Below are positions 1 through 64,000 of a stretch of 64,000 bases of DNA, piece by piece; within the stretch, counting starts at the first letter, position 1; every line of letters begins with the position of its first letter. A program made the position numbers and the translations under genes. The DNA comes from an uncultured bacterium (GTDB taxonomy: Bacteria; Bacteroidota; Bacteroidia; Bacteroidales; CAIXTV01), in the NCBI GenBank assembly GCA_903922465.1, contig CAIXTV010000067.1, positions 216 through 64,215 on the forward strand, read 5' to 3'. The notes beneath the pieces were generated by a model. That model searched no databases, had not been told where the DNA came from, and was given only the letters and a program-made list of their open reading frames with translations.

Positions 1-2
1 AC

Positions 3-1076
3 GACCTCACCGTCCCCTTTGCCCGTTTCGTGGTGCAGCATCGCGATAAGCTGATGTTCCCTTTTAAAAGATATCAGATACAACCCGTTTGGCGTGCCGA
101 CCGACCTCAGAAAGGCCGTTACCGTGAGTTTTTTCAGTGTGATGTGGATGTAATTGGCAGCAATTCATTGCTCAACGAAGTTGAATTGATACGCATTATT
201 GCTGAAGTTTTCCAACGCCTGAATATACAGGTGAAAATCCATCTGAACAACAGAAAAATATTAGCCGGCATAGCCGACGTGCTTGATTTATCTGACCGCC
301 TAACCGACATTACCGTTGCCATTGATAAGCTTGACAAAATGGGCATAGCCAAAGTGAACGAGGAATTACTTACTAAAGGCATTCCTGCCGAAGCTGTTGA
401 AAGATTGCAACCTCTGTTTGTTGTGAATGCCTCACATCAGGAAACCATCAACAGCATTTCCGGCATTATTGCAAGCTCCGAAATCGGAATGAAGGGCGTG
501 GAAGAAATGAAATCAGTGCTCGAATACCTATCTGAATTGACTTCGACCGAACAAATTGTTTTCGATTTATCTTTAGCTCGCGGGTTGAACTATTATACCG
601 GCACCATTTTCGAAGTGAGGGCTGCCGATGTGCAAATTGGTAGTATTTGTGGAGGTGGCAGATACGATAACCTTACCGGAATTTTCGGTTTACCCGATGT
701 GTCGGGTGTTGGAATTTCGTTTGGCGCCGACAGGATTTATGATGTAATGAACGAATTGGATGTCTTTCCCGAACAACAAGACGCTTCCTCGAAAGTGCTG
801 CTGGTTAATTTTGGCGGAAAAGAAGAAAGATATGCCCTGAAACTCCTCGAAACTTTCCGCAACAAAGCAATAGCTTCCGAATTATATCCCGATAATGCCA
901 AAATAGGAAAACAATTTGCCTATGCCGACAACAAACAAATACAGTTTGTGATTATAGCCGGCAGCAACGAAATTGAAAACGGAAGTCTTTCGGTTAAAAA
1001 CATGAAAACAGGAGAGCAATACACTGCCGCTGTCGATGAATGTATTGATAAGATTGTCTCCGCTTTAGCTGTATAG
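3..1076 (+). CDS. hisS: Histidine--tRNA ligase, 5'-truncated by window edge
   Basis: Frame open from base 3 (DLTVPFARF); motifs WRADRPQKGRYREFFQCD, ARGLNYYTG, GGGRYD and C-terminal anticodon-binding domain. Confidence 0.96.
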   Translation, partial: DLTVPFARFVVQHRDKLMFPFKRYQIQPVWRADRPQKGRYREFFQCDVDVIGSNSLLNEVELIRIIAEVFQRLNIQVKIHLNNRKILAGIADVLDLSDRLTDITVAIDKLDKMGIAKVNEELLTKGIPAEAVERLQPLFVVNASHQETINSISGIIASSEIGMKGVEEMKSVLEYLSELTSTEQIVFDLSLARGLNYYTGTIFEVRAADVQIGSICGGGRYDNLTGIFGLPDVSGVGISFGADRIYDVMNELDVFPEQQDASSKVLLVNFGGKEERYALKLLETFRNKAIASELYPDNAKIGKQFAYADNKQIQFVIIAGSNEIENGSLSVKNMKTGEQYTAAVDECIDKIVSALAV

Positions 1077-1314
1077 GAAAACACCATATCACAGCTCGAT
1101 TCGCTTGCTTCATTAAGATGTGGGGCGATTTTGCAATTATTCAGCAATGCATAAATCTTCTTTTACTCTTGACTCTTGGCTTCCATCTTTTGTGATATGT
1201 ACATATCTGCAATCTTGTAATTTGTTTTCTTTAATTTGCTGATATTCGTCCTAGGGCTTAAAACTGCTTCATAGACCTAAAGATACTAATTTTCTGAAAT
1301 TAAAAATTTATTAC

Positions 1315-1322
1315 TACTTTTG
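1315..1322 (+). promoter_or_regulatory. Bacteroidota -7 promoter box (TACTTTTG) for tRNA-Gly
   Basis: Matches TAnnTTTG, 13 bp upstream of tRNA. Confidence 0.6.
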
Positions 1323-1335
1323 CCACGTACAACAA

Positions 1336-1408
1336 GCGGTAATAGCTCAGTCGGTAGAGCGTCAGCTTCCCAAGCTGAAGGTCGTGGGTTCGAGACCCAT
1401 TTACCGCT
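1336..1408 (+). tRNA. tRNA-Gly (anticodon CCC)
   Basis: Acceptor stem GCGGTAA/TTACCGC, D arm GCTCAGTCGGTAGAGC, anticodon stem TCAGC-TTCCCAA-GCTGA, T loop GTTCGAG; CCA not encoded. Confidence 0.96.
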
Positions 1409-1420
1409 CTTAAAAAAAGA

Positions 1421-1509
1421 CTCAAATTCAAAGCTCCAAACTTCAAATTCAAAGAATCGTGGAGCTTTTTTTCTTGGAAATGGGACTTGAAATTTGGATC
1501 TTGGAATTT
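1421..1509. repeat. Inverted pair of degenerate heptamer tandem repeats; can fold as a hairpin/terminator after the tRNA
   Basis: ctcaaat tcaaagc tccaaac ttcaaat tcaaaga ... ttggaaa tgggact tgaaatt tggatct tggaatt; aaagctcca/tggagcttt stem followed by T run. Confidence 0.6.
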
Positions 1510-1520
1510 ATTATTGAAAC

Positions 1521-3410
<1,890 letters not shown>

Positions 3411-3453
3411 GCGTTTAGGTGTTTAGATGTTTTGGATTTTGGAACTTGAGATT

Positions 3454-4839
3454 TTACAACTGAGGTTTTTTGTTTCTCACCAAAGAGGCAAACACGCCTA
3501 AGGTGCAAAGAACAGCGAAAAGAATAAACGCAACATGTACACTTTGCATAAACATTTCGCGGTTGGCTGAAATGTTTTTTGTTTCTCCAATATAAAGATG
3601 AATTATTAGCGTTGCAATTCCCATGCTCATCATTTGACCAATCAGCCTCATGGTGCTTACCGTTGCCGAAGCGATTCCTAGGTAACGTTTTTCAACAGCA
3701 CTCATAATTGAATTGGTATTGGGGGATGAAAAGATGCCAAAACCCATTCCCAATATCACAAGGCTGCCGATGATATATATATTACTTGTCCTTTCATCAA
3801 TAAAGACCAATAAAAATAAGCCAACAACAATAATACTCATTCCAAGTGAGGATAAAATATTAGAACTGTATTTATCAGATAACCTGCCCGAAAACGAAGC
3901 AAAGATCGTCATTAATATAGGCTGAGTTACCAATATCATCCCAGCGTCTCTAGGAGGGAAGCCTTTCACATATTGCAGATATAAACTTAGTAAGAAACTA
4001 ATAGCAAAGGTTGCTGCATAATTAATTAAGGCTGCTAGGTTGGCAAAAGCAAAGACTTTATTGTTCTTAAAAAGATGAATATTCAGCACAGGATATTTAG
4101 TGTGAAGCTCAAACCACACAAACCAAATCATTCCTAATATACCAATGGCCGTAAATATAATGGCAAAAGTGTCGGGCAGTTTGGTAAAGCCAAACATGAG
4201 AATACTCATGAATATCATATATATAGCAGAGCCCTTTATGTCGAATTTCTCTCCTTTTGCATCTGACCAGTCTGTCTTTAAATACAACAGGGTGATGAAA
4301 ATCACCAAAACACTTACGGGAATCGTTATATAAAACAAACTTCTCCAGCCTAGATATTGAGTAAGTATTCCTCCTAACACAGGTGCAGCAGACAAACCTA
4401 AGTACACAGCCGAAACAACTATTCCTATAGCTTTTCCTCTTTCTTGTGGAGGAAATGCTGAAGTAATCATGGCCATTCCTGTGCCAAACATCATAGCGCC
4501 TCCAACGCCTTGAATTACCCTTGCGAACAATAGCATGGGGGTTGAAACAGAAACAGCACATAGGGCAGAAGCTGCAGTTAATATGATGTTCCCATATAAA
4601 AATATCCGTTTTCGTCCTACCATATCAGCAATTTTACCCATAGGGACGAGGAATACTGCCGAAGCTAAGAGAAAAGACATTCCTACCCAACTCATGGTGA
4701 TGGCATCCATTTGAAAAGCCTCAGCAATTTTAGGTAGCGCAATATTAACAGCTGCACCTAGAAAAGGATTAATAAAAGAGGTTAATATTACTACCAGAAG
4801 CAGTATGTTTTTGTTATAACTTTGTTGCTGTGTATGCAT
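3454..4839 (-). CDS. MFS transporter (DHA2/EmrB-QacA-like)
   Basis: ~14 hydrophobic segments, motif A GKIADMVGRKR, LGGILTQYLGWRSLF. Confidence 0.9.
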   Translation of the reverse strand: MHTQQQSYNKNILLLVVILTSFINPFLGAAVNIALPKIAEAFQMDAITMSWVGMSFLLASAVFLVPMGKIADMVGRKRIFLYGNIILTAASALCAVSVSTPMLLFARVIQGVGGAMMFGTGMAMITSAFPPQERGKAIGIVVSAVYLGLSAAPVLGGILTQYLGWRSLFYITIPVSVLVIFITLLYLKTDWSDAKGEKFDIKGSAIYMIFMSILMFGFTKLPDTFAIIFTAIGILGMIWFVWFELHTKYPVLNIHLFKNNKVFAFANLAALINYAATFAISFLLSLYLQYVKGFPPRDAGMILVTQPILMTIFASFSGRLSDKYSSNILSSLGMSIIVVGLFLLVFIDERTSNIYIIGSLVILGMGFGIFSSPNTNSIMSAVEKRYLGIASATVSTMRLIGQMMSMGIATLIIHLYIGETKNISANREMFMQSVHVAFILFAVLCTLGVFASLVRNKKPQL

Positions 4840-4862
4840 TTGATTATATTAATAAAATAGGT

Positions 4863-6635
4863 TTAATAATTCCCAGGATTTGAAAGTTTTTCTGCTTCCT
4901 TAGCATCAAAAATCTTTGCAACGGGGTAAATGTTGAGTTTTTCATCCCACCAAAGAGAACGGGCATAGAACCAATTCAGGATTTCTTCAGGGTTTTTTGA
5001 AAAGGTTGTGTCACTTTGTTTTTTATTTTCGAATTCTACTTTTAAAGCAGGGTTTTGTTGCAGCATTTCGCGGGCTAATTTTTCCATCACATACGATTCG
5101 GCATATTCTTTTTGCTGAAAAATAGTATTAAAGAAACCCCATTTAAGATAGGAATCGGGTGCATCAGGTTCAAGTATGTGGGCAGCAACTAAGGCCGCAG
5201 GCTGGTTCATACTCACAACCACTGAACCGGCTGGAAAGCTATGTACTGCTTCACTATTATCATATTTAAAACTATTGATCCGCTCCCTACCTTCATAAGG
5301 ACTCTTTGCCCACTTAATCTCCTTCAACAAACTCATCTTAACCTTAATCTTAACCTCTTTCGTCAGCGTGTGAGTTTGAATGCCATGAAGTTTAACCTTA
5401 TTAATCACCTCTATCCATTCAGGAGGAATAATATAGGCTTCTGGTAGGGAAACACATTCGTCAGCCAATTGCTGATTGAAATAGGGGATTTTAAAAGTAG
5501 TAGGTTTGTTGCTATAGGTAAACCACAATCCACCCGAAAGGTCACTCTGTTTGCTCTCATATTCGAAGCCAAGAAAGTCAATCATCACACTGTCTTTGCC
5601 TGGGATGTAACTTACAGGATATTTTGTTTTGCGAAAAGCAGAACTCATAACTATAGAATCGGATGAAGCAATTGCTGCTTTCAATGCTTTGATGTTGGCG
5701 TTAATAATAAGTAAGGACTGGTTAAGCATCTGATAAGTCGCATTCACACGGGACTTATAATCCTTTAGCATGTGGGTTTCGATAAGCAGACAGGGACGAT
5801 TGTGAAGCGCCACATAGCCATTGCAAAGCATAGGAGGCGAAACCCAACTCTCCAATCCACTTCGGGGATCGTGCCATTCGCGGAAAGATATGTAAGGGAT
5901 GATGGGCAATGCCAACTGATTCATGTTTTTCTCCAGAAGAGGCAAATAGGTTTTATTCATCCAATCAGTTACAGGTGCAGGAATATTACCCTGGTTTTCG
6001 ATTCCATAGGTAAGGGTATACTGATAATCGGCCCCATCTGTAACATGACAATCAATCACCATGCAAGGTTTATAGGTGTTGAACATCTTCAGCCAGCTTT
6101 GCATTTCGGGTGCATCTGCTTTCATAAAATCGCGATTCAGATTATAGTTCTGTGCCGTAGTTCTCCAACCTGCTTCTATAGGACCATTTTGATTAATCCG
6201 ATTATAAGGGCCAAAACGTTCGTGGCCGTCAACATTTAAAATAGGAATAAATAAGATATTCACCTTGTCGATAAGAGATTGTAGCTTTTTATTGACGGCT
6301 ATATCTCTTATTAGCATCAGTCCAGCGTCTTTTCCATCGGGTTCGCCGGCGTGAATACATGCCTGAATGAGAACGTAAGGTTTTTCTGTTTTATCGTTTG
6401 TTTTTTTTATTATCAATAAAGGCAATCCTCTCCCCTGAGGGCTGTTGCCAAAATAGCTAAACTGAACAGAAGGAGAGGCTTTAGAGAGTTTTTTGCAATA
6501 GGAAACCACTTCATCATAAGAAGCTGTTTCCTTGAAATCAGATTTCTCATAATAAGTAGTGAGATCCTGTGCTTTTAGGTTTACACTACTAATGAAAAAC
6601 AATAATCCTATTATCCCCAAAACTCCTTTCTTCAT
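4863..6635 (-). CDS. Secreted M14 family zinc carboxypeptidase-like protein
   Basis: Signal peptide; IHAGE zinc motif, NVDG, NLNRD, DCH. Confidence 0.85.
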   Translation of the reverse strand: MKKGVLGIIGLLFFISSVNLKAQDLTTYYEKSDFKETASYDEVVSYCKKLSKASPSVQFSYFGNSPQGRGLPLLIIKKTNDKTEKPYVLIQACIHAGEPDGKDAGLMLIRDIAVNKKLQSLIDKVNILFIPILNVDGHERFGPYNRINQNGPIEAGWRTTAQNYNLNRDFMKADAPEMQSWLKMFNTYKPCMVIDCHVTDGADYQYTLTYGIENQGNIPAPVTDWMNKTYLPLLEKNMNQLALPIIPYISFREWHDPRSGLESWVSPPMLCNGYVALHNRPCLLIETHMLKDYKSRVNATYQMLNQSLLIINANIKALKAAIASSDSIVMSSAFRKTKYPVSYIPGKDSVMIDFLGFEYESKQSDLSGGLWFTYSNKPTTFKIPYFNQQLADECVSLPEAYIIPPEWIEVINKVKLHGIQTHTLTKEVKIKVKMSLLKEIKWAKSPYEGRERINSFKYDNSEAVHSFPAGSVVVSMNQPAALVAAHILEPDAPDSYLKWGFFNTIFQQKEYAESYVMEKLAREMLQQNPALKVEFENKKQSDTTFSKNPEEILNWFYARSLWWDEKLNIYPVAKIFDAKEAEKLSNPGNY

Positions 6636-6644
6636 AAATTTCTT

Positions 6645-7391
6645 TTATTTTTTACCCTGATTGGCTACGGCGTCCATCAGTTTCTTTATTTCTTCCGCAT
6701 CACCAAGAAAATAATCGGCTTGCAATTGCATGTTTTCATCGAATTCAAAAACATAAGGAATGCCTGTGGGGAGATTTAAACTAATAATGTCTGCATCACC
6801 GATGTTTTTTATGTGTTTGATGATGCCCCTAAGGCTATTTCCATGTGCTGCTACCAACACTTGTTTGTTTTTCTTCAAGGTGGGCACCATTTCCTCTTCC
6901 CAATAAGGTACGATTCGGTTCACGGTATCTTTTAATGATTCGGTTGCGGGCTGTGCGCCTGCTTCTGTGATATTGCTATACTTAACATCATTTTTAGGAT
7001 TCGTAGGGTCGTTATCTGTTAACGGAGGAGGTGGAACATCATAACTGCGTCTCCAAAGCAATACTTGTTGTTCGCCATGTTTTTCTACCATTTCTGTTTT
7101 ATTTAAGCCTTGTAGATTACCGTAATGTTTTTCGTTCAAACGCCAGGTTTTCAAAACGGGAATCCACATCAAATCCATTTCTTCCAAAATAGAATTTAAT
7201 GTATGAATGGCTCTTTTTAAGTAGGAAGTGTAGGCTACTTTAAAGAAAAATCCTTCTTTTTTGAGGAGAATGCCGGCATCTTTAGCTTCTTGCCGACCTT
7301 TATCGGATAAATCTACATCTGTCCAACCGGTAAAGCGGTTTTCTTTGTTCCACTGGCTCTCGCCGTGTCTTATCAATACTATTTTATACAT
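6645..7391 (-). CDS. gpmA: 2,3-bisphosphoglycerate-dependent phosphoglycerate mutase
   Basis: [37 protein letters not shown]. Confidence 0.96.
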
Positions 7392-7465
7392 GAGGTTAAT
7401 TTGTTTATTGTATGTTTTTACTAAATATTCTAATTTACTGTTTTTAACTTTAAGTACTCCAAACT

Positions 7466-8266
7466 TTAGCTCACTTTAAGTACTTTCTTATGTTGCTTAA
7501 TGAAATAAATCATCAAACCCACGCCTGTGAGGATGAAGGGTATGCTTAGCCATTGTCCCATATCGAGCATCATATCTTTTTCGAAATTCTCTTGTGTGTC
7601 TTTAATGAATTCTATTAAAAACCTAAATGAGAAAAGAAGTATTAAAAAGGTTGAGAAGATTATGCCTCTGATGGGTTTTCCTTTGGCTTTTATATAATAC
7701 CATAATAAAAGAACAAAAATAATTAGGCAGGCAATGGCTTCGTATATTTGGGTTGGATGGCGAGGAATGTTATCATCTCTGATAAATTGAAATGCCCAGG
7801 GAAGGTCGGTGGCCTTGCCATATATTTCTGAATTAATCAGGTTTCCTATTCTAATAAACATTCCGGTGAGGGCTGTTACAATTACAATTCGGTCGAGGAC
7901 CCAGAAATAGTCAATCTTATAACGTCGGGAAAACAAGTAACAGGCCAATAGTATGCCTAATGCGCCCCCATGACTGGCCAAACCTCCTTGCCATATATAT
8001 AATATTTTGATAGGTTCGTGCCAATAAAGTTGAGGTTCATAAAACAAAACATGTCCTAATCGTGCTCCTATTACGGTTCCAACTACCAAATAAACCGTTA
8101 GATTATCAACCAAACGGACATCCATTTTTTCGTATTTTAAGAAACGGCTGACGATGATGAAGCTAACATAAAAGCCTAAGGCAAATAAAACTCCATACCA
8201 TCTGATGGCAAAGCTGCCAAATCTTATTAATTCGGGATTTGCATCCCATACAATGTATCCTGTCAT
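7466..8266 (-). CDS. lgt: Prolipoprotein diacylglyceryl transferase (paralog 2)
   Basis: [44 protein letters not shown]. Confidence 0.93.
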
Positions 8267-9069
8267 AGTGTTTGTTGTTTTTTCTTTTCCCTTTTATAGG
8301 CAAGCCAAAGGAAGGTGAATCCGAGTAAAATAAATGGAATGCTTAGTATTTGTCCCATATTGATGAATAATTCGTGTTCGAAATCGACCTGCACATCTTT
8401 GACAAATTCAATGAAAAAGCGGGCGGTGAATAAGGAGATGATAAACCAGGCGGAAAAGAATCCTTCTTTGATGTTGCCTTTCTTTATGAAATATAATAGA
8501 AGTAGGGTGAGGAAGATAATGAAATAGGCGAGTGCTTCATATATTTGAGTGGGATGTCGCGCAAGGGTTTCGCCGGCTCTAACATATATGAAACCCCAGG
8601 GTAGTTGGGTGGGTTTGCCATAAATCTCTGAGTTCATTAGGTTGCCTAATCTGACAAAACAGGCTACTAAAGCAATGACAATGACTGCTCTGTCGAACAC
8701 CCACCATACCGAACGTTTGAATTGTTTTGAATAGATGATGGAACCTGCAAGCAATCCGATTGCACCCCCATGGCTGGCTAAACCGCCCTTCCATACTTGC
8801 ACCAACTCAAAGAGATGATCTTTGTAATAGCCCCATTCGTAGAAGAGACAATGGCCGAGGCGTGCGCCAATGACTGTGCCTAAAATAAGGTAGAGTGATA
8901 ATAGGTCTTGTTCCTTTTGAGGAATGTTTTCGCGCGATAATATTTTTCCAAGTATGAGATAGCCTAACAAAAAAGAAACGGCGAACAACATTCCATACCA
9001 ACGAATTGCATGGCTTCCGATACTAAATATCTCGGGGCTTGCATTCCAGACTATAGAAATAATTGTCAT
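8263..9069 (-). CDS. lgt: Prolipoprotein diacylglyceryl transferase (paralog 1)
   Basis: [44 protein letters not shown]; 4-bp ATGA overlap with next gene. Confidence 0.93.
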   Translation of the reverse strand: MTIISIVWNASPEIFSIGSHAIRWYGMLFAVSFLLGYLILGKILSRENIPQKEQDLLSLYLILGTVIGARLGHCLFYEWGYYKDHLFELVQVWKGGLASHGGAIGLLAGSIIYSKQFKRSVWWVFDRAVIVIALVACFVRLGNLMNSEIYGKPTQLPWGFIYVRAGETLARHPTQIYEALAYFIIFLTLLLLYFIKKGNIKEGFFSAWFIISLFTARFFIEFVKDVQVDFEHELFINMGQILSIPFILLGFTFLWLAYKREKKKQQTL

Positions 9070-9279
9070 GTGATATTTTTTACAAAACTACCTAAAATCA
9101 TCATTCGTGGGCTTATGAATAGAAAAATCTTCTTTAATACTGAATAATGACGAAGATACAAGGCGCAAATTTCACGTTCAAACTTCCTTGAAATCTTCTT
9201 TTTTTTTCCTTCAAACAAGATTAAACTCATTTATTCGTTCAATATTTATAATTTTGTGCTTGCATCTCAAGATAAAACT

Positions 9280-10617
9280 TTGAAAAAATTAGTGCGTAAC
9301 TTACATCTTCTGCTTTTTGTATTCGTCCTTTGGGGACAAATGCTATTGTGCACTGTGAATGCTTATTCGCAGGATAAGAAAGCTAAGTTGCAGCAAACGA
9401 AAAAGCAGATTGAGAAGGAAATTGAGTATACCACCAAATTGCTTGCTGATACTAAGAAAAACAAGCAGGCTTCGTTAAATCAGATTAACATTCTTAAAAA
9501 TCAGATTAAAAAGCGTGAAGAACTTATAGTGAACATCAATAGCGAGTTGGATGAACTTGAAGGAGAAATTAACACCCATCAGCAAGAAATTGAGCATTTG
9601 GGAGTTCAGCTTAAGGATCTTAAAGCTGAATATGCCCGCATGATTTATTATGCTTACACTAACCGCAATTCGTATGACAGGATGTTGTTTGTTTTTGCTT
9701 CTAAGGATTTCAATCAGGCATATAAGCGTTTAAAGTACTTTAAACAATATTCGTCTTATCTTAAGAAACAGGCCGACCTCATTCAGAATACCCAGCAAAA
9801 AATTAACCAGAACATCAGTTCGCTGGAGGTTGAAAAACAGGATAAGGTGAGCCTTGTGACCAAGCAGGTGAATGAAAAAACCAAGCTTACCAAAGAACAG
9901 GAAGAACATAAGACCACGATTTCGAAACTCAAACAAAAAGAAAAGGAGTTGCTGGAAACCTTACGAGAAAAGGAAGCTGTGTCGCGTAAGTTGCAAAAAT
10001 CGATAGAGAATATGATTGCTGAGGAAATTAGGAAGGCGGCCGAAAAAGCCGCTGCTATCGCGGCCGCTAAAGCAATTAAGAAGTTGCCCAAAAAGACTAC
10101 TGTTGTTGTCAATCCCCCGCCCAATGCGACGGTTAATAAAAAGGCTGAGAGTGCTCCTCCTCCAACTAAAATTGAACTATCGCCAGCGGAACTTGTGCTT
10201 GACAATTCGTTCACTAATAATAAAGGTAAACTGCCTTGGCCTACTGAAAAGGGTTTTATTTCCAGTACTTTTGGTGAACATCCTCATCCGGTGTTGAAGG
10301 GTATTAAAACAAAGAATAATGGTATTGATATTCTCACCGAAAAGGGGGCCATTGCTCGTGCTGTGTTTAATGGCGTGGTTACTGGTATTATTTCGCTGCC
10401 AAACTCACAAAAAGCTATCATCATTAGGCATGGTAGCTACCTAAGTGTGTATTCAAATATTGAAAGTGCTTATGTGAAAAGTGGCGATAACATAAAAACC
10501 AAACAATCGTTGGGCAGTATACATTTCGAAGCGGATGATTCAAAAACTGAGCTTCATTTCGAAATCTGGAATAATAAAATAATTCTGAATCCTTCGAGTT
10601 GGCTGTTGCCACATTAA
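9280..10617 (+). CDS. envC: Murein hydrolase activator EnvC-like (coiled coil + degenerate M23/LytM domain)
   Basis: Signal peptide, long coiled coil, KGKLPWP, NNGIDI (His lost), LHFEIW; TTG 9280 preferred because a TAATTTTG box overlaps GTG 9256. Confidence 0.82.
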   Translation: MKKLVRNLHLLLFVFVLWGQMLLCTVNAYSQDKKAKLQQTKKQIEKEIEYTTKLLADTKKNKQASLNQINILKNQIKKREELIVNINSELDELEGEINTHQQEIEHLGVQLKDLKAEYARMIYYAYTNRNSYDRMLFVFASKDFNQAYKRLKYFKQYSSYLKKQADLIQNTQQKINQNISSLEVEKQDKVSLVTKQVNEKTKLTKEQEEHKTTISKLKQKEKELLETLREKEAVSRKLQKSIENMIAEEIRKAAEKAAAIAAAKAIKKLPKKTTVVVNPPPNATVNKKAESAPPPTKIELSPAELVLDNSFTNNKGKLPWPTEKGFISSTFGEHPHPVLKGIKTKNNGIDILTEKGAIARAVFNGVVTGIISLPNSQKAIIIRHGSYLSVYSNIESAYVKSGDNIKTKQSLGSIHFEADDSKTELHFEIWNNKIILNPSSWLLPH

Positions 10618-10656
10618 TAGGCTGGAAAGAGGGCTAAGCTGATGGGAAGGGTAAGA

Positions 10657-10691
10657 TCCAAGACCCAAGCTCCAAGCTCCAAGACCCAAGG
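10657..10691. repeat. Heptamer tandem repeat (5 units)
   Basis: tccaaga cccaagc tccaagc tccaaga cccaagg. Confidence 0.7.
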
Positions 10692-10848
10692 GGTGCGACT
10701 TGTTTGGAATTATCCTGTTTTTAAGGGTTGTTTGACTAAAGTTAGTAAGATTGATGGGAAGGATAAGACCAAAGGTTTAAGTCCTAAGTTTTAAGAAGCA
10801 TGAAATCAGGTGATTTGGATAGATGTTATTGGTTTTTCAAGACGTTTT

Positions 10849-11226
10849 TTTATTACATACCGCGGCAATTTTATTACACTCCGCAACATTAACAGCACAT
10901 CCGGCAAGAGTTTTATTACATACCGCAACTTTAACAGTACATCCGGCAAGATATTCATTACACTCCGCGACTTTAACAGTACATCCGGCAAGAGTTTTAT
11001 TACACTCCGCGACTTTAACAGTACATCCGGCAAGATTATAATTACACTCCGCGACTTTAATAGAATACTCCGCGACTTTAATAGAACATACCGCGGCATT
11101 TTCATTACGCTCCGCGACATTAATGGAACATACCGCGGCATTTTCATTACGCTCCGCGACATTAATGGAACATCGAGAATGTTTTTTATTACACCCGGCG
11201 ATATCAATGGAACATCGGGAGTGATG
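10849..11226. repeat. Tandem array 1: 18 x 21-bp units, mostly alternating A/B (42-bp period)
   Basis: Units tttattacactccgcgacttt / aacagtacatccggcaagagt and variants, contiguous with no spacers. Confidence 0.92.
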
Positions 11227-11522
11227 TATAATATATTGGGTTTGGTAAATAAGACTTCGGGGCGATTTTTTTTTTATTAGGAAAACTGAAACAGTTGTTG
11301 GGAGAGTTTGATAAAGGTGGCTGCCTATATTTTCATGTATATTTATGATAATTATTGAGTAAGGAATTCATTAACGGCCAAATATGGTCTTATTGGCAAA
11401 TGATGAGTATTGGGTTTAAAATTAATGTTTCTAATGATGCATAATTCGAGGTGCTTCTTAGTCGATCTTTTCATTTTTTGAAAAAAAAAATCTTCATCAT
11501 TATTAGGAAAAGGGAAAAATTG

Positions 11523-11530
11523 TATATTTG
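11523..11530 (+). promoter_or_regulatory. -7 promoter box (TATATTTG) for the AAA ATPase pair
   Basis: TAnnTTTG match 18 bp before ATG 11549. Confidence 0.55.
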
Positions 11531-11548
11531 TCATGTAAATTGAATAGT

Positions 11549-13687
11549 ATGAAACACACTAAAAGCCTTTTCCTCAAAACAAGAGAGGATCTGGGATATA
11601 AGGGTCCCATTAAAAGATTTGATCAAAAAAAATATCAAGCCAAACTAATTGATGGATATATTGTTCAGGGCGAAATTGTTTTTGGTTCGCGCTATAATGA
11701 TGTGGTCGCTTATGAGTTTGACCAAAACGGAAAAGTTAAAGAAGAAGAACAACATATAATAGATAGCTCATATACTTTAAATTCATATAATGAAAAGGGA
11801 GAGAAATTTGATAGTAAATTATTTTTTCAAGATGGATCTCAGAATACATATTCCACTTATGAATATGACGAAAATAGTAATATGATCGGGTTTATTCATT
11901 ACGATAGCAATAATCAACCTACTTCAAGGGCTGATTATATTTATAATAAAAAGGGATTTTTGGTGAAATATATTCATTTTGATAAAGATAATAAACTTAC
12001 CCAAACGATTAATTATATAAATGATGAGAACGGAAACCAGCTTGATCAGAAGAACTACAAGACCGATGGCACCCTTTCTTATTGGTGTGTTAATAAATAT
12101 AATGATAAGGGGCATTCCCTCGAATCTATAACAATGAATCCGGATGGTAGTGTTCAAAAGACGCTTAAATATAACTTTATATATGATGATGATGGGCATG
12201 TCATTGGGAGCAATGGGCAATTATATCGTGATGATCCTGAACCCGAACACACAGATTATGAGTTCGATGGTTTTGGCAATTGGACCTGCCGAGTTATATT
12301 TCACCACAAATTACCTGTATTTATATATCTGAGAGAAATTAGCTATCATTCAGATAATGTTGAGGAAATTATTCAGTCCGATACGCCTAAAAAAATAGCT
12401 TATACCATCAAAAAATCAGATAAAAACAAAGCAACAACCCAAAATATGGAAAACACTCCTCCTGCCACTAATCCCAAACTCGAATATCAGGAGTTGGAAG
12501 AATCTCAGGCTAAATGGCTTGCCGAAGCATGCACAGTTGAGCTATTTCCAGTGGTGCGCTATTATGCCATACAGAATAACGAAATGCCTTCAGCCACAGT
12601 TTATCGTGGACACGACATCGAAGTAACTGCACTATTAACAGAACTTCAACAAGAAATGGGGGCAAAGATAATTCATTCATATAGCCAGCAATATCTCAAT
12701 TGGGGCGAAGAGAATCTGAATAGCGTGGTGCTGCGTTTCCCCAATAAAAGATATCTCGTACTCATAAGCGGCATATATTCACAAAACGAATCGGTCTACC
12801 TAGTTCCCGAATTTTTTGATAAATATCACGAAGGCTGGGAAAGCTCATTAGATATAGGGCATCTTACATTGTACCATCCAACGGATGATTCAGACTTTCG
12901 TAGCACAGCCTTCGAAGAAGAACTTGAAAGTTATATCAACCTCTGCTCTCTCGAAAAAGTGCCCGATTTACCCGAAATACAAATGGTTGAAGTTGATGGC
13001 TCGGGCGAATATCAGTTGAAAACCTATCCCGTGAACGACAATTTTCTTATTAAAAACCTCGACATACATTATGGCTATGGTTTCGAAACCTTTCATAATA
13101 AACTTATGGATAGATTTAAACACGAAACCAAAGGACTGGTTTTGTTCCATGGCGAACCGGGCACCGGAAAAACCTACTACATCCGCCACCTGCTGCGCCA
13201 CATGGCACAAAACAATAAAGTAGTTATCTACATACCCCCTAATATGGTGGAACGATTGGTCGATCCGGCATTTTTCACCTTTCTTTCCAGCGAATTATCC
13301 GATTATTCCACAGAAGGAAAATTTTGCGTCTTACTGGTAGAAGATGCCGAGCCTCTGCTGGCTTCACGACAAAATGAAGGCAGAGTAATAGGAGTGTCCA
13401 ATTTGCTAAACCTTACCGACGGACTGTTAAACGATATGATGAAACTCCAAATCATTTGCACCTTCAACGTTAAAATACAAGAACTCGACGCAGCTCTCCT
13501 CCGCCCGGGCCGTCTGATTGCCCGAAAAGAATTTAAAGCCATGTCGATGATCGATGCCAACCGCCTGGCACAACAACTGGGCATTAAACATCATTTCACT
13601 GCCCCCGTCAGCATCGCCGAAGTGTATGCTCTTCAAAAAGACAAAAACACACTGACCCATACGTCCATTGAAGAAGAAGATTTCTGA
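11549..13687 (+). CDS. YD/RHS-like repeat domain fused to BCS1-like AAA ATPase (paralog 1)
   Basis: N-terminal YxYDxxGN-type repeats ending YEFDGFGNW...REISY; Walker A GEPGTGKT, Walker B VLLVEDAE, LLNLTDG, DAALLRPGRL. Confidence 0.8.
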   Translation: MKHTKSLFLKTREDLGYKGPIKRFDQKKYQAKLIDGYIVQGEIVFGSRYNDVVAYEFDQNGKVKEEEQHIIDSSYTLNSYNEKGEKFDSKLFFQDGSQNTYSTYEYDENSNMIGFIHYDSNNQPTSRADYIYNKKGFLVKYIHFDKDNKLTQTINYINDENGNQLDQKNYKTDGTLSYWCVNKYNDKGHSLESITMNPDGSVQKTLKYNFIYDDDGHVIGSNGQLYRDDPEPEHTDYEFDGFGNWTCRVIFHHKLPVFIYLREISYHSDNVEEIIQSDTPKKIAYTIKKSDKNKATTQNMENTPPATNPKLEYQELEESQAKWLAEACTVELFPVVRYYAIQNNEMPSATVYRGHDIEVTALLTELQQEMGAKIIHSYSQQYLNWGEENLNSVVLRFPNKRYLVLISGIYSQNESVYLVPEFFDKYHEGWESSLDIGHLTLYHPTDDSDFRSTAFEEELESYINLCSLEKVPDLPEIQMVEVDGSGEYQLKTYPVNDNFLIKNLDIHYGYGFETFHNKLMDRFKHETKGLVLFHGEPGTGKTYYIRHLLRHMAQNNKVVIYIPPNMVERLVDPAFFTFLSSELSDYSTEGKFCVLLVEDAEPLLASRQNEGRVIGVSNLLNLTDGLLNDMMKLQIICTFNVKIQELDAALLRPGRLIARKEFKAMSMIDANRLAQQLGIKHHFTAPVSIAEVYALQKDKNTLTHTSIEEEDF

Positions 13688-13738
13688 TAAGTTTTAGTTA
13701 TTCAAACAAAAATTATTAAGTTTATTAGAACGAAAAAT

Positions 13739-15877
13739 ATGAGAAATACGAATAATCAAAAAGGCAAAAACATTGACGAATACAAACTAAAGGGAAAGCT
13801 TAAACGATTAGAGGAAAATGTTTACGATGCAGCCTTGAAAGGTGGCTATATTCTGAAGAAAGAGAAGAATGAAGATATGGGTTTTGATTATAATACCATC
13901 CTCTTTTTTGATGAAAATGGAAATAAAAGAGAAGAAACATTTGGACACCTACATCAATTTCAATTGAAACATATTTTTGACGAAAATGGAGTTGAAACAG
14001 AGCAGCATTCAATTGAAAAAGATATTTTAAAAAGTATTGTTTATTTTGAATATAATGAATCAGGCAAAAAGTCTAAATTTACACACTTTGATATTGAAAA
14101 GAATTCAGTTTCTTCAATTTCTTATTGGCAGTACGATGAAAACCAAAACCTGATAAAAATAATATATAATGATGGCGATGATAATCTGACTCAAACAAAC
14201 GAATTTATTTATGATGCCAATGGACACAAAATCGAACAAAAATATACTAATGCTGATGGAAGCATAACATATTGGGCTTTATTTACTCCTGATACACATG
14301 GAAATGCAATTGAAACCAAGAAATTAAATCCTGATGGGTCTGTAAAAGAAATTGAAACCAAAACATATTATTATAATTCAGAGGGGAAAATAATAGGCAT
14401 CAACAACAAAAGTTTTAATACCAAAGATAACAATTTTTTTATCGAACAAGAATTCGATCATCATGGAAATTGGATTTTAGGAATTATGTATGAAAAAAAA
14501 ATCCCTAAGAGTCTATCATATAGGAATATAATATATTATGACGAGCCCGACAATGCTTCAAATAATGTCATTGAGGAAACAATTAAAATCCCATACCGCA
14601 AAGATAAAATTGAGGAAGAAATTGGGAAAGACCCTTCCAAAGCTAGTAGATTCAATTATCAGAAAGCACTAATAGCACATCCCGAAACCCCAAATGCTGA
14701 ATGGCTGGCTATGGGAGGGAGCTCTGGAGATTACCCTGTAATTCGACATTATGCTTTGCTAAACAAGGATATACCCTCAGCGAAACGAATTTTCGATCAA
14801 AACGTTGACGTGATTAAGCTATTGGGCGAATTGAAAGAAAATATGGAAGCGGAGATCCTATGCACCTACGATTCCTTTTATCTGAATCTACAAGAAAATG
14901 AGCTACATGATTATGTTTTAGCATTTGCAAACGAATATTATTTTTTGCAAATTAAAAACATACAAGTGCTTTCCGACAAAGAATATAATATTGAGGAATA
15001 TTTTTTTGATATGTACCCACCCAGACGAAAAGGGTATGTATATATCGGCGACATTATACTATACTATCCAAGCGAGTTTTCAGGTAAAAGAGACGAGGAC
15101 TTTGAAAGCGATTTGGAATATTATTTAGATCAATGCAATTTAGAAGAAAAACCCGAGCAACCCTATATTGAAATAGTGCAGGTGGATACAAATAATCAGT
15201 TTACTCTGAATTCTTATCCAGTTGTAAACGATTTTAGTATCAACGATTTGGATTTAAACTATGGCAAAGGATTTGAAGCTTTTCATGATAAACTGATTCA
15301 GCGGTTTAAAAGCGAAACTAAAGGATTAATACTTCTCTATGGCGACGCTGGGACTGGAAAAACCTATTACATACGTCACCTTTTACGCCATATGACAGAA
15401 AACGACAAGGTTGTAATTTATATGCCTCCCAATATGGTAGATCAACTGCTCAATCCAAACTTCATAACCTTCCTCTCCAACAGCATTTCACAGCTTGCAC
15501 GAAACGGAAATTCCTGTGTTTTATTAGTGGAAGATGCCGAACCCTTGCTCGTTTCGCGCGAACATTACTTGCGTTCAATGGGCATTTCCAATCTGTTGAA
15601 TCTCACCGATGGTCTGTTAAATGATGTGTTGAATATACAAATCATCTGCACCTTCAATGTGAAAATACACGAACTCGATAAAGCCCTCCTCCGCCCGGGG
15701 CGACTGATTGCACACAAAGAATTTAAAGCCCTCTCTGCTCTGAATGCCAACCGCCTGGCCCAACAATTGGGCATCAAACATCGCTATAGTGTTCCGGTAA
15801 ATATTTCAGATGTTTATGCCCTCCTCGAAGGGAAAGAAATCTTAACTCATGATACATTGGATGGCGAGGACGTATAA
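13739..15877 (+). CDS. YD/RHS-like repeat domain fused to BCS1-like AAA ATPase (paralog 2)
   Basis: LKGKLK start, YDxNG repeats, EFDHHGNW...RNIIYY; GDAGTGKT, VLLVEDAE, LLNLTDG, DKALLRPGRL. Confidence 0.8.
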   Translation: MRNTNNQKGKNIDEYKLKGKLKRLEENVYDAALKGGYILKKEKNEDMGFDYNTILFFDENGNKREETFGHLHQFQLKHIFDENGVETEQHSIEKDILKSIVYFEYNESGKKSKFTHFDIEKNSVSSISYWQYDENQNLIKIIYNDGDDNLTQTNEFIYDANGHKIEQKYTNADGSITYWALFTPDTHGNAIETKKLNPDGSVKEIETKTYYYNSEGKIIGINNKSFNTKDNNFFIEQEFDHHGNWILGIMYEKKIPKSLSYRNIIYYDEPDNASNNVIEETIKIPYRKDKIEEEIGKDPSKASRFNYQKALIAHPETPNAEWLAMGGSSGDYPVIRHYALLNKDIPSAKRIFDQNVDVIKLLGELKENMEAEILCTYDSFYLNLQENELHDYVLAFANEYYFLQIKNIQVLSDKEYNIEEYFFDMYPPRRKGYVYIGDIILYYPSEFSGKRDEDFESDLEYYLDQCNLEEKPEQPYIEIVQVDTNNQFTLNSYPVVNDFSINDLDLNYGKGFEAFHDKLIQRFKSETKGLILLYGDAGTGKTYYIRHLLRHMTENDKVVIYMPPNMVDQLLNPNFITFLSNSISQLARNGNSCVLLVEDAEPLLVSREHYLRSMGISNLLNLTDGLLNDVLNIQIICTFNVKIHELDKALLRPGRLIAHKEFKALSALNANRLAQQLGIKHRYSVPVNISDVYALLEGKEILTHDTLDGEDV

Positions 15878-15916
15878 CAAAGTTTTAAGACTTCTTAATG
15901 AGGCTTCCATCCAATT

Positions 15917-15974
15917 AAAAAAACAAGCTTACCAAAGAACAGCAAGAGCAAAAGTCTACCATTTCGAAACTCAA
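15917..15974 (+). repeat. Diverged 58-bp copy of an internal envC segment (9875-9932)
   Basis: 51/58 identical by manual alignment, same strand. Confidence 0.85.
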
Positions 15975-16079
15975 CAATGAAAAGGTGTTTACAAGTTCAA
16001 AATGATTAATCCCAAAAATGAAAGATAAATGTGTAAATTTGCATTGAAAACGGTCAACCGTATTTAGGCATGGACACAT

Positions 16080-16107
16080 TGTCCATTGTCAACTGTCCAT
16101 TGTCAAC
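16080..16107. repeat. Heptamer repeat tgtccat/tgtcaac x4
   Basis: tgtccat tgtcaac tgtccat tgtcaac. Confidence 0.6.
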
Positions 16108-16171
16108 TAAAAAGCCTAACTCCAAGCTATAGGCACTCTAGTCACTTCCTCAACTAATATCATATCATTTC

Positions 16172-16318
16172 CATCTAGAACAATCTTAACCCCATCCAGA
16201 ACAATCTCAACCTCATCCAGAATAATCTCAACCTCATCCAGAACAATCTCAACCTCATCCAAAACCAACTCAACCCCATTTGCAACTAACTCAACCCCAT
16301 TTGCAACTAACTCATGCT
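16172..16318. repeat. Tandem array 2: 7 x 21-bp units
   Basis: catccagaacaatctcaacct grading into catttgcaactaactcaaccc. Confidence 0.92.
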
Positions 16319-16458
16319 CATATTACAAAATCTAAGCCATATTCCACTAATTACAAGACAAATAATCAATCACTTAACCCTTTTTCGCCCAATTAATACA
16401 TCAACTCAAACCAATCTAACTAAGAACTAATTCTGCCGAAAATAATTCTATCATATTT

Positions 16459-16807
16459 ATGTTGAAAAAAAATATTACCTAAAGTTTTTCTCATTTCTAA
16501 TTACTCATTTTAGATTTTCCCAACTAGCTTATTATGAAGCATTCTTTCTTGCTTCGCGTCGTGCCGATATTGGCGTACATCACACCGGGCTAAATGCTTC
16601 AGTAACTCTTAATGGCGCCGCTGTTGCAGGAGGAATCGTAAGCGTTGGCGAAAAAACTTCAGTTTCTAACACCGAAGGAATTTGCGATCCAATTATTGTA
16701 CGTTCAGGCTTAAAAGAAATCACTTGTGAACTTTCCGGACAAACTAAAAAACAATCAACCACCGTTTCATCCGTGGTCACATGGACGATATGACATTCGA
16801 ATTCTAA
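16459..16807 (+). pseudogene. Decayed remnant of a helical + Ig/carboxypeptidase-regulatory-like protein gene
   Basis: Startless open frame 16446-16793 (LITHFRFSQLAYYEAFFLASRRADIG...VSVGEKTSVSNTEG...); out-of-frame ATG at 16459; plausible tail KTINHRFIRGHMDDMTFEF* in shifted frame; followed by terminator. Confidence 0.55.
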
Positions 16808-16837
16808 ACAAAATTGTCTTTACCCCAAATATCAATT

Positions 16838-16866
16838 CCCGCATTCTGTCCCTGCGGGTTTTTTTT
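16838..16866 (+). terminator. Rho-independent terminator
   Basis: cccgca-N9-tgcggg followed by T8. Confidence 0.7.
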
Positions 16867-16978
16867 ATCCCTTTAGTTCTTGAAACCTGCCAGGTTTAAC
16901 CTTCTATTCTAGTTCTTTCTTCCCTTTGAATTTGGAATTTGGATCTTCCACTTCTTCCTACAGCCTAAGGTCTATAGC

Positions 16979-18256
16979 CTAATAGCCAACTTGCATTTTC
17001 TTCCAAAGTCTCTTACTCAACATCCGCGATTGTTCCAACACAGCCCCTTCATCAATGCGGGTGAGCACTTTATCTTTCAACACCATTTCTCCTTTGGAAA
17101 CAACATGGCGGACATGTGCGGCATTCAAGCCAAACACAAAATGCCCTAAGAAATTATCCTGACCAAAAGCCGTGGGGGTATCATAATCCAACACCACCAG
17201 ATTATTGGCACTATGGCCATTGAACCCGTTCGTTTTCAAATATCGGTCGGCATTGCGGAAACGCTGATAGACGCTTTCGTAATTGATATTATCGAATCTT
17301 TGTCCAACAAAAAAAGCGGCTTTGGCACTGCGGAGCATATCGCTGTGCATGCCGTCGGTGCCCACCATTATATTTGAACCAAGTCCTGCACCATTGAAGT
17401 AACCCACATTGTTGTTGAGATTGCTTTCGGTGTTTTGCACCACCCAACAGGGGCTGTTTCGGATGAGCTCTTTTTCAGCATCATTCAAGTGCAGGCAATG
17501 CCCCAGTATGGTCTTTTCGAAATCCAACATGCCATGTTGTTGCAGGCGTTCCACTATACGTTTGTGGTAATGTTCCACACAATGCTCCTGATCGCTTTCA
17601 GCTTCTGCCACATGAATATGGATGCCACTTTTATATTCCTTTGCAAGACTTACTGCCTTTTGCAGCGTATCATACGAAACCGTAAAAGAAGCATGCAAAC
17701 CCACCAATCCTTGACGGGAACTGAGGTATTGAGCCGTTTCATCAAGCCCTTGTTGCGCTTTCTCCAATCCGCCACGATCGGTAATTTCATAGCAAAGCAA
17801 ATGCGAAGCCCCCACTTGCTCAAATGCACGGGCAATAATATCGAGCGAACCTTTAATATAATTGGGCGAAGCATGATGGTCAATCACGAAGGTGACCCCG
17901 TTTTTAATACAAGCCATAGCGGTAGTGAGGGCACTGGCTTCAATCATTTCGACATCGAGACAAGTATCCAGGGTCCACCAAACATATTGCAATATTTCAT
18001 TAAAGTTCTTTGGAATCACTTTGGGCGCGCCCATGCCCCTAGCCAATGCCGAATACACATGATGATGCCCGCAAACAAAAGATTGGGTAACGTATTTCCC
18101 TTTGCAATCGATAATATTAAGGTTCGAAACATCATCAGGCAATTGGTTGAGCAATTCGATTTTCCCTTCTAATCCTTCATGAACCAGAATATGCTTTGAG
18201 CTAAATTCAAGCGTTTCGGGATGAATATAGGTGCCATTGGTGAGTAGTATAGCCAT
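16979..18256 (-). CDS. ssnA: SsnA-like metal-dependent aminohydrolase
   Basis: HHHVYSALARG, DHHAS, GLHASFT, HIHVAE, GTDG; adjacent to XDH. Confidence 0.8.
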   Translation of the reverse strand: MAILLTNGTYIHPETLEFSSKHILVHEGLEGKIELLNQLPDDVSNLNIIDCKGKYVTQSFVCGHHHVYSALARGMGAPKVIPKNFNEILQYVWWTLDTCLDVEMIEASALTTAMACIKNGVTFVIDHHASPNYIKGSLDIIARAFEQVGASHLLCYEITDRGGLEKAQQGLDETAQYLSSRQGLVGLHASFTVSYDTLQKAVSLAKEYKSGIHIHVAEAESDQEHCVEHYHKRIVERLQQHGMLDFEKTILGHCLHLNDAEKELIRNSPCWVVQNTESNLNNNVGYFNGAGLGSNIMVGTDGMHSDMLRSAKAAFFVGQRFDNINYESVYQRFRNADRYLKTNGFNGHSANNLVVLDYDTPTAFGQDNFLGHFVFGLNAAHVRHVVSKGEMVLKDKVLTRIDEGAVLEQSRMLSKRLWKKMQVGY

Positions 18257-18259
18257 AGT

Positions 18260-20821
18260 TTACACTTTCTTTTTCATAGGTAAATGATATCGTCTCTTTC
18301 CATCAAAATCGCAAAGAGCATTCGCTACAGCCGCAGCTGTTGGCACCAGTCCGATTTCGCCTAAACCCTTTGCCCCATAAGGACCAACAGGGTCTTCCAC
18401 TTCGACACCCAACACCACAATATTGGGAGTTTCTTTTGCCTTTAATATGCCAAGGTCGCGCATCTTGTAGGATAGCACATGACCATCTTTCATGGGTAAA
18501 TCTTCGGTAAGAGCATAGCCCAAGCCCATGTGTACCGCTCCTTCAATCTGCCCTTCGAACATCACAGGATTCATGATTTTCCCTGCATCGTGGGCAGCAT
18601 AAACCGTCTCAATTTCGCCTGCGTCATCCAAAACCACCAACTGTGCGGCATAGCCATACGAATAATGGGTAATCACTTCTTTAACATCTGCCCCGGGTTT
18701 GGTGGTCCAGTCGCAGGTATAATTTCCTTTATAGGTGTTTCCTGCTAATTCCTCTAGCTTATGATGTTCAAGGTCTTTCTTTATTTGTTTTGATGCATCA
18801 ATTATAGCAAGCCCCAATAAGGCAGTTGCTCTTGATGAAGTAGTCATACCTGTTGGAATAGCAGCATTGGTATCCACATAAACATCCACAATTTCGGGAG
18901 CAATCCCTGTTTCATGATGCAGGGTTTGAATTGCCATATTGTGTATCCCCTGACCCATTTCTGTCCAACCATGATGCAGTTCCACTTTCGTTTCTGAAAT
19001 GATTTTGATGATAACATCACTATCATCGAGCATTCCATTTCCCACACCAGAGTTTTTAATACCACAGGCAAGTCCTTTAAAACGGGCTGCATCGTAATAT
19101 GGTTTTAGTTTTTTCAGACAAGCTTTTATGCCCACTCCCGACTTTAATAATTGTCCTGTGGAGGTCTTTTTGCCATTATCCAGCGCATTGTCATAACGAA
19201 TTTGCCAACGGTCGAAACCACCCATTTTGCAAAGTTCATCAATGCAACTTTCCAAAGCAAAAGCCGCCTGATTTGCCCCGAAACCCCGCATAGCTCCGCT
19301 GGGAATATTATTGGTATAAACTGTTTTGGCTTCAAGGTTTACGGTGGGGAAATAGTAACCACCAGTGGCATGTCCGGCAACTCGCTCCATCACTTTTGTA
19401 CCCACAGAAGCATAAGCTCCACTATCGCCAACCGCCATCACCTTTGCCGCGGTGAACATTCCTTTAGAATCGCAACCAATGGCAATATCCATAAAAACAG
19501 GATGGCGTTTGGGATGCATTCGGATGGAATCCTCACGTGAAAGTACCACCTTGACGGGTTTCTGTAAAAGATAAGCAAACAAAGCAGCATGCCCTTGAAC
19601 AGTCATATCCTCTTTCCCACCAAAACCGCCCCCGGTTGGAACTAAAGTTACATGCACTTTCTCTTCGGGAAGCCTAAGGATTTTGGCAACTTGCTTTCTG
19701 TCGACATATATTCCCTGCCCGTTTGTATAGAGATGAATTCCATCTTTTTCGGGAAGAGCAATGGCTGCTTCTGTTTCAAGAAAAGCATGTTCGATGCGCT
19801 GGGTAGTATAAAACCCTTTTGCCACATAAGCCGACTCTTTCAATATCTTTTCCGCATCACCATCACGATATACCTTGCAGTTTTCAAGCAGATTTGCATG
19901 ATGGGGATGCACCTGAGGTGAATCTTCTTTCATGGCATCAAAAGGGTCGGTTACCGGAGTTAGTACCTCATAATCTACTTTGATAAGTTTGGTCGCTTTT
20001 CGGGCAATTTCTTCTGTATCGGCAACTACGCCTGCAATTACATCTCCAATATATCGTGTAATTTCACCTTCACCTATCATCAGAGGCCAATCCTGATAAA
20101 TCAATCCAATCATCTTATCACCAGGAACATCCTTATCGGTAAATATTCTTTGAACACCCTCAAGTTTCAGTGCTTCTGTGGTATCTATTCTAATCACTTT
20201 TGCTCGTGGATGCGCACTGAAAAGCAATGCCCCATGAGCCATCCCATCAAAAGTCATATCGTTTACAAACTTTCTTTCTCCAATGGCAGTTTGATAAGCT
20301 TGATACTTTGGATAAGAGGTGCCCACATCTCCTGTGTTGGGAGTATATTCCACCAGTTTATTTTCATGCAGACTTTTTGCGGCAAGCTCGATGGCTTCAA
20401 TGATTTTTATATATCCGGTGCAACGACAAAGGTTTAGGGTTAATGCTTGTTTTATTTCTTCTTTTGTTGGAAGTGGATTTTTCTGAAGCAATACTTTGGT
20501 TCGCATTAGGAAGCCGGGAGTACAAAATCCGCATTGTACGGCTCCTTTTTCAACATAAGCTTTGGCAAGAATATCCTTAATCGGCTGAGGAACCCCTTCC
20601 ATTGTGATAACCTCTGACCCTTGCAGTTTTTTCATCAAAGTTACACAGGATAATTTGGCTTCTCCGTTAATCTCCACCATACAAGCCCCACATGCCGATT
20701 GAGCAGAACATCCGTCTTTTACCGAAGTAATGCCTTGTTGAAGGCGCAGAAAGTTTAGTAAGGATATTTCTTCATTGCCTTTATATTCTACGTTTTTCCC
20801 GTTGAGATTAAACTGTATCAT
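18260..20821 (-). CDS. xdh: Selenium-dependent xanthine dehydrogenase-like molybdenum hydroxylase (2Fe-2S + Moco domains fused)
   Basis: VKDGC..Q..CGAC, QCGFCTPG, NLCRCTGY, GGGFGGKED, AMRGFG, GQIEG, GAKGLGE. Confidence 0.85.
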   Translation of the reverse strand: MIQFNLNGKNVEYKGNEEISLLNFLRLQQGITSVKDGCSAQSACGACMVEINGEAKLSCVTLMKKLQGSEVITMEGVPQPIKDILAKAYVEKGAVQCGFCTPGFLMRTKVLLQKNPLPTKEEIKQALTLNLCRCTGYIKIIEAIELAAKSLHENKLVEYTPNTGDVGTSYPKYQAYQTAIGERKFVNDMTFDGMAHGALLFSAHPRAKVIRIDTTEALKLEGVQRIFTDKDVPGDKMIGLIYQDWPLMIGEGEITRYIGDVIAGVVADTEEIARKATKLIKVDYEVLTPVTDPFDAMKEDSPQVHPHHANLLENCKVYRDGDAEKILKESAYVAKGFYTTQRIEHAFLETEAAIALPEKDGIHLYTNGQGIYVDRKQVAKILRLPEEKVHVTLVPTGGGFGGKEDMTVQGHAALFAYLLQKPVKVVLSREDSIRMHPKRHPVFMDIAIGCDSKGMFTAAKVMAVGDSGAYASVGTKVMERVAGHATGGYYFPTVNLEAKTVYTNNIPSGAMRGFGANQAAFALESCIDELCKMGGFDRWQIRYDNALDNGKKTSTGQLLKSGVGIKACLKKLKPYYDAARFKGLACGIKNSGVGNGMLDDSDVIIKIISETKVELHHGWTEMGQGIHNMAIQTLHHETGIAPEIVDVYVDTNAAIPTGMTTSSRATALLGLAIIDASKQIKKDLEHHKLEELAGNTYKGNYTCDWTTKPGADVKEVITHYSYGYAAQLVVLDDAGEIETVYAAHDAGKIMNPVMFEGQIEGAVHMGLGYALTEDLPMKDGHVLSYKMRDLGILKAKETPNIVVLGVEVEDPVGPYGAKGLGEIGLVPTAAAVANALCDFDGKRRYHLPMKKKV

Positions 20822-20878
20822 GGAATATTGATTTGAGGATAAAATTAAAGAATATATTATTGCTGAAACGGAATTACC

Positions 20879-22120
20879 TCAAATACTTTTATCCTTCAGA
20901 AACTCCATAAGACTTTCCATATTAGGTTTCACTGCTTGTGGAATGGAAATGATTTTCTGAACTGAATTGAGGTCTTTCAATCCACTTCCGGTAAGCAGAA
21001 CCACCACCTTTTCTTTATCATTAAATAAGCCTTTTTCTTTATACTGTAGCATTCCGGCAAAAGCAGCGGCAGCAGCAGGTTCTGAGAAGATGCCTGTGTT
21101 TTGGCTTAATAAAGCAGAAGCCTTGAGGATATCTTCATCACTTACAATACATGATTCACCTGAATAGGTTGAGAGAAATTGTTTTGCCATGAAGAAGTTT
21201 CGGGGAATATCCACGGAAATAGAATCGGCTATGGTATTTGAAGGGATAGATTCAAAGACCGAAGTTTTCAGGTTATGAACAATATTACAACTTCCCTTGG
21301 CTTGTACGGCAACAATCACCGGCATTTTCTCAATAATCCCAATGCGAAGCAAATCTTCAAAGCCTTTATAAACGCCTGATATAATTACTCCATCTCCCAC
21401 CGGAACAAATATTTTATCTGGAATTTGTTGTTGCAATTGATCATACAATTCAAAAGAAACGGTTTTCTTTCCTTCAATAGTTAATGGATTAAACGCAGTG
21501 TTTCTGTTATACCATCCGAAATCCTTTGAGGCTTCTATACTTAAATCGAATGCCATATCGTAATTTCCATCAACAGGAACAAGGGTTGCTCCGTACATTA
21601 CTATCTGTGTAAGCTTTGCCTTGGGAGCCGATGCAGGAGCAAAGATGATGGCTTTCTGTTTTTGCGATGCACAAATACCTGCCAAAGAAGAACCAGCATT
21701 ACCAGTAGAGGCTGCCACCAGTGTGTTGATATTATGCTCCTTTGCATAAGCAGAAACTATAGAAGATGCCCTGTCTTTAAAAGAAAAAGTAGGGTTTTGT
21801 GAATCGTCTTTCAAATACAATTGAAATCCTAAAGCATCCTCGTTTAATTGGTCAACTTTATAGAGAGGAGTTTCTCCTACCTTAAGAAAGCTAAAACTTT
21901 CCTTATGATTGATAGGTAAAACATCGAAGAATAAGTTCGCTTTTAATTGTTCAAAAGAAAACTTTTGAAGACTTTCGTAATCATATATAGTTTTAAGTAC
22001 TCCAAGCGGAGGTTGATTAGGTAATTGATTACTGCTGCATTCGGGACAGAGATATACTATTTCTTCGGCAGGAATTTGTTTTCCACAATCAACACATTCA
22101 TATATATACTTAGCCTTCAT
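20879..22120 (-). CDS. Threonine synthase-like PLP enzyme (fold type II)
   Basis: N-terminal CxxC..CPxC, NPTFSFKDR, ASTGNAG, EGKKT, VPVGDG, LLTGSGLKD. Confidence 0.8.
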   Translation of the reverse strand: MKAKYIYECVDCGKQIPAEEIVYLCPECSSNQLPNQPPLGVLKTIYDYESLQKFSFEQLKANLFFDVLPINHKESFSFLKVGETPLYKVDQLNEDALGFQLYLKDDSQNPTFSFKDRASSIVSAYAKEHNINTLVAASTGNAGSSLAGICASQKQKAIIFAPASAPKAKLTQIVMYGATLVPVDGNYDMAFDLSIEASKDFGWYNRNTAFNPLTIEGKKTVSFELYDQLQQQIPDKIFVPVGDGVIISGVYKGFEDLLRIGIIEKMPVIVAVQAKGSCNIVHNLKTSVFESIPSNTIADSISVDIPRNFFMAKQFLSTYSGESCIVSDEDILKASALLSQNTGIFSEPAAAAAFAGMLQYKEKGLFNDKEKVVVLLTGSGLKDLNSVQKIISIPQAVKPNMESLMEFLKDKSI

Positions 22121-22135
22121 TTTTTTCGAGTATGA

Positions 22136-23614
22136 TTATAATGATTTAAGAACGCCGGTGGCTTCGTTAAATTCGTTAATCATTTCGTCCCATTTGTTGG
22201 CTTGTTGCAGCATGTTGTCCCAAATGGTACGGTCGTACCAGAGTTGATTCAGGTCGTCGATTTCCTTTGCCTGTTGTTCAACCCAAGTAAAATATTTAAG
22301 ATTATGAATGGCTTTACGATCGTAATAATTCAGTTCTTTCAGATGGTCGGTTCCTTGTCCCAACAAACATTTTTCCATGTCTTTTACTGCCTGAGTCGAA
22401 TTGTAAGCACCTTTTTCAAGGGTTAATTCTTCCAAACGGGATTGGTACATTTCTGCAGAATCGGTGGCAAGGGTAAGAATGATATCGTCATTTGTCATTT
22501 CGTAATATTTAGCTGCTTTAATGGCTGAAAGCATATTGGAAATGCCCGAAATACCAAGCAATCCCAGAGAATCAACAAAGCTTGCATCAAGTCCTAATGA
22601 GCGAAGATAGTTTTTACCATCGGCTTCGTTGAACAAACGGAAGATGCGCATACAATCTTCATCGTCAATGGCGGTTATCATATCGGTGTTTTTAGCATTA
22701 TGCACCCAAGGGACATGCTTGTCGCCAATACCTTCGATACGATGTCCCCCAAAACCATTGTTCAAAAGCGTTGGACATTGAAGGGCTTCGGAGGCCACAA
22801 TTTTCATCTGAGGGAATTGTTTTTTCAGATAATCGCCAGCCCCAATCGTTCCGGCAGAACCTGTTGCCGAAACATAAGCAGCCAGTTTTCCATTGGCAGA
22901 TTTCAATTTGTTGAACACTTCCTCTGCTGCAGGGGCGGTAACATTGTAATGCCAGCAAGGATTCCCGAATTCATCAAACTGGTTAAAAATGACACAATCG
23001 GGACGGTTGCGGCGAATATCCCAACAAGCATCGTAAATTTCCTTTACATTCGATTCACAGCCGGGGGTGGCAATCACTTCGGCACCAATTTCTTTTAACC
23101 ATGAAAAACGTTCCTTACTCATCTCTTCGGGGAGGATAGCCACAGCCGTAACCCCCATCAAATAAGAATCGAATGCGCCGCCACGGCAATAATTACCTGT
23201 GCTGGGCCAAACAGCTTTATGGTAAGTAGGATCGAACTCCCCTGTGAGAATGCGAGGGGCAAGGCAACCATAGGCAGCACCCACTTTATGTGCTCCGGTA
23301 GGGAAATATTTCCCAACAAGCAACACAATTCTTGCTTTCACTCCGGTGATTTCAGAAGGGATTTCGATGTAATTCACATTGCCATATAAGCCACCCTTGG
23401 CTATAGGTTCGTTTTTCCAGGTAATGCGAAACAGGTTGGCAGGATGTTTATCCCAAAGACCAATTGTTTTCAGGGTAGCTTTAATTTTATCGGGAACGAG
23501 TTCGGGATTGCGCATTTGAGCAAAAGTAGGCAACACTATTTTCCTCTCACGGAAGCGATCGACAGCTTTTTTCAGTACGTCAGGATTTACAACTTTGTCG
23601 GATATAGTTATCAT
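22136..23614 (-). CDS. PLP-dependent enzyme, cysteine-synthase/ammonia-lyase-like (fold type II)
   Basis: PTGAHK (PLP lysine), PSTGNY, ATGSAGTIG, HRIEGIG. Confidence 0.75.
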   Translation of the reverse strand: MITISDKVVNPDVLKKAVDRFRERKIVLPTFAQMRNPELVPDKIKATLKTIGLWDKHPANLFRITWKNEPIAKGGLYGNVNYIEIPSEITGVKARIVLLVGKYFPTGAHKVGAAYGCLAPRILTGEFDPTYHKAVWPSTGNYCRGGAFDSYLMGVTAVAILPEEMSKERFSWLKEIGAEVIATPGCESNVKEIYDACWDIRRNRPDCVIFNQFDEFGNPCWHYNVTAPAAEEVFNKLKSANGKLAAYVSATGSAGTIGAGDYLKKQFPQMKIVASEALQCPTLLNNGFGGHRIEGIGDKHVPWVHNAKNTDMITAIDDEDCMRIFRLFNEADGKNYLRSLGLDASFVDSLGLLGISGISNMLSAIKAAKYYEMTNDDIILTLATDSAEMYQSRLEELTLEKGAYNSTQAVKDMEKCLLGQGTDHLKELNYYDRKAIHNLKYFTWVEQQAKEIDDLNQLWYDRTIWDNMLQQANKWDEMINEFNEATGVLKSL

Positions 23615-23644
23615 GGTATAAATTTCAGTTCTTTAATGAGAGAA

Positions 23645-23652
23645 CAAAAGTA
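23645..23652 (-). promoter_or_regulatory. -7 promoter box (TACTTTTG) for the purine-degradation-type operon
   Basis: Minus-strand TAnnTTTG 30 bp before ATG 23614. Confidence 0.55.
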
Positions 23653-23698
23653 CTTAATTCCTGTGTCATCACAATATAAATTAAGCTCCATTCTTCAT

Positions 23699-23950
23699 AT
23701 TTCTGTCACTTGCTATTTAACGACCATCAACAGTCATAAAACGACTGTCACTTCTCATTTAACGACCATCAACAGTCATAAAACGACTGTCACTTCTCAT
23801 TTAACGACCGTCAACAGTCATAAAACGACTGTCACTTCTCATTTAACGACCGTCAACAGCTATAAAACGACTGTCACTTCTCATTTAACGACCGTCAACA
23901 GTCATAAAACGACTGTCACTTCACATTTAATGACCATCAACAGTAATAAA
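23699..23950. repeat. Tandem array 3: 12 x 21-bp units (6 x 42-bp A/B dimers)
   Basis: acgactgtcacttctcattta / acgaccRtcaacagtcataaa, near-perfect copies. Confidence 0.94.
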
Positions 23951-24079
23951 ACGAATGTTAACTGAAAAGTATTTTCAAAAAAAGGTATTTTCAATTTTGC
24001 CTTATCTTCATAATTGTTGAAGATTAAAAAACTAGCCCCTGTCAAGGGTGTGATTTTTGCATCTAAATATCTGAAATAC

Positions 24080-24928
24080 CTATCTTGAATAAGTAATCAT
24101 TACATCTTTTGGATGTATGCTTAATACTGGATAAGGTGAACGATTTACCAATTGTTGTGCATAGGTGCCTAAAATGAAACTATAGGTGCTTTTTTCCTGT
24201 TCGGTCATTATTGAAATTAAATTAGCATCCATTTTTTCGCAATGTTTAATAATGTCTTCGGTTGCATTTTCAGATCTGATAATTTCAACCTGATGTTTAA
24301 TATTCTTTGCATAAAGGGATTTTTCAACCTGATCAACATAAACTTCTGTTCTTTTAGCTAAAGCTTTAATTTTTGATGTAATAACTCCAAGAATAAAAAT
24401 TTCAGCATGATAATGTTTGGCTAATTCGAGAGTGAAAGGTACTTTTTGACGTGTTTGATCAGAGCTATCGATAGGGAGCACTATGCCTTTGAGGGGTTTC
24501 TTGACATTGACTCCTCCTCTGATGGTTACAGTAGGACAATGCGATGAAGCAATTATTCTATTGGCATTACTTCCAATAAATATTTCTTCAAAGCCTGAGG
24601 AACCGTGGGTTCCGGTTACAATTAAAAATGCATTTTTTTCTTTTGCTTCTGAAACGACTTCTTTATAAACTTTCCCTTCTCTGATTTTATAGGATAATTT
24701 ATTAGTAGTAAGTTTAGGTTGGTACTTTTTAATAAGTTCTTCGAAACGATGATTTACAATGTCTTCTATTTTCTCACCTTTATCTTTAATCAATTCGCTT
24801 CTGCTGTTATTGCTTTTAACCCAAAGCAATTCAATGTCATGTTTTGTTTTGGCAGCCATGTCAAGCGCATGTTCAAATGCATTTATCGAGCATTCTGAGA
24901 AGTCAATGGGAACAATAATTTCTTCCAT
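24080..24928 (-). CDS. Universal stress protein (tandem Usp domains)
   Basis: IIVPIDFSECS, IVTGTHGSSG...IGSNA...CPTVTI; second domain LPIDSS...GTYAQQLVNRSPYPVLSI. Confidence 0.9.
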   Translation of the reverse strand: MEEIIVPIDFSECSINAFEHALDMAAKTKHDIELLWVKSNNSRSELIKDKGEKIEDIVNHRFEELIKKYQPKLTTNKLSYKIREGKVYKEVVSEAKEKNAFLIVTGTHGSSGFEEIFIGSNANRIIASSHCPTVTIRGGVNVKKPLKGIVLPIDSSDQTRQKVPFTLELAKHYHAEIFILGVITSKIKALAKRTEVYVDQVEKSLYAKNIKHQVEIIRSENATEDIIKHCEKMDANLISIMTEQEKSTYSFILGTYAQQLVNRSPYPVLSIHPKDVMITYSR

Positions 24929-25027
24929 AAATTTAGTTTTAAAATTATACGTTATTACTATAAAAAGGTTGCTTTAAATTTGATTTTATTTCAGTGTGTA
25001 AATGTATATGTTTTTTTGTTTGCATCA

Positions 25028-26608
25028 CTATTTTGGAAGAAATATTTCTGGTAATACAAACTTCTTTTCGTAACTTTTTAGGCCTTTTAACAAATACAGC
25101 AATATTTTGTCGGCTGACTGTTGATTTCTTTTCACAAGAATGGTGTCAATTGCTATAACAGAATCAAAGACTAATCCTTCTAATATTGAAGGTGAACGTG
25201 CGTCATGGTCTGACACCAGAAAATAAGCATCATCCCCTAAGTGAATTCCACCTCTAGCGCGGTTTATCCATGCATATTTGTGAATTTTATCGAGGTTTCC
25301 AATCAGAATCATTTTCTTATTTGTTTTTCTTGCAATATAATAATCCTGATTAGCTCCTGGAAACCAACGCCATGAAAGTATTAATGCATCGGGTCGTACT
25401 CTTTTTTGCTCTACTAATATATTATTAATCAGAATAAATTTTTCGCCTGCTTGCTTCCATCCAAAGATATCAAGGGTGAAGTCTTTTTCGGTTATTTTCA
25501 AGAGTTGAAAAAATCCTGTCTTAACTTCAATCAAGCCAATTGATATAACTATTAGAATGAACAATAATCCATATTTGATTACTTTAGGCATTAATATGTT
25601 ATTAATCCTTTTTTTTTCCGCCAGAAATGCTGCCGGGATAAACAATAAACTTAAATATCCTGGAATGGACCAATGTGGCAAAGTAGTTCGAAATAAAGAG
25701 AAAAAAAGCATTAATCCGATAATTGGCAATCCGGTCAGTAATAAAAATGCAGCAATTTGTTTGTCGATAAAATTATTTTTTCTGATTAACAAAAAGATTG
25801 ATGCCCAAATAAGTACAAACACAAAAGGATTTAAATAAGCCATCTGTCCTAAAATTTCGGCACCTATATGGTTAAAAGTTATTCCTTTTTCAAAAAAGTT
25901 TACCCTGTTACCTTGAAAGTCGAAGCTGACAAAATTGTATTGGAAATTCCAGATTATTACGGGTAAAAAGATGAATATTGAAATAATAGCCCCTAACCAT
26001 ACATTGAATTTCGTTAATATTTTTCTTTTGTACAGTAGGAGGTAAACAAATACACCTATCCAAATAAAAATTCCATTATATTTTGATAGTATAGCTAGGC
26101 CAGCAGAAATACCTATCCAGATTAAAGCTTGATTCTTATTTTCCGAACTTTGATTTGCCTTAATAAAACTAAGGAAAATATAAATACTGATTAGCCAAAA
26201 CAAAATCAAAGAACCATCGGGCAATATAAATACGCCTACAATTATGCTAAAATAGATGGATGCTACGTAAAGAAAAGAAGCATATAGACCTGTTAGGGGA
26301 TTTTTTATAAGACACCCCAGTTTATAGACTAATAAAATGTTTATTGTTCCGAAAACAACTGAAGATAAACGCAGAAAAAACTCGTTATCGAAAAGCAAAT
26401 TAAATGAAAAGAGTTGCATCATCCATCCGACCATTGGTGGGTGATCGAAATGGCTTAAATCGGGATATAATGCATATGTCCAATAGTAGGCTTCATCGTT
26501 TCCTAGTTCGAGGGTGTTTGCCAAGAAGGCCCTGATTATAAGGGATATTATAATCAGTGAATACAAATATTTTTTTATTCTACGATTTTCTTGTACCATA
26601 TCAGACAT
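25028..26608 (-). CDS. GT-C glycosyltransferase (family 39/ArnT-like)
   Basis: DEAYYW, FDHPPMVG, LPD, LAILSKY, PHW; multiple TM segments. Confidence 0.85.
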   Translation of the reverse strand: MSDMVQENRRIKKYLYSLIIISLIIRAFLANTLELGNDEAYYWTYALYPDLSHFDHPPMVGWMMQLFSFNLLFDNEFFLRLSSVVFGTINILLVYKLGCLIKNPLTGLYASFLYVASIYFSIIVGVFILPDGSLILFWLISIYIFLSFIKANQSSENKNQALIWIGISAGLAILSKYNGIFIWIGVFVYLLLYKRKILTKFNVWLGAIISIFIFLPVIIWNFQYNFVSFDFQGNRVNFFEKGITFNHIGAEILGQMAYLNPFVFVLIWASIFLLIRKNNFIDKQIAAFLLLTGLPIIGLMLFFSLFRTTLPHWSIPGYLSLLFIPAAFLAEKKRINNILMPKVIKYGLLFILIVISIGLIEVKTGFFQLLKITEKDFTLDIFGWKQAGEKFILINNILVEQKRVRPDALILSWRWFPGANQDYYIARKTNKKMILIGNLDKIHKYAWINRARGGIHLGDDAYFLVSDHDARSPSILEGLVFDSVIAIDTILVKRNQQSADKILLYLLKGLKSYEKKFVLPEIFLPK

Positions 26609-26724
26609 AAGCTGTTATTTAAATTCAAACGAAATAATAGAAAATATATTATTACATTAGGTCGAAATACAAGATTATGCTTCATTAATCAAGATTTATC
26701 AATAATTTTGTCACAAAAAGAATT

Positions 26725-27147
26725 ATGAACATATCTCATATTGAACATATAGGAATTGCCGTTAGTAATCTGAGCGAAAGCATACAATACTACGAAAACA
26801 TCTTAGGTCTTAAATGCTATTCTGTTGAAGAAGTTAAGGATCAAAAAGTGAAGACAGCGTTTTTTATGGTAGGACAAACCAAAATAGAGCTGTTAGAATC
26901 AACTGACACTGAAGGGCCGATTGGGAAATTTATTGAGAAAAAGGGAGAAGGAGTTCATCATATTGCTTTTGCAGTATCCAACATCGAAGAATCTTTAATG
27001 GAAGTGGAAAGCAATGGGGTTCTGTTGATTGATAAGACTCCTCGAAAAGGAGCCGAAGGACTGAGTATTGCCTTTTTGCATCCTAAATCAACTAAGGGCG
27101 TGCTTACCGAATTATGCGAAAATAAAAATATTGATTTGAAAGGATAA
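26725..27147 (+). CDS. mce: Methylmalonyl-CoA epimerase
   Basis: IEHIGIAV, KIELLE, GEGVHHIAF, FLHPKST.GVLTELC. Confidence 0.92.
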   Translation: MNISHIEHIGIAVSNLSESIQYYENILGLKCYSVEEVKDQKVKTAFFMVGQTKIELLESTDTEGPIGKFIEKKGEGVHHIAFAVSNIEESLMEVESNGVLLIDKTPRKGAEGLSIAFLHPKSTKGVLTELCENKNIDLKG

Positions 27148-27151
27148 TTAA

Positions 27152-28588
27152 ATGAATCTATTGTTCAATTCGAAAAACCTAAAGAAACTTAGCTCTAAAC
27201 CGAGTGTCATCTTCTTTGTTTTGCTTTGCTTAAGTATGATTCCTTTATCCTTGTTTGCCGGCAATGTCGCACCATCTATTGGAGGCATTCGAATGGAATT
27301 CATTTTATTTGGGCTTACTTTGCTGGGTGTTGCTTTGTTTCACAATCAAACCTTTTGGGTTGCCATCATTGGTTTGGCATCTATTCTATTATATAAATTG
27401 ATTTTTATTTCGGCTTATCCTTTTGCTGAACATTTCTTTGGCACGAATCCTATTGTTGCGCAGTTAAGCGACCCCAGTTTGCGGCAGGGTGAGTGGGGCA
27501 TTCTTATAAACCTTCTGGGTTTATTGCTTGGCTTTGCTCTTCTTGCTAAAATATTCGAACAGTCGGGGGTTCCCAATGTATTGCCAAAGTATCTGCCCAA
27601 CGATTGGAAGGGACCTTTGTTGCTGCTTGTTTTCGTATTTGTTATTTCATCTTTTCTCGATAATATTGCTGCAGCCATGATAGGGGGCACCATTGCCCTA
27701 GTGGTGTTTAAAAACAAAGTTCACATCGGATATATTGCTGCCATAGTTGCAGCAAGCAATGCGGGTGGAGCGGGAAGTATAGTAGGCGACACCACCACTA
27801 CCATGATGTGGATAGACGGAGTTTCTGCTTTCAATGTTTTGCATGGTTTTGTGGCTTCGGGTGTAGCTTTGTTTATCGTGGCATGGTTTGCCGCTCATCA
27901 GCAAGATAAATATCATCGCATTACGGCCAATGCCAAACGTGGCGCCAAAGTCGATTGGATCCGCTTGCTGATTGTGGTGATGATGCTGATTGGTGCTATT
28001 GTTTCAAATGTATATTACGACATGCCTGCTCTTGGAGTTTGGGTGGCCATTTTGATAGGGGCCACTATGCGCGAAATGCCTTGGCGCGAAGTTGTTGCTT
28101 CTTTTAAAGGAACCGTTTTTCTTTTGTGTTTGGTAACGGCCGCATCTCTAATGCCTGTTGAAACATTGCCCAATGCTTCGTGGATGACGGCCTTTATACT
28201 GGGTTTTGTTTCGGCCGTTTTCGACAATATTCCGCTTACCAAGCTTTGCCTCGATCAGGGTCATTTCGATTGGGGAATGCTTGCCTATTCGGTTGGTTTT
28301 GGGGGTTCAATGATATGGTTTGGGTCGTCGGCCGGGGTTGCCATCACCAATACTTTTCCTGAAGCTCGCAATGTGATGCTTTGGATACGCAAGGGATGGT
28401 ATATTATTTTGGCTTATATCGTTGGATTTTTTGTGCTCTACGCCACCATGGGTTGGGAACCTGCTGATAATAAAGCTCATAAAGAGCCTGCTATCGATTG
28501 CCCTGCAAAAGATTGTAAAGTAAAACTCGAAGCTCAAGCACAAATGCTTATTGAAAGCGGTAAAGTGGATAGTTTATTGAAGAAATAA
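27152..28588 (+). CDS. Ion transporter superfamily permease (citrate transporter/NhaD-like)
   Basis: ISSFLDNIA, ASNAGGAGSIVGDTTT, SAVFDNIP, GGSMIWFGSSAGVA. Confidence 0.82.
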   Translation: MNLLFNSKNLKKLSSKPSVIFFVLLCLSMIPLSLFAGNVAPSIGGIRMEFILFGLTLLGVALFHNQTFWVAIIGLASILLYKLIFISAYPFAEHFFGTNPIVAQLSDPSLRQGEWGILINLLGLLLGFALLAKIFEQSGVPNVLPKYLPNDWKGPLLLLVFVFVISSFLDNIAAAMIGGTIALVVFKNKVHIGYIAAIVAASNAGGAGSIVGDTTTTMMWIDGVSAFNVLHGFVASGVALFIVAWFAAHQQDKYHRITANAKRGAKVDWIRLLIVVMMLIGAIVSNVYYDMPALGVWVAILIGATMREMPWREVVASFKGTVFLLCLVTAASLMPVETLPNASWMTAFILGFVSAVFDNIPLTKLCLDQGHFDWGMLAYSVGFGGSMIWFGSSAGVAITNTFPEARNVMLWIRKGWYIILAYIVGFFVLYATMGWEPADNKAHKEPAIDCPAKDCKVKLEAQAQMLIESGKVDSLLKK

Positions 28589-28745
28589 TAATATAAGCCC
28601 TTAAGTTCTAATAGCAGGTAGCTAATTAAAGCAATAAGAATTTGTGATTTACGAGCATTTGGCGAAGTCCCGAAAAAGGTTTTTATTTGAAAATTCTGTT
28701 TTATCAATTTGAAAAGGTCTCAATTAACCAACTTCTTTTGTAAAG

Positions 28746-29120
28746 TTAGGCTATTGTAGCAACACTCCAATCTAAATTATTACAAATTAGTATTACCGTT
28801 CGATTACCTTCTTCTTTATATACAACAACATACTGAAATTCTACTTGGCCAATATCATTTTCAATTACACCGTTTGAACGATAATCACTATCTACTACAA
28901 CACGAGCAATATCTCTTGCTGTTTTTTCTTCATCACCTCCATGTTCTGCTTCAGTTATCGCATCCCTTAAGGTATCCAAATGGGTCCTCATTGTAGCCAC
29001 AACAACAACTAGATTAGGGAAGTTTGCATTCTCATCTAAACCTGCAACAGCGTTGTATCCCTTTTGTAAGGCTACAACTTCTGGGAATCTTGAAATATCA
29101 ACTGCTACTTTATAAATCAT
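28746..29120 (-). pseudogene. Internally deleted paralog of the helical + FN3 protein at 52353-52997
   Basis: N-terminal helical region (NANFP, HGGD, DYR) then jumps to short beta-strand remnants; 124 aa vs ~210 aa. Confidence 0.5.
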
Positions 29121-29202
29121 AATCGTATTTTTTTTTGATTAAGTAATTTTTTAATTTGGGTTTATTCTTTCATTGCTTTCTTTAAGTCTTATGTGTGTGG
29201 TT

Positions 29203-29349
29203 TTAATTCAAAACATGTCTGCATTAATTCAAAACATGTCTGCATTAATTCAAAACATGTCTGCATTAATTCAAAACATGTCTGCATTAATTCATTTCGT
29301 GTCTGCATTGATTCATTGTATGTCTGCATTGATTCATTTTTTGACTGCT
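29203..29349. repeat. Tandem array 4: 7 x 21-bp units
   Basis: ttaattcaaaacatgtctgca x4 perfect, then 3 progressively diverged units. Confidence 0.94.
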
Positions 29350-29677
29350 TTTTTAAAGTAAAATCTTCAATGAACTAAATTCAATCATTTTTGATAAAAT
29401 CATCTTATCTTTTTTTTAAAGCCTCCTTTCTTTTACTATTTGAAATCATGTGATAAAAATAATATGAGAAATTTTATTGAAATGAGAATACTTCCCAAAT
29501 ACTTCCAAGCATCTTCTGTAAGCCAACAGCAACAAGGGTTTCAAAAAGTGATTTTTAGTGAAGATTTTTTTAGTAGAAATATTTTAATGTTTTTTAGGCT
29601 AAATCATCTTATATTTTGCCTATTCCGCACACATCATAATTTTGGAAATGAATTTGAAAAGAAGTAAGAATAAACTC

Positions 29678-29849
29678 TAGATTCCTCTGATATTGTTTGG
29701 TTGACCCCAACTATTGTTTGGTTGGCCTCAACTATGGCCTGACGACTTGTCCCCGAGCTATTTCTTCCTCTCTATTCTCATAAAGAGCAGGGAAATTCAA
29801 TTTTGCAATAATGCTTTTAAATATTCAACACTCCAAAGAACATTCTATG
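29678..29849 (+). repeat. Dispersed repeat copy A (inverted relative to 36492-36664), containing 21-bp units
   Basis: Aligns by eye to reverse complement of 36492-36664; contains tattgtttggttgaccccaac-type units. Confidence 0.85.
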
Positions 29850-30267
29850 TTATTATGATTTTTGAAAGACAAAACTTTGAATTAAAATCAGCCCACTTAG
29901 TAACCATGATAACTTTAATTACGATATGAATTATAATTTGGAACAGACTTACATGTTTATTTCATATTAATCACAAAAAAAAATGAGAATTATTTTTTTC
30001 GAATCGATATTTTGCCTGATTTCATTGTGATTTTGGCAGCTTATTTTAATTGAGAATTATTTTTTCTCATCGAATTATACTTAAAAAACAAAGTAAGTTC
30101 AAGCCTGTCTACGCAAAATAAGTTTTAAATTAAAGCATAGAATTTTAGATATGAAATTCTATCTATCCCTTATGCCATGAGGCTTTGGCCAATTCATGCC
30201 TTTGTAGGGAAAAGAAAAAGAAAAAATATTTCTGTGAATTGATTATGATAATTAGAAACATAAGCAG

Positions 30268-30275
30268 TATATTTG
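30268..30275 (+). promoter_or_regulatory. -7 promoter box (TATATTTG)
   Basis: TAnnTTTG 70 bp upstream of ATG 30346. Confidence 0.5.
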
Positions 30276-30345
30276 CCGAATAATTGAATATTGGATTTAT
30301 AAATCACAATCATATAATCTATTAACTAAATAAAAAAGAGGGAAA

Positions 30346-31716
30346 ATGAAAAAGAGAATCATAATTATCGGCGCAGCCGGAAGAGATTTCCACAATTTCA
30401 ACACCTATTTCAGAGGTAAATCTGAGTACAATGTAGTTGCCTTTACAGCAGCTCAAATTCCAGACATCGACGGCAGAAAATATCCAAAAGAATTGGCCGG
30501 AGAAGACTTATATCCTGATGGAATTCCCATTTATGCTGAATCGGATCTGCCAAAACTCATCGAAGAACAACAAATTGATATATGTGTGTTCGCATACAGC
30601 GATGTTCCTTACCCAAGAGTAATGAATGTTTCGGCAATAGTAAACGCAGCGGGAGCTCATTTCATGTTGTTAGGACCAAAAGACACCATGATAAAAAGTG
30701 TTAAACCTCTAATTGCAGTAGGCGCCACACGCACCGGTTGCGGTAAGAGTCAGACTTCACGTCGCATCATCGAAATACTAGTTGAAAACGGTTTAAAAGT
30801 AGTTGCTATTCGTCACCCAATGCCTTATGGCGATTTAAACGCACAAAAAGTGCAACGTTTTGCAACCGTAGAAGATCTGAAAAAACATAAATGCACCATC
30901 GAAGAAATGGAAGAATATGAACCCCACGTAGTATCGGGCCGTAATGTAATTTATGCAGGAGTTGATTATGAAGCTATCCTTAGGGCAGCCGAAAACGATC
31001 CTGACGGATGTGATGTAGTTTTATGGGATGGTGGAAATAACGACTTTCCATTCTACAAACCCGATTTAATGGTTGGTGTAGCCGATCCATTACGTCCAGG
31101 TGCAGAAGTATCTTATTATCCAGGTGAAGTTGTTGCACGTATTTCAGATGTAATCGTAATCAATAAAATTGATTCAGCTTCATTAGAAAACATTAATCAG
31201 GTAAGAGCCAATCTTGCAAAAATCAATCCACGCGCTATCATTATCGATGGAGCTTCACCACTAACCGTTGATAAACCAGAACTCATCCGCGGAAAACGCG
31301 TATTGGTTGTTGAAGATGGTCCAACCCTTACCCATGGTGAAATGAAAATTGGTGCAGGAACAGTTGCGGCTCTTAAATTTGGTGCCGCCGAATTAGTTGA
31401 CCCACGCCCTTATACCGTTGGTAAACTCACCGAAACTTTCGTTAACTATCCTAACATTGGTACATTATTACCAGCAATGGGATATGGCGACCAACAAGTA
31501 AGAGACCTCGAGAAAACTATCGAAAACACTCCTTGCGACACCGTGGTTATTGCTACCCCAATCGACTTAAACCGAATCGTGAAAATCAACAAACCTACCG
31601 TAATAGTAGGATACGAATTACAAGAAATTGGAAGCCCTAATCTTAATGATGTTCTTTGCGAATTTATCGAAAAGCATCAACTAACTAAAAAAGGCTGCGA
31701 TTGCTGCAATCATTGA
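30346..31716 (+). CDS. Cyclic 2,3-diphosphoglycerate synthetase-like P-loop protein, probable arginine synthetase (ArcE type)
   Basis: GAAGRDFHNFN, RTGCGKSQT, RHPMPYG, WDGGNND, EDGPTLTHG, LPAMGY. Confidence 0.72.
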   Translation: MKKRIIIIGAAGRDFHNFNTYFRGKSEYNVVAFTAAQIPDIDGRKYPKELAGEDLYPDGIPIYAESDLPKLIEEQQIDICVFAYSDVPYPRVMNVSAIVNAAGAHFMLLGPKDTMIKSVKPLIAVGATRTGCGKSQTSRRIIEILVENGLKVVAIRHPMPYGDLNAQKVQRFATVEDLKKHKCTIEEMEEYEPHVVSGRNVIYAGVDYEAILRAAENDPDGCDVVLWDGGNNDFPFYKPDLMVGVADPLRPGAEVSYYPGEVVARISDVIVINKIDSASLENINQVRANLAKINPRAIIIDGASPLTVDKPELIRGKRVLVVEDGPTLTHGEMKIGAGTVAALKFGAAELVDPRPYTVGKLTETFVNYPNIGTLLPAMGYGDQQVRDLEKTIENTPCDTVVIATPIDLNRIVKINKPTVIVGYELQEIGSPNLNDVLCEFIEKHQLTKKGCDCCNH

Positions 31717-31725
31717 TAATTTATT

Positions 31726-31755
31726 AAATGCGACTTTCGAGTCGCATTTTTTTTT
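31726..31755 (+). terminator. Rho-independent terminator
   Basis: aaatgcgact-TTCG-agtcgcattt + T run. Confidence 0.85.
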
Positions 31756-31827
31756 GATTTTTTTTCTGTGTAAACACAATAATAGTATATTTGAACCATA
31801 AAAACCATTAACAATTAAAGCACCTTC

Positions 31828-32733
31828 ATGAAAAATAAAAGTTTAGTTTCTATTAGCGATTTCACGAAGGAAGAGTATATCAGAATACTCGACCGGGCTG
31901 AAAACTTTGCTATAAATCCCAATCAGCGATTGCTCGAAGGGAAAGTGGTTGCTGTTCTTTTCTTCGAACCATCCACCCGCACCCGCCTGAGCTTCGAAGC
32001 AGCCATAAACCGCCTTGGGGGCAGAGTAATCGGATTTACCGATTCGTCGAGCTCCAGTGTTACCAAAGGAGAATCTTTGCGCGACACCATTCTAACCGTA
32101 AGCAATTATGCCGATTTAATTGTAATGCGCCACCCTAAAGAAGGCAGCGCCCGCTTTGCCAGCGAAATTTCTTCTGTTCCTATCATCAATGCCGGAGATG
32201 GAGCTAATCAGCATCCAACTCAGTGCTTGCTCGATTTGTATTCTATCCGCAAAACACAAGGAACTTTGGATAATCTCAACATCTCCTTTGTTGGTGACTT
32301 GAAGTACGGACGCACAGTTCATTCATTAAGCATTGCACTGACTCATTTTAATACTACTTATCACCTAGTTTCTCCTAACGAACTGAAACTCCCTAGCGCT
32401 GTAAAGATGCATATTAAAAACAGCAAGCTTATCTATAACCAATACACTGACTTCAGTCAGGCCATTTCAATTTCTGATATCATTTATATGACCCGAATTC
32501 AAAAGGAACGCTTTTCCGATCCTATTGAATATGAAAAAGTAAAAGATACTTATGTGCTGAAAGCCGATATGCTTCAGGATATAAAACCAAACCTTAAAGT
32601 CTTGCATCCCCTGCCACGTGTTAACGAAATCAGCGAAGATGTTGACAATCTTCCACAGGCATATTATTTTGAACAAGCACTCAATGGCGTTTATGTGAGA
32701 CAAGCATTACTGGCATCAATCTTAGGTAATTAA
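31828..32733 (+). CDS. pyrB: Aspartate carbamoyltransferase catalytic subunit
   Basis: [39 protein letters not shown]. Confidence 0.96.
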
Positions 32734-32737
32734 TATT

Positions 32738-33199
32738 ATGGAAAAAATCAGAAAAGAATTGGTGGTCTCGGCCATCGAAAACGGAACAGTGATTGACCAT
32801 GTTCCTGCATCGAGTGTTTTTAAAGTGATTCGTATTTTAAACCTCGAAAATGTTAATAATCAAATCTTATTCGGAACCAATCTCGACAGCGAAAAATTAG
32901 GCAAGAAAGGTATCGTTAAGATACGCGACAAATATTTCGAACCCGAAGAAGTAAATAAAATAGCATTGGTTGCTCCAAATGCAACCCTAATTATTATTAA
33001 AAACTTCGCTGTGGTTGAAAAGAAAACCGTTGAAGTTCCCAATACGGTTGAAAAGTTCGTGAAATGTGTAAATCCCAATTGCATTTCTAATCACGAAAAC
33101 ATTATTACTCAATTTACGGTTATTGATAAAGTGAAAACCAAATTACAATGTCATTACTGTGAAAAAATAACTGAAAAGAAAAACATGGTTTTTATTTAA
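32738..33199 (+). CDS. pyrI: Aspartate carbamoyltransferase regulatory subunit
   Basis: VSAIENGTVIDH, CVNPNCIS, CHYCE zinc ligands. Confidence 0.95.
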   Translation: MEKIRKELVVSAIENGTVIDHVPASSVFKVIRILNLENVNNQILFGTNLDSEKLGKKGIVKIRDKYFEPEEVNKIALVAPNATLIIIKNFAVVEKKTVEVPNTVEKFVKCVNPNCISNHENIITQFTVIDKVKTKLQCHYCEKITEKKNMVFI

Positions 33200-33217
33200 T
33201 CTAAACAACATAAACAA

Positions 33218-34462
33218 ATGAAAAAATTATCTATCATCCTTCTGGTATTATTGTTTGCCGCTGTTCAAGCTCAAACTCCTCCCCGCCACGATAAAGCTAC
33301 CTTCAAAGAATATAAAGCAGGCTATTATCAAAACTCTATTCTCAAAGGAATAGAAGAGTTCGATAAAAAAGAAGAAGCTCCTAAGACTTCAAGGAATTTT
33401 AAAATAGATTTCACAGGAATGGATATTCCTACATCAATTGAACCCTTTACCAAGTATTGGCACAACGATCCTGTTTCGCAAGGAAACACTGGAACTTGCT
33501 GGTGCTTCTCAAACACTTCTTTTTTCGAATCAGAAATATTCCGTTTAACACAACAGAAAATTAAACTCTCTGAAATCTATACCGTGTATTGGGAATATGT
33601 AGAAAAAGCAAAACGTTACGTAACTGAACGCGGCAATTCCACTTTTGAAGAAGGGTCCGAGGGTAATGCTGTAACCCACATTTGGAAGAAATACGGAGTG
33701 GTTCCTTTAGAAAGCTATTCGGGTTTATTGGCAGGTCAGACATTCCATAATCATGCTAAGATGTATGAAGAAATGAGCGAATATCTTAAGTCAGTTAAAG
33801 CAAGCAATGCTTGGAACGAAGAACTTGTGATTTCGACCATTCAATCAATAATGAACTCTTATTTAGGTGCTCCTCCTAAACAAGTTACTGTAGGTGGGAA
33901 AAACTATAGTCCTATCGATTACCTGAATCAAGTGCTGAAGTTTAAGCCAGAAGATTATATAGATGTACTGTCCATCATGCAACAACCTTTTTGGAATAAA
34001 GTAGAATACGAAGTTGGCGACAATTGGTGGCATAACAAAAATTATTATAACATCCCACTCGATGACTATATGAAAGTCATAAAGAATGCTATAAAGAATG
34101 GCTTAACAATTTGTGTTGGAGGAGATGTTTCAGAAGCCGGCTTCGAATCCTTTGCACAAACAGCAATGATTCCTACTTTTGATATTCCTTCAGCTTATAT
34201 TGATGATTACGCCCGTCAGTTTCGTTTCAGCAATAAAACCACTACCGATGATCATGGTTTACACATTGTTGGTTATATGGTAAAAGACGGTGTCACCTGG
34301 TTTTTGGTAAAAGATTCTGGTGCAGGTTCACGCAATGTTGGTAAAGGCGCTAAGACTTTCGGTTATTATTTCTTTCACGAAGACTATGTGAAGTTGAAAA
34401 TGATGGATTGCATGGTGCATAAAGACGCTTTTAAGGAATATATCGGCAAGTTTAAAAACTAA
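33218..34462 (+). CDS. Secreted C1-family cysteine aminopeptidase (PepC-like)
   Basis: Signal peptide, QGNTGTCW, TTDDHG, VKDSG. Confidence 0.85.
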   Translation: MKKLSIILLVLLFAAVQAQTPPRHDKATFKEYKAGYYQNSILKGIEEFDKKEEAPKTSRNFKIDFTGMDIPTSIEPFTKYWHNDPVSQGNTGTCWCFSNTSFFESEIFRLTQQKIKLSEIYTVYWEYVEKAKRYVTERGNSTFEEGSEGNAVTHIWKKYGVVPLESYSGLLAGQTFHNHAKMYEEMSEYLKSVKASNAWNEELVISTIQSIMNSYLGAPPKQVTVGGKNYSPIDYLNQVLKFKPEDYIDVLSIMQQPFWNKVEYEVGDNWWHNKNYYNIPLDDYMKVIKNAIKNGLTICVGGDVSEAGFESFAQTAMIPTFDIPSAYIDDYARQFRFSNKTTTDDHGLHIVGYMVKDGVTWFLVKDSGAGSRNVGKGAKTFGYYFFHEDYVKLKMMDCMVHKDAFKEYIGKFKN

Positions 34463-34491
34463 TATTGAACTGCTGTAGTCAGCAGAAAAAC

Positions 34492-34532
34492 TGCCACAGA
34501 TTCACAGACTATCATCTGCTGATTCTGTGGCA
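34492..34532. terminator. Intergenic hairpin
   Basis: tgccacaga ... tctgtggca inverted repeat. Confidence 0.45.
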
Positions 34533-34568
34533 ATCTTTTATTTCAAACATAAAGAAATCTAAAAACGA

Positions 34569-36356
34569 ATGAAATTCGAACAACATCTCATTGACCTGAC
34601 TATCGAAGCCATACAATCCCTTTTCGGAGTAGAGATTGAGGCAAACCTAGTAAGTATTCAAAAAACAAACCTTATCTATCGTGCCGAAGGCGATTTCACT
34701 ATTGTGGTATTTCCCTTTACCCGTATTTTAAAGAAATCGCCCGAAGAAACTGCAGATTTACTTGGCAATTATCTTACAAGTCATAGCGAAATCATTGAAT
34801 CATATGGAGTGGTTAAAGGATTTTTAAATCTTCGCATCCAAAGTAATTTTTGGGTCGAAACAATACAGCAGGGTGCTACAGAAACCTCCTTACCTGTTGA
34901 TAAACGGGAAAAGATACTGATAGAGTTTTCATCGCCCAACACCAACAAACCATTGCACTTAGGACATATCCGTAATAATCTTTTGGGTTGGTCGGTGTCG
35001 GAGATATTAAAGGCAAACGGACATGATGTGGTAAGGGTAAATTTGGTGAACGACCGTGGCATTCACATCTGCAAGTCGATGCTGGCATGGCAAAAATGGG
35101 GAAATGGGGAAACGCCTGAAAGTTCGGGCTTAAAAGGGGATCATTTAGCCGGTAAATATTATGTTTTGTTTGATCAATATTATAAAGAAGAAATAAAATC
35201 ATTGATTACCTCAGGTTTGTCTGAAGAAGAAGCCAAGCAGCAAGCACCTTTGATGCAACATGCCCGCGAAATGTTGAAAAAATGGGAAGATAATGATGCC
35301 GAAGTTATGCAACTTTGGAACACAATGAATGGGTGGGTGTATGAAGGGTTCGATGTTACCTATAAGCAAATGGGTATTTCTTTCGATAAGATATATTATG
35401 AATCGCAGACCTGGCAAAAAGGGAAATCTTTGGTTGAGGATGCTTTGAAAAACGGTAATTGTTATCAGAAAGACGACCAATCGGTTTGGGTCGATTTGAG
35501 AGCGGAAGGGCTCGACGAAAAGATTCTGCTGCGTTCGGATGGCACTTCGGTTTATATGACACAGGATTTGGGCACGGCTTACATTCGTCACAACGAACAT
35601 CAACCCAAACAAATGATCTATGTGGTGGGAAACGAGCAAAACTATCATTTCGATGTGCTGAAGTTGGTGTTGCAAAAGAAGTTTGGATTTCAGTGGGCTG
35701 AGTCTATCTTTCATCTTTCGTATGGCATGGTGGAATTGCCCGAAGGGAAAATGAAATCGAGAGAAGGAACGGTGGTGGATGCCGATGATTTAATGGAAGT
35801 AATGATACAAACCGCTCAAACTACCACTGAAGAATTGGGCAAAACCCTGAACTTCGACCTGGATGAACAAACTCAGTTGTATAGGGTATTGGCAATGGGT
35901 GCTTTGAAATATTTTATACTGAAGGTGGACCCGGTGAAGAATATGGTTTTCAATCCGGCAGAATCTATTGATTTTAATGGAAATACCGGACCTTTTATTC
36001 AATATACTCATGCAAGGATTTGTTCCTTAATAAATAAAGTGGGTCAATTAGAAAATGCATCAACTATGTTTTCTGCCGACACAACTCTTTCGCAAAAAGA
36101 ACGTCAGCTCATTCAATTGCTTTACGAATATCCTTCAGTGGTGCAAGAAGCAGGAAACCATATGAGTCCGGCCTTGATTGCTAATTATGTTTTCGACCTA
36201 GCAAAAGAGTATAATCAGTTTTATCACGAAAGTCCTGTTTTAAAAGAAACCGATGCAGATATTCGTCAGTTGAGGCTTGTGATTAGTAGCCGGACTGCGC
36301 TTGTAATTAAAAATGCAATGCATTTGTTGGGGATTGAGGTTCCTGAAAGAATGTAA
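34569..36356 (+). CDS. argS: Arginine--tRNA ligase
   Basis: EFSSPNTNKPLHLGH, KMKSREG, GNTGPFIQYTHAR, C-terminal PERM. Confidence 0.96.
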   Translation: MKFEQHLIDLTIEAIQSLFGVEIEANLVSIQKTNLIYRAEGDFTIVVFPFTRILKKSPEETADLLGNYLTSHSEIIESYGVVKGFLNLRIQSNFWVETIQQGATETSLPVDKREKILIEFSSPNTNKPLHLGHIRNNLLGWSVSEILKANGHDVVRVNLVNDRGIHICKSMLAWQKWGNGETPESSGLKGDHLAGKYYVLFDQYYKEEIKSLITSGLSEEEAKQQAPLMQHAREMLKKWEDNDAEVMQLWNTMNGWVYEGFDVTYKQMGISFDKIYYESQTWQKGKSLVEDALKNGNCYQKDDQSVWVDLRAEGLDEKILLRSDGTSVYMTQDLGTAYIRHNEHQPKQMIYVVGNEQNYHFDVLKLVLQKKFGFQWAESIFHLSYGMVELPEGKMKSREGTVVDADDLMEVMIQTAQTTTEELGKTLNFDLDEQTQLYRVLAMGALKYFILKVDPVKNMVFNPAESIDFNGNTGPFIQYTHARICSLINKVGQLENASTMFSADTTLSQKERQLIQLLYEYPSVVQEAGNHMSPALIANYVFDLAKEYNQFYHESPVLKETDADIRQLRLVISSRTALVIKNAMHLLGIEVPERM

Positions 36357-36491
36357 ATATGGCAGAAGACTTTTTGCTTAAAGGAAGTTGTTCAATAATA
36401 TAATTTAAAAAGCGGCTAACATTAGTGTTGTATTCTGGGACAAAACCTTTGTCAATCAGTTTACGATTTATGCCAACATAGGCCATTAAGT

Positions 36492-36664
36492 CATAAAACC
36501 TTCTTTGTAATGTTGAATAATGCGAAAATTTCATTACTGAATTTGAAATTTCCTCTCATTAAGAGAAAAGAGAGGAAGAAACAGCTCAGGGACAATACGT
36601 CAGGCAATGGTTGGGGACAACCAAACAATAGTTGGGGATAACCAAACAATATTAGAAGAATCTA
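36492..36664 (-). repeat. Dispersed repeat copy B (inverted copy of 29678-29849); degenerate 21-bp units continue to ~36735
   Basis: gttggggacaaccaaacaata / gttggggataaccaaacaata units plus conserved tail. Confidence 0.85.
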
Positions 36665-36867
36665 TAGAATAATTGGGGCTAACTTAACAATAGCAGAGGA
36701 ATCCCGACCTCAGAAAGGAATCCCGACAATACAAAAGAACACTATCCCATAAAGTTTTTAAACTAAAACTTTGATTTTTCAACCGTTCTCGTTGGTTTTT
36801 GAATATTGAAATTTAAGAAATGGAATTTATAAGTCTTATCTTTGCAAAACCAAAATAAACAAAACCC

Positions 36868-38190
36868 ATGTCCTCTTTAATCATCAAGAATGCTCGTATC
36901 ATAAACGATACGGAAGAATTGTCATCGGATATACTCATTGAAGATGGGATTATCACCAAAATGGAAAAGAACATCATGCTTTGTTGCAACGATGAAAGTA
37001 TTGATGCAAGTAATTATCTTGTCTTCGCAGGAGGCATTGACCCACATGTACACCTTCAATTGCCCACCCCTGCAGGTGCTTCGTCCGACGATTTTATTAG
37101 TGGCAGCAAAGCTGCAATAGCTGGTGGCACAACCTATTTTATAGATTTTGTTACGCCCCGCAAAGGAGAATCTTTGAAAAAAGCCCTCCAATATCGTTTA
37201 AAAGAAGCAGAAAATAGCCTACTCGATTTCAACTTACATATTGGCATTTCCTGGTTCGATGATAATATTATTGAAGAGATGAAGTGGTGTGTAAATGTAG
37301 CAGGCATAAAGTCATTTAAAGTATATCTTGCCTATAAAGGCAGCATTGGTTTGGAACTTTCGGAATTGGAGCAAGTAATGCGAAAGGCGGCTTTTCTGGG
37401 CGCCATAGTATTGGTTCATTGTGAAGAAGGTGACGAAATTTTGAATCTTCAGCAAGCCTTTATTAAAGATGGCAAAACGCAACCCCGATATCATGCTTTG
37501 TCGCGACCAGCTGTAACTGAAGCCGAATCGGTGCGAAAAGTATTGGATTTAGTTAGAAAAACACATTGCAAAACATATATTGTGCATACTTCAACAGCAG
37601 CATCCGTTGAGCATATTCGTCAGGCAAAAAAAGAAGGCTTACCTGTGTTTTGTGAAACCTGTCCGCAATATCTTTTGTTAGATGATAGCGTGTACGAAAA
37701 ACCCATACCCGAATCACTCAAATATGTTATCAGTCCGCCCCTACGTAAAAAGGAGGACCAGTTGGCTTTATGGGAAGGCATTGGTGACTTTACAATTGAT
37801 ACGATTGCCACCGACCATTGCCCATTTAATACCGTAGGGCAAAAGGATAAAGGACTGAATAACTTTACCCGCATTCCAAATGGGGCAGGTGGTATCGAGT
37901 TTCGTTTGGCTTTATTATATACTTATGGAGTGTTGGGAAAGAGGATAACACTACAGCGGTTTGTTGCTCTTACTTCTTCAAATGCTGCACGAATTTTTGG
38001 TTTATTTCCTCAAAAAGGCAGTGTCAGCGTAGGAGCGGATGCCGATTTTGTTTTATGGAATACCAATAGTACATCAATCATTTCTGCTAAACATCAAATA
38101 CAACAATGCGATGCCAATATTTATGAAGGCTTCGAGCTAAAAGGAAGTCCCTTTTTAGTAGTCCGCAAAGGAATAGTTGAAATACCCTAA
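36868..38190 (+). CDS. hydA: Dihydropyrimidinase / D-hydantoinase
   Basis: GGIDPHVH, AGGTT, SFKVYLAYK, VHCE, ETCPQYL, ATDHCPF, IPNG. Confidence 0.88.
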   Translation: MSSLIIKNARIINDTEELSSDILIEDGIITKMEKNIMLCCNDESIDASNYLVFAGGIDPHVHLQLPTPAGASSDDFISGSKAAIAGGTTYFIDFVTPRKGESLKKALQYRLKEAENSLLDFNLHIGISWFDDNIIEEMKWCVNVAGIKSFKVYLAYKGSIGLELSELEQVMRKAAFLGAIVLVHCEEGDEILNLQQAFIKDGKTQPRYHALSRPAVTEAESVRKVLDLVRKTHCKTYIVHTSTAASVEHIRQAKKEGLPVFCETCPQYLLLDDSVYEKPIPESLKYVISPPLRKKEDQLALWEGIGDFTIDTIATDHCPFNTVGQKDKGLNNFTRIPNGAGGIEFRLALLYTYGVLGKRITLQRFVALTSSNAARIFGLFPQKGSVSVGADADFVLWNTNSTSIISAKHQIQQCDANIYEGFELKGSPFLVVRKGIVEIP

Positions 38191-38308
38191 TGATTTAGGG
38201 ATTGTTTTATATTCTGAAGCACAAAAGACTTTATCAAACTGCAAAAGTTGTTTTAAGAATAGTACTTTTATCGAAAATTAAATGCTCTAAATTTTCAAGA
38301 TTAATACA

Positions 38309-40138
38309 ATGAAATCAAATACAACATTTATCGTAACAGGACTTTTACTGTGTTTTTTAATTTCAGGCCAAACATTTGGTCAAAGCCGAAGAAACATTAA
38401 TCTGCCTGACATACCTGGATATGTCACTCTAAAAGGAGATTTCCATATGCACACTCCATTTTCAGACGGTACTGTTTGGCCCATCGATCGAGTTCTAGAA
38501 GCATGGCGTGATGGTTTGGATGTTATTGCAATAACCGATCATCTCGAATATAACCCTAATAAAGCCGATGTGTCAATCAATCTGAACCGACCTTATGAAA
38601 TAGCAAAACCAGTTGCTGACAAATATGGAATTCTTCTTATTCGGGCAGCTGAAATAACACAAAAAATGCCTCTTGGTCATTTCAATGCATATTTTCTAAA
38701 GGATGTGAATGCAATAAAGAAAGATGACTACATCGAAGAATTCCAAGCTGCAGCTAATCAAGGAGCTTATTTTGTATGGAATCATCCCGGATGGCAAGCA
38801 GAAATAACCGACACTACGATTTGGGTCAAGCAACATACAGAACTTTACGAAAAAGGCTGGATGAACGGAATAGAAGTATATAATAGCAAGGAGTATTATC
38901 CCCTTGTCCTTAGGTGGGCTATTGAAAAGAAGTTGGCAATATTTGGAAACTCAGATAACCACGGACCCATCGATTTTGATTATATTGCTGAAAAAGGGGA
39001 AAAGCGACCTTTTACACTCGTGTTTGCAAAAGGAAGAAGTATTGAAGAGATAAGGGAAGCTTTTATCAATCGCCGCACAGCAACTTGTTTCAATAACACA
39101 TTAGCTGGTACCCACGAGTTTATGCTTTCATTGGTTATGCAATGCATTAAAGTCCAGACAATAAAAATAACTATTAATGAAAAAAACTCAGCCAGCGCTA
39201 TTTTAAGCAATCCTACAGATTTTCCTTTCGAATTAAGCACAATGAAAAATGATAATTATACTTCTCAGAAAAAGTACAAATTGGAAGCCAACAGTTCCCT
39301 TGTCATTAATCTGGAAAGCATAAAAGGTTTACAAACAGGAGAGAATGAACTTACTCTTAAATTTCAGGTAATAAACGTGTTGGTTGATAAAGATAAGCCC
39401 TTAGAAATTGAACTTAAACTAAATGCTTTTGCATGGAATAATGTAAAAATTAAAAAGGTAAATGACAAGGAATGGATGGTTGATTGTGGTCTGGTCAGCC
39501 CTGATTTAAAGATTTATTACACACTTGATGGTACACTTCCAACACAAAACTCAAATCCATTAAGTCAGAACTTTACAGCTAAAGAATCGATGTTCATAAG
39601 ATTAGCCTGTTATAAAAACAACATTCGAATAGGTGAAACTTATGAAAATCATTTTTACTTACATACGGCAATGGGTCAAAAAATCAGTTTGAAAAATGAT
39701 GCTGATATCCGCTATTATTCAGATGGGGCTGCTTCTTTAATTGATGGTCTTAACGGTTCAGATAATTATAATGACGGACATTGGATAGGGTTCGAACAAA
39801 AAGATATGGAAGCAATAATTGAATTCGATAAAGCTAAAAACTTTAAAAGTATAGGTGTGAATTTCCTGGAAAACACAAATTCGTGGATTTTCCTTCCTTC
39901 ATTTGTTGAAGTATTGGTTTCTAAAGATGGTATGAACTACTCCTCAATTGGGAAGACTTCAATTGCCCCAGCAAAAGCCGATAAAAGTCGTGGAATCAGC
40001 AAGACAGAAATATATAAACAAACCAAGAATATAAAATACATAAAAATAATCGCTAAAAATATTGGATCTTGCCCAATTTGGCATAGTGGTTACGGTAAGC
40101 CTGCTTGGATTTTTGTGGATGAAATTTCGGTAAAGTAA
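38309..40138 (+). CDS. Secreted PHP-domain phosphoesterase with C-terminal Fn3-associated/chitobiase and F5/8-type domains
   Basis: DFHMHT..SDG, ITDH, NHP, NSDNH; IYYTLDGTLPT; LIDG..G...W.GF, WIFVDEI. Confidence 0.75.
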   Translation: MKSNTTFIVTGLLLCFLISGQTFGQSRRNINLPDIPGYVTLKGDFHMHTPFSDGTVWPIDRVLEAWRDGLDVIAITDHLEYNPNKADVSINLNRPYEIAKPVADKYGILLIRAAEITQKMPLGHFNAYFLKDVNAIKKDDYIEEFQAAANQGAYFVWNHPGWQAEITDTTIWVKQHTELYEKGWMNGIEVYNSKEYYPLVLRWAIEKKLAIFGNSDNHGPIDFDYIAEKGEKRPFTLVFAKGRSIEEIREAFINRRTATCFNNTLAGTHEFMLSLVMQCIKVQTIKITINEKNSASAILSNPTDFPFELSTMKNDNYTSQKKYKLEANSSLVINLESIKGLQTGENELTLKFQVINVLVDKDKPLEIELKLNAFAWNNVKIKKVNDKEWMVDCGLVSPDLKIYYTLDGTLPTQNSNPLSQNFTAKESMFIRLACYKNNIRIGETYENHFYLHTAMGQKISLKNDADIRYYSDGAASLIDGLNGSDNYNDGHWIGFEQKDMEAIIEFDKAKNFKSIGVNFLENTNSWIFLPSFVEVLVSKDGMNYSSIGKTSIAPAKADKSRGISKTEIYKQTKNIKYIKIIAKNIGSCPIWHSGYGKPAWIFVDEISVK

Positions 40139-40170
40139 ATGGGGAGATTTTTGATATTGAATAAGTAGGT

Positions 40171-40836
40171 TTAATAATTAATTGTATACTGGACAGTATC
40201 AAAAGCATTGCAGAATACTGAATCCGTATGAAGATTCATGTTCCCGAATTTTATTACAGTCCATACAATTTTAGTCCATTGATCTCCGTATGTTTTGCAG
40301 GTAGTTGTGGAATGATATGAAGTTCCGGCTCCGGTAATTTGATTATCAGAGCAACACTGGCTGCAAAATAAAGGCGATTGGGTTGTATAATAATATGTAA
40401 TTCTATCGGTGCTATCATTAGGAGAAACATTATTAACATTTAGGGTTAAAAATCCTTCAGAATAAATATTGAAATTTTGTGTGTAAGAGTTGTCATTTTC
40501 AAATAGGGTCGGACTTAAATCCACTGAATTGGAGAAGTAGCCCTGTTTCACCACCGCTACTCTTAAACCAACAGGTTTCCCATCAATACTGGTGGCAAAA
40601 GAATAATTCCCACTTCCATCTGTGGTGGTTAATCCAACCTGATTATAGTTAGAATTATAAGTTCCCGAGGTGATCAGACTGGCAGAAAGAACCACCGTTG
40701 CATTGGCTACCCCTTGATTTTGATTGGGGGCAAATACGTTGCCCGAAAGAGTCACTTTAAATGTATTGTCTTTTTTACAAGTAGTAAATAAAAAAAGGCA
40801 TAAGGGAATCCAGCATAAAACGATTAATTTTTTCAT
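40171..40836 (-). CDS. Hypothetical lipoprotein (Ig/carboxypeptidase-regulatory-like)
   Basis: Lipobox-like FTTC, TTDGSGNYSF. Confidence 0.65.
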   Translation of the reverse strand: MKKLIVLCWIPLCLFLFTTCKKDNTFKVTLSGNVFAPNQNQGVANATVVLSASLITSGTYNSNYNQVGLTTTDGSGNYSFATSIDGKPVGLRVAVVKQGYFSNSVDLSPTLFENDNSYTQNFNIYSEGFLTLNVNNVSPNDSTDRITYYYTTQSPLFCSQCCSDNQITGAGTSYHSTTTCKTYGDQWTKIVWTVIKFGNMNLHTDSVFCNAFDTVQYTINY

Positions 40837-40839
40837 GGC

Positions 40840-43254
40840 TTAATATATTGAAGGAAATTGGTTGGGATTATATTCATGCATCATTTTGTAAACAGCATCA
40901 AAAACATCTTCGGCATTAGGATTCGAAAAGTAGTCGCCATCAGTTCCATAAGCTGCCCGATGGGCTTTGCCTGTGAGGGTTTTAGGTGCAGCATCCAAAA
41001 AGTCAAACCCGTTTTGTATCTCCAGCACTTGATGCATCATAAAGGCAGTGGCACCGCCGGGCACATCTTCATCGAAAAACATAATTTTATTTGTTTTCTT
41101 TAGCGATTCAAGAATACTATGGTTCAAATCAAAAGGCAAGAGGGTTTGAACATCAATCAATTCTGCCGAAATACCGAACTCTTTGAGTTGTGTTAAAGCG
41201 TCCTGGGCAATTCTCACGCAAGAGCCATAAGTAACAATAGTAATATCGGTACCTTCTGCAATTATTTCAGGAACTCCAAGCGGAATGCGGAAGTTACCAA
41301 TATTAAGCGGGAGTTTTTCTCGCAGTCGGTATGCATTCAATGGTTCAATAATTAAAGCAGGATCATCGGAAGCGAGCATGGTATTATAAAAACCTGCTGC
41401 CTGCGTCATATTACGAGGAACCAAAACATATACCCCCCTAATAGAATTTATCACCATACTTAATGGGGATCCCGAATGCCAAATGCCTTCGAGGCGATGC
41501 CCGCGGGTAGAAATTATCATTGGAGCCATTTGTCCGTTTCGTGTACGATAGCGCAGTGTAGCCAGATCGTCGCTGATTACCTGTAATCCATATAATAAAT
41601 AATCGAAATACTGAATTTCGGCAATGGGACGGAATCCACGAATGGCTAAACCCAGGGCTTGTCCAATAATGGTTGCTTCGCGAATGCCGGTATCAAAAAT
41701 GCGGTTTTCGCTATATTTCTTTTGCAAACCTTCCATGGTTTGATTTACTCCTCCAATTAAACCCACATCTTCTCCAAAAGCAACCAATAAAGGATTATCT
41801 TCAAATAATTTATCGAAATTCAAATTCAAGACCTCCCGGCCTGTTACTAAAGGCGATTTGTTATCATATAATGGGGGAACCGATGCAATGCGCAGCGCAC
41901 TTCTTTCTGTTTCGCAATACAGGTGTGAACTGTAGCGGAAAATATCTTCATCAATTTCCTTATTCAACCATAAGGTGACATTTTTCTTTAGAGACTTCTC
42001 TGGACTACAAGTATTGCAAATCAAGCGTAGGATTTTCTTTGCAGATGAAACCACATCTTTCCTTACAGGTTCGGCAATAGCATTGAGCTCAGCCATCAGG
42101 GTTTCAATTTTTCCGGTTTTCTTACATTTGCACGTACTGATGTTTACCAATTCCTTCAACTCTTCTCTTTTCTTAAGAATGGGGGTGAGATAATGTGACC
42201 ATGCCGCTTTTTTTGCAGACTTTATGGTTTCTATTGCATTCTTTTCAATTAGTTCAAGTTCATTTTCTTTTGCAATACCATTGGTAAGTATCCAGTTTTT
42301 AAAATGCAATAAACAATCATTATTCTTTTCCCATTCCAATAAGTCTGCCGACTTATATCTTTCATGTGAACCGGATGTGGAATGCCCCTGAGGTTGTGTA
42401 AGTTCATCTATATGAAACAACACAGGAATATGTTCTTTCCTGCATTTTTCAATTCCTTCGCGATAGGCGTGTATTAAATTAGGATAATCCCATCCTTTGA
42501 TTTTGTAAATATAAAAGCCCTCACCTTTCTCGTTTATTTCGAAACCCTTAAGTATTTCAGAGATACTTTGTTTTGTGGTTTGGTATTTCTTGGCTACAGA
42601 GATTCCCCAACCATCGTCCCACACCGAAATGGCTAAAGGAACTTTCAACACCCCTGCTGCATTAATGGTTTCGAAAAAATGTCCTTCCGAAGTACTGGCA
42701 TCGCCAATAGTGCCGAAAGCTACTTCATTTCCGTTGATTGAAAAATCAGTTTTAGAAGATAATTCCTTATTATTTTTATATAGTTTTGATGCCAATGCCA
42801 GACCTAATAATCTCGGCATTTGTCCGGCCGTAGGCGATATATCAGCGGAAACATTCTTCACCTCCATAGTGTTTTTCCAATTGCCATTTTCATCCAGTAT
42901 TCTTGTGGCAAAGTGGTTATTCATCATTCGGCCACCATTTGAAGAATTGGAATGTATATCTGTATCGCCATAAAGCAATGCAAAAAAACCTTCCCACGAA
43001 AGTAATCCTGCTGCATTCATAAAAGTTTGATCGCGGTAATATCCCGAACGCCAATCGCCCTTTTGAAACACTTTCGACATGACCAATTGAGGGAGTTCCT
43101 TCCCGTCACCAAATATTCCGAATTTTGCCTTTCCCGTTAGGACTTCTTTTCTGCCCAATATGCTTGCCTGCCGGCTTTCCCATGCAATTTGGTAATCGGT
43201 CAATACTTCTTCCTTTGTGAGTTGAAGCGAAAGTAATGTAGCGTTTTCCGCCAT
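40840..43254 (-). CDS. 2-oxoacid (2-oxoisovalerate) dehydrogenase E1, fused alpha/beta
   Basis: GDASTSEG TPP motif, GHSTSGS, GEDVG, DTGIREATI, AEIQY. Confidence 0.88.
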   Translation of the reverse strand: MAENATLLSLQLTKEEVLTDYQIAWESRQASILGRKEVLTGKAKFGIFGDGKELPQLVMSKVFQKGDWRSGYYRDQTFMNAAGLLSWEGFFALLYGDTDIHSNSSNGGRMMNNHFATRILDENGNWKNTMEVKNVSADISPTAGQMPRLLGLALASKLYKNNKELSSKTDFSINGNEVAFGTIGDASTSEGHFFETINAAGVLKVPLAISVWDDGWGISVAKKYQTTKQSISEILKGFEINEKGEGFYIYKIKGWDYPNLIHAYREGIEKCRKEHIPVLFHIDELTQPQGHSTSGSHERYKSADLLEWEKNNDCLLHFKNWILTNGIAKENELELIEKNAIETIKSAKKAAWSHYLTPILKKREELKELVNISTCKCKKTGKIETLMAELNAIAEPVRKDVVSSAKKILRLICNTCSPEKSLKKNVTLWLNKEIDEDIFRYSSHLYCETERSALRIASVPPLYDNKSPLVTGREVLNLNFDKLFEDNPLLVAFGEDVGLIGGVNQTMEGLQKKYSENRIFDTGIREATIIGQALGLAIRGFRPIAEIQYFDYLLYGLQVISDDLATLRYRTRNGQMAPMIISTRGHRLEGIWHSGSPLSMVINSIRGVYVLVPRNMTQAAGFYNTMLASDDPALIIEPLNAYRLREKLPLNIGNFRIPLGVPEIIAEGTDITIVTYGSCVRIAQDALTQLKEFGISAELIDVQTLLPFDLNHSILESLKKTNKIMFFDEDVPGGATAFMMHQVLEIQNGFDFLDAAPKTLTGKAHRAAYGTDGDYFSNPNAEDVFDAVYKMMHEYNPNQFPSIY

Positions 43255-43380
43255 AAAATAGTATTTGTTAAACGTATTTGCGAGTTGCCATACAAAGATA
43301 ATACATTCACGGAATTTCAGGCAAAATGCCGGTATTTATTTTGTGAAATCTGCTTTCTTTATTTTATTAAGAACGGCTAT

Positions 43381-43833
43381 TTACTCTTTTTGTTTAGTAT
43401 CGATAAAAATAGTTACAGGTCCATCATTGATGAGTTTCACCTGCATCATGGCTCCGAATTCCCCTGTTTTAACAGATAAACCACTGCTCACTTTCATTTG
43501 TTTAATAAAGGATTCATACAATGGGATCGCAATGTCGGGTTTTGCCGAACGAATGTAGGAGGGGCGGTTGCCTTTCTTTGTAGAGGCATGTAAGGTAAAC
43601 TGACTAACTACCAATATTTCACCCTTAACATCTCTAACCGATACATTCATCACCCCTTCAGCATCATTAAAAATCCTGAGTTGTGATATCTTGGCACAAA
43701 GCCATTCAATATCTTCAAAAGTATCGGCTTCTTCAATTCCCAACAACACAAGCAAGCCCTTTCCTATTGAAGCTGTTAGTTGCTCATGAATACTAACAGA
43801 TGCTTCCGAAACCCTTTGAATAATGGCTCTCAT
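43381..43833 (-). CDS. dtd: D-aminoacyl-tRNA deacylase
   Basis: MRAIIQRV, SQFTL, KGNRPS, NDGPVT. Confidence 0.96.
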   Translation of the reverse strand: MRAIIQRVSEASVSIHEQLTASIGKGLLVLLGIEEADTFEDIEWLCAKISQLRIFNDAEGVMNVSVRDVKGEILVVSQFTLHASTKKGNRPSYIRSAKPDIAIPLYESFIKQMKVSSGLSVKTGEFGAMMQVKLINDGPVTIFIDTKQKE

Positions 43834-43836
43834 TTT

Positions 43837-44784
43837 TCAATCCCATTCGTTTTCGTTAAAGTACTCATCTTTCATAATTCCAATATAATTTGAATAGCGC
43901 GAAACACTTATTTCACCACTTTTCAATGCTTCTTTCACAGCACAGCGGGGCTCATGCTGATGAGTGCAGTTATAATACTGACATTTTGAAAGCAATTCTT
44001 TCATTTCGGGGAAATACAAAGCCACTTCTTCCTTCAGAAAATCAATTAACCCGAACTCTTTTATGCCGGGAGTATCGATGATAAAACCCCCGTTGGCTAT
44101 TTCGTGCATCTCGGCAAAAGTAGTAGTGTGTATGCCTTTTTTGTGATAGGCAGAAATATTCTCCACCTTGAGTTGAAACTTGGGGTCAATGGCATTTATC
44201 AAACTTGATTTCCCCACCCCTGAGTGACCCGAAAACAAATTTATTTTCCCCTTCAGTTCTTCACATAATTCCTCAATATCCTCAGGGTCGAAAGAAGAAA
44301 TGATTTTACCCGGGTAGCCGATTCCTTCATACATTGCCAGAAGTTCTCTTGCAGAGGTGAATTGTTCTTCAGTAAGCAGGTCTTTTTTATTAATTAGAAT
44401 AGTTGCAGGAATATGATATGCCTCGGCAGTAACCAAAAAGCGGTCGATAAAACCGCTTGAAGTGCGGGGTTGGGCAATGGTGGCTATTAAATACGCTTTA
44501 TCAATATTTGCTGCCAACACATGGGTGCTTTTGGAAAGATTGGTGGCTTTCCGGATGATATAATTGAAGCGTTCCTTAATTTCGCTAATCTGACCCACCC
44601 CATCAGGCATAATGGTGAATTCAACCCTGTCGCCCACAGCAATGGGGTTGGTGGCTTTAATTCCTTGTATTTTAAACTTTCCCTTCAGGCGGCATTCTAA
44701 CTTTGTACCATCAGCGTTTCTGACAGTATAGCTGCTCCCCATTGATTTGATGACTAAGCCTTCCAAACAGTTATCTTTAAACAA
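43837..44784 (-). CDS. rsgA: Ribosome small subunit-dependent GTPase A
   Basis: NKKD, GHSGVGKSS, HTTT, DTPG, CQYYNCTH..EP.C. Confidence 0.95.
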   Translation of the reverse strand: MFKDNCLEGLVIKSMGSSYTVRNADGTKLECRLKGKFKIQGIKATNPIAVGDRVEFTIMPDGVGQISEIKERFNYIIRKATNLSKSTHVLAANIDKAYLIATIAQPRTSSGFIDRFLVTAEAYHIPATILINKKDLLTEEQFTSARELLAMYEGIGYPGKIISSFDPEDIEELCEELKGKINLFSGHSGVGKSSLINAIDPKFQLKVENISAYHKKGIHTTTFAEMHEIANGGFIIDTPGIKEFGLIDFLKEEVALYFPEMKELLSKCQYYNCTHQHEPRCAVKEALKSGEISVSRYSNYIGIMKDEYFNENEWD

Positions 44785-45046
44785 TTTGATAATGTTTTCG
44801 AATAGGAGAAATAATCTCCCACGAACATTTTAAGCCTTCAGGAAAAGTTACAAAATCTCCTTCTTTAATAACAAAAATTCCTTTAGCGGTTTTGATTTTT
44901 GCTTCTCCGCTCAAAATTAAACATTGTTCTTCTTCGTCATATAATTCCATAAAATGGGATTTCCCCTTTTTCCAAATGGGCCACTGACGGATGTTTCGCT
45001 TTAGAATTTCTTCTTCGCTAAGCTTTTCAATTAGGATTGATGGCAT
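44777..45046 (-). CDS. Cupin_3 (DUF861-like) protein
   Basis: WPIW, EEQCLILSG, GDFVTFPEG..C.W, IRKHY. Confidence 0.8.
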   Translation of the reverse strand: MPSILIEKLSEEEILKRNIRQWPIWKKGKSHFMELYDEEEQCLILSGEAKIKTAKGIFVIKEGDFVTFPEGLKCSWEIISPIRKHYQIV

Positions 45047-45204
45047 ATTTTATTTGTTTGGGGTATATATATATAAATAACGCACAAGAAAGCATCTTTA
45101 TAAACTGAGGTTTGAAAACCTGAAATTAAAAAGTAAAAAGAAACCTTTTATTTTTAATTCATTTAAGGCAAAAGTTCTATTTTTAACAAGGACAATCATG
45201 AAGA

Positions 45205-45948
45205 TTATATTTTACTGTTAATCAGCGGATTTGTGCTAAGAAGCAACTCAAAAGCTTTAGTTTTAACAGCAATCTTAAGTCCTTCAAGGTAATTTACATT
45301 ATGCATATCTGTCCCAGCAAGGTCATAAAACCTGAGTTTTACCAATTGTTCTGCCATTTTTCTTACTACGGTATCGTAATAACCACCCAAAGAATTAATG
45401 TTAAGTTGAAGTAGCACTCCCCTGTCTTTAAGTTCTTCAAATTTTTTAATTTGATTAAACCAATATGAATATCGTTCAGGATGCGCAAGAATTACTTTAT
45501 AACCTTCTAGTTGAAGGTTGAATATCACAGTAGTAAGGTTGGGATAAGGCATAAAATATGATAGTTCAACAAGTATATATTTATCACCAAAATATAATAA
45601 TTCATGGTTTTCTAATTTTTCTTCAAACCCCTCATCTATAAGGTATTCGGCGGCAGCTTCTATTTCAATGTCAATATTGGCAAGTTTAAGGGCAATTTTC
45701 AACTCGTCCAAGCCTTTTTTGATAATTTGAGGGGTGTTTTTAAAAAATTCAGCTTGAATATGAGGGGTGGTAATAAGTTTTTGATATCCCATTTCCTTCA
45801 TTGCTCTTATTAGGCTCAACGACTCTTCAATGGATTTCACACCATCATCAATTCCTGGGATAAAGTGTGAGTGCATATCCATTTTAAGAAGCGAGAGATC
45901 AATCGGGGTTTCAGGCTTTGAAGAAAATAATTTGTTGAAAAATCCCAT
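45205..45948 (-). CDS. CpsB/CapC-type PHP tyrosine-protein phosphatase
   Basis: DMHSHFIPGIDDG, TTPH, LAHPERY, GTDMH. Confidence 0.9.
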   Translation of the reverse strand: MGFFNKLFSSKPETPIDLSLLKMDMHSHFIPGIDDGVKSIEESLSLIRAMKEMGYQKLITTPHIQAEFFKNTPQIIKKGLDELKIALKLANIDIEIEAAAEYLIDEGFEEKLENHELLYFGDKYILVELSYFMPYPNLTTVIFNLQLEGYKVILAHPERYSYWFNQIKKFEELKDRGVLLQLNINSLGGYYDTVVRKMAEQLVKLRFYDLAGTDMHNVNYLEGLKIAVKTKAFELLLSTNPLINSKI

Positions 45949-45953
45949 TGGGT

Positions 45954-47009
45954 TTATCTTTTTATATATTGCTGTTCATAGTAGGATTGATATGCACCAG
46001 AGGTAACATTGTCAAGCCAAGGTTCATTGTTCAAATACCATTCAACAGTTAAGTTGAGTCCTTGTTCAAATTGGAGGGAAGGCTCCCAGTTTAATTCGGT
46101 TTTAATTTTACTTGCATCAATAGCATAACGCATATCATGTCCAGCACGATCTTTTACAAAAGTAATAAGTGATTCGGATGTACCATCTTTTCTGTTCAAA
46201 TGCTTATCCATTAATTTACATAAAAGCATAATCAAATCGATGTTTTTCCATTCGTTGTTTCCCCCAATATTGTAAGTTTCTCCAGTAATTCCTTTATGAA
46301 AGATTAGATCTATTGCCTTAGCGTGATCAACAACATAGAGCCAGTCCCGTATATTTTCGCCTTTTCCATATACAGGAACAGCTTTCATATTCTTGATATT
46401 ATGAATAGCCAATGGTATCAGTTTTTCTGGAAACTGATAAGAACCATAGTTGTTAGAACAATTTGAAAGAACAACAGGTAGCTTATATGTGTGATAAAAT
46501 GCTCGTACCAAATGATCTGCGCTGGCTTTTGATGCAGAATAAGGGCTACGAGGTGAGTATGCGGTTGATTCAGTAAAGAAACCTTCATTTCCTAAAGAGC
46601 CATACACTTCATCCGTTGAAATAAAATATAGAAGCTTATTTTCAAAATCTTCTTTCCATTGTTTGCGAGCAGCATTCAATAAATTTACAGTCCCAATGAT
46701 ATTTGTAAAAATAAATTCATTAGGATTACTTATTGAGCGGTCAACATGTGATTCGGCGGCTAAATGGATGATTCCATCAAAACGATATTTTTCAAATAGA
46801 CACTCAATATATGCCTCGTCAACGATATCGCCTTTTTCGAAAACATAATTTGGAGAATCTTCAATATCTGTGATATTTAAAAGATTTCCAGCATAAGTAA
46901 GCTTATCCAAGTTCACGATTAAGTAATCTGGATATTTTTGAACAAATAGGCGAACGACATGGGAGCCAATAAAACCGGCGCCTCCTGTAATTAAAATTGT
47001 TTTTTTCAT
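45954..47009 (-). CDS. rfbB: dTDP-glucose 4,6-dehydratase
   Basis: TGGAGFIGS, DKLTYAGN, AAESHVDRS, STDEVYG, YSASK. Confidence 0.95.
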   Translation of the reverse strand: MKKTILITGGAGFIGSHVVRLFVQKYPDYLIVNLDKLTYAGNLLNITDIEDSPNYVFEKGDIVDEAYIECLFEKYRFDGIIHLAAESHVDRSISNPNEFIFTNIIGTVNLLNAARKQWKEDFENKLLYFISTDEVYGSLGNEGFFTESTAYSPRSPYSASKASADHLVRAFYHTYKLPVVLSNCSNNYGSYQFPEKLIPLAIHNIKNMKAVPVYGKGENIRDWLYVVDHAKAIDLIFHKGITGETYNIGGNNEWKNIDLIMLLCKLMDKHLNRKDGTSESLITFVKDRAGHDMRYAIDASKIKTELNWEPSLQFEQGLNLTVEWYLNNEPWLDNVTSGAYQSYYEQQYIKR

Positions 47010-47012
47010 AAA

Positions 47013-48005
47013 TTAATCAATTGGATAATAGACTTTTGTTAGCCATTTATTGGTGTCAGGTTCGGTTTTAGGGTCTGTAATATATACTTCCCAAGGAGAA
47101 CCAGTAACTTTTCTTTTTTGTTTAGCAACCCATTTATCAATTGCTTCGTGTGCAATGCCTGACCTTTCGTATGCACCGTAATAGTCAGCAACTACAACTT
47201 TGCCCCCTTTTAATTCATGGCACTTCACTTTCCCTGTTAATAAAATTCGTTTATCAATAGGAATAGCTGCTTCAAACACCACTTTCTCTGGCGAATAATT
47301 TAGGTAAATAGCAAATGGAGGGTTCGAAATCTTACATTTATTTTTCTCTGCAACAGCCATAATTCCAGCATATAACCCATTGAATTTCTCACCCAATTCT
47401 TTATCACTACATGAGTCTGAAATACCAAGATAATAGTAGGAAGTAAAGGTTGTTTCTTCTATTTTAAGCTTTGGCAAAGACTCGCATAAGCTTTTTAATT
47501 TGGAGAGTCCTTTATCATAGTCATTACCAATAAATTTATCCATAAATAAGCCAAAATACTTTGCAATAGGGTTAAAACCCAAATCAAGCTTCATCCACCA
47601 GCTAACGTTTACATTTGTGTCGTTTTGGGTAAAGTTGAACCCCGCTTTGGCATTATTTTTATCTCCGAAATTGATATTCATTTCAATTATATCGAATGGC
47701 TTCGATTCAGTAATTTCTAACCCTCCATTACCAACCTTACTATTCTTACTTTCCCAATGATAAGAAGCCCCTTTACCTGAAGCAATTTCGTTGAAACTTA
47801 GTTTCATCGAAGTATCAATCTTAAACCAAGGTGACCACTTACCCCAATTTGATAAAGTATTAATTTGTTCGAAAATGGCTTCTTTTGAAGAAACGATTGT
47901 TATTTTACGTACAACATAAACTTGTGAAGGAAGAAAGAAAGAAACGACAACCAACAATACTAAAAAAATGGCTAATCCTATAAAAATCCTCTTAATTGAT
48001 TTCAT
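47013..48005 (-). CDS. SRPBCC (polyketide cyclase-like) + GyrI-like domain protein
   Basis: N-terminal anchor, W..WSPW, DYDKGL..LK; C-terminal PWEVYITDP...W.TKVYYP. Confidence 0.8.
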   Translation of the reverse strand: MKSIKRIFIGLAIFLVLLVVVSFFLPSQVYVVRKITIVSSKEAIFEQINTLSNWGKWSPWFKIDTSMKLSFNEIASGKGASYHWESKNSKVGNGGLEITESKPFDIIEMNINFGDKNNAKAGFNFTQNDTNVNVSWWMKLDLGFNPIAKYFGLFMDKFIGNDYDKGLSKLKSLCESLPKLKIEETTFTSYYYLGISDSCSDKELGEKFNGLYAGIMAVAEKNKCKISNPPFAIYLNYSPEKVVFEAAIPIDKRILLTGKVKCHELKGGKVVVADYYGAYERSGIAHEAIDKWVAKQKRKVTGSPWEVYITDPKTEPDTNKWLTKVYYPID

Positions 48006-48111
48006 GATTTTTTTCTTTAAAATATTTTGCTAATTTACAAAATATTTTGTTTGGGAATCTTTTTCTCTTTTCTCAAAGGAAATAAAAACACCCAATAATC
48101 ATTGGTAGTTA

Positions 48112-49407
48112 TTATAAACTCCAATAGGTGTGGTTTTTAATTTTGCCCCTATAAATTCCTTTAACATCAACAATAATAGCTTTTTCTGATGTTATTGTTG
48201 AGAAGTAATTCTCGTCTAATTCTAAGTATGGTTGATGATTAACGGCAATAATAACGGCATCATAATCTTTTCCGATATTTTCAATCAATTCAAATCCATA
48301 CTCGTGTTTAAGTTCTTTTGAGGAAGCATAAGGATCAACAACTTCAACATGAATGCCATAGGATTTTAATTCGCTGATTACGTCTGCAACCCTTGAATTG
48401 CGAATATCGCTGACATCTTCTTTAAAGGTAGCACCCATCACCAATACTTTTGCATTTAAAACATTCAAGCCAGCTGAAATAATTTTCTTTACGGTTTGCT
48501 TTGCAACATAAAACCCCATAGAGTCGTTTACAAAACGTCCTGAATTGATAATTTGCGCATGATAACGGAATTCTTTAGCTTTATAAGTTAGATAATAAGG
48601 ATCTACGCCAATGCAATGGCCACCAACAAGACCTGGAAAGAATTTAAGGAAATTCCATTTGGTGCCTGCTGCTTCGAGAACCTCATAGGTGTTAATTCCC
48701 ATTCGGTTGAAGATAATTGAAAGTTCGTTCATCAAAGCTATGTTGACATCGCGTTGTGTGTTTTCGATTATCTTAGCAGATTCAGCTACTTTAATAGAGG
48801 AAGCACGATGCACGCCCGCTTTTACTACCAATTCATATACTTTTGCTACTATGTCCAATGATTCATCGTCACAACCGGAAACTACTTTGGTTATGGTAGT
48901 AATTGTATGTTCCTTATCGCCTGGGTTTATTCTTTCAGGAGAGAAGCCAACTTTAAAATCTTTAACGAATTTTAAACCTGAAAGTTCTTCAAGGATGGGG
49001 ATACAATCTTCTTCGGTACATCCTGGATAAACAGTGCTTTCATACACAACATAGTCTCCTCTTTTTAACACTTTGCCAACGGTGCGGGTTGCAGCAAGTA
49101 GTGGGGTGAGATCGGGAAGATTATGATCATCAATAGGAGTTGGAACAGCTACAATATGAAAGGTTGCATCTTTAAGATCTTCAAGCTTGGCTGTAAACAA
49201 TATATCGCAATTGTCAAATGCTTCTGAGGTCAGTTCTTCGCTTGGGTCAATATGATTTCTCATCATTTCCACACGGTCTTCTTTAATATCAAAACCGACT
49301 ACTTTGATTTTTTTAGCAAATTCAAGTGCGATGGGTAAGCCAACATATCCTAATCCGATAACTGATAATTTTGTTTGTTTGTTAATGAGTTGTTCGTAGA
49401 GATTCAT
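48112..49407 (-). CDS. UDP-N-acetylhexosamine 6-dehydrogenase (WbpA/WbpO/TviB family)
   Basis: GLGYVGLP, YESTVYPG, SPERINPG, GGHCIGVDPYY. Confidence 0.9.
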   Translation of the reverse strand: MNLYEQLINKQTKLSVIGLGYVGLPIALEFAKKIKVVGFDIKEDRVEMMRNHIDPSEELTSEAFDNCDILFTAKLEDLKDATFHIVAVPTPIDDHNLPDLTPLLAATRTVGKVLKRGDYVVYESTVYPGCTEEDCIPILEELSGLKFVKDFKVGFSPERINPGDKEHTITTITKVVSGCDDESLDIVAKVYELVVKAGVHRASSIKVAESAKIIENTQRDVNIALMNELSIIFNRMGINTYEVLEAAGTKWNFLKFFPGLVGGHCIGVDPYYLTYKAKEFRYHAQIINSGRFVNDSMGFYVAKQTVKKIISAGLNVLNAKVLVMGATFKEDVSDIRNSRVADVISELKSYGIHVEVVDPYASSKELKHEYGFELIENIGKDYDAVIIAVNHQPYLELDENYFSTITSEKAIIVDVKGIYRGKIKNHTYWSL

Positions 49408-49417
49408 AGTGAATGAT

Positions 49418-50374
49418 TTAAATGGTTTTTAATATTGGATGATAATCGCCAATTAGGCCTATAGGTTCTGCGTTTCTTATTTGAAAAACTGTTTCAATGC
49501 TCTTTCGAGCATCTTCCAATCCGTATCCATTACCCGAAAGAATGTGCTGATAACTCAGGGTATGCAAATCAGTAAATCCATCGCTGAATTCAATTTCCTG
49601 ATTTTCTATTTTAATAGATCTGAAAGTTCGTTGGTTTCTTTGTTTTGCTTCCTCAGGTAGATTATTTGCATCAATTGACAAAAACCATCTAACACGAGCT
49701 TTTTTAAGCATCATAAAACCTGCTGCTGATTGAGGTGTAGACAAATGTACTTTACTTTCTTTCATCTCTCCAAATATCCATTCGAGCATGTCGAAGAAAT
49801 GAACACCAATATTGGTAGCAACTCCACCTGATTTGCTCATATCGCCTTTCCAAGATGTAAAGTACCAACTCCCTCTAGAAGTGATATAGGTTAAATCGAT
49901 ATCAAAAATCTTATCGGCAGGGGCTTTTTCAACTTCTTCTTTCAATTTCATTATTGATGGGTGAAGTCTTAATTGCAAAATGGTAAATATCTGTTTGTTT
50001 GATTCCTTCTCAATGGTTTGTAAGGCATCAATATTCCATGGATTTAATACTATCGGTTTTTCACATATAGCATAAGCGTCATTTCTCAAAGCAAGGCGTA
50101 TGTGGGAATCGTGAAGATAATTGGGCGAACAAATGCTTACGAAGTCAATTTTATATTCACCTTTTCGTCTTAGTTTATCTAAATGACGATCGAAACGTTC
50201 AGGTTCGAGGAAAAAAGAAGCTTGTGGAAAATAAGAATCAATAATTCCAATACTATCGAATTTATCAAGTGCAGAAACTAGGTTATTCTTTGTTTCTTTA
50301 ATCGCTTTCATATGGCGCGGGGCAATATAACCTGCGGCACCTATCAAGGCAAAATTGTATTTATCGTTTATCAT
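49418..50374 (-). CDS. wbpB: UDP-GlcNAcA 3-dehydrogenase (Gfo/Idh/MocA family)
   Basis: GAAGYIAPRH, CSPNYLHD, CEKP, TNIGVHFFD, FTDLHT; ATG 50374 follows stop of upstream gene. Confidence 0.88.
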   Translation of the reverse strand: MINDKYNFALIGAAGYIAPRHMKAIKETKNNLVSALDKFDSIGIIDSYFPQASFFLEPERFDRHLDKLRRKGEYKIDFVSICSPNYLHDSHIRLALRNDAYAICEKPIVLNPWNIDALQTIEKESNKQIFTILQLRLHPSIMKLKEEVEKAPADKIFDIDLTYITSRGSWYFTSWKGDMSKSGGVATNIGVHFFDMLEWIFGEMKESKVHLSTPQSAAGFMMLKKARVRWFLSIDANNLPEEAKQRNQRTFRSIKIENQEIEFSDGFTDLHTLSYQHILSGNGYGLEDARKSIETVFQIRNAEPIGLIGDYHPILKTI

Positions 50375-50376
50375 TT

Positions 50377-50958
50377 TTATCCAATTTTTGTTACACAATT
50401 ATCTTTTAAAAGATATTTTTCTTTGCTTTCGGGACATTCTGCAATGCCCTCTTCCTTGAATTGAAGACGATGACCATATTCGCTCATCCAACCCGACTGA
50501 CGTGCAGGATTCCCAATCATCAATGCATAGGCAGGGACTTCTTTTGTTATCACTGCTCCGGCTCCGATGAAAGCAAACTCACCTATTTCGTGGCCACAAA
50601 CTATAGTAGCATTGGCACCAATGCTCACTCCTTTTCTAACTATGGTTTTAGAATATTGGCTTTTGCGATTAACAGCGCTGCGAGGATTGATGACATTGGT
50701 GAAAACCATAGATGGTCCCAGAAACACATCATCTTCACATATAACTCCTGTGTATATTGAAACATTGTTCTGTATCTTTACATTACTTCCTAAAATAACT
50801 TCGGGTGAAATGACAACATTTTGACCAATATTACAGTTTTCACCAATAACACAATTGCTCATTACATGCGAAAAATGCCATATTTTGGTTCCTTTGCCTA
50901 TTTTGCATCCTTCGTCGATATAGGATGATTCGTGAGCAAAATATTCTTTTTCCATCAT
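50377..50958 (-). CDS. wbpD: UDP-GlcNAc(3NH2)A N-acetyltransferase (hexapeptide repeat)
   Basis: KIWHFSH, GQNV, KIQNNVS, FTNVINPR, GNPAR. Confidence 0.86.
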   Translation of the reverse strand: MMEKEYFAHESSYIDEGCKIGKGTKIWHFSHVMSNCVIGENCNIGQNVVISPEVILGSNVKIQNNVSIYTGVICEDDVFLGPSMVFTNVINPRSAVNRKSQYSKTIVRKGVSIGANATIVCGHEIGEFAFIGAGAVITKEVPAYALMIGNPARQSGWMSEYGHRLQFKEEGIAECPESKEKYLLKDNCVTKIG

Positions 50959-52088
50959 TATTTATTTATGAATTCTAATATTGAGGAGGTGATGTGTTTT
51001 AATTGTTCTTCATCCAATTCGGTGTGCATAGGCAATGAAACTACTGTGTTGCTTAGCATTTCGGTGATAGGAAAATCGCCAGCTTTATATCTTGGGTCGA
51101 GATAGGCTTTTTGCAAATGCAATGGAACTGGATAATATATCATAGCAGGAATGTCTTTCGTGCCTAAATAATCAATTAGTGCAGCGCGGTCAATACCACT
51201 TGTAACCAAAGTATATTGATGAAAAACATGATTGGTATAAGCAGCAGTGACTGGAGTTTTAAGATTTGGACAGTTTGCAAAGGCATTGTTGTAATACGTT
51301 GCGGCATTATTACGTGCCGTTGCATATTCGTCGAGGTGTTGTAGTTTTACTTTAAGAACGGCTGCCTGAATGCTGTCTAAGCGTGAATTCACTCCAACTA
51401 GGTCGTGATAATAGCGAACAACCATTCCGTGGTTCACTATGATGCGAAGTTGTTTTGCAAGTTCGTCGTCATTAGTAAATATAGCACCTCCATCGCCATA
51501 GCATCCTAGGTTTTTTGATGGAAAGAAAGATGTGCAACCTAGTTGTCCGATGGTTCCTGCTTTTTTGCGGCTTCCATCTTTAAATATATAATCGGCTCCG
51601 ATGGCCTGACAAGTATCTTCAATAACAAAAAGATTATGTTTTTCCGAAATTTCCATGATGCGTTCCATGTTGGCACATTGGCCGAACAAATGAACAGGGA
51701 CCACGGCTTTTGTTTTTGGTGTGATGGCTCGTTCGAAGGCTTCGGGATCGATATTAAAAGTGCCTTCTTCAACATCAACCAACACTGGTGTTAGTCCAAG
51801 CAATGCGATTACTTCGGCGGTTGCTATGAAGGTGAATGAAGTGGTAATTACTTCGTCGCCAGGCTTTAAATTGAGAGCCATCATGGCTACTTGCAATGCA
51901 TCGGTGCCATTAGCACAAGGAATTACATGCTTTACGCCCAAATATGTTTCTAAGTCTTTTTGGAATTGCTGTACGGCTGGTCCATTAATAAATGCAGTGT
52001 TTTCAATAACTTCCTGAATGGCATGATCGACTTCAGTTTTTATTTTTTGGTATTGACTTTTTAGGTCAACCATTTGAATTTTTTTCAT
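50958..52088 (-). CDS. wbpE: DegT/DnrJ/EryC1/StrS aminotransferase (WbpE/PorR-like)
   Basis: ANGTDAL, SFFPSKNLGCYGDGG, NSRLD; context wbpD/wbpB. Confidence 0.82.
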   Translation of the reverse strand: MKKIQMVDLKSQYQKIKTEVDHAIQEVIENTAFINGPAVQQFQKDLETYLGVKHVIPCANGTDALQVAMMALNLKPGDEVITTSFTFIATAEVIALLGLTPVLVDVEEGTFNIDPEAFERAITPKTKAVVPVHLFGQCANMERIMEISEKHNLFVIEDTCQAIGADYIFKDGSRKKAGTIGQLGCTSFFPSKNLGCYGDGGAIFTNDDELAKQLRIIVNHGMVVRYYHDLVGVNSRLDSIQAAVLKVKLQHLDEYATARNNAATYYNNAFANCPNLKTPVTAAYTNHVFHQYTLVTSGIDRAALIDYLGTKDIPAMIYYPVPLHLQKAYLDPRYKAGDFPITEMLSNTVVSLPMHTELDEEQLKHITSSILEFINK

Positions 52089-52237
52089 CTAAGTAATGTT
52101 ATAGTAAAATTTAGTTTTTGCAAAGATAGAATTTTCTATTCTACATTTTCAATTTTGATGTAATTCATCAGGCAAATAGTCCTCAGATGACTGTTCTCAG
52201 AGAGTAAAAGCGCAATTAGTTTGTCGATTTTAGATAT

Positions 52238-52308
52238 AAAAAAACTTTCCATTTTCCGTTAGCCTAAGAAAAAAGGTGTTTTTAGGCTAAAAGAAAACGG
52301 AAAGAGTT
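52238..52308 (-). terminator. Long imperfect hairpin downstream of FN3 gene
   Basis: tttccgtt/aacggaaa and ttagcctaa/ttaggctaa stems, T run on minus strand. Confidence 0.45.
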
Positions 52309-52352
52309 AAATTAGACAAGAGTCGATTGACAAATTTTTTGGTATTTCGAAC

Positions 52353-52997
52353 CTATGCTTTTGTGCGGAAAGGAATAGGATTGCAATACGCTCCGATGCC
52401 TGTTGGAAAAACACCGGCAACACGAATTAAATATCTAGTATCAACCTTTAAATTAGTAATCTCCATTGCGAGATTTTTGTTCCCAGCTAGAATAACATAA
52501 ACTGGGTCGTGACCCGAAATGATTTCGGCAACCTGAGCTAAATATGCTCCAGCGCCTTTTTCTTTAGGATATTCAATATTAACGGTACCTGCTTCAACTC
52601 CATCTTCAGCTTTGAAAATCCTTGGACCTCTTGGTTTTGGATCTTCATATAATTCGAATTTCATTTCAACAGGTAATGCAGGAAGATTATTTTCATTGGC
52701 ATAGTTTTCAACACATAAAGCAGTGCCACGATAGTAATCGCGTAGTAGAAAAATTCTATCCTTTAAACGAATTCCGGCAGCCTTGTCGCCACCTTTCCAC
52801 AAATGGAAATCGATTGTTGAGGAAGCACAAAGATTATTAATCTCTACAACAGTATGGGGATAATTAGTAATTTCGGTGTGACTGGTCATTTCGATAGCCA
52901 TATTCTGATTACGTTCAATAACAACCAAGGGGTTTCTTGATTTGATGGATGTTTTAACTCTAATGATGATGATCATTAATAATATATTTAGTTTCAT
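52353..52997 (-). CDS. Hypothetical protein: N-terminal helical domain + C-terminal fibronectin type III domain
   Basis: FN3 pattern GTVNIEY..GAGAY...ITNLKVDTRYLIRVAGV...G.G.Y; start may be ATG 52976; no clear signal peptide. Confidence 0.72.
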   Translation of the reverse strand: MKLNILLMIIIIRVKTSIKSRNPLVVIERNQNMAIEMTSHTEITNYPHTVVEINNLCASSTIDFHLWKGGDKAAGIRLKDRIFLLRDYYRGTALCVENYANENNLPALPVEMKFELYEDPKPRGPRIFKAEDGVEAGTVNIEYPKEKGAGAYLAQVAEIISGHDPVYVILAGNKNLAMEITNLKVDTRYLIRVAGVFPTGIGAYCNPIPFRTKA

Positions 52998-53097
52998 TTT
53001 ATTTGTTTTTAAAGTGATTATATTTTTTTTATTTGCAATTTGTTTTATTAAAGAAAATTGTTTTATGATTTGATTCAGACATTATTTATGTTTAGAA

Positions 53098-53309
53098 CAA
53101 CATACAAGGAACAACGAGCAACATACAGGGAGCAACGAGCAACATACAGGAAGCAACGAACAATACCTATTGATGCAACGAGCAACATACAGGAAGCAAC
53201 GTGCAATATGCTGGAAGAAATGATCAACACACAAGGAGCAACGTGCAATACCTATTGATGCAATGTGCAACATAGTGGAAGCAACAATCAACATAGTGGA
53301 AGCAAGCTC
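53098..53309. repeat. Tandem array 5: 10 units of 21 bp (two of 22 bp)
   Basis: caacatacaggaagcaacgag consensus; 22-bp variants caatacctattgatgcaaYgWg at 53161 and 53246. Confidence 0.88.
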
Positions 53310-53631
53310 CCTTGTGTTTGAACGAATATTCTTTGCTTAGAAACGTTGCTTACAAATAAAGGGGAGGAGATTTATCGTGCCGAATGCACAATTCTTTCAT
53401 ATGTATCAGAACAACATCTACCGAATTTCTTACATGCACTATAAAAGGGCAAGTAAAAAAAACATAATAATCGCATCTCAAATATATACTCATGACGAAA
53501 GAGTTTTAAATTCTAATTGCAAAGATACATATTTTTTAAATTCCAACAAAATTCAAAAAAAATAATTCTTTTATTTTGTGAATCAAACGATATGTATACT
53601 TTTGCAAGTCCAATTTATAATACTTATTTTC

Positions 53632-56247
53632 ATGAAAAAACAATTATCCTGCATTATTATTGCACTGATTATGCAATTATCAGCCGTAGCAACACCAATT
53701 AGCGGAACATTTAGCATTCCGGGCGATTATTCAAGTATTTCAGCAGCAATTGCTGATATAAACACAAACGGCATAGGTAGCTGAGGTGCAACTTTCAATG
53801 TTGCTGCAGCTTACACCGAATCGGTTGTTGGGTTAACATTATCAACTACCACTACCCTCGACAGCAATCATTTCATAACTTTCCGAAAAGCAGGCGCCGG
53901 ACTAAACCCCAAAGTTACTGCCTCGGGTAGCATTGCAACAAGCGATGCCGCTATAGCAATAATGGGTTCAAGTTATGTTACTTTTGATGGAATTGATATT
54001 GGTGTGACTGGGACAAATGTTGAATATGGCTATTATCTGCAAAACGTTTCGGGAACAAATGGTTCACAAAACAACAACATTAAAAATTGCCAGATTACAT
54101 TGAATAAAAGCAATAATAACTCTATCGGAATTTATCAAAACGCTTCCATAGCCATTAGCTCATCAACAGGTGCAAATTCTAATAATGTATATCGCAAAAT
54201 CAATATTGATAATAGTTTTACGGGAATTTGGTTGGTTTCGCAAGCTGCCTTTCCCGATATAAACTGCGTAATTGATTCATGCAAGGTTGGAACCACTGCC
54301 AATAGTATAGGTGGCGTTGGAACAGGAGCAACCTGGGGAATCAGATGCGATTATGCAAACACTATCATAATTTCGGCAAATGAAGTTGGAAATATAACTA
54401 TGACAGGAACTAAAAACATAGGCGGAATCTTTTTAGGCGGATGCACGGGTTTAAGTCAGGTATATAACAATAAGGTTCATGATTTAAAAGTTACTAGCAC
54501 ATCAACGAGTTCTGCTCCGATAGGAATAAGAATTGATGAGCCTTCCGGATACAGCGCAATGCTGTACAATAATATGATTTGGGGCTTTTCACATGGCATC
54601 ACTTCACCTAATGCAACCCTATTGTTTCGTGCCATTTCAATCAATACTAATGGTTCAACAGGGACAGTGAATGTTTATAATAATACCGCATGGATTGCAA
54701 GTGGAGCAAATCCTTCAAGCGCAGTATTTAGTATTGGAAGTGGATTGGCAAATGTTAAGAATAATATATTCTATAATACATCAACAGCAGGAGCAACCTC
54801 ATTGAGGTATTGCTATTATGCAGCCTCCGGAACTCTGAATACCTCCGATTATAATGAGCTTTATATTCCAACAGGAACTAATAATTATATTGGTAATTAT
54901 GCTTCTGCTAATAAGACTTTGTTGAGCGATTGGCGCACATCAACCAACATGGATGCCAATTCATTAAATTTGACACTTAATTTCACTTCAGCTTCAAACC
55001 CACATTTGGATGTTAATTCGAATTGTAATTTTGATGGAAAAGGGACTTACATTTTAGGGATTACACAGGATATAGACAATGACATTCGCGATTTAACTAT
55101 GCCCGATATTGGTGCTGATGAATTTCAAGGAGGATGCATCGCTCCTAACGTATTTACGGTAATCGGGGGAGGTAGTTTTTGTGCAGCAGGTTTAGGTGTA
55201 ATTGTTGGCTTAAACGGTTCTCAAGTTGGTGTTAAATATCAATTATATCGCGATGGTTCCATCGTAGTTGGATCTCCTGTTGGAGGTACAGGAAGCTCCA
55301 TTTCATTCGGAAATCAAAATATTGCAGGGACCTATACTGTCAAAACAACTTCAGATGGCTGCTATTGTATCGCCACAATGATAGGAAGTGCGCAATTAAA
55401 CATGGTGCCCATTCCTGATCAACCTTTAGGAAACACCCCACAGGTTTTTATTAACGGTGGCACAATTTCCGACTTACAAGTTACAGGTACTCTCATTCAG
55501 TGGTATGATGCAGCAACAGGTGGCAATTTAATTAGCTCTACCGATTCGTTAATCGACGGAAACACATATTATGCCAGTCAAATTGTGGGTGGATGTGAAA
55601 GTCAAAACCGTTTGGCCGTGAATGTAATCTTGATTCATATTAAAGTGGTTAATATTCATTTATTCCTAGAGGGTTTATATAATTCAGTAAGTATGCAGAT
55701 GAATGAAGCCAAGGATGGTAGCAGTGATGAAGTTAAATGGGGATATGGCATAGCCGATAGAATACAAGTGGATCTTTTCGAAGAAAATCCTCCTTATGCG
55801 CCAATAGGCGTAAGCATAAGTGGAATTGATTTAACAACAGGAGGTTTAGCAACGTTTCAGGTTTCACCTAGCTGGAGTGGAAATTATTATATTAGAATCA
55901 GATCTAGAAATCACTTAGAAACATGGTCAACTATAGCAGTTCCTTTTAGCTCCTCAACTGTTGAGTATAATTTCACTACTGCATCTATGCAGGCTTATGG
56001 CCTTAGTTCACAGGTTAAGGTTTCATCAAATCCTGATGTGTATGCCTTTTATCTTGGCGATTTAGATCAGGGAGGATGGGTCGATTCAGAGGATTTTAAT
56101 TTATTTGAACCCTATTTAACTGCAGGGACTGTAGGATTTGTTATAGCCGATTTTAATGGAAGTGGTTGGGTCGACTCTGATGATTTCAATCTTTTTGAAT
56201 TAAGATTAACCACAGGGGCTTTTGCGCAATATCCTGGAAAGAAATAG
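53632..56247 (+). pseudogene. Large secreted beta-helix/Ig protein with C-terminal dockerin-like repeats, interrupted by in-frame TGA at 53782-53784
   Basis: Signal-peptide ORF (ATG 53632) and ORF 53962 share a frame, open on both sides of one TGA; C-terminal FLEGLY, RNHLETWS, GDLDQGGWVD, DFNGSGWVD. Confidence 0.78.
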
Positions 56248-56254
56248 AAGGAAT

Positions 56255-57094
56255 TTATCTCTTAATAAACTTCTGTCTGCCAACTATTAGATTATTATTC
56301 ATCAGCTGAATAATGTATAAGCCATTGGTCAAATTAGAAACATCAATATTGTTTTTATAATTTCCCGAATAAATTGTTTCACCCAAATTGTTCATAATTT
56401 GAATTTTATTAAAAACATCACACGACGTAATGTTTATTTGATTTGATGCAGGATTAGGGTATAGATTTATGTTGGCAGAATTGTTTTCCTTAACATTAGT
56501 ATTGATTACCGAACCATAAATAAAGATATCATCTATTTTAGAAACCCCTGCAGAAGTAACAATAGTTCCAACAGAGCTAGTGTCGGAAGTCATAAGCCAA
56601 CGTATTGCCAAAGCACTCTGATTGTTGCAGCCTAAAGGCAGCGAAATGCTATCGACAAAAGCCGTAGTGTAATCGTTTGCAGTGATGATATTACCTCCTG
56701 CGATATCTGTCCACGAAATTCCCATATCGATAGTATATTGAAGTTTAAAATCGCGTGGTCCTGCATTTGCTCCACCCGATTGCTGACGCGAAGAAAGATG
56801 CAGATTATCATACCCCATTGTATTCACATCTATAATCCAGTACTTTGTTCCGTTACCATTGTCCCACGCTGTGGCTTGTGCCGATTTTGTTGTATACCCG
56901 TTTTTCGAAAAGTCGATTACGGTTGTACCCATAGCTTTGATTGTTTTACTTGCATTTTGAGCAATACCCTGATCGGCAATACTGTCAATTGATGTGCCCG
57001 TTGGGAAACTCCATCCGGCAATTATACTTTGCGACATGAGTGATTGGCTTGCAGCTAGGGCTGCACCTAAGAAAATAGTTTTTATTAAATTCAT
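56255..57094 (-). CDS. T9SS type A sorting (CTD) domain protein
   Basis: Signal peptide; LYPNPAS...IDVSNLTNGLYII...KFIK. Confidence 0.88.
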   Translation of the reverse strand: MNLIKTIFLGAALAASQSLMSQSIIAGWSFPTGTSIDSIADQGIAQNASKTIKAMGTTVIDFSKNGYTTKSAQATAWDNGNGTKYWIIDVNTMGYDNLHLSSRQQSGGANAGPRDFKLQYTIDMGISWTDIAGGNIITANDYTTAFVDSISLPLGCNNQSALAIRWLMTSDTSSVGTIVTSAGVSKIDDIFIYGSVINTNVKENNSANINLYPNPASNQINITSCDVFNKIQIMNNLGETIYSGNYKNNIDVSNLTNGLYIIQLMNNNLIVGRQKFIKR

Positions 57095-57098
57095 TTTG

Positions 57099-59405
57099 TT
57101 ATAGTTTAAAAGTTAAATTAATGGTTGTATATCTGCCTGGTGAAATTTGGCCTTTATTATTTATGTAAGGAATATCCAATACGTCAATCATATTAAGGCG
57201 GATGAGAAAATTGTGAAACACTTCCTTAAACAGACTTGCATTTAACTGCCAATAACCGTTATTCTTCAGGATGTTTTCATCATCAGCCCAAGTGAAACTG
57301 CGATATGAAGCATTAAGTGTGAAATGCACAATTTTGCTGCTGAGTTGCAAGGCGGCATACAATTGATGATTAGGAACATCGGTCAGATGTTTTCCTTTCA
57401 GATCGATATCGGTAGAAGTATTGATTTTGTATTTGGTAATGATGGAATTTGTATAGGCATAGTTGCCCGTAAACTTTAGGAATTTACAAATAGGAAAACT
57501 AACAGAAATCTCAGCCCCAGCAATGCTTACGTCGCCAATGTTTTCCCTTTTCAGAATAGGTTTCAATTTATCGCCACCAGTAAACACAGAATCGCCTGTG
57601 GCGGCAAAATACATAAAATCTTTCCCAAAAGAATAGTATAAGGAGGGTTCTATTTTAATTCTATCTATGCTGATATCTCCACCAATTTCATAATTGTCAA
57701 TTTTTTCGGGATTAAGAAAAGGATTTGCCAGCTTGAAACCTTTCGATACGTTTCCATTGCGACAGATGTCATCTAAAATTGGAGGACGGAAACCTTTGTT
57801 CCAGGCAAGATATGCATTGATTTTTGAACTTATGTTATATTTCAGAGCTACTTTTGGACTTAAAGCACTCCATTCGGCAGGATCTAAGCTATTAGGATAA
57901 AGGTTCATGAACTCAGTGTTTGAGCTTGCCTCATCAATGTGGAAATAACCCTTGTGGAAATGTGCATAATCGAAACGTAAGCCAACGTCAATAACAAACT
58001 TCTTCTCCCAAAGCGAATGTTCATAATCGCAAAACACTCCTGCCATATCTATTTCTCCCCTATTGTTAATGATATCGCTTGCCGTTTTATAGACATCGCT
58101 TCCATCCACACTTCCACTCTTAAAGTCAATGCCCCCAACAAAATTGCCATGTTTCCCAAGTTGAGAGGTTGCGGTAAGCCAAGCTCCCAAATCGTTTCGG
58201 GTGGTTTCGGTATTGTATAAAGTATATTTATTTGCATTCTTTACACTCATGCTTTCGGTTTGCCTTGAATAGAGTTCAGATTGAAGGTATATATTCCCTT
58301 CTATTTTAATATTTTTAATAGAAGATGTCAGATTCATTCTTGCGAAATGAGTGGCATATTGGCTATAGGTGCCGTCTTTCTCATATATGTGCGTTCCTTC
58401 ACCTCTTTTGTCATCATAATAGGAATATTCTGCAGTGATGCTTGTTTTGCTATTAAAAGAATAACCTCCTTTAGCGCCTATGCTGTATTCCCAAAGCTTG
58501 GTCGCAATATCGGTTGAATCGCGCAAGCTATCGGGGACTATAATATAGCCATCCCCAGCACGATAATGGCTGAACAATTGCCACCAAAAGCCATGCAGTT
58601 CTTTAACATGATTCCCTCCTGCAATAAAGTCAATACCTTTAGTTCCATAACTTCCAACATAAACTTTGGTCATTAATTCGAAGGGTTTTTTGGGTTTAGC
58701 TGAAATGATATTAACCACACCTGCCATAGCAGAACCTCCATAAATGATGGATGTAGGTCCCTTTGCCACTTCAATGCTTTCGATATTATCATTCATAATG
58801 CGGTTCCAGTTGATGCTTCCTCCATCTGCTTTATTAAGAGGGATTCCGTCTTGCAAAATCAATACACGTTGAGCGCTGTTTAATCCTCTCATACTAATGC
58901 TGGCATTACGGCTGAAAATCCCCTGACTTCTATCAACTATCACTCCAGGCAATTGACCCAGAAGTTCGTCGGCATACATGGCTGGTTCTGCATCAATAGA
59001 CTTTGCATCGATAAGATGTATTCGAAGGGGTATATCTTTTATTTCTCTTGAACTTCGGGTAGCTGTTACAAAGAAGGGTTCAATTTCTACTGTCCTTCTG
59101 CGAAGCTCAATTCGTAAAAAAGTTGTGGCAGCACTCACAATTACAGTAGTATCTTCATAACCCACATAAGAAAATACTATGTTTGAAGTTCCTTCATTTG
59201 GAATTTCGAAACTAAAGCTTCCTGATGCATCGCTGGCAAGCTTTGTTTGATGTTTTATGTTATGTATTTTGCATCCGCTTAATGCCTGATGGGTTTCGGC
59301 ATCTTGCACATTTCCTTTGATTAGATGTTGCGAAAAACCACTTAGGTTCATAAGCAATAATGCAGATAACCAAAGACCTTTATTATAAAAACGAAACATA
59401 AACAT
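57099..59405 (-). CDS. TonB-dependent outer membrane receptor
   Basis: N-terminal CarboxypepD-like domain, plug (VTATR, ISMRG, IESIEVAKGP..YG..AMAGVVNII), LNPEK, C-terminal PGR...FKL. Confidence 0.92.
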   Translation of the reverse strand: MFMFRFYNKGLWLSALLLMNLSGFSQHLIKGNVQDAETHQALSGCKIHNIKHQTKLASDASGSFSFEIPNEGTSNIVFSYVGYEDTTVIVSAATTFLRIELRRRTVEIEPFFVTATRSSREIKDIPLRIHLIDAKSIDAEPAMYADELLGQLPGVIVDRSQGIFSRNASISMRGLNSAQRVLILQDGIPLNKADGGSINWNRIMNDNIESIEVAKGPTSIIYGGSAMAGVVNIISAKPKKPFELMTKVYVGSYGTKGIDFIAGGNHVKELHGFWWQLFSHYRAGDGYIIVPDSLRDSTDIATKLWEYSIGAKGGYSFNSKTSITAEYSYYDDKRGEGTHIYEKDGTYSQYATHFARMNLTSSIKNIKIEGNIYLQSELYSRQTESMSVKNANKYTLYNTETTRNDLGAWLTATSQLGKHGNFVGGIDFKSGSVDGSDVYKTASDIINNRGEIDMAGVFCDYEHSLWEKKFVIDVGLRFDYAHFHKGYFHIDEASSNTEFMNLYPNSLDPAEWSALSPKVALKYNISSKINAYLAWNKGFRPPILDDICRNGNVSKGFKLANPFLNPEKIDNYEIGGDISIDRIKIEPSLYYSFGKDFMYFAATGDSVFTGGDKLKPILKRENIGDVSIAGAEISVSFPICKFLKFTGNYAYTNSIITKYKINTSTDIDLKGKHLTDVPNHQLYAALQLSSKIVHFTLNASYRSFTWADDENILKNNGYWQLNASLFKEVFHNFLIRLNMIDVLDIPYINNKGQISPGRYTTINLTFKL

Positions 59406-60304
59406 TATTGCTGACGCTTTATATTCATCACCACATGGCCAGTGTCGCCAGCTGTAACAGAACTTATTTCAATTAAGCCGAGTTTCCCTGCATGGTCGAT
59501 AAACGAGAGCAACATTCCAGCCTCCAGATACTTTGCTTTTCGTTTGGCATCAATGGGGTTGTAAGCTGCAAGGATTAAACTATCATTCGAAGCAGCATGA
59601 AAGCTGATAAGACTAACATCGGTAGTGTCGTAACGGGTTTCATTTTTAATGGTCCAGTTCGAAATGCCATTTACTCCTGTATAATAATTAGGTGCTTCCG
59701 TTTCGTTAGGAGAGGAAAGGGTTGATAGATAGGGCCCGAAATAATATAGCATATCGATGGAGTCCTGAAATGCGAAAGCATCAGCCAAAGTGTAGGTTAG
59801 GCCTGTGTTAAATGAAAAGAAATTCCCGAAAGAGATATTACTTTGAGCCCCAAGAGTGATATTGTTGAAAGAAATAATGTTTCCGTATTGCGAGATGGCG
59901 CTTTTAGTTAAAGTGACGGAGACTGATGATTTGTTGCGATCTTTATCCATCACCGTAATAATCCATTTTTCAGCAGCTAAGGAGGACTTTATAATTTCAT
60001 AAGTCCAGTTTAATTCAGAAACATTTAAACCGCTATCCAATAGGGTTTGAATATTTGTTCCATTGTCGATGCTTACGTTAATATAAGTGATATTTGCCCC
60101 CATTGCTTTGGCATTAATACCGATTTTAACCTTTGCGCCTACCGATAAGGTGGTATCGCCTGCTGCAAATCCCGCATCATGAATCAAGGTGATGGTGGGT
60201 GGGGCAGATTCGCTTTCTTTTTTGCACGAATACAAGATTCCGCATATGATAAATATGGAAATGAAAAAAAACACTATTCGCACAAAAAGCTTATGTACAT
60301 TCAT
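59405..60304 (-). CDS. Surface lipoprotein associated with the TonB receptor
   Basis: Lipobox LYSC-KKE; LGAQ..GNFFS, IDMLYY, GKLGLI. Confidence 0.75.
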   Translation of the reverse strand: MNVHKLFVRIVFFFISIFIICGILYSCKKESESAPPTITLIHDAGFAAGDTTLSVGAKVKIGINAKAMGANITYINVSIDNGTNIQTLLDSGLNVSELNWTYEIIKSSLAAEKWIITVMDKDRNKSSVSVTLTKSAISQYGNIISFNNITLGAQSNISFGNFFSFNTGLTYTLADAFAFQDSIDMLYYFGPYLSTLSSPNETEAPNYYTGVNGISNWTIKNETRYDTTDVSLISFHAASNDSLILAAYNPIDAKRKAKYLEAGMLLSFIDHAGKLGLIEISSVTAGDTGHVVMNIKRQQ

Positions 60305-60321
60305 TCTAATAAAAGTCTGAA

Positions 60322-60881
60322 CTATTTCTGTTTATCAAGCAGTTTAACCAGACCTAATCCGGCTAAAGCTCCCAAATATCCGAAAATAAAATGTGTTAAA
60401 AAGGGGAAGAAAAACCCCTGAGCAAATGATTGAGAAATAACATTCGTGAAACCCCCAAATGACAAACGTGCAAAGGGAAGAAACATCCACGAAAAGGCTC
60501 CGGCTAAACTAACGATGAAAATGTTTGAAGAAAGTTTATTCATCATTGCAAACATTACATCCATTACGATGCCCAGCAATAAATACATAACGGGCATCAA
60601 GGGGTTTGAGAAGCCTAAAACTCCAGTTAAAAGTAATCCACCTGCACCCAAACAACTTATGGTGCTTGCATAAGGAAACCTTGAAAAGCCTCTTGCCGAA
60701 ATTAGCAAGGCAATAAACAATATTCCAGCCTTCCGGGAAGATGCATTGGAATCCTCAGCTTTGCATGAAGGGTGATTGCCAAGGCTCCCATTAACAAAAG
60801 GAACAGGATTTCAATTGCTAAGGCAAAACTTTTATTGGGAAATACTTTTGATATACTCTTTTGAAGCACTGTGGTACTCAT
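60322..60881 (-). pseudogene. ECF S-component-like membrane protein with 1-nt frameshift near 60728
   Basis: MSTTVLQK...HAKLRIPMHLPGR (60881-60729), then 2 nt, then GILFIALL... in the 60322 frame; ~6 TM segments, THFIFG. Confidence 0.65.
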
Positions 60882-61569
60882 AGTCGTTTGTGTTTAAGTT
60901 TTTTTCTACGATTAATGTAATCTTTCCATTGATATGAACTGGTCGGCACCATTCACCCTTCAAAATTAAACTTTCTGGGGGAACTGCGACCGTATTTTTT
61001 TCAGTTATATTTTCAATTTTAATAATTTGTTGCAATTCATTTGCTTTAAAGACACCGCTAAGGGTCCTAAGTTGAGGCAGCCAAAGCAAACGTCCATCAT
61101 TTCCTTCTGCTCTTAGTCCGGTGGCGGCTAAGGCACCAATGATGCCAATCTTTTTGCCGGTCAATCCTTCGAGAAAGATGTTAGCTGATTTAGCTATTTC
61201 TTTGGCTTCGGGCATAAATAATATTTCTTTTTTTGCTCTATGTCCCCAATTGATAATGTCGTCATTGAGATCATCCAGCCGAGCAACACATAGGCCCGCA
61301 TCACTAAAAAAGGCGCTTTCTCTCTTTAAAAATCTTCTGCAAAAAGCAATGATATCTGAAACTTCCTTATGTGCTTCGCAGAAAAGACTAGCCGAACTGT
61401 TGTGAGAAGTATAGGGGATGCGTCTATCGAATAATAATTGATGTCGGCTTATACTCATCAAGGAAATGAAGCCCCTTTTTTCTAAGAGTGCGCCCAGTTT
61501 CCTTGCCCGATGTCCGGTACCTTTGCTGTACTTATTATCGGTGTCGTCGATGCTGATGATGAGTTTCAT
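60832..61569 (-). CDS. Stand-alone TiaS N-terminal-like (DDTD) domain protein
   Basis: ISIDDTDN, RHQL...IPYTSHNSS, DAGLC, GIIGALAA resemble TiaS/DUF1743 catalytic motifs; lacks OB and Zn-ribbon domains. Confidence 0.65.
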   Translation of the reverse strand: MKLIISIDDTDNKYSKGTGHRARKLGALLEKRGFISLMSISRHQLLFDRRIPYTSHNSSASLFCEAHKEVSDIIAFCRRFLKRESAFFSDAGLCVARLDDLNDDIINWGHRAKKEILFMPEAKEIAKSANIFLEGLTGKKIGIIGALAATGLRAEGNDGRLLWLPQLRTLSGVFKANELQQIIKIENITEKNTVAVPPESLILKGEWCRPVHINGKITLIVEKNLNTNDYEYHSASKEYIKSISQ

Positions 61570-61597
61570 TTAAGGCGAGAGGTAATTATTTTCATGA

Positions 61598-61702
61598 CAA
61601 AAGTAATTTATTTTCTTTAACTCAGATGAATATGCCTCTAATTGTTGATTTTCTTTTATTTCGTAATCAAATGATGAAGTATAGAATTTTTGTATAGCTT
61701 TG
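61598..61702. promoter_or_regulatory. Divergent promoter region
   Basis: TACTTTTG on minus (61598-61605) and TAGCTTTG on plus (61695-61702). Confidence 0.55.
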
Positions 61703-61733
61703 TAATGAAATTCTTCTTTAAAATAATAAGATT

Positions 61734-62111
61734 ATGAATGATAATATCAGTACCAATAAGTTCGAACATTTGTTTCTGAATTATAAAATTTGGTTTGAAA
61801 CCGAAGATCACAAAGGGATTTTGGGCGATGGCAAATGGAAGTTGCTTAAGATGATAGAGCAGACCGGCTCATTAAAAGAAGCTATAGAACAATCGGGTTT
61901 GTCGTATCGGAAAACCTGGAATAACTTAAGAAAGATTGAAAAGCTATTGGGTTTTCCTATTCTTGACACTTCGAGGGGTGGCCCTGAGGGGGGCAGTACT
62001 TATTTAACCGAAGAAGGTAAACGTATTATACGTTTGTTCGACGAATTTCACACAGAAGTGGATAGTCTTATGCTAAATGCTTTTGAAAAGTTTCAAGAAA
62101 AATTAAAATAA
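61734..62111 (+). CDS. ModE N-terminal-like winged-helix regulator
   Basis: ILGDGKW.LL..IEQTGSL..A....GLSYRKTW...RGG..GGST.LT.EG; no molybdate-binding domains. Confidence 0.85.
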   Translation: MNDNISTNKFEHLFLNYKIWFETEDHKGILGDGKWKLLKMIEQTGSLKEAIEQSGLSYRKTWNNLRKIEKLLGFPILDTSRGGPEGGSTYLTEEGKRIIRLFDEFHTEVDSLMLNAFEKFQEKLK

Positions 62112-62152
62112 TTTCGAGAGTCGACATATTTATGTCGCGAAATGGCAGATTT

Positions 62153-62194
62153 CAATCCACAGTGGGTAGATAAATTTCTGCCCACTGTGGATTG
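62153..62194. terminator. Bidirectional hairpin between convergent genes
   Basis: caatccacagtgggtaga / tctgcccactgtggattg 18-bp stem. Confidence 0.75.
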
Positions 62195-62211
62195 CTGACT
62201 GCCCAATTGTT

Positions 62212-63999
62212 TTAAAACTTATAGCACTCCATTTTCATGGCATCTTTCATATAATAAAGTTTTCCTTCTACCATATCGACATCATAAATTGGGTCTTTAT
62301 CTTTCCCAATTTGAATGGTGTTGAGGGTTTCGCCTGTGGCTTTGCTCACCTGAATCAACTTAATGTCTTTTGAAGAAACGGCTGTCATGATAAGCATATA
62401 GTTTGGGGTTTCGGAGGTGGCTTTGAAGCGTTGATTGGCTTGTTTAATGAAGCTTGCTGTGTAGGATGCTCCGCTAAGGCTTGCTTCGCCAAACATCACT
62501 GAAGCCCCGGCTGTTGTTCCTTTTGCAATTTTCGAATCGGTGTCTTTTACTTTTATGGATTGCGATGCTGCTCCGCAGGCCATGGATGTAGCTGTGAAGG
62601 CTGCTGTGTAGAATGAGGCTCGCACGGCAGAGGCAATGAGTAAAGCTTTACGAAAACCTGAAACTCCGGGGGCAGGGAAGTACTGATTGAATTTAATGTT
62701 CCCCTGAAAATCAATCAAAGCAATGTTTTGATCTGATTTAATTAGAATGCCATTATCGGTAACTTCAATAGTTTTTGGATCTTCTTTTCCGCTAAACTTC
62801 AGGGGAAGCGTATTTACGGCTTTAAGACTGGTCCCGCCGATTTCCATTTGGTATAGCAAACCATCTTTGGTATTGAAAATAAATTCTTTTTCGTTGTTGC
62901 TTGCTATGAGGCCGGCTCCGCCCTTTAAAGATTTCTCGAAGAACCATTCGCCGGAAGTGGTGTTCAGAAGGTTGACTTCTTCGTCGCTACCCACGAGTAT
63001 GCCTCCCGATAATATTTCGGTGTAAGAAACTATGCCGCCTAATTTAGCTGCTTTTTCGAAGGTGAAGGCTGCTGTTGAAGGGTCGAGCATGGTGATGCTG
63101 CTGTTGCTTCCTCTTTCGCTTACCACTAGCACTTTCCCACCATTCAAAGGAGCCATGCCGGTGGCAGGACCTTTCAAACTTAGGCCTCTGCCTTTTTTTC
63201 CGAGTAGGGTGGTTCCGTCGTCATACTTCAACATATTGATATTGCCGTTGTTTGATGAGCATACAATGAGTCCTTCGGGAGCTGCGTAGGAAACGCCCAA
63301 TGGGTCTTGCAATTCGACAACGCCTTTCCATTTGTGGTCGCCACTTGCCAAATCGAAAGCCATATAAACTGAATGGTAGGTGATGGTGGTGGTGGTTTTT
63401 CCTTTCGAATCGGTTGATTGGGATTGGATTTTCTTTTGTGCGGCTATCATAAACATATCGGGACGGCTTTCGGGAATGATAAGTTGTGCCACCAAGTCGT
63501 CTTTTGTAAGCATTTTTGTTGCAAATCCTTCGAGCATGCTGAATAGCATAGCCATGTTTGCTGTCTTTGGGTCGATGGCTTTCTTCCAAATTTCTTCGCC
63601 TGTCGAAGTTTTAAGTTTCATGGCGTAGAAGGCTGAGGTAATTAGCACCTCATCATTACCCAAATCTTTAACGCCTGAAGTAAGGCTAAAGCCTCCACTT
63701 TTCGACCAGAGTTTTTTGCCTGTATTCATGTCCACCATTACCAATTCGACATTTTTGCTGCCGTTAGGCAAGCCGATTATCATGATTTTGTTGTTTTTAT
63801 ACAGGAAATATTTATCGTTTACTTGCTGAAGTCCTGCTTCTTTCGAACTAAAAAGCACTTTTCCCTCGAAAGGGTTGATGATGTAGAGGCTTTTATCCAT
63901 GCCTGAGATTGAAATAAAAGGGGAATTGCTCACTGTTTCGAAAGATGATTCGGGAGCGTTTTTCAATTCGGTGAGGGTCCAAAGTTCGTCGCCTGTGTT
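62212..63999 (-). CDS. PQQ-like beta-propeller repeat protein, 5'-truncated by window edge
   Basis: Repeated D..TG...W blades; frame open to window end. Confidence 0.72.
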   Translation of the reverse strand, partial: NTGDELWTLTELKNAPESSFETVSNSPFISISGMDKSLYIINPFEGKVLFSSKEAGLQQVNDKYFLYKNNKIMIIGLPNGSKNVELVMVDMNTGKKLWSKSGGFSLTSGVKDLGNDEVLITSAFYAMKLKTSTGEEIWKKAIDPKTANMAMLFSMLEGFATKMLTKDDLVAQLIIPESRPDMFMIAAQKKIQSQSTDSKGKTTTTITYHSVYMAFDLASGDHKWKGVVELQDPLGVSYAAPEGLIVCSSNNGNINMLKYDDGTTLLGKKGRGLSLKGPATGMAPLNGGKVLVVSERGSNSSITMLDPSTAAFTFEKAAKLGGIVSYTEILSGGILVGSDEEVNLLNTTSGEWFFEKSLKGGAGLIASNNEKEFIFNTKDGLLYQMEIGGTSLKAVNTLPLKFSGKEDPKTIEVTDNGILIKSDQNIALIDFQGNIKFNQYFPAPGVSGFRKALLIASAVRASFYTAAFTATSMACGAASQSIKVKDTDSKIAKGTTAGASVMFGEASLSGASYTASFIKQANQRFKATSETPNYMLIMTAVSSKDIKLIQVSKATGETLNTIQIGKDKDPIYDVDMVEGKLYYMKDAMKMECYKF

Positions 64000-64000
64000 G

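Follow-up and report, generated by a model that had tools for sequence, protein, structure and literature searches.

Intergenic tandem arrays of unrelated sequence share periods of 21 and 42 bp in a lake-water Bacteroidia genome

Several intergenic tandem arrays in one 64,000-nucleotide stretch of DNA from an uncultured bacterium (here called the window; positions are counted from its first letter) repeat at 21 bp, and their units show no similarity to one another. What fixes the length of units that differ in sequence? The initial annotation of the window listed six such arrays and proposed a common constraint on length. We analyzed these arrays, the 5.02-Mb lake-water Bacteroidia assembly to which they belong (36% GC), and related genomes. 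Where six arrays had been annotated, Tandem Repeats Finder (TRF) found five solid arrays and one two-copy repeat.

Array 1 (10869..11217) consists of ~16 units of 21 bp organized as A/B (42-bp) dimers, with TRF periods of 21, 42, 63, 84, and 105. It lies 252 bp past a gene at 9256-10617(+) and 311 bp ahead of an AAA-ATPase gene at 11528-13687(+). A degenerate heptamer block (AAGATCC/AAGACCC/AAGCTCC and similar) occupies 10653..10690 on the plus strand; it was detected by TRF and as shared-flank cores, and many arrays at other genomic sites have a block of this kind alongside. The heptamers had at first pointed to a cyanobacterial source for the genome, a reading rejected on comparison of ArgRS. 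Array 2 (16171..16314) has ~7 units of 21 bp (TRF, 6.2 plus 2.5 copies). Array 3 (23703..23958) was reported by TRF as 6.1 copies of 42 bp, equal to 12 copies of 21 bp, the two halves being identical at 13 of 21 positions; it is 89 bp upstream of a PALP-enzyme gene (22136-23614, minus strand) and 122 bp downstream of a Usp gene (24080-24928, minus strand). Array 4 (29203..29336; TRF, 6.4 copies of 21 bp) is 83 bp upstream of an orphan gene on the minus strand (28746..29120) whose 124-aa product has no family match. Array 6 (53098..53302) has ~10 units of 21 to 22 bp, and its TRF periods of 21 (with 7% indels), 43, and 85 bear out the 22-bp units annotated earlier. It sits in a divergent gap, 101 bp from an orphan ORF (52353..52997, minus strand) and 660 bp from a long-protein gene (53962..56247, plus strand). 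The item annotated as the fifth array has only 2.1 to 2.2 copies of a 21-mer, at 29691-29735 and again at 36605-36651. These two-copy repeats sit in the left (29675..29787) and right (36555..36667) arms of one inverted repeat, 113 nt each, 86% complementary and 6767 nt apart, and so are not an independent array.

Absence of a genome-wide excess at period 21 had been named beforehand as the result that would count against a shared constraint. Among 1437 TRF rows for the genome, 417 had period 21 and 175 had period 42. When non-genic array loci were assigned a fundamental period between 15 and 30, 275 of 426 fell at 21, compared to 22 at 20 and 18 at 22; a further 63 non-genic arrays had period 42. 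The intergenic class was also sharply peaked, with 3, 18, 173, 14, and 10 arrays at periods 19, 20, 21, 22, and 23, and 6, 40, and 6 arrays at periods 41, 42, and 43, respectively. Periods of 10 to 11 and 31 to 33 were rare in this class. The excess at period 21 is far beyond chance.

The sequences of the units were highly diverse. We found ~200 unrelated unit families among 286 arrays, 149 of them singletons, and unit composition looks random. Units of the same array are alike (median, 84% matches), and indels are about one eleventh as frequent as mismatches. A 7-nt subperiod is absent, since the self-identity of units at a shift of 7 was 0.274, compared to 0.280 for shuffled units. For 45 of 57 42-mers, the two halves were less than 50% identical to each other, indicating that 42 is a permitted period in its own right. 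Arrays were richer than the surrounding intergenic DNA in both G+C (38.5% versus 30.1%) and CpG (0.041 versus 0.018). Variable positions clustered weakly within units (Stouffer Z, 5.0; z > 2 in 10 of 108 arrays), which hints at some sequence constraint. The six annotated arrays are indeed unrelated to one another in sequence. Two of them have relatives elsewhere, however: array 2 is one of a dispersed family with flanking sequence in common, and array 4 has a related unit on contig C266 and falls in a 16-member shared-flank component.

We determined which genes lie beside the 322 non-genic arrays of at least 60 bp. Genes of a set of paralogous orphan families adjoined an array in 72 of 95 cases, compared to 13% of all genes. 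Conversely, such a gene was the neighbor of 77 of the 322 arrays (~24%), with 66 arrays upstream of the gene and 11 downstream, and hence a gene-plus-array module directly explains only a minority of arrays. Arrays of super-group S1 are mostly 21-bp arrays, and those of super-group S2 are mostly 42-bp arrays. The median distance from array end to the start codon of a family gene was 223 bp. Of 87 family genes, 41 had the motif TAnnTTTG, which we take to be the promoter -7 box, no more than 150 bp from the start (median, 59 bp before the start codon), compared to 306 of 976 background genes. A further family, with 153 genes for long proteins, had 40 array neighbors where 20.4 were expected; the gene at 53962..56247 is a member and has a Pfam Ig_7 match. 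Its true start is likely 53633, and by eye a TAnnTTTG-like box lies ahead of that position, near 53598.

The orphan families had no Pfam, PHROG, NCBIfam, or PADLOC name, and a protein atlas labeled them only as "hypothetical protein, Bacteroidota." Their predicted folds combine a helical bundle with a jelly-roll or transthyretin-like sandwich, and among these predictions we recognized neither a DNA-binding domain nor a winged-helix initiator fold. In fold searches, which matched at the level of domains only, the S2 model resembled PirA/Ena/cupin-like jelly rolls (Z, 9 to 10) and the S1 model a transthyretin-like domain (Z, 12.1; rmsd, 2.1; 81 aligned), whereas the predicted helical bundles gave generic matches only. 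The arrays thus tie a large uncharacterized protein family, represented by 2087 clusters (E ≤ 1e-3) among 1.84 billion sequences, to a recognizable DNA mark. None of the six annotated arrays in the window adjoins a recognized member of the small orphan families, and hhalign gave no link between the 124-aa or 214-aa window orphans and array-associated families. The 214-aa product of 52353..52997 retrieved only itself in a word-indexed search of 5.8 billion proteins; its last 39 residues weakly match a PHROG "major tail protein" (E, 0.0019).

Comparison with other genomes separated the fate of the period from that of the sequence. Of 121 genomes sampled from the order, 10 carried the S2 family. 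At 22 S2 loci from eight other genera, 17 genes had an upstream 41/42-bp array and 2 had a downstream one; the upstream array thus persists across several families of the order, with its unit sequence replaced. S1 loci in other genomes had an upstream 21/42-bp array in 7 of 12 cases. Where proteins were 60 to 80% identical, unit identity was 0.37 to 0.70 (mean, 0.52), compared to a background of 0.43. We conclude that sequence turnover leaves the period intact, because 17 of 22 S2 loci keep an upstream 41/42-bp array of unrelated sequence. The idea that a common constraint acts on length and not on sequence is thereby supported. Array density differed widely between genomes (64, 82, 42.5, and 10 per Mb in G000, G001, G089, and G002) and climbed with orphan-family copy number across them; we found no arrays in 400 kb each of G105 and G031. 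At 5 of 7 syntenic sites, an array of G001 was missing in G000, indicating that genomes can do without many of the arrays over short evolutionary spans.

Many arrays are carried within larger units. The array 2 element has a conserved head (16099..16170, plus strand), preceded by CATTGTC-type heptamers at 16077-16108, and a conserved tail (16315..16556, plus strand). Genome BLAST and alignment with 5 paralogous copies showed that head and tail are retained around an array that drifts between the copies, with the unit CCATCCAGAACAATCTCAACC in the window and CCATTTCTAACCAACTCAACC elsewhere. The element is 92% identical over 393 bp, array included, to a copy on contig C275. The congener G001 lacks the whole island that holds it (15896-16992) at the syntenic position, and other arrays also lie in long islands, rich in repeats, that one congener has and another lacks. 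For one filled and empty pair of sites, an A-run was visible at both ends. Flank similarity to the flank of another array was found for 145 of the 322 arrays, much of it in heptamer blocks and hairpins. A quarter of the arrays (80 of 322) are at contig ends, and arrays explain the fragmentation of these assemblies. The arrays are not independent local inventions, since many of them move together with a gene or with a conserved head and tail. In lake metagenome runs from three studies, array 1 had contig joints of 63 bp and of 91 bp, the latter interrupted by 7 letters (net, 84 bp), and one run had a joint in array 2 that goes back 42. At this contig level, the copy number of arrays 1 and 2 varies by whole units in natural populations.

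The explanation that we favor, tentatively and at just under an even chance, is that the arrays form one class of sequence-independent, helically phased architectural minisatellites upstream of promoters. The unit would correspond to two (21 bp) or four (42 bp) turns of the DNA helix. Arrays would be inherited and spread inside larger units and not invented anew at each site. One kind of larger unit would be a module of a fast-evolving orphan gene with an array ~50 to 500 bp upstream, beyond the promoter, and the other a BrickBuilt-like element, dispersed and built of head, array, and tail. Slippage or unequal exchange would add or remove whole units, homogenizing the copies and letting their sequence drift rapidly, while selection would hold the period: with a helical repeat of 10.5 bp, only 21 and 42 bp span an exact whole number of turns, so that all units would face the same side of the helix. 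The array would act through geometry and not sequence. It could provide a platform upstream of promoters, curved or one-faced, that is either intrinsic or assembled as a general DNA-binding protein binds cooperatively, and could thereby affect expression of the neighboring gene. We infer both the selection on helical phase and the architectural or regulatory role.

A wedge model of DNA curvature, whose results are indicative only, predicted the strongest global curvature when random units repeat at 21 bp (ratio of end-to-end to contour length of 0.58, whereas repeats of 20 and 22 bp gave 0.90 and 0.84, respectively). In the same model, real units were predicted to be no more bent than shuffled ones (17.9 versus 17.3 degrees per unit), and sizeable curvature was also predicted at 11, 32, and 53 bp, periods that are rare. 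A model of pure geometry leaves the G+C and CpG richness of arrays unexplained. It is possible, and we hold this with less confidence than the explanation itself, that the arrays are a Bacteroidales cis element unrecognized so far, an array defined by its period of exactly two or four helical turns alone, selected upstream of large, fast-evolving orphan families across the order; such a sequence-free architectural module, perhaps a self-curving platform or a one-faced one that loads protein, would set or vary the expression of these genes. If period and not sequence is selected, the arrays would be a clean natural example, replicated hundreds of times in each genome, of DNA geometry serving as a functional signal in bacteria.

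Much of the same evidence could be read differently. The arrays could be selfish or neutral minisatellites on nonautonomous mobile elements of the BrickBuilt/PgRS type, with the period derived from few founders and the linkage to genes reflecting landing or coduplication. The head and tail conserved around the drifting array 2, the shared flanks of 145 arrays, the islands that come and go between congeners, and the arrays at contig ends all fit this reading, as do the 23-nt and 41-nt arrays of Porphyromonas gingivalis that are described inside MITEs (PMC4596501). We nevertheless consider it unlikely, in view of sequences that have diverged to the random level (the 149 singleton families) around a period that has not drifted. 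Given an indel frequency one eleventh that of mismatches, neutral drift should exceed the observed plus or minus one; moreover, the S2 gene keeps an upstream array of the same period class across families of the order, and a nonsystematic look identified neither terminal inverted repeats nor a transposase. Arrays could instead be rows of iteron-like specific sites, each row bound by a protein particular to its locus; in the simplest case the adjacent orphan gene would encode that protein and be regulated by it, with phasing placing the proteins on one face. Joint inheritance of gene and array, the likeness of units within an array, and the weak clustering of variable positions agree with this; in one pair of paralogues at 79% protein identity, the diverged 42-mers have two blocks in common by eye (11 and 8 nt). 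Yet arrays diverge far faster than the proteins, three quarters of them have no such gene alongside, and the predicted folds include no recognized DNA-binding domain, making such sites distinctly unlikely.

Templated expansion, suggested in the initial annotation, would have a lineage-specific enzyme or repair process duplicate DNA in fixed 21-bp steps, a molecular ruler in place of selection. A sharp period with arbitrary unit sequences and a burst limited to some lineages are what such a ruler would produce, but it is very unlikely: no candidate enzyme was identified and no evidence of fixed-step expansion emerged, true 42-mers with unrelated halves exist, the period class tracks the gene family, and units are not copied from their surroundings, because array composition differs from that of local intergenic DNA. 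We give similarly little credence to arrays that are transcribed and act as repeat RNAs or as processed pieces of 21 or 42 nt. Promoter activity in either direction has been reported for BrickBuilt segments (PMC4596501), and array G+C is near that of genes. Against this, arrays have no strand skew relative to the neighboring gene, and stems of at least 6 nt occurred in only 13 of 208 units (20 of 1040 shuffled units), a small excess by which hairpins account for few arrays. An Rfam scan of the window found one tRNA and nothing else, and exact multiples of the DNA helical repeat are not expected of RNA. That the arrays encode heptad-repeat proteins is almost certainly wrong, as annotated at the outset. 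A frame is open over at least 95% of the length in 258 of 322 arrays, and the coding potential of units is 0.24, compared to 0.18 for shuffled units; however, shuffled units also leave 3.8 of 6 frames open. Periods of 20, 22, 41, and 43 occur, 97 of 322 arrays hold indels, no frame is conserved (by eye, none is open throughout the array 2 paralogues), and the translations are unlike proteins, one of them overlapping the start of a real gene. The arrays are noncoding.

Several known systems have related geometry. Plasmid iterons are direct repeats of ~17 to 22 bp, phased at about two helical turns, beside a rep gene. Like them, the arrays have a period near two turns, adjoin a gene with which they are inherited, and differ in sequence from case to case, as iterons do between replicons; in contrast, the predicted folds of the neighbors lack a winged-helix initiator, and a single chromosome has hundreds of arrays, each of 5 to 20 contiguous copies. 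The sopC centromere of the F plasmid, with twelve 43-bp repeats that serve as a platform for a DNA-binding protein, is likewise a tandem array of units of about four turns, but it occupies one locus only, where a defined binding motif goes with a partition operon, and no ParB/SopB-like gene lies beside the arrays described here. The closest known elements are BrickBuilt (23-nt units) and MITEPgRS/464 (41-nt units) of P. gingivalis (Klein et al. 2015, PMC4596501). These are also Bacteroidales elements made of strictly intergenic, spacerless arrays of imperfect units in 1 to ~23 copies, with unit lengths near two and four helical turns and with conserved leader and tail flanks, as in the array 2 family; their neighbors are often secreted or CTD proteins, which parallels the 153-member long-protein family beside our arrays. 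Each P. gingivalis element family has one unit sequence in ~19 copies per genome, whereas we found ~200 unit families in ~320 arrays; the periods are 23/41 and not 21/42; the IS5-like terminal repeats of the BrickBuilt-type MITE were not identified here in a nonsystematic look; and neither conserved gene-plus-array modules nor a period that outlives its sequence is described in the portion of that report consulted. In the openly accessible literature searched, we found no 21/42-bp phased bacterial arrays other than BrickBuilt. Our findings suggest that BrickBuilt and PgRS represent, in one species, something more widespread among Bacteroidales.

Repeat tracts near promoters are also known from contingency loci, with examples in Moraxella (PMC4679880). 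Those loci resemble our arrays in their position near promoters and their variable copy number, here seen as contig-level length variants in natural populations. They differ in having units of 1 to 8 nt that shift spacing or helical phase, whereas exact helical multiples preserve phase: a change by one 21-bp unit leaves reading frame as well as helical phase intact. In addition, the position of the arrays is upstream of the -7 box, outside both ORF and core promoter. Heptamer repeats of the STRR/TAACTGA type have a 7-nt unit or subperiod that is absent from the 21-bp units; separate 7-nt arrays are also present in this genome.

We searched the window with Tandem Repeats Finder (TRF) and recovered five of the six arrays described in the initial annotation: array 1 (10869-11217; periods of 21 and 42 bp and their multiples), array 2 (16171-16314; period of 21 bp), array 3 (23703-23958; 6.1 copies of a 42-bp unit), array 4 (29203-29336; 6.4 copies of a 21-bp unit), and array 6 (53098-53302; period of 21 bp with indels, and also 43 and 85 bp). 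The periods of 43 and 85 bp indicate that 22-bp units are present in array 6, and to this extent the reported 22-bp units were recovered. All of the window arrays are positioned between long open reading frames (ORFs). The proposed array 5 proved not to be a separate array. It corresponds to two 2-copy 21-mers (29691-29735 and 36605-36651), one in each arm of an inverted repeat of 113 nt (29675-29787 and 36555-36667; 86% complementary). The arms bracket 6767 nt with five genes, including that for arginyl-tRNA synthetase (ArgRS), and this segment could be invertible or could once have been mobile. The block inside the arms (~6.8 kb) is syntenic with G001, a genome of the same genus; the arms were not seen in G001.

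Across the whole assembly of the genome that holds the window (5,024,480 bp in 312 contigs; 36% G+C), TRF returned 1437 rows, with 417 at period 21, 175 at 42, 65 at 63, and 39 at 84. Merging yielded 863 array loci. Periods divisible by 21 were found at 407 of these, which together span 71,257 bp. Arrays were classed against a crude gene map built from ORFs, on which all gene calls are based. The fundamental periods of intergenic arrays peaked sharply at 21 bp (173 arrays, versus 3 at 19, 18 at 20, 14 at 22, and 10 at 23) and again at 42 bp (40 arrays, versus 6 each at 41 and 43). Intergenic arrays were rare at periods of 10 to 11 bp (9 arrays) and 31 to 33 bp (7 arrays), and arrays within long ORFs showed the usual spread across multiples of three. 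With arrays that create their own short ORFs included, 275 of 426 non-genic arrays with periods of 15 to 30 bp had a period of 21 bp, a strongly positive outcome for the genome-wide enrichment test suggested by the initial annotation. Non-genic arrays of the 21 type that are at least 60 bp long number 322, or 64 per Mb. For 80 of these 322, a contig end is no more than 100 bp away. We concluded that the arrays are one of the main reasons that this MAG assembly is broken, and their true lengths are probably underestimated. Direct repeats of heptamers and octamers (58 and 48 arrays, respectively) are likewise frequent in the intergenic DNA of this genome; in the window, heptamer repeats occur at 10653-10690 and 16077-16108. 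Blocks of an AAGNNCC-type heptamer were found repeatedly beside 21-bp arrays. The accessible text of one study describes heptamer repeats in some Bacteroidetes (PMC4679880).

We compared the unit sequences of the 286 arrays with a 21-nt consensus. A relative with no more than 4 mismatches, in any rotation and on either strand, was found for 137, compared with 2 of 286 shuffled units. By single linkage, the 286 units still fall into 200 families, of which 149 are singletons. Unit composition was near random with a small excess of dyad symmetry, and no 7-nt sub-period was found in the units. The mean difference between adjacent units was 15.5% for mismatches and 1.4% for indels; of the 322 arrays, 225 were free of indels. 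The two halves of the 42-bp units were at least 50% identical in only 12 of 57 cases, indicating that most are true 42-mers. Both G+C content (38.5%) and CpG frequency (0.041) were higher in arrays than in other intergenic DNA (30.1% and 0.018, respectively), which argues that arrays are not simple duplications of their surroundings. This doubling of CpG and the 8 points of extra G+C are not accounted for by any explanation that we considered.

Clustering of the 467 genes that neighbor arrays revealed several small paralogous families of unknown function in which nearly all members are flanked by an array on one consistent side. In one family, all 8 members have an upstream array (41 or 42 bp; one of 22 bp); in another, 7 of 9 have a 21-bp array upstream; in a third, the array is downstream in 4 of 4. 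Iterative HMM searches merged families into two super-groups, S1 (proteins of ~300 amino acids) and S2 (~320 amino acids), and some smaller families. When these were expanded with full-length matches, 70 of 89 genes adjoined an array, compared with 13% of all genes; 9 of the 19 array-free genes have a contig end within 600 bp on the 5′ side. Expansion with the N-terminal domain gave 72 of 95. Conversely, 77 of the 322 arrays adjoin such a family gene, 66 upstream and 11 downstream. Arrays were of the 21-bp type in 30 of 34 S1 cases and of the 42-bp type in 13 of 16 S2 cases. A 153-member family of long proteins was also enriched beside arrays (40 neighbors versus 20.4 expected). Arrays showed no strand skew relative to the gene, and their median distance from the start codon was 223 bp. 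TAnnTTTG is a Bacteroidetes-type promoter box. Among family genes, 41 of 87 carry it no more than 150 bp from the start, at a median distance of 59 bp, compared with 306 of 976 genes in the background set. From these distances, the predicted promoter sits between array and gene.

S1 and S2 proteins had no match in Pfam, PHROG, NCBIfam, or PADLOC apart from a weak CarboxypepD_reg-like one. Profile comparison linked their N-terminal domains (probability, 70%; E value, 3.9e-5; 145 columns). The AlphaFold models were confident (mean pLDDT, 89.9 and 84.4), and in each a beta sandwich follows a long helical bundle. In fold searches, the S1 sandwich was transthyretin-like (Z, 12.1; rmsd, 2.1; 81 aligned), the S2 sandwich was PirA/Ena/cupin-like (Z, 9 to 10), and the bundle had generic matches only; no recognized DNA-binding fold was found in either protein. 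The S2 profile matched 2087 representative clusters at an E value of ≤1e-3 and 715 at ≤1e-30, and nearly all of the best 150 matches listed are ~316 amino acids long. The array-linked S1 and S2 orphans constitute a large unnamed superfamily whose proteins pair a helical bundle with a beta sandwich at the C terminus. Its distribution in Bacteroidales is patchy and multi-copy; of the 121 genomes sampled from the order, 10 encode S2, each in multiple copies.

We ran TRF on 30 S2 loci from the search of sampled genomes of the order. Eight other genera contributed 22 of these loci. At 17 of them, an array of 41 or 42 bp (2 to 12 copies) lies upstream, and its unit sequence is unrelated; at 2 more, a 42-bp array lies downstream. 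The 3 without an array comprise one with only 200 bp of upstream sequence and two partial gene matches. Upstream arrays were also present at 3 of 4 S2 loci in G001 and at 4 of 4 in the genome of the window. The corresponding count for S1, drawn from four other genomes, is 7 of 12 loci with an array of 21 or 42 bp upstream. Between proteins that are 60 to 80% identical, unit identity at the best rotation was 0.37 to 0.70 (mean, 0.52), compared with a background of ~0.43. These comparisons indicate that the arrays are inherited with the genes and diverge much faster than the proteins. Contigs of four lake metagenome runs break at arrays and also contain joints within them. Array 1 has joints of 63 bp and of 91 bp, the latter with 7 intervening letters (net, 84 bp), and array 2 has a step back of 42 bp. 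At the level of contigs, these joints point to copy-number variants in whole-unit steps.

The window ArgRS shares no more than 62% identity with any named record, and these records are all from Bacteroidia, mostly Bacteroidales MAGs; the window stretch is present in lake and freshwater metagenome runs from three studies. We determined the density of 21-type arrays of at least 60 bp in partial samples (64 to 400 kb) of six other genomes. Within the genus, G001 (ArgRS, 90%; 392 kb) has 82 per Mb, with 30 of 79 arrays at 21 bp and 10 of 79 at 42 bp, and G002 (ArgRS, 75%; 200 kb) has 10 per Mb. G089 (5 contigs; 400 kb sampled), which represents a different family of the order, has 42.5 per Mb, with 22 of 52 arrays at 21 bp, and all 4 family-like ORFs in its sample have an adjacent array. 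Elsewhere in the order, G011 has 1 array in 64 kb, and G031 and G105 have no 21-type arrays in 400 kb each. Sequence surrounding ArgRS in 80 other Bacteroidota (1.35 Mb in total) contains 99 non-genic arrays, of which 20, mostly short, have periods of 20 to 22 bp. These counts indicate that the array burst extends beyond one genus and that a weaker period bias may be widespread in the phylum.

Arrays occupy tandem, divergent, and convergent gaps roughly as gap length predicts. Array-bearing gaps are long even without the array (median, ~600 bp, compared with 78 bp for array-free tandem gaps), and the segments carrying the window arrays lack a counterpart in G001. For example, a 1.1-kb gene-free island (15896-16992) containing heptamers, a head, array 2, and a tail is absent from G001, where the flanking orthologues are only ~37 bp apart. 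In the reciprocal comparison, 7 of 32 G001 arrays have both flanks on one contig of the window's genome; 5 of these sites have no array there and 2 have an array of the same period class. One filled site, 1.2 kb long, is a mosaic in which hairpin modules and heptamer blocks accompany a 21-bp array. Flanks show some similarity to those of another array in 145 of 322 cases, largely through heptamer blocks and terminator-like hairpins.

The helical repeat of DNA is 10.5 bp; 21 and 42 are exact integer multiples of it, and 10.5 and 31.5 are not integers. A requirement for integer multiples of 10.5 bp thus fits both the peaks at 21 and 42 bp and the near absence of arrays at 10 to 11 and 31 to 33 bp. 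We modeled curvature with a wedge model, for indication only. Random units gave the strongest global curvature at 21 bp (0.58, with 0.90 at 20 bp, 0.84 at 22 bp, and 0.72 at 42 bp), and real units were no more bent than shuffled units, as a sequence-free mechanism would predict. The model also yields curvature at 11, 32, and 53 bp and is therefore an incomplete account. Given the integer-multiple periods and the modeled curvature, we favor selection on helical phase, with a putative architectural role upstream of promoters. Slippage by whole units would then lead to concerted evolution and rapid turnover of array sequence.

A serious rival is that the arrays are selfish elements of the MITE type. 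This fits arrays such as array 2, which is part of a dispersed element whose head and tail are conserved and whose unit differs among copies, a head-array-tail layout like that of the BrickBuilt elements of Porphyromonas gingivalis in the accessible text of their description (PMC4596501). We consider iteron-like, molecular-ruler, RNA, and coding readings less likely. Real units have slightly more open frames than shuffled units (4.1 versus 3.8 of 6), and their coding potential (0.24) only slightly exceeds that of shuffled units (0.18; genes, 0.34). Periods of 20, 22, 41, and 43 bp occur, no frame was open throughout the array-2 paralogues on inspection by eye, and window ORFs that cross arrays 1 and 3 would encode implausible proteins. 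The initial annotation's rejection of heptad-repeat proteins thus agrees with the range of periods and with the array-2 paralogues, and coding is unlikely.

No recognized S1 or S2 gene lies beside any of the six arrays described for the window. Array 3 is upstream of a gene for a PALP enzyme, and arrays 4 and 6 are upstream of orphan genes unrelated to S1 or S2. Array 1 is upstream of a gene for one of two tandem AAA-ATPase paralogues (11528-13687 and 13739-15877) of ~715 amino acids with a C-terminal AAA ATPase domain. These belong to an 8-member family and have weak PADLOC matches to mad8 and TRIP13 (E values, 1e-4 to 1e-5). Array 6 is also upstream of 53962-56247, a member of the 153-gene long-protein family. 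The gene for this long Ig_7 protein has an apparent start at 53633, with a signal-peptide-like N terminus, and a stop near 53780 divides that start from the ORF called at 53962; a frameshift or an error in sequencing may account for the break, or the gene may be a pseudogene.

Follow-up and report, generated by a model that had tools for sequence, protein, structure and literature searches.

An intact cassette of a 21-bp tandem array and a small two-domain protein gene, a module widespread in Bacteroidota

The locus described here is an intact copy of a widespread Bacteroidota module: a non-coding array with a fixed period of about 21 bp, located upstream of a solitary gene for a small two-domain protein. 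Array and gene are linked in a constant polarity and inherited as one unit, and the array turns over far faster than the gene changes. Literature searches found no description of such an array-gene module, in keeping with the sequence-only reading of this DNA, which knew of none. As for its role, the array is possibly a sequence-independent, helically phased cis element of the DNA that sets expression of the gene downstream, and this is the reading we tentatively prefer. All positions are coordinates of the window, that is, of the whole 64,000-nt stretch that was analysed, and the focal cassette is read on the minus strand.

The focal cassette and its protein

The cassette opens with two boxes, TATCTTTG at 53527-53520 and TATATTTG at 53486-53479, both of which fit TAnnTTTG on the minus strand. 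Direct reading confirmed these boxes where they had been reported (53520-53527 and 53479-53486), and the pair (53479..53527, minus strand) is a candidate promoter only. TAnnTTTG boxes are not a conserved feature of the cassette: of 42 loci, 6 have the exact sequence in the 200 bp ahead of the array and 5 have it in the interval that separates array and gene, and a conserved promoter box was rejected, as the exact sequence is rare everywhere in these loci.

Downstream of the boxes lies the non-coding tandem array (53098..53302, no strand assigned), with about 10 units of 21 bp. By eye, the roughly 10 units have the minus-strand consensus CGTTGCTTCCTGTATGTTGCT, and two of them are 22 bp long. 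For this interval Tandem Repeats Finder (TRF) scored period 21 at 105 (7.1 copies), period 43 at 182 and period 85 at 247, revealing a higher-order period of 43/85 bp. The units stand head-to-tail with no spacers between them, so the array is not CRISPR-like, as had been claimed from the sequence. No similar copy of the array and both of its 350-bp flanks was found among the other 349 arrays of the genome. Open reading frames across the array are no surprise because the repeat is 21 bp long; a coding repeat of seven codons was ruled out, since homologous cassettes with period 20 and the 22-bp units of the focal array shift the frame.

The array is separated from the start codon by an A-rich spacer of 121 bp (52977..53097, minus strand, direct reading). 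The sequence-only reading had put this stretch at about 100 bp; its A-richness stands, while the length to the ATG at 52976 is 121 bp. The spacer is probably the site of the gene's own promoter and leader, and a consensus scan of it gave no terminator-like site. In the 60 nt before start codons, only AT-rich 7-mers were enriched, for example AAATTAA (28/99 versus 317/3437), in part because of higher AT content. A motif, TTATTAAC, was seen by eye only.

The gene (52353..52976, minus strand) encodes 207 residues; the open reading frame as listed has 214 and starts at 52997, and we place the start at ATG 52976 because homologues and a database copy (P0001) support it. A terminator-like hairpin with a T run (52238..52304, minus strand) begins 49 nt past the stop codon, and its stem (52304-52245) has 22 base pairs in two stacked stems, followed by the T run. 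This hairpin, which had been noted from the sequence, is real: its folding energy is -29.9 kcal/mol (z = -5.7), and none of 200 shuffles folded equally well. In a genome of the same genus (G001), DNA homology stops at window position 52138, just past the hairpin, and the cassette is absent at the corresponding place.

The product is small and cytoplasmic and has two domains, the first of three helices, preceded by a basic strand at the N-terminus, and the second, C-terminal one of FN3 type; the original guess of a helical plus FN3 protein was right. An AlphaFold2 model built on an 11-row alignment has a mean pLDDT of 91.8 and places helices at residues 16-32, 43-61 and 65-95, followed by a beta sandwich; a single-sequence fold was poor (pLDDT 37.6) and was left out of use. 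The FN3 match was found by VIA-align (Z 12.7, rmsd 1.8, 84 residues, model residues 119-207), by Foldseek (E 5e-6) and by comparison of the family profile with solved FN3 chains (E 3e-8), while the Pfam FN3 model (PF00041) stays below its cut-off, matching 4 of 11 members with a best E of 0.019. For the N-terminal helical domain these comparisons yielded no match: the Foldseek and VIA-align lists were filled by FN3, the profile search of the PDB matched only FN3, and Atlas searches returned only unnamed clusters. Pfam, PHROG and PADLOC searches with the focal protein gave no family at curated or confident threshold, the PHROGs match being limited to the FN3 end of a "major tail protein" family (E 0.002).

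Members of the helical plus FN3 family have about 205-215 residues and are alignable end to end over both domains; phmmer matched five of them (P0002-P0006) across query residues 12-213 with E values of 1.6e-39 to 3.5e-15. The N-terminus is basic and conserved, with the family consensus MxRKIKVxxxL directly before the helical domain. The invariant residues of the family alignment (A1) look structural, not catalytic, and no conserved polar surface motif beyond the structural residues was found in it. A homodimer prediction for the focal protein scored 0.26 against a mark of 0.42. Several further searches returned little: a word-index protein search matched the focal protein itself only, a related-locus search with a 5-row alignment gave only 2 loci, tblastn against phage records and 72,556 plasmid records found no relative, and metagenome contigs, scanned for strain comparison with the protein and with a 21-base pattern, gave no match.

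Linkage and turnover of array and gene

The comparison of homologues for upstream 21-bp arrays that the sequence-only reading had proposed came out positive. Among the 62 full-length homologues with enough flank, pooled from an order-level and a phylum-level set, 46 have a period-21/42 array within 700 bp upstream (two of them with period 20), versus 7 of 71 with one downstream; in the remaining 16 no upstream array was detectable. In the order-level set, a period-21n array occurs at most 700 bp upstream in 37 of the 48 full-length members whose upstream DNA reaches 500 bp or more, a count that takes in the focal locus and two other copies from the same genome, and downstream in 7 of 57. In the independent phylum-level set, the array is upstream in 9 of 14 and downstream in none of 14. 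The pooled upstream-versus-downstream Fisher test gives p = 8e-15, with the qualification that related copies are not independent. In homologous cassettes the arrays sit 35-470 bp upstream of the gene in fixed polarity, and array-bearing homologues extend down to 21-39% identity, across orders and into one other class. The family is sporadic and multi-copy in its distribution, and it occurs with its arrays in complete single-contig genomes such as G563, where there are 7 copies. There is no conserved neighbour gene among 59 loci.

The focal genome contains 397 period-21/42 loci in 5.02 Mb; among its roughly 350 arrays, 129 are sequence singletons. Array-linked families account for about 100 genes in at least three families without detectable mutual homology, and the 21-bp period is common to all. 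An array lies upstream of 68 of 100 such genes and downstream of 1 of 100; for the other genes of the genome, the figures are 184/3500 (5.3%) upstream and 231/3500 (6.6%) downstream. The 68/100 figure is biased upward because the families were seeded from array-adjacent ORFs. As to polarity, a family gene or fragment points away from the array in 90 cases, and in 6 the only one present points toward it. About 90 of the 350 arrays have such a gene and about 260 have no recognised cassette gene; 46 of these orphan arrays lie between convergent genes. Orphan arrays are as long and as homogeneous as gene-linked ones (median 85% matches in both), and, being no more decayed than these, they imply that arrays need no cassette gene. 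Contig ends hold 119 of the 350, and contig-end pairs carry the same array. Two genomes that carry the family are array-rich (about 350 in the focal genome, 15 in a 400-kb sample of G563), and two genomes without the family had no array of at least five copies in 400 kb each; the comparison covers four genomes, two rich and two poor.

The window itself shows how such cassettes recur and decay. The second cassette has a 21-bp array of 6.4 copies with 92% matches (29203..29336, no strand assigned, TRF) and a 124-aa ORF (28746..29120, minus strand; BLASTP and profile) that is a truncated member of the helical plus FN3 family. This ORF covers profile positions 1-142 of 203, lacks the FN3 end and groups by BLASTP with two family members of the same genome (C78 and C99); it is itself among the seeds of the profile that matches it. 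The third has two adjoining 21-bp arrays (16171..16314, no strand assigned, TRF), which belong to an 8-member array sequence family of the genome and whose right flank is 95% identical over 243 bp to another genome copy, and a gene remnant (16446..16790, plus strand; profile match, E 1.2e-16). What the remnant matches is a different array-linked family, whose proteins have about 300 aa; only positions 191-283 of its 302-position profile are covered, and there is no intact ORF at this cassette. The recurrences reported at 29349-28746 and 16172-16807 are real and related: the first belongs to the helical plus FN3 family in truncated form, the second is a piece of a member of another array-linked family, and the decay that had been read into such copies holds for two of the three window cassettes. 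The count of three arrays in 64 kb needs revision: the recurrence is real, but TRF finds seven period-21/42 arrays in the window. Three in 64 kb is about the genome average, given 397 loci in 5.02 Mb.

Comparison of related copies bears out the view of array and small gene as one recurring, polar, multi-copy, fast-turnover cassette, with duplicated or orthologous copies alike in DNA over the stretch that runs from array to gene end but no further. Two copies (C236 and C264) are 88-92% identical in DNA from the array through the gene's stop codon, and between the orthologues L014 and L040 alignment starts only at the array. In one paralogue pair within a single genome, the genes are 94-95% identical and the upstream flanks 94%, and the arrays 47%, which is the random level in that global alignment, although by eye short motifs such as CGATTCCTCC are still common to them. 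Another pair has 85% protein identity, 87% gene DNA identity and unrelated arrays. Between L010 and L037, the genes are 87% identical and the spacers 68%, with the random level reached in the array and upstream of it. No array similarity was found below 90% protein identity in 859 pairs, and of two pairs at or above 90% it is kept only in the orthologous one. The statement that each protein is paired with its own repeat is not supported: near-identical paralogues have non-aligning arrays, at least three families without detectable mutual homology share one period, and about 260 of 350 arrays are geneless yet no more decayed than the others. That arrays change far faster than proteins argues against strict recognition of its own repeat by each protein.

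What the array may do

In the preferred reading, the array would work in cis and at the DNA level, ahead of the promoter that belongs to the gene, as an architectural or docking element with many helically phased sites, setting the expression strength of the downstream gene. About 21 bp is two turns of the DNA helix, and period and unit number would matter, not sequence. Unequal exchange between units could keep the period, homogenise the array and shift copy number by two full turns per step. An array working by period and number, and renewed in this way, would allow heritable tuning of a quickly diversifying set of small binding proteins, as we propose. Its binder might be an abundant host architectural protein or the cassette protein, binding sequence-independently. 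Several observations sit uneasily with this reading. The strict Bacteroidota promoter box has no consistent place, either ahead of the array or in the spacer, about 260 of the 350 arrays are geneless, 46 of them between convergent genes, and 16 of 62 homologues have no detectable upstream array. A-tract curvature is not general and was rejected as unsupported, with an A4/T4 tract in 34% of units versus 52% of random intergenic 21-mers, and dyad symmetry is barely enriched and was set aside as weak, with arms of at least 5 in 18.5% of units versus 12% of shuffles. In addition, RNA of the sense strand has the weaker fold of the two strands in 80 of 124 arrays (p = 0.007, with copies related), a slight asymmetry that fits a transcribed array equally well.

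The cassette protein might instead bind its own array sequence-specifically, in autoregulation or in a nucleoprotein complex, with array and protein co-evolving. Plasmid Rep on iterons and ParR/SopB on centromere repeats are precedents for such complexes, and the polar one-gene-one-array layout, the joint inheritance of array and gene, and the basic conserved N-terminus (MxRKIKVxxxL) followed by a helical domain all agree with it. We consider it unlikely, however, in view of the non-aligning arrays beside paralogue genes 94-95% identical and the unrelated arrays of the pair at 85% protein identity; moreover, the period is common to families without detectable homology, the geneless arrays are the majority yet no more decayed, and apart from structural residues the family conserves no polar surface motif. 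An action at the RNA level, in which array and gene are transcribed together, or the array shortly ahead of the gene, with the 21-nt units serving as a processed ligand or antidote, or as an unstructured or regulatory leader, seems very unlikely to us. Repeats directly upstream of a small gene recall the layout of type III toxin-antitoxin systems, and the two boxes upstream of the focal array, the weak sense-strand bias toward less structure (80/124), a hairpin with a T run seen by eye between array and gene in one orthologous pair, and a sporadic multi-copy distribution like that of defence genes point the same way. However, the protein is not a ToxN/AbiQ-type nuclease and has no PADLOC or Pfam match, its family's invariant residues look structural, the focal spacer has no terminator-like site, array base composition is symmetric relative to the gene strand, the upstream boxes are not conserved (6/42 loci), two loci (L033 and L004) have a terminator-like hairpin directly before the array by eye, and orphan arrays are found between convergent genes. 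Two metatranscriptome runs of the same study gave no read cover of the locus.

It is also conceivable, if improbable, that the arrays have no function of their own, a lineage-specific mutational process renewing intergenic 21-bp minisatellites that ride along by shared descent with young duplicating or mobile orphan genes. Such a process would suit a genome-wide class of 397 loci, most without a cassette gene, as well as arrays that evolve like minisatellites and break the assembly (119/350 at contig ends, end pairs having the same array), cassettes that decay, and a cassette missing at the same place in a same-genus genome. It accounts poorly for the extreme upstream/downstream asymmetry (68/100 versus 1/100; 90 versus 6) and for a period that stays at 20-22 bp while the sequence is replaced. 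In addition, arrays turn over within about 5% gene divergence, yet stand at the same place and in the same polarity beside homologues of 21-39% identity; descent alone would have lost them.

Should the cis-acting DNA element be the right reading, and arrays control genes, they would be a phylum-wide regulatory device whose function is kept by period and repeat number while the sequence is free, and regulation by period and number would differ from that by classical operators, iterons and centromeres. This would open a way into about 100 genes per genome, from several families without assigned function, and would explain the hundreds of 21-bp minisatellites in these genomes, which also fragment assemblies. 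A bolder form of the proposal, which we regard as doubtful, is an undescribed module class with tens to about 100 copies per genome, in which a hypervariable array of strictly kept two-turn period would be the heritable control of one member of a diversifying repertoire of small proteins built from helices and a beta sandwich. Here a dedicated reader that measures period and not sequence, possibly polymerising cassette proteins, would act on the array, and copy number would switch or grade expression of the repertoire's members; this would be a repertoire of a new kind, resembling contingency or immunity systems, and DNA would be recognised in a new way.

Comparison with known repeat systems

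BrickBuilt of Porphyromonas gingivalis is described as a minisatellite/MITE that is always intergenic, with a 23-nt spacer-less tandem repeat and many copies per genome (Klein et al., 2015; PMC4596501). Promoter activity is reported for it, and it forms a single sequence family that has inverted-repeat ends, a conserved leader and a conserved tail and goes with no particular gene family (PMC4596501). The arrays studied here are similar in lying between genes of a Bacteroidota genome, in having no spacers and about two helical turns per unit, and in their many copies. They differ in that the sequence is particular to each array, with the focal array and flanks unique in the genome, in a period of 21 bp, and in being tied in fixed polarity to particular protein families across the phylum.

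Iterons are direct repeats of 17-22 bp with two-turn phasing that lie beside plasmid rep genes and differ in sequence between systems. Period 21 in the focal array and the period-21/42 arrays of homologous loci (46/62, two with period 20) resemble them. However, the Pfam search found no Rep family, tblastn found no relative in the plasmid and phage records, about 100 copies are dispersed over the chromosome, and the array sequence is not kept between near-identical proteins. Among partition centromeres, parC of R1 has 11-bp repeats upstream of parMR and sopC of F has 43-bp repeats. A phased array beside a gene for a small protein is common to both, and the higher-order period of 42/43 bp resembles sopC; unlike these centromeres, the module has no NTPase partner (ParA, ParM or TubZ), with no conserved neighbour in 59 loci, and occurs as many copies scattered over the chromosome.

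Type III toxin-antitoxin systems (ToxIN, CptIN, TenpIN) have repeat units of about 34-40 nt, a terminator between repeats and toxin gene, and repeats that are processed to unit length. They share with the module an array directly upstream of a small gene, system-specific repeat sequences and a sporadic multi-copy distribution. The three-helix plus FN3 protein, which has no Pfam or PADLOC match, is nevertheless not a ToxN/AbiQ, CptN or TenpN endoribonuclease, the units are 21 nt, and many arrays stand alone. As for the terminator, the scan of the focal spacer found none, and one orthologous pair has a hairpin with a T run by eye.

Contingency loci, such as the 7-bp repeats upstream of the Haemophilus influenzae hmw genes, are comparable in having unstable upstream repeats, and by analogy copy number could tune expression here too. 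The module differs from them in its 21-bp units, in a period that is fixed across unrelated sequences and across the phylum, and in its tie to specific families of cytoplasmic proteins.

The helical + FN3 cassette and its relatives in the window

On the minus strand, the focal cassette consists of two TAnnTTTG boxes read from the sequence (53527-53520 and 53486-53479), a tandem array identified from the sequence and by TRF (53302-53098), an A-rich spacer of 121 bp, an open reading frame ending at 52353, and, 3' of it, a hairpin followed by a T run (stem 52304-52245). By eye, the array comprises about 10 units with the minus-strand consensus CGTTGCTTCCTGTATGTTGCT; two of these units are 22 bp long, which creates a higher order of 43/85 bp (TRF scores of 105, 182, and 247 for periods 21, 43, and 85, respectively) and throws any reading frame out of register. 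With 22 base pairs, the hairpin has a folding energy of -29.9 kcal/mol (z = -5.7), and 0 of 200 shuffles fold as well. On the other strand, the neighboring gene encodes a surface protein with an Ig_7 (CHU_C-associated) domain, which places the array between divergently oriented genes. This surface protein gene appears to be split: a stop closes a 68-aa ORF that starts like a signal peptide (53578-53784, plus strand), and 177 bp farther on the main 761-aa ORF with the Ig_7 domain begins (53962-56247, plus strand); a frameshift, a pseudogene, or an assembly error might explain this. In a genome of the same genus, the aminotransferase operon is kept up to window position 52138, and a different gene without an array stands at the position of the cassette; the protein query found no match to the helical + FN3 family in that genome, and the profile gave only one partial match, located elsewhere.

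A word-index search with the protein matched only the protein itself, recorded as 207 aa with the ATG at 52976 as its start, and an exhaustive phmmer search retrieved 24 proteins at E <= 0.001. These include proteins of 204-209 aa (one of 249 aa) that are alignable end to end, and the matches P0002-P0006 reach E-values of 1.6e-39 to 3.5e-15 over query residues 12-213. Rows of an 11-row family alignment are 21-39% identical to the query. Folding of the single sequence was poor (pLDDT 37.6), and folding with this alignment gave a confident model (pLDDT 91.8), in which a short N-terminal strand, helices at 16-32, 43-61, and 65-95, and a beta sandwich are predicted in that order. The sandwich is identified as FN3 by Foldseek (E 5e-6), by VIA-align (Z 12.7, rmsd 1.8 over 84 residues, model residues 119-207), and by comparison of the family profile with solved FN3 chains (E 3e-8). 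For the helical half no match was found in the result lists, all of which were filled by FN3. Pfam, PHROGs, and PADLOC assign this protein to no family, the only hits being to fn3, below threshold, and to a phage tail protein family at its FN3 end. The invariant alignment residues (A86 and Y145) look structural, the N-terminus is basic (family consensus MxRKIKVxxxL), and, judging from the sequence and the model, the protein probably has no signal peptide. Overall, the homologues, the model, and the FN3 matches indicate that the gene is real and that the sequence-only reading guessed rightly in calling its product helical + FN3.

The layout was also said to recur in the window, often decayed, and this is correct. 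A second array (29203-29336) lies 82 bp upstream of an ORF (28746-29120) that falls in a BLASTP cluster with two family members elsewhere in the genome; this ORF, which was among the profile seeds, extends only over profile positions 1-142 of 203 and is therefore a truncated copy lacking the FN3 end. The third array (16171-16314) has no intact ORF downstream, and an open piece at 16446-16790 corresponds to positions 191-283 in the 302-position profile of another array-linked family (E 1.2e-16), so that this copy belongs to a protein family other than the focal one.

Further arrays are found in the window. At 10869-11217, a 350-bp array with periods of 21, 42, and 84 bp stands about 310 bp upstream of two tandem paralogues (11528-13687 and 13739-15877, plus strand; 719 and 712 aa) with a C-terminal AAA ATPase domain; their long N-terminal part has no family match, and the array-linked family profiles gave no match to the genes at 10869-15877. 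A very regular 42-bp array (23703-23958; 6.1 copies, 94% matches), located between a minus-strand gene (22136-23614) and a universal stress protein gene, belongs by sequence to a 17-member dispersed array family in the genome. Short 21-bp repeats of two copies each at 29691-29735 and 36605-36651 are mutually related, in inverted orientation, with flanks of about 115 bp that are 78% alike.

Arrays upstream of family genes

Array and gene form a polar module conserved across the phylum. Searched with a profile, 27 of 401 genomes of the same order, this genome included, contain the helical + FN3 family, often in several copies (7 matches each in G047 and G096, 6 each in G156 and G264, and 4 in G003, all comparison genomes), and a second, phylum-level sample of 401 genomes added 6 from other orders and one other class. 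The listed loci were fetched, and genes were relocated with a profile built from the family alignment; 65 ORFs were matched (71 domain rows), of which 59 covering at least 140 profile positions were kept and 6, being partial or FN3 repeats of large proteins, were left out. TRF was run per locus, and arrays were accepted at a period within 1 bp per multiple of 21, at least 2 copies, a score of at least 40, and a distance of at most 700 bp. Where at least 500 bp of upstream sequence was present, an array was found upstream of 37 of 48 order-level members (the focal locus and two other copies from this genome among them), compared with 7 of 57 downstream; the phylum-level counts were 9/14 and 0/14. 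The proposal that homologues should carry period-21 arrays upstream is thus confirmed, at 46/62 upstream versus 7/71 downstream when pooled (Fisher p = 8e-15, with related copies that are not independent). An array was still present in 5 of the 11 members lying less than 500 bp from a contig end; for many homologous genes in other draft genomes, the contig stops a few hundred bases or less upstream of the gene. The distance from the arrays to the start codon is 34-467 bp, and their length is 52-465 bp. A codon-based repeat is ruled out by two of the arrays, which have a period of 20, in combination with the 22-bp units. No neighboring gene is conserved across the 59 loci.

In the genome containing the window, ORFs starting within 600 bp of an array and pointing away from it served as seeds; they group into paralogous families of about 200-330 aa, whose profiles were searched over all ORFs. 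Arrays stand upstream of 21/34 members of cluster 2 (~300 aa; downstream 1/34), 7/7 of cluster 3 (~220 aa), 6/7 of cluster 4 (~320 aa), 7/7 of cluster 7 (~247 aa), 6/7 of cluster 11 (~241 aa), and 5/5 of the FN3 subcluster (~176 aa, a seed mean including the truncated copy), with none downstream in the last five; the control-like ABC ATPases (~309 aa) gave 3/33 upstream and 1/33 downstream. The family total of 68/100 upstream and 1/100 downstream is biased upward because the seeds were array-adjacent ORFs, a bias of which the homologue test (37/48 and 9/14) is free; other genes have an array within 700 bp upstream in 184/3500 cases (5.3%) and downstream in 231/3500 (6.6%). Profile-profile comparison separates at least three sets without detectable mutual homology: clusters 2, 10, 5, 6, 14, 21, and 4; clusters 11, 22, and 7; and the helical + FN3 alignment with clusters 12, 20, and 19. 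Twenty family representatives had no confident Pfam or PADLOC match, with two exceptions: one family with a weak carboxypeptidase-regulatory-like C-terminal domain and the small four-helix "23S rRNA intervening sequence protein" family, with an upstream array in 5 of 14 members (14 genes of Pfam 23S_rRNA_IVP, e.g., C100:107-463 and C12:772-1140).

Over the whole assembly (5.02 Mb, 312 contigs), periods 21 and 42 account for 417 and 175 TRF rows, respectively, any other period having at most 71; there are 397 loci of period 21n. With true protein repeats and spurious ORFs consisting of repeat left out, 350 of 389 arrays are intergenic (between tandem genes in 118 cases, divergent in 67, and convergent in 46). 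Of these 350, 119 lie at contig ends, and several pairs of ends share one array in opposite orientation; the arrays therefore break the assembly, being a main cause of its fragmentation, and some are counted twice, so that the counts are somewhat inflated. An intact family ORF follows only 82 arrays; when fragments are counted as well, a family gene or fragment points away from 90 arrays, and for 6 the sole one points toward the array. In length and homogeneity, arrays that lack a family gene are on a par with those that have one (medians of 159 and 196 bp, respectively, with 85% matches in either group).

Evenly spaced 400-kb samples of complete genomes were also scanned. G563, a carrier from another order with 7 family copies (5.97 Mb; contig C1 sampled as 20 x 20 kb, L115-L134), yielded 15 period-21/42 arrays, about one per 27 kb, one of which precedes a family member, and no array of at least 5 copies was present in the samples of G031 and G438, two genomes in which the searches did not detect the family. 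The arrays are therefore not confined to one uncultured lineage, in a comparison of two genomes with two. Several G563 arrays share a CCCCTGCAAT-type unit, and a 105-bp repeat occurs there in 18 copies (L128:1-1931).

Turnover of the array relative to the gene

Array and gene are inherited as one unit, in which the period of the array is kept and its sequence is free. Among 42 FN3-family cassettes, no pair below 90% protein identity has BLAST similarity between arrays, and of the two pairs at or above 90% only one has kept it. Two paralogues of one genome (L033/L004) are 94% identical in the gene (95% in protein) and 94% over the 250 bp 5' of the array, and their arrays are at 47%, compared with 49% for random DNA in the same global alignment, with short motifs such as CGATTCCTCC still common to both by eye. 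For L010/L037, again from one genome, the gene is at 87% (protein 85%), the spacer at 68%, and both the array (52%) and the upstream region (45%) at random level. The orthologues L014/L040, from two genomes of one genus (90% protein identity), are roughly 93% identical over about 155 bp before the ATG; their arrays differ in unit number (9.7 versus 7.8 units of 42 bp) but, by eye, stay in register with roughly 75-80% identity, and upstream of them nothing is alignable. A duplicated cassette of another family (C236/C264) is 88-92% identical from array to stop codon. From these comparisons, the inherited unit begins at its 5' end with the array, which changes much faster than any other part of it and keeps only its period. 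Between array and start codon, L014 and L040 (2074-2804 and 3574-4304, minus strands) have a conserved GC-rich stem followed by TTTTTGTG (by eye), which could be an attenuator or terminator and has no counterpart at the focal locus.

Possible roles and comparison with known systems

Since the observation is real and the homologue test positive, the concept of a cassette stands. However, the accompanying idea that each protein has its own repeat, to which it would bind as a cognate partner, is weakened, because near-identical proteins have unrelated arrays, unrelated protein families have the same period, and arrays persist without family genes. For these same reasons we favor the array as a putative cis-acting DNA element, whose function would rest on period and copy number.

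In composition, the arrays are symmetric relative to the strand of the gene, their units have 60% AT versus 70% in the surrounding intergenic DNA and no enrichment of A-tracts, and perfect inverted repeats within units are only slightly commoner than in shuffles. The array may also act at the RNA level; in 80 of 124 arrays, the sense-strand RNA folds less stably than its antisense counterpart (p = 0.007, among related copies). Alternatively, it may be a neutral, hitch-hiking minisatellite, and the main argument against this is that place and polarity are deeply conserved despite fast array turnover. The preferred reading remains that of a cis-acting DNA element.

In layout, the cassette resembles iteron-Rep modules, partition centromeres, and type III toxin-antitoxin systems, but it lacks the defining Rep protein, partition protein, or toxin. 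Among open-access papers and preprints, no description was found of period-21 arrays tied to Bacteroidota gene families. What is new is the helical + FN3 family, the statistics of array-gene polarity, the replacement of arrays while genes remain nearly identical, and the finding that distant complete genomes carry this module as well. The nearest published element found is BrickBuilt of Porphyromonas gingivalis (Klein et al., 2015; PMC4596501), which, unlike the cassette arrays, forms one family of sequences, has MITE ends, and is not linked to a gene family.
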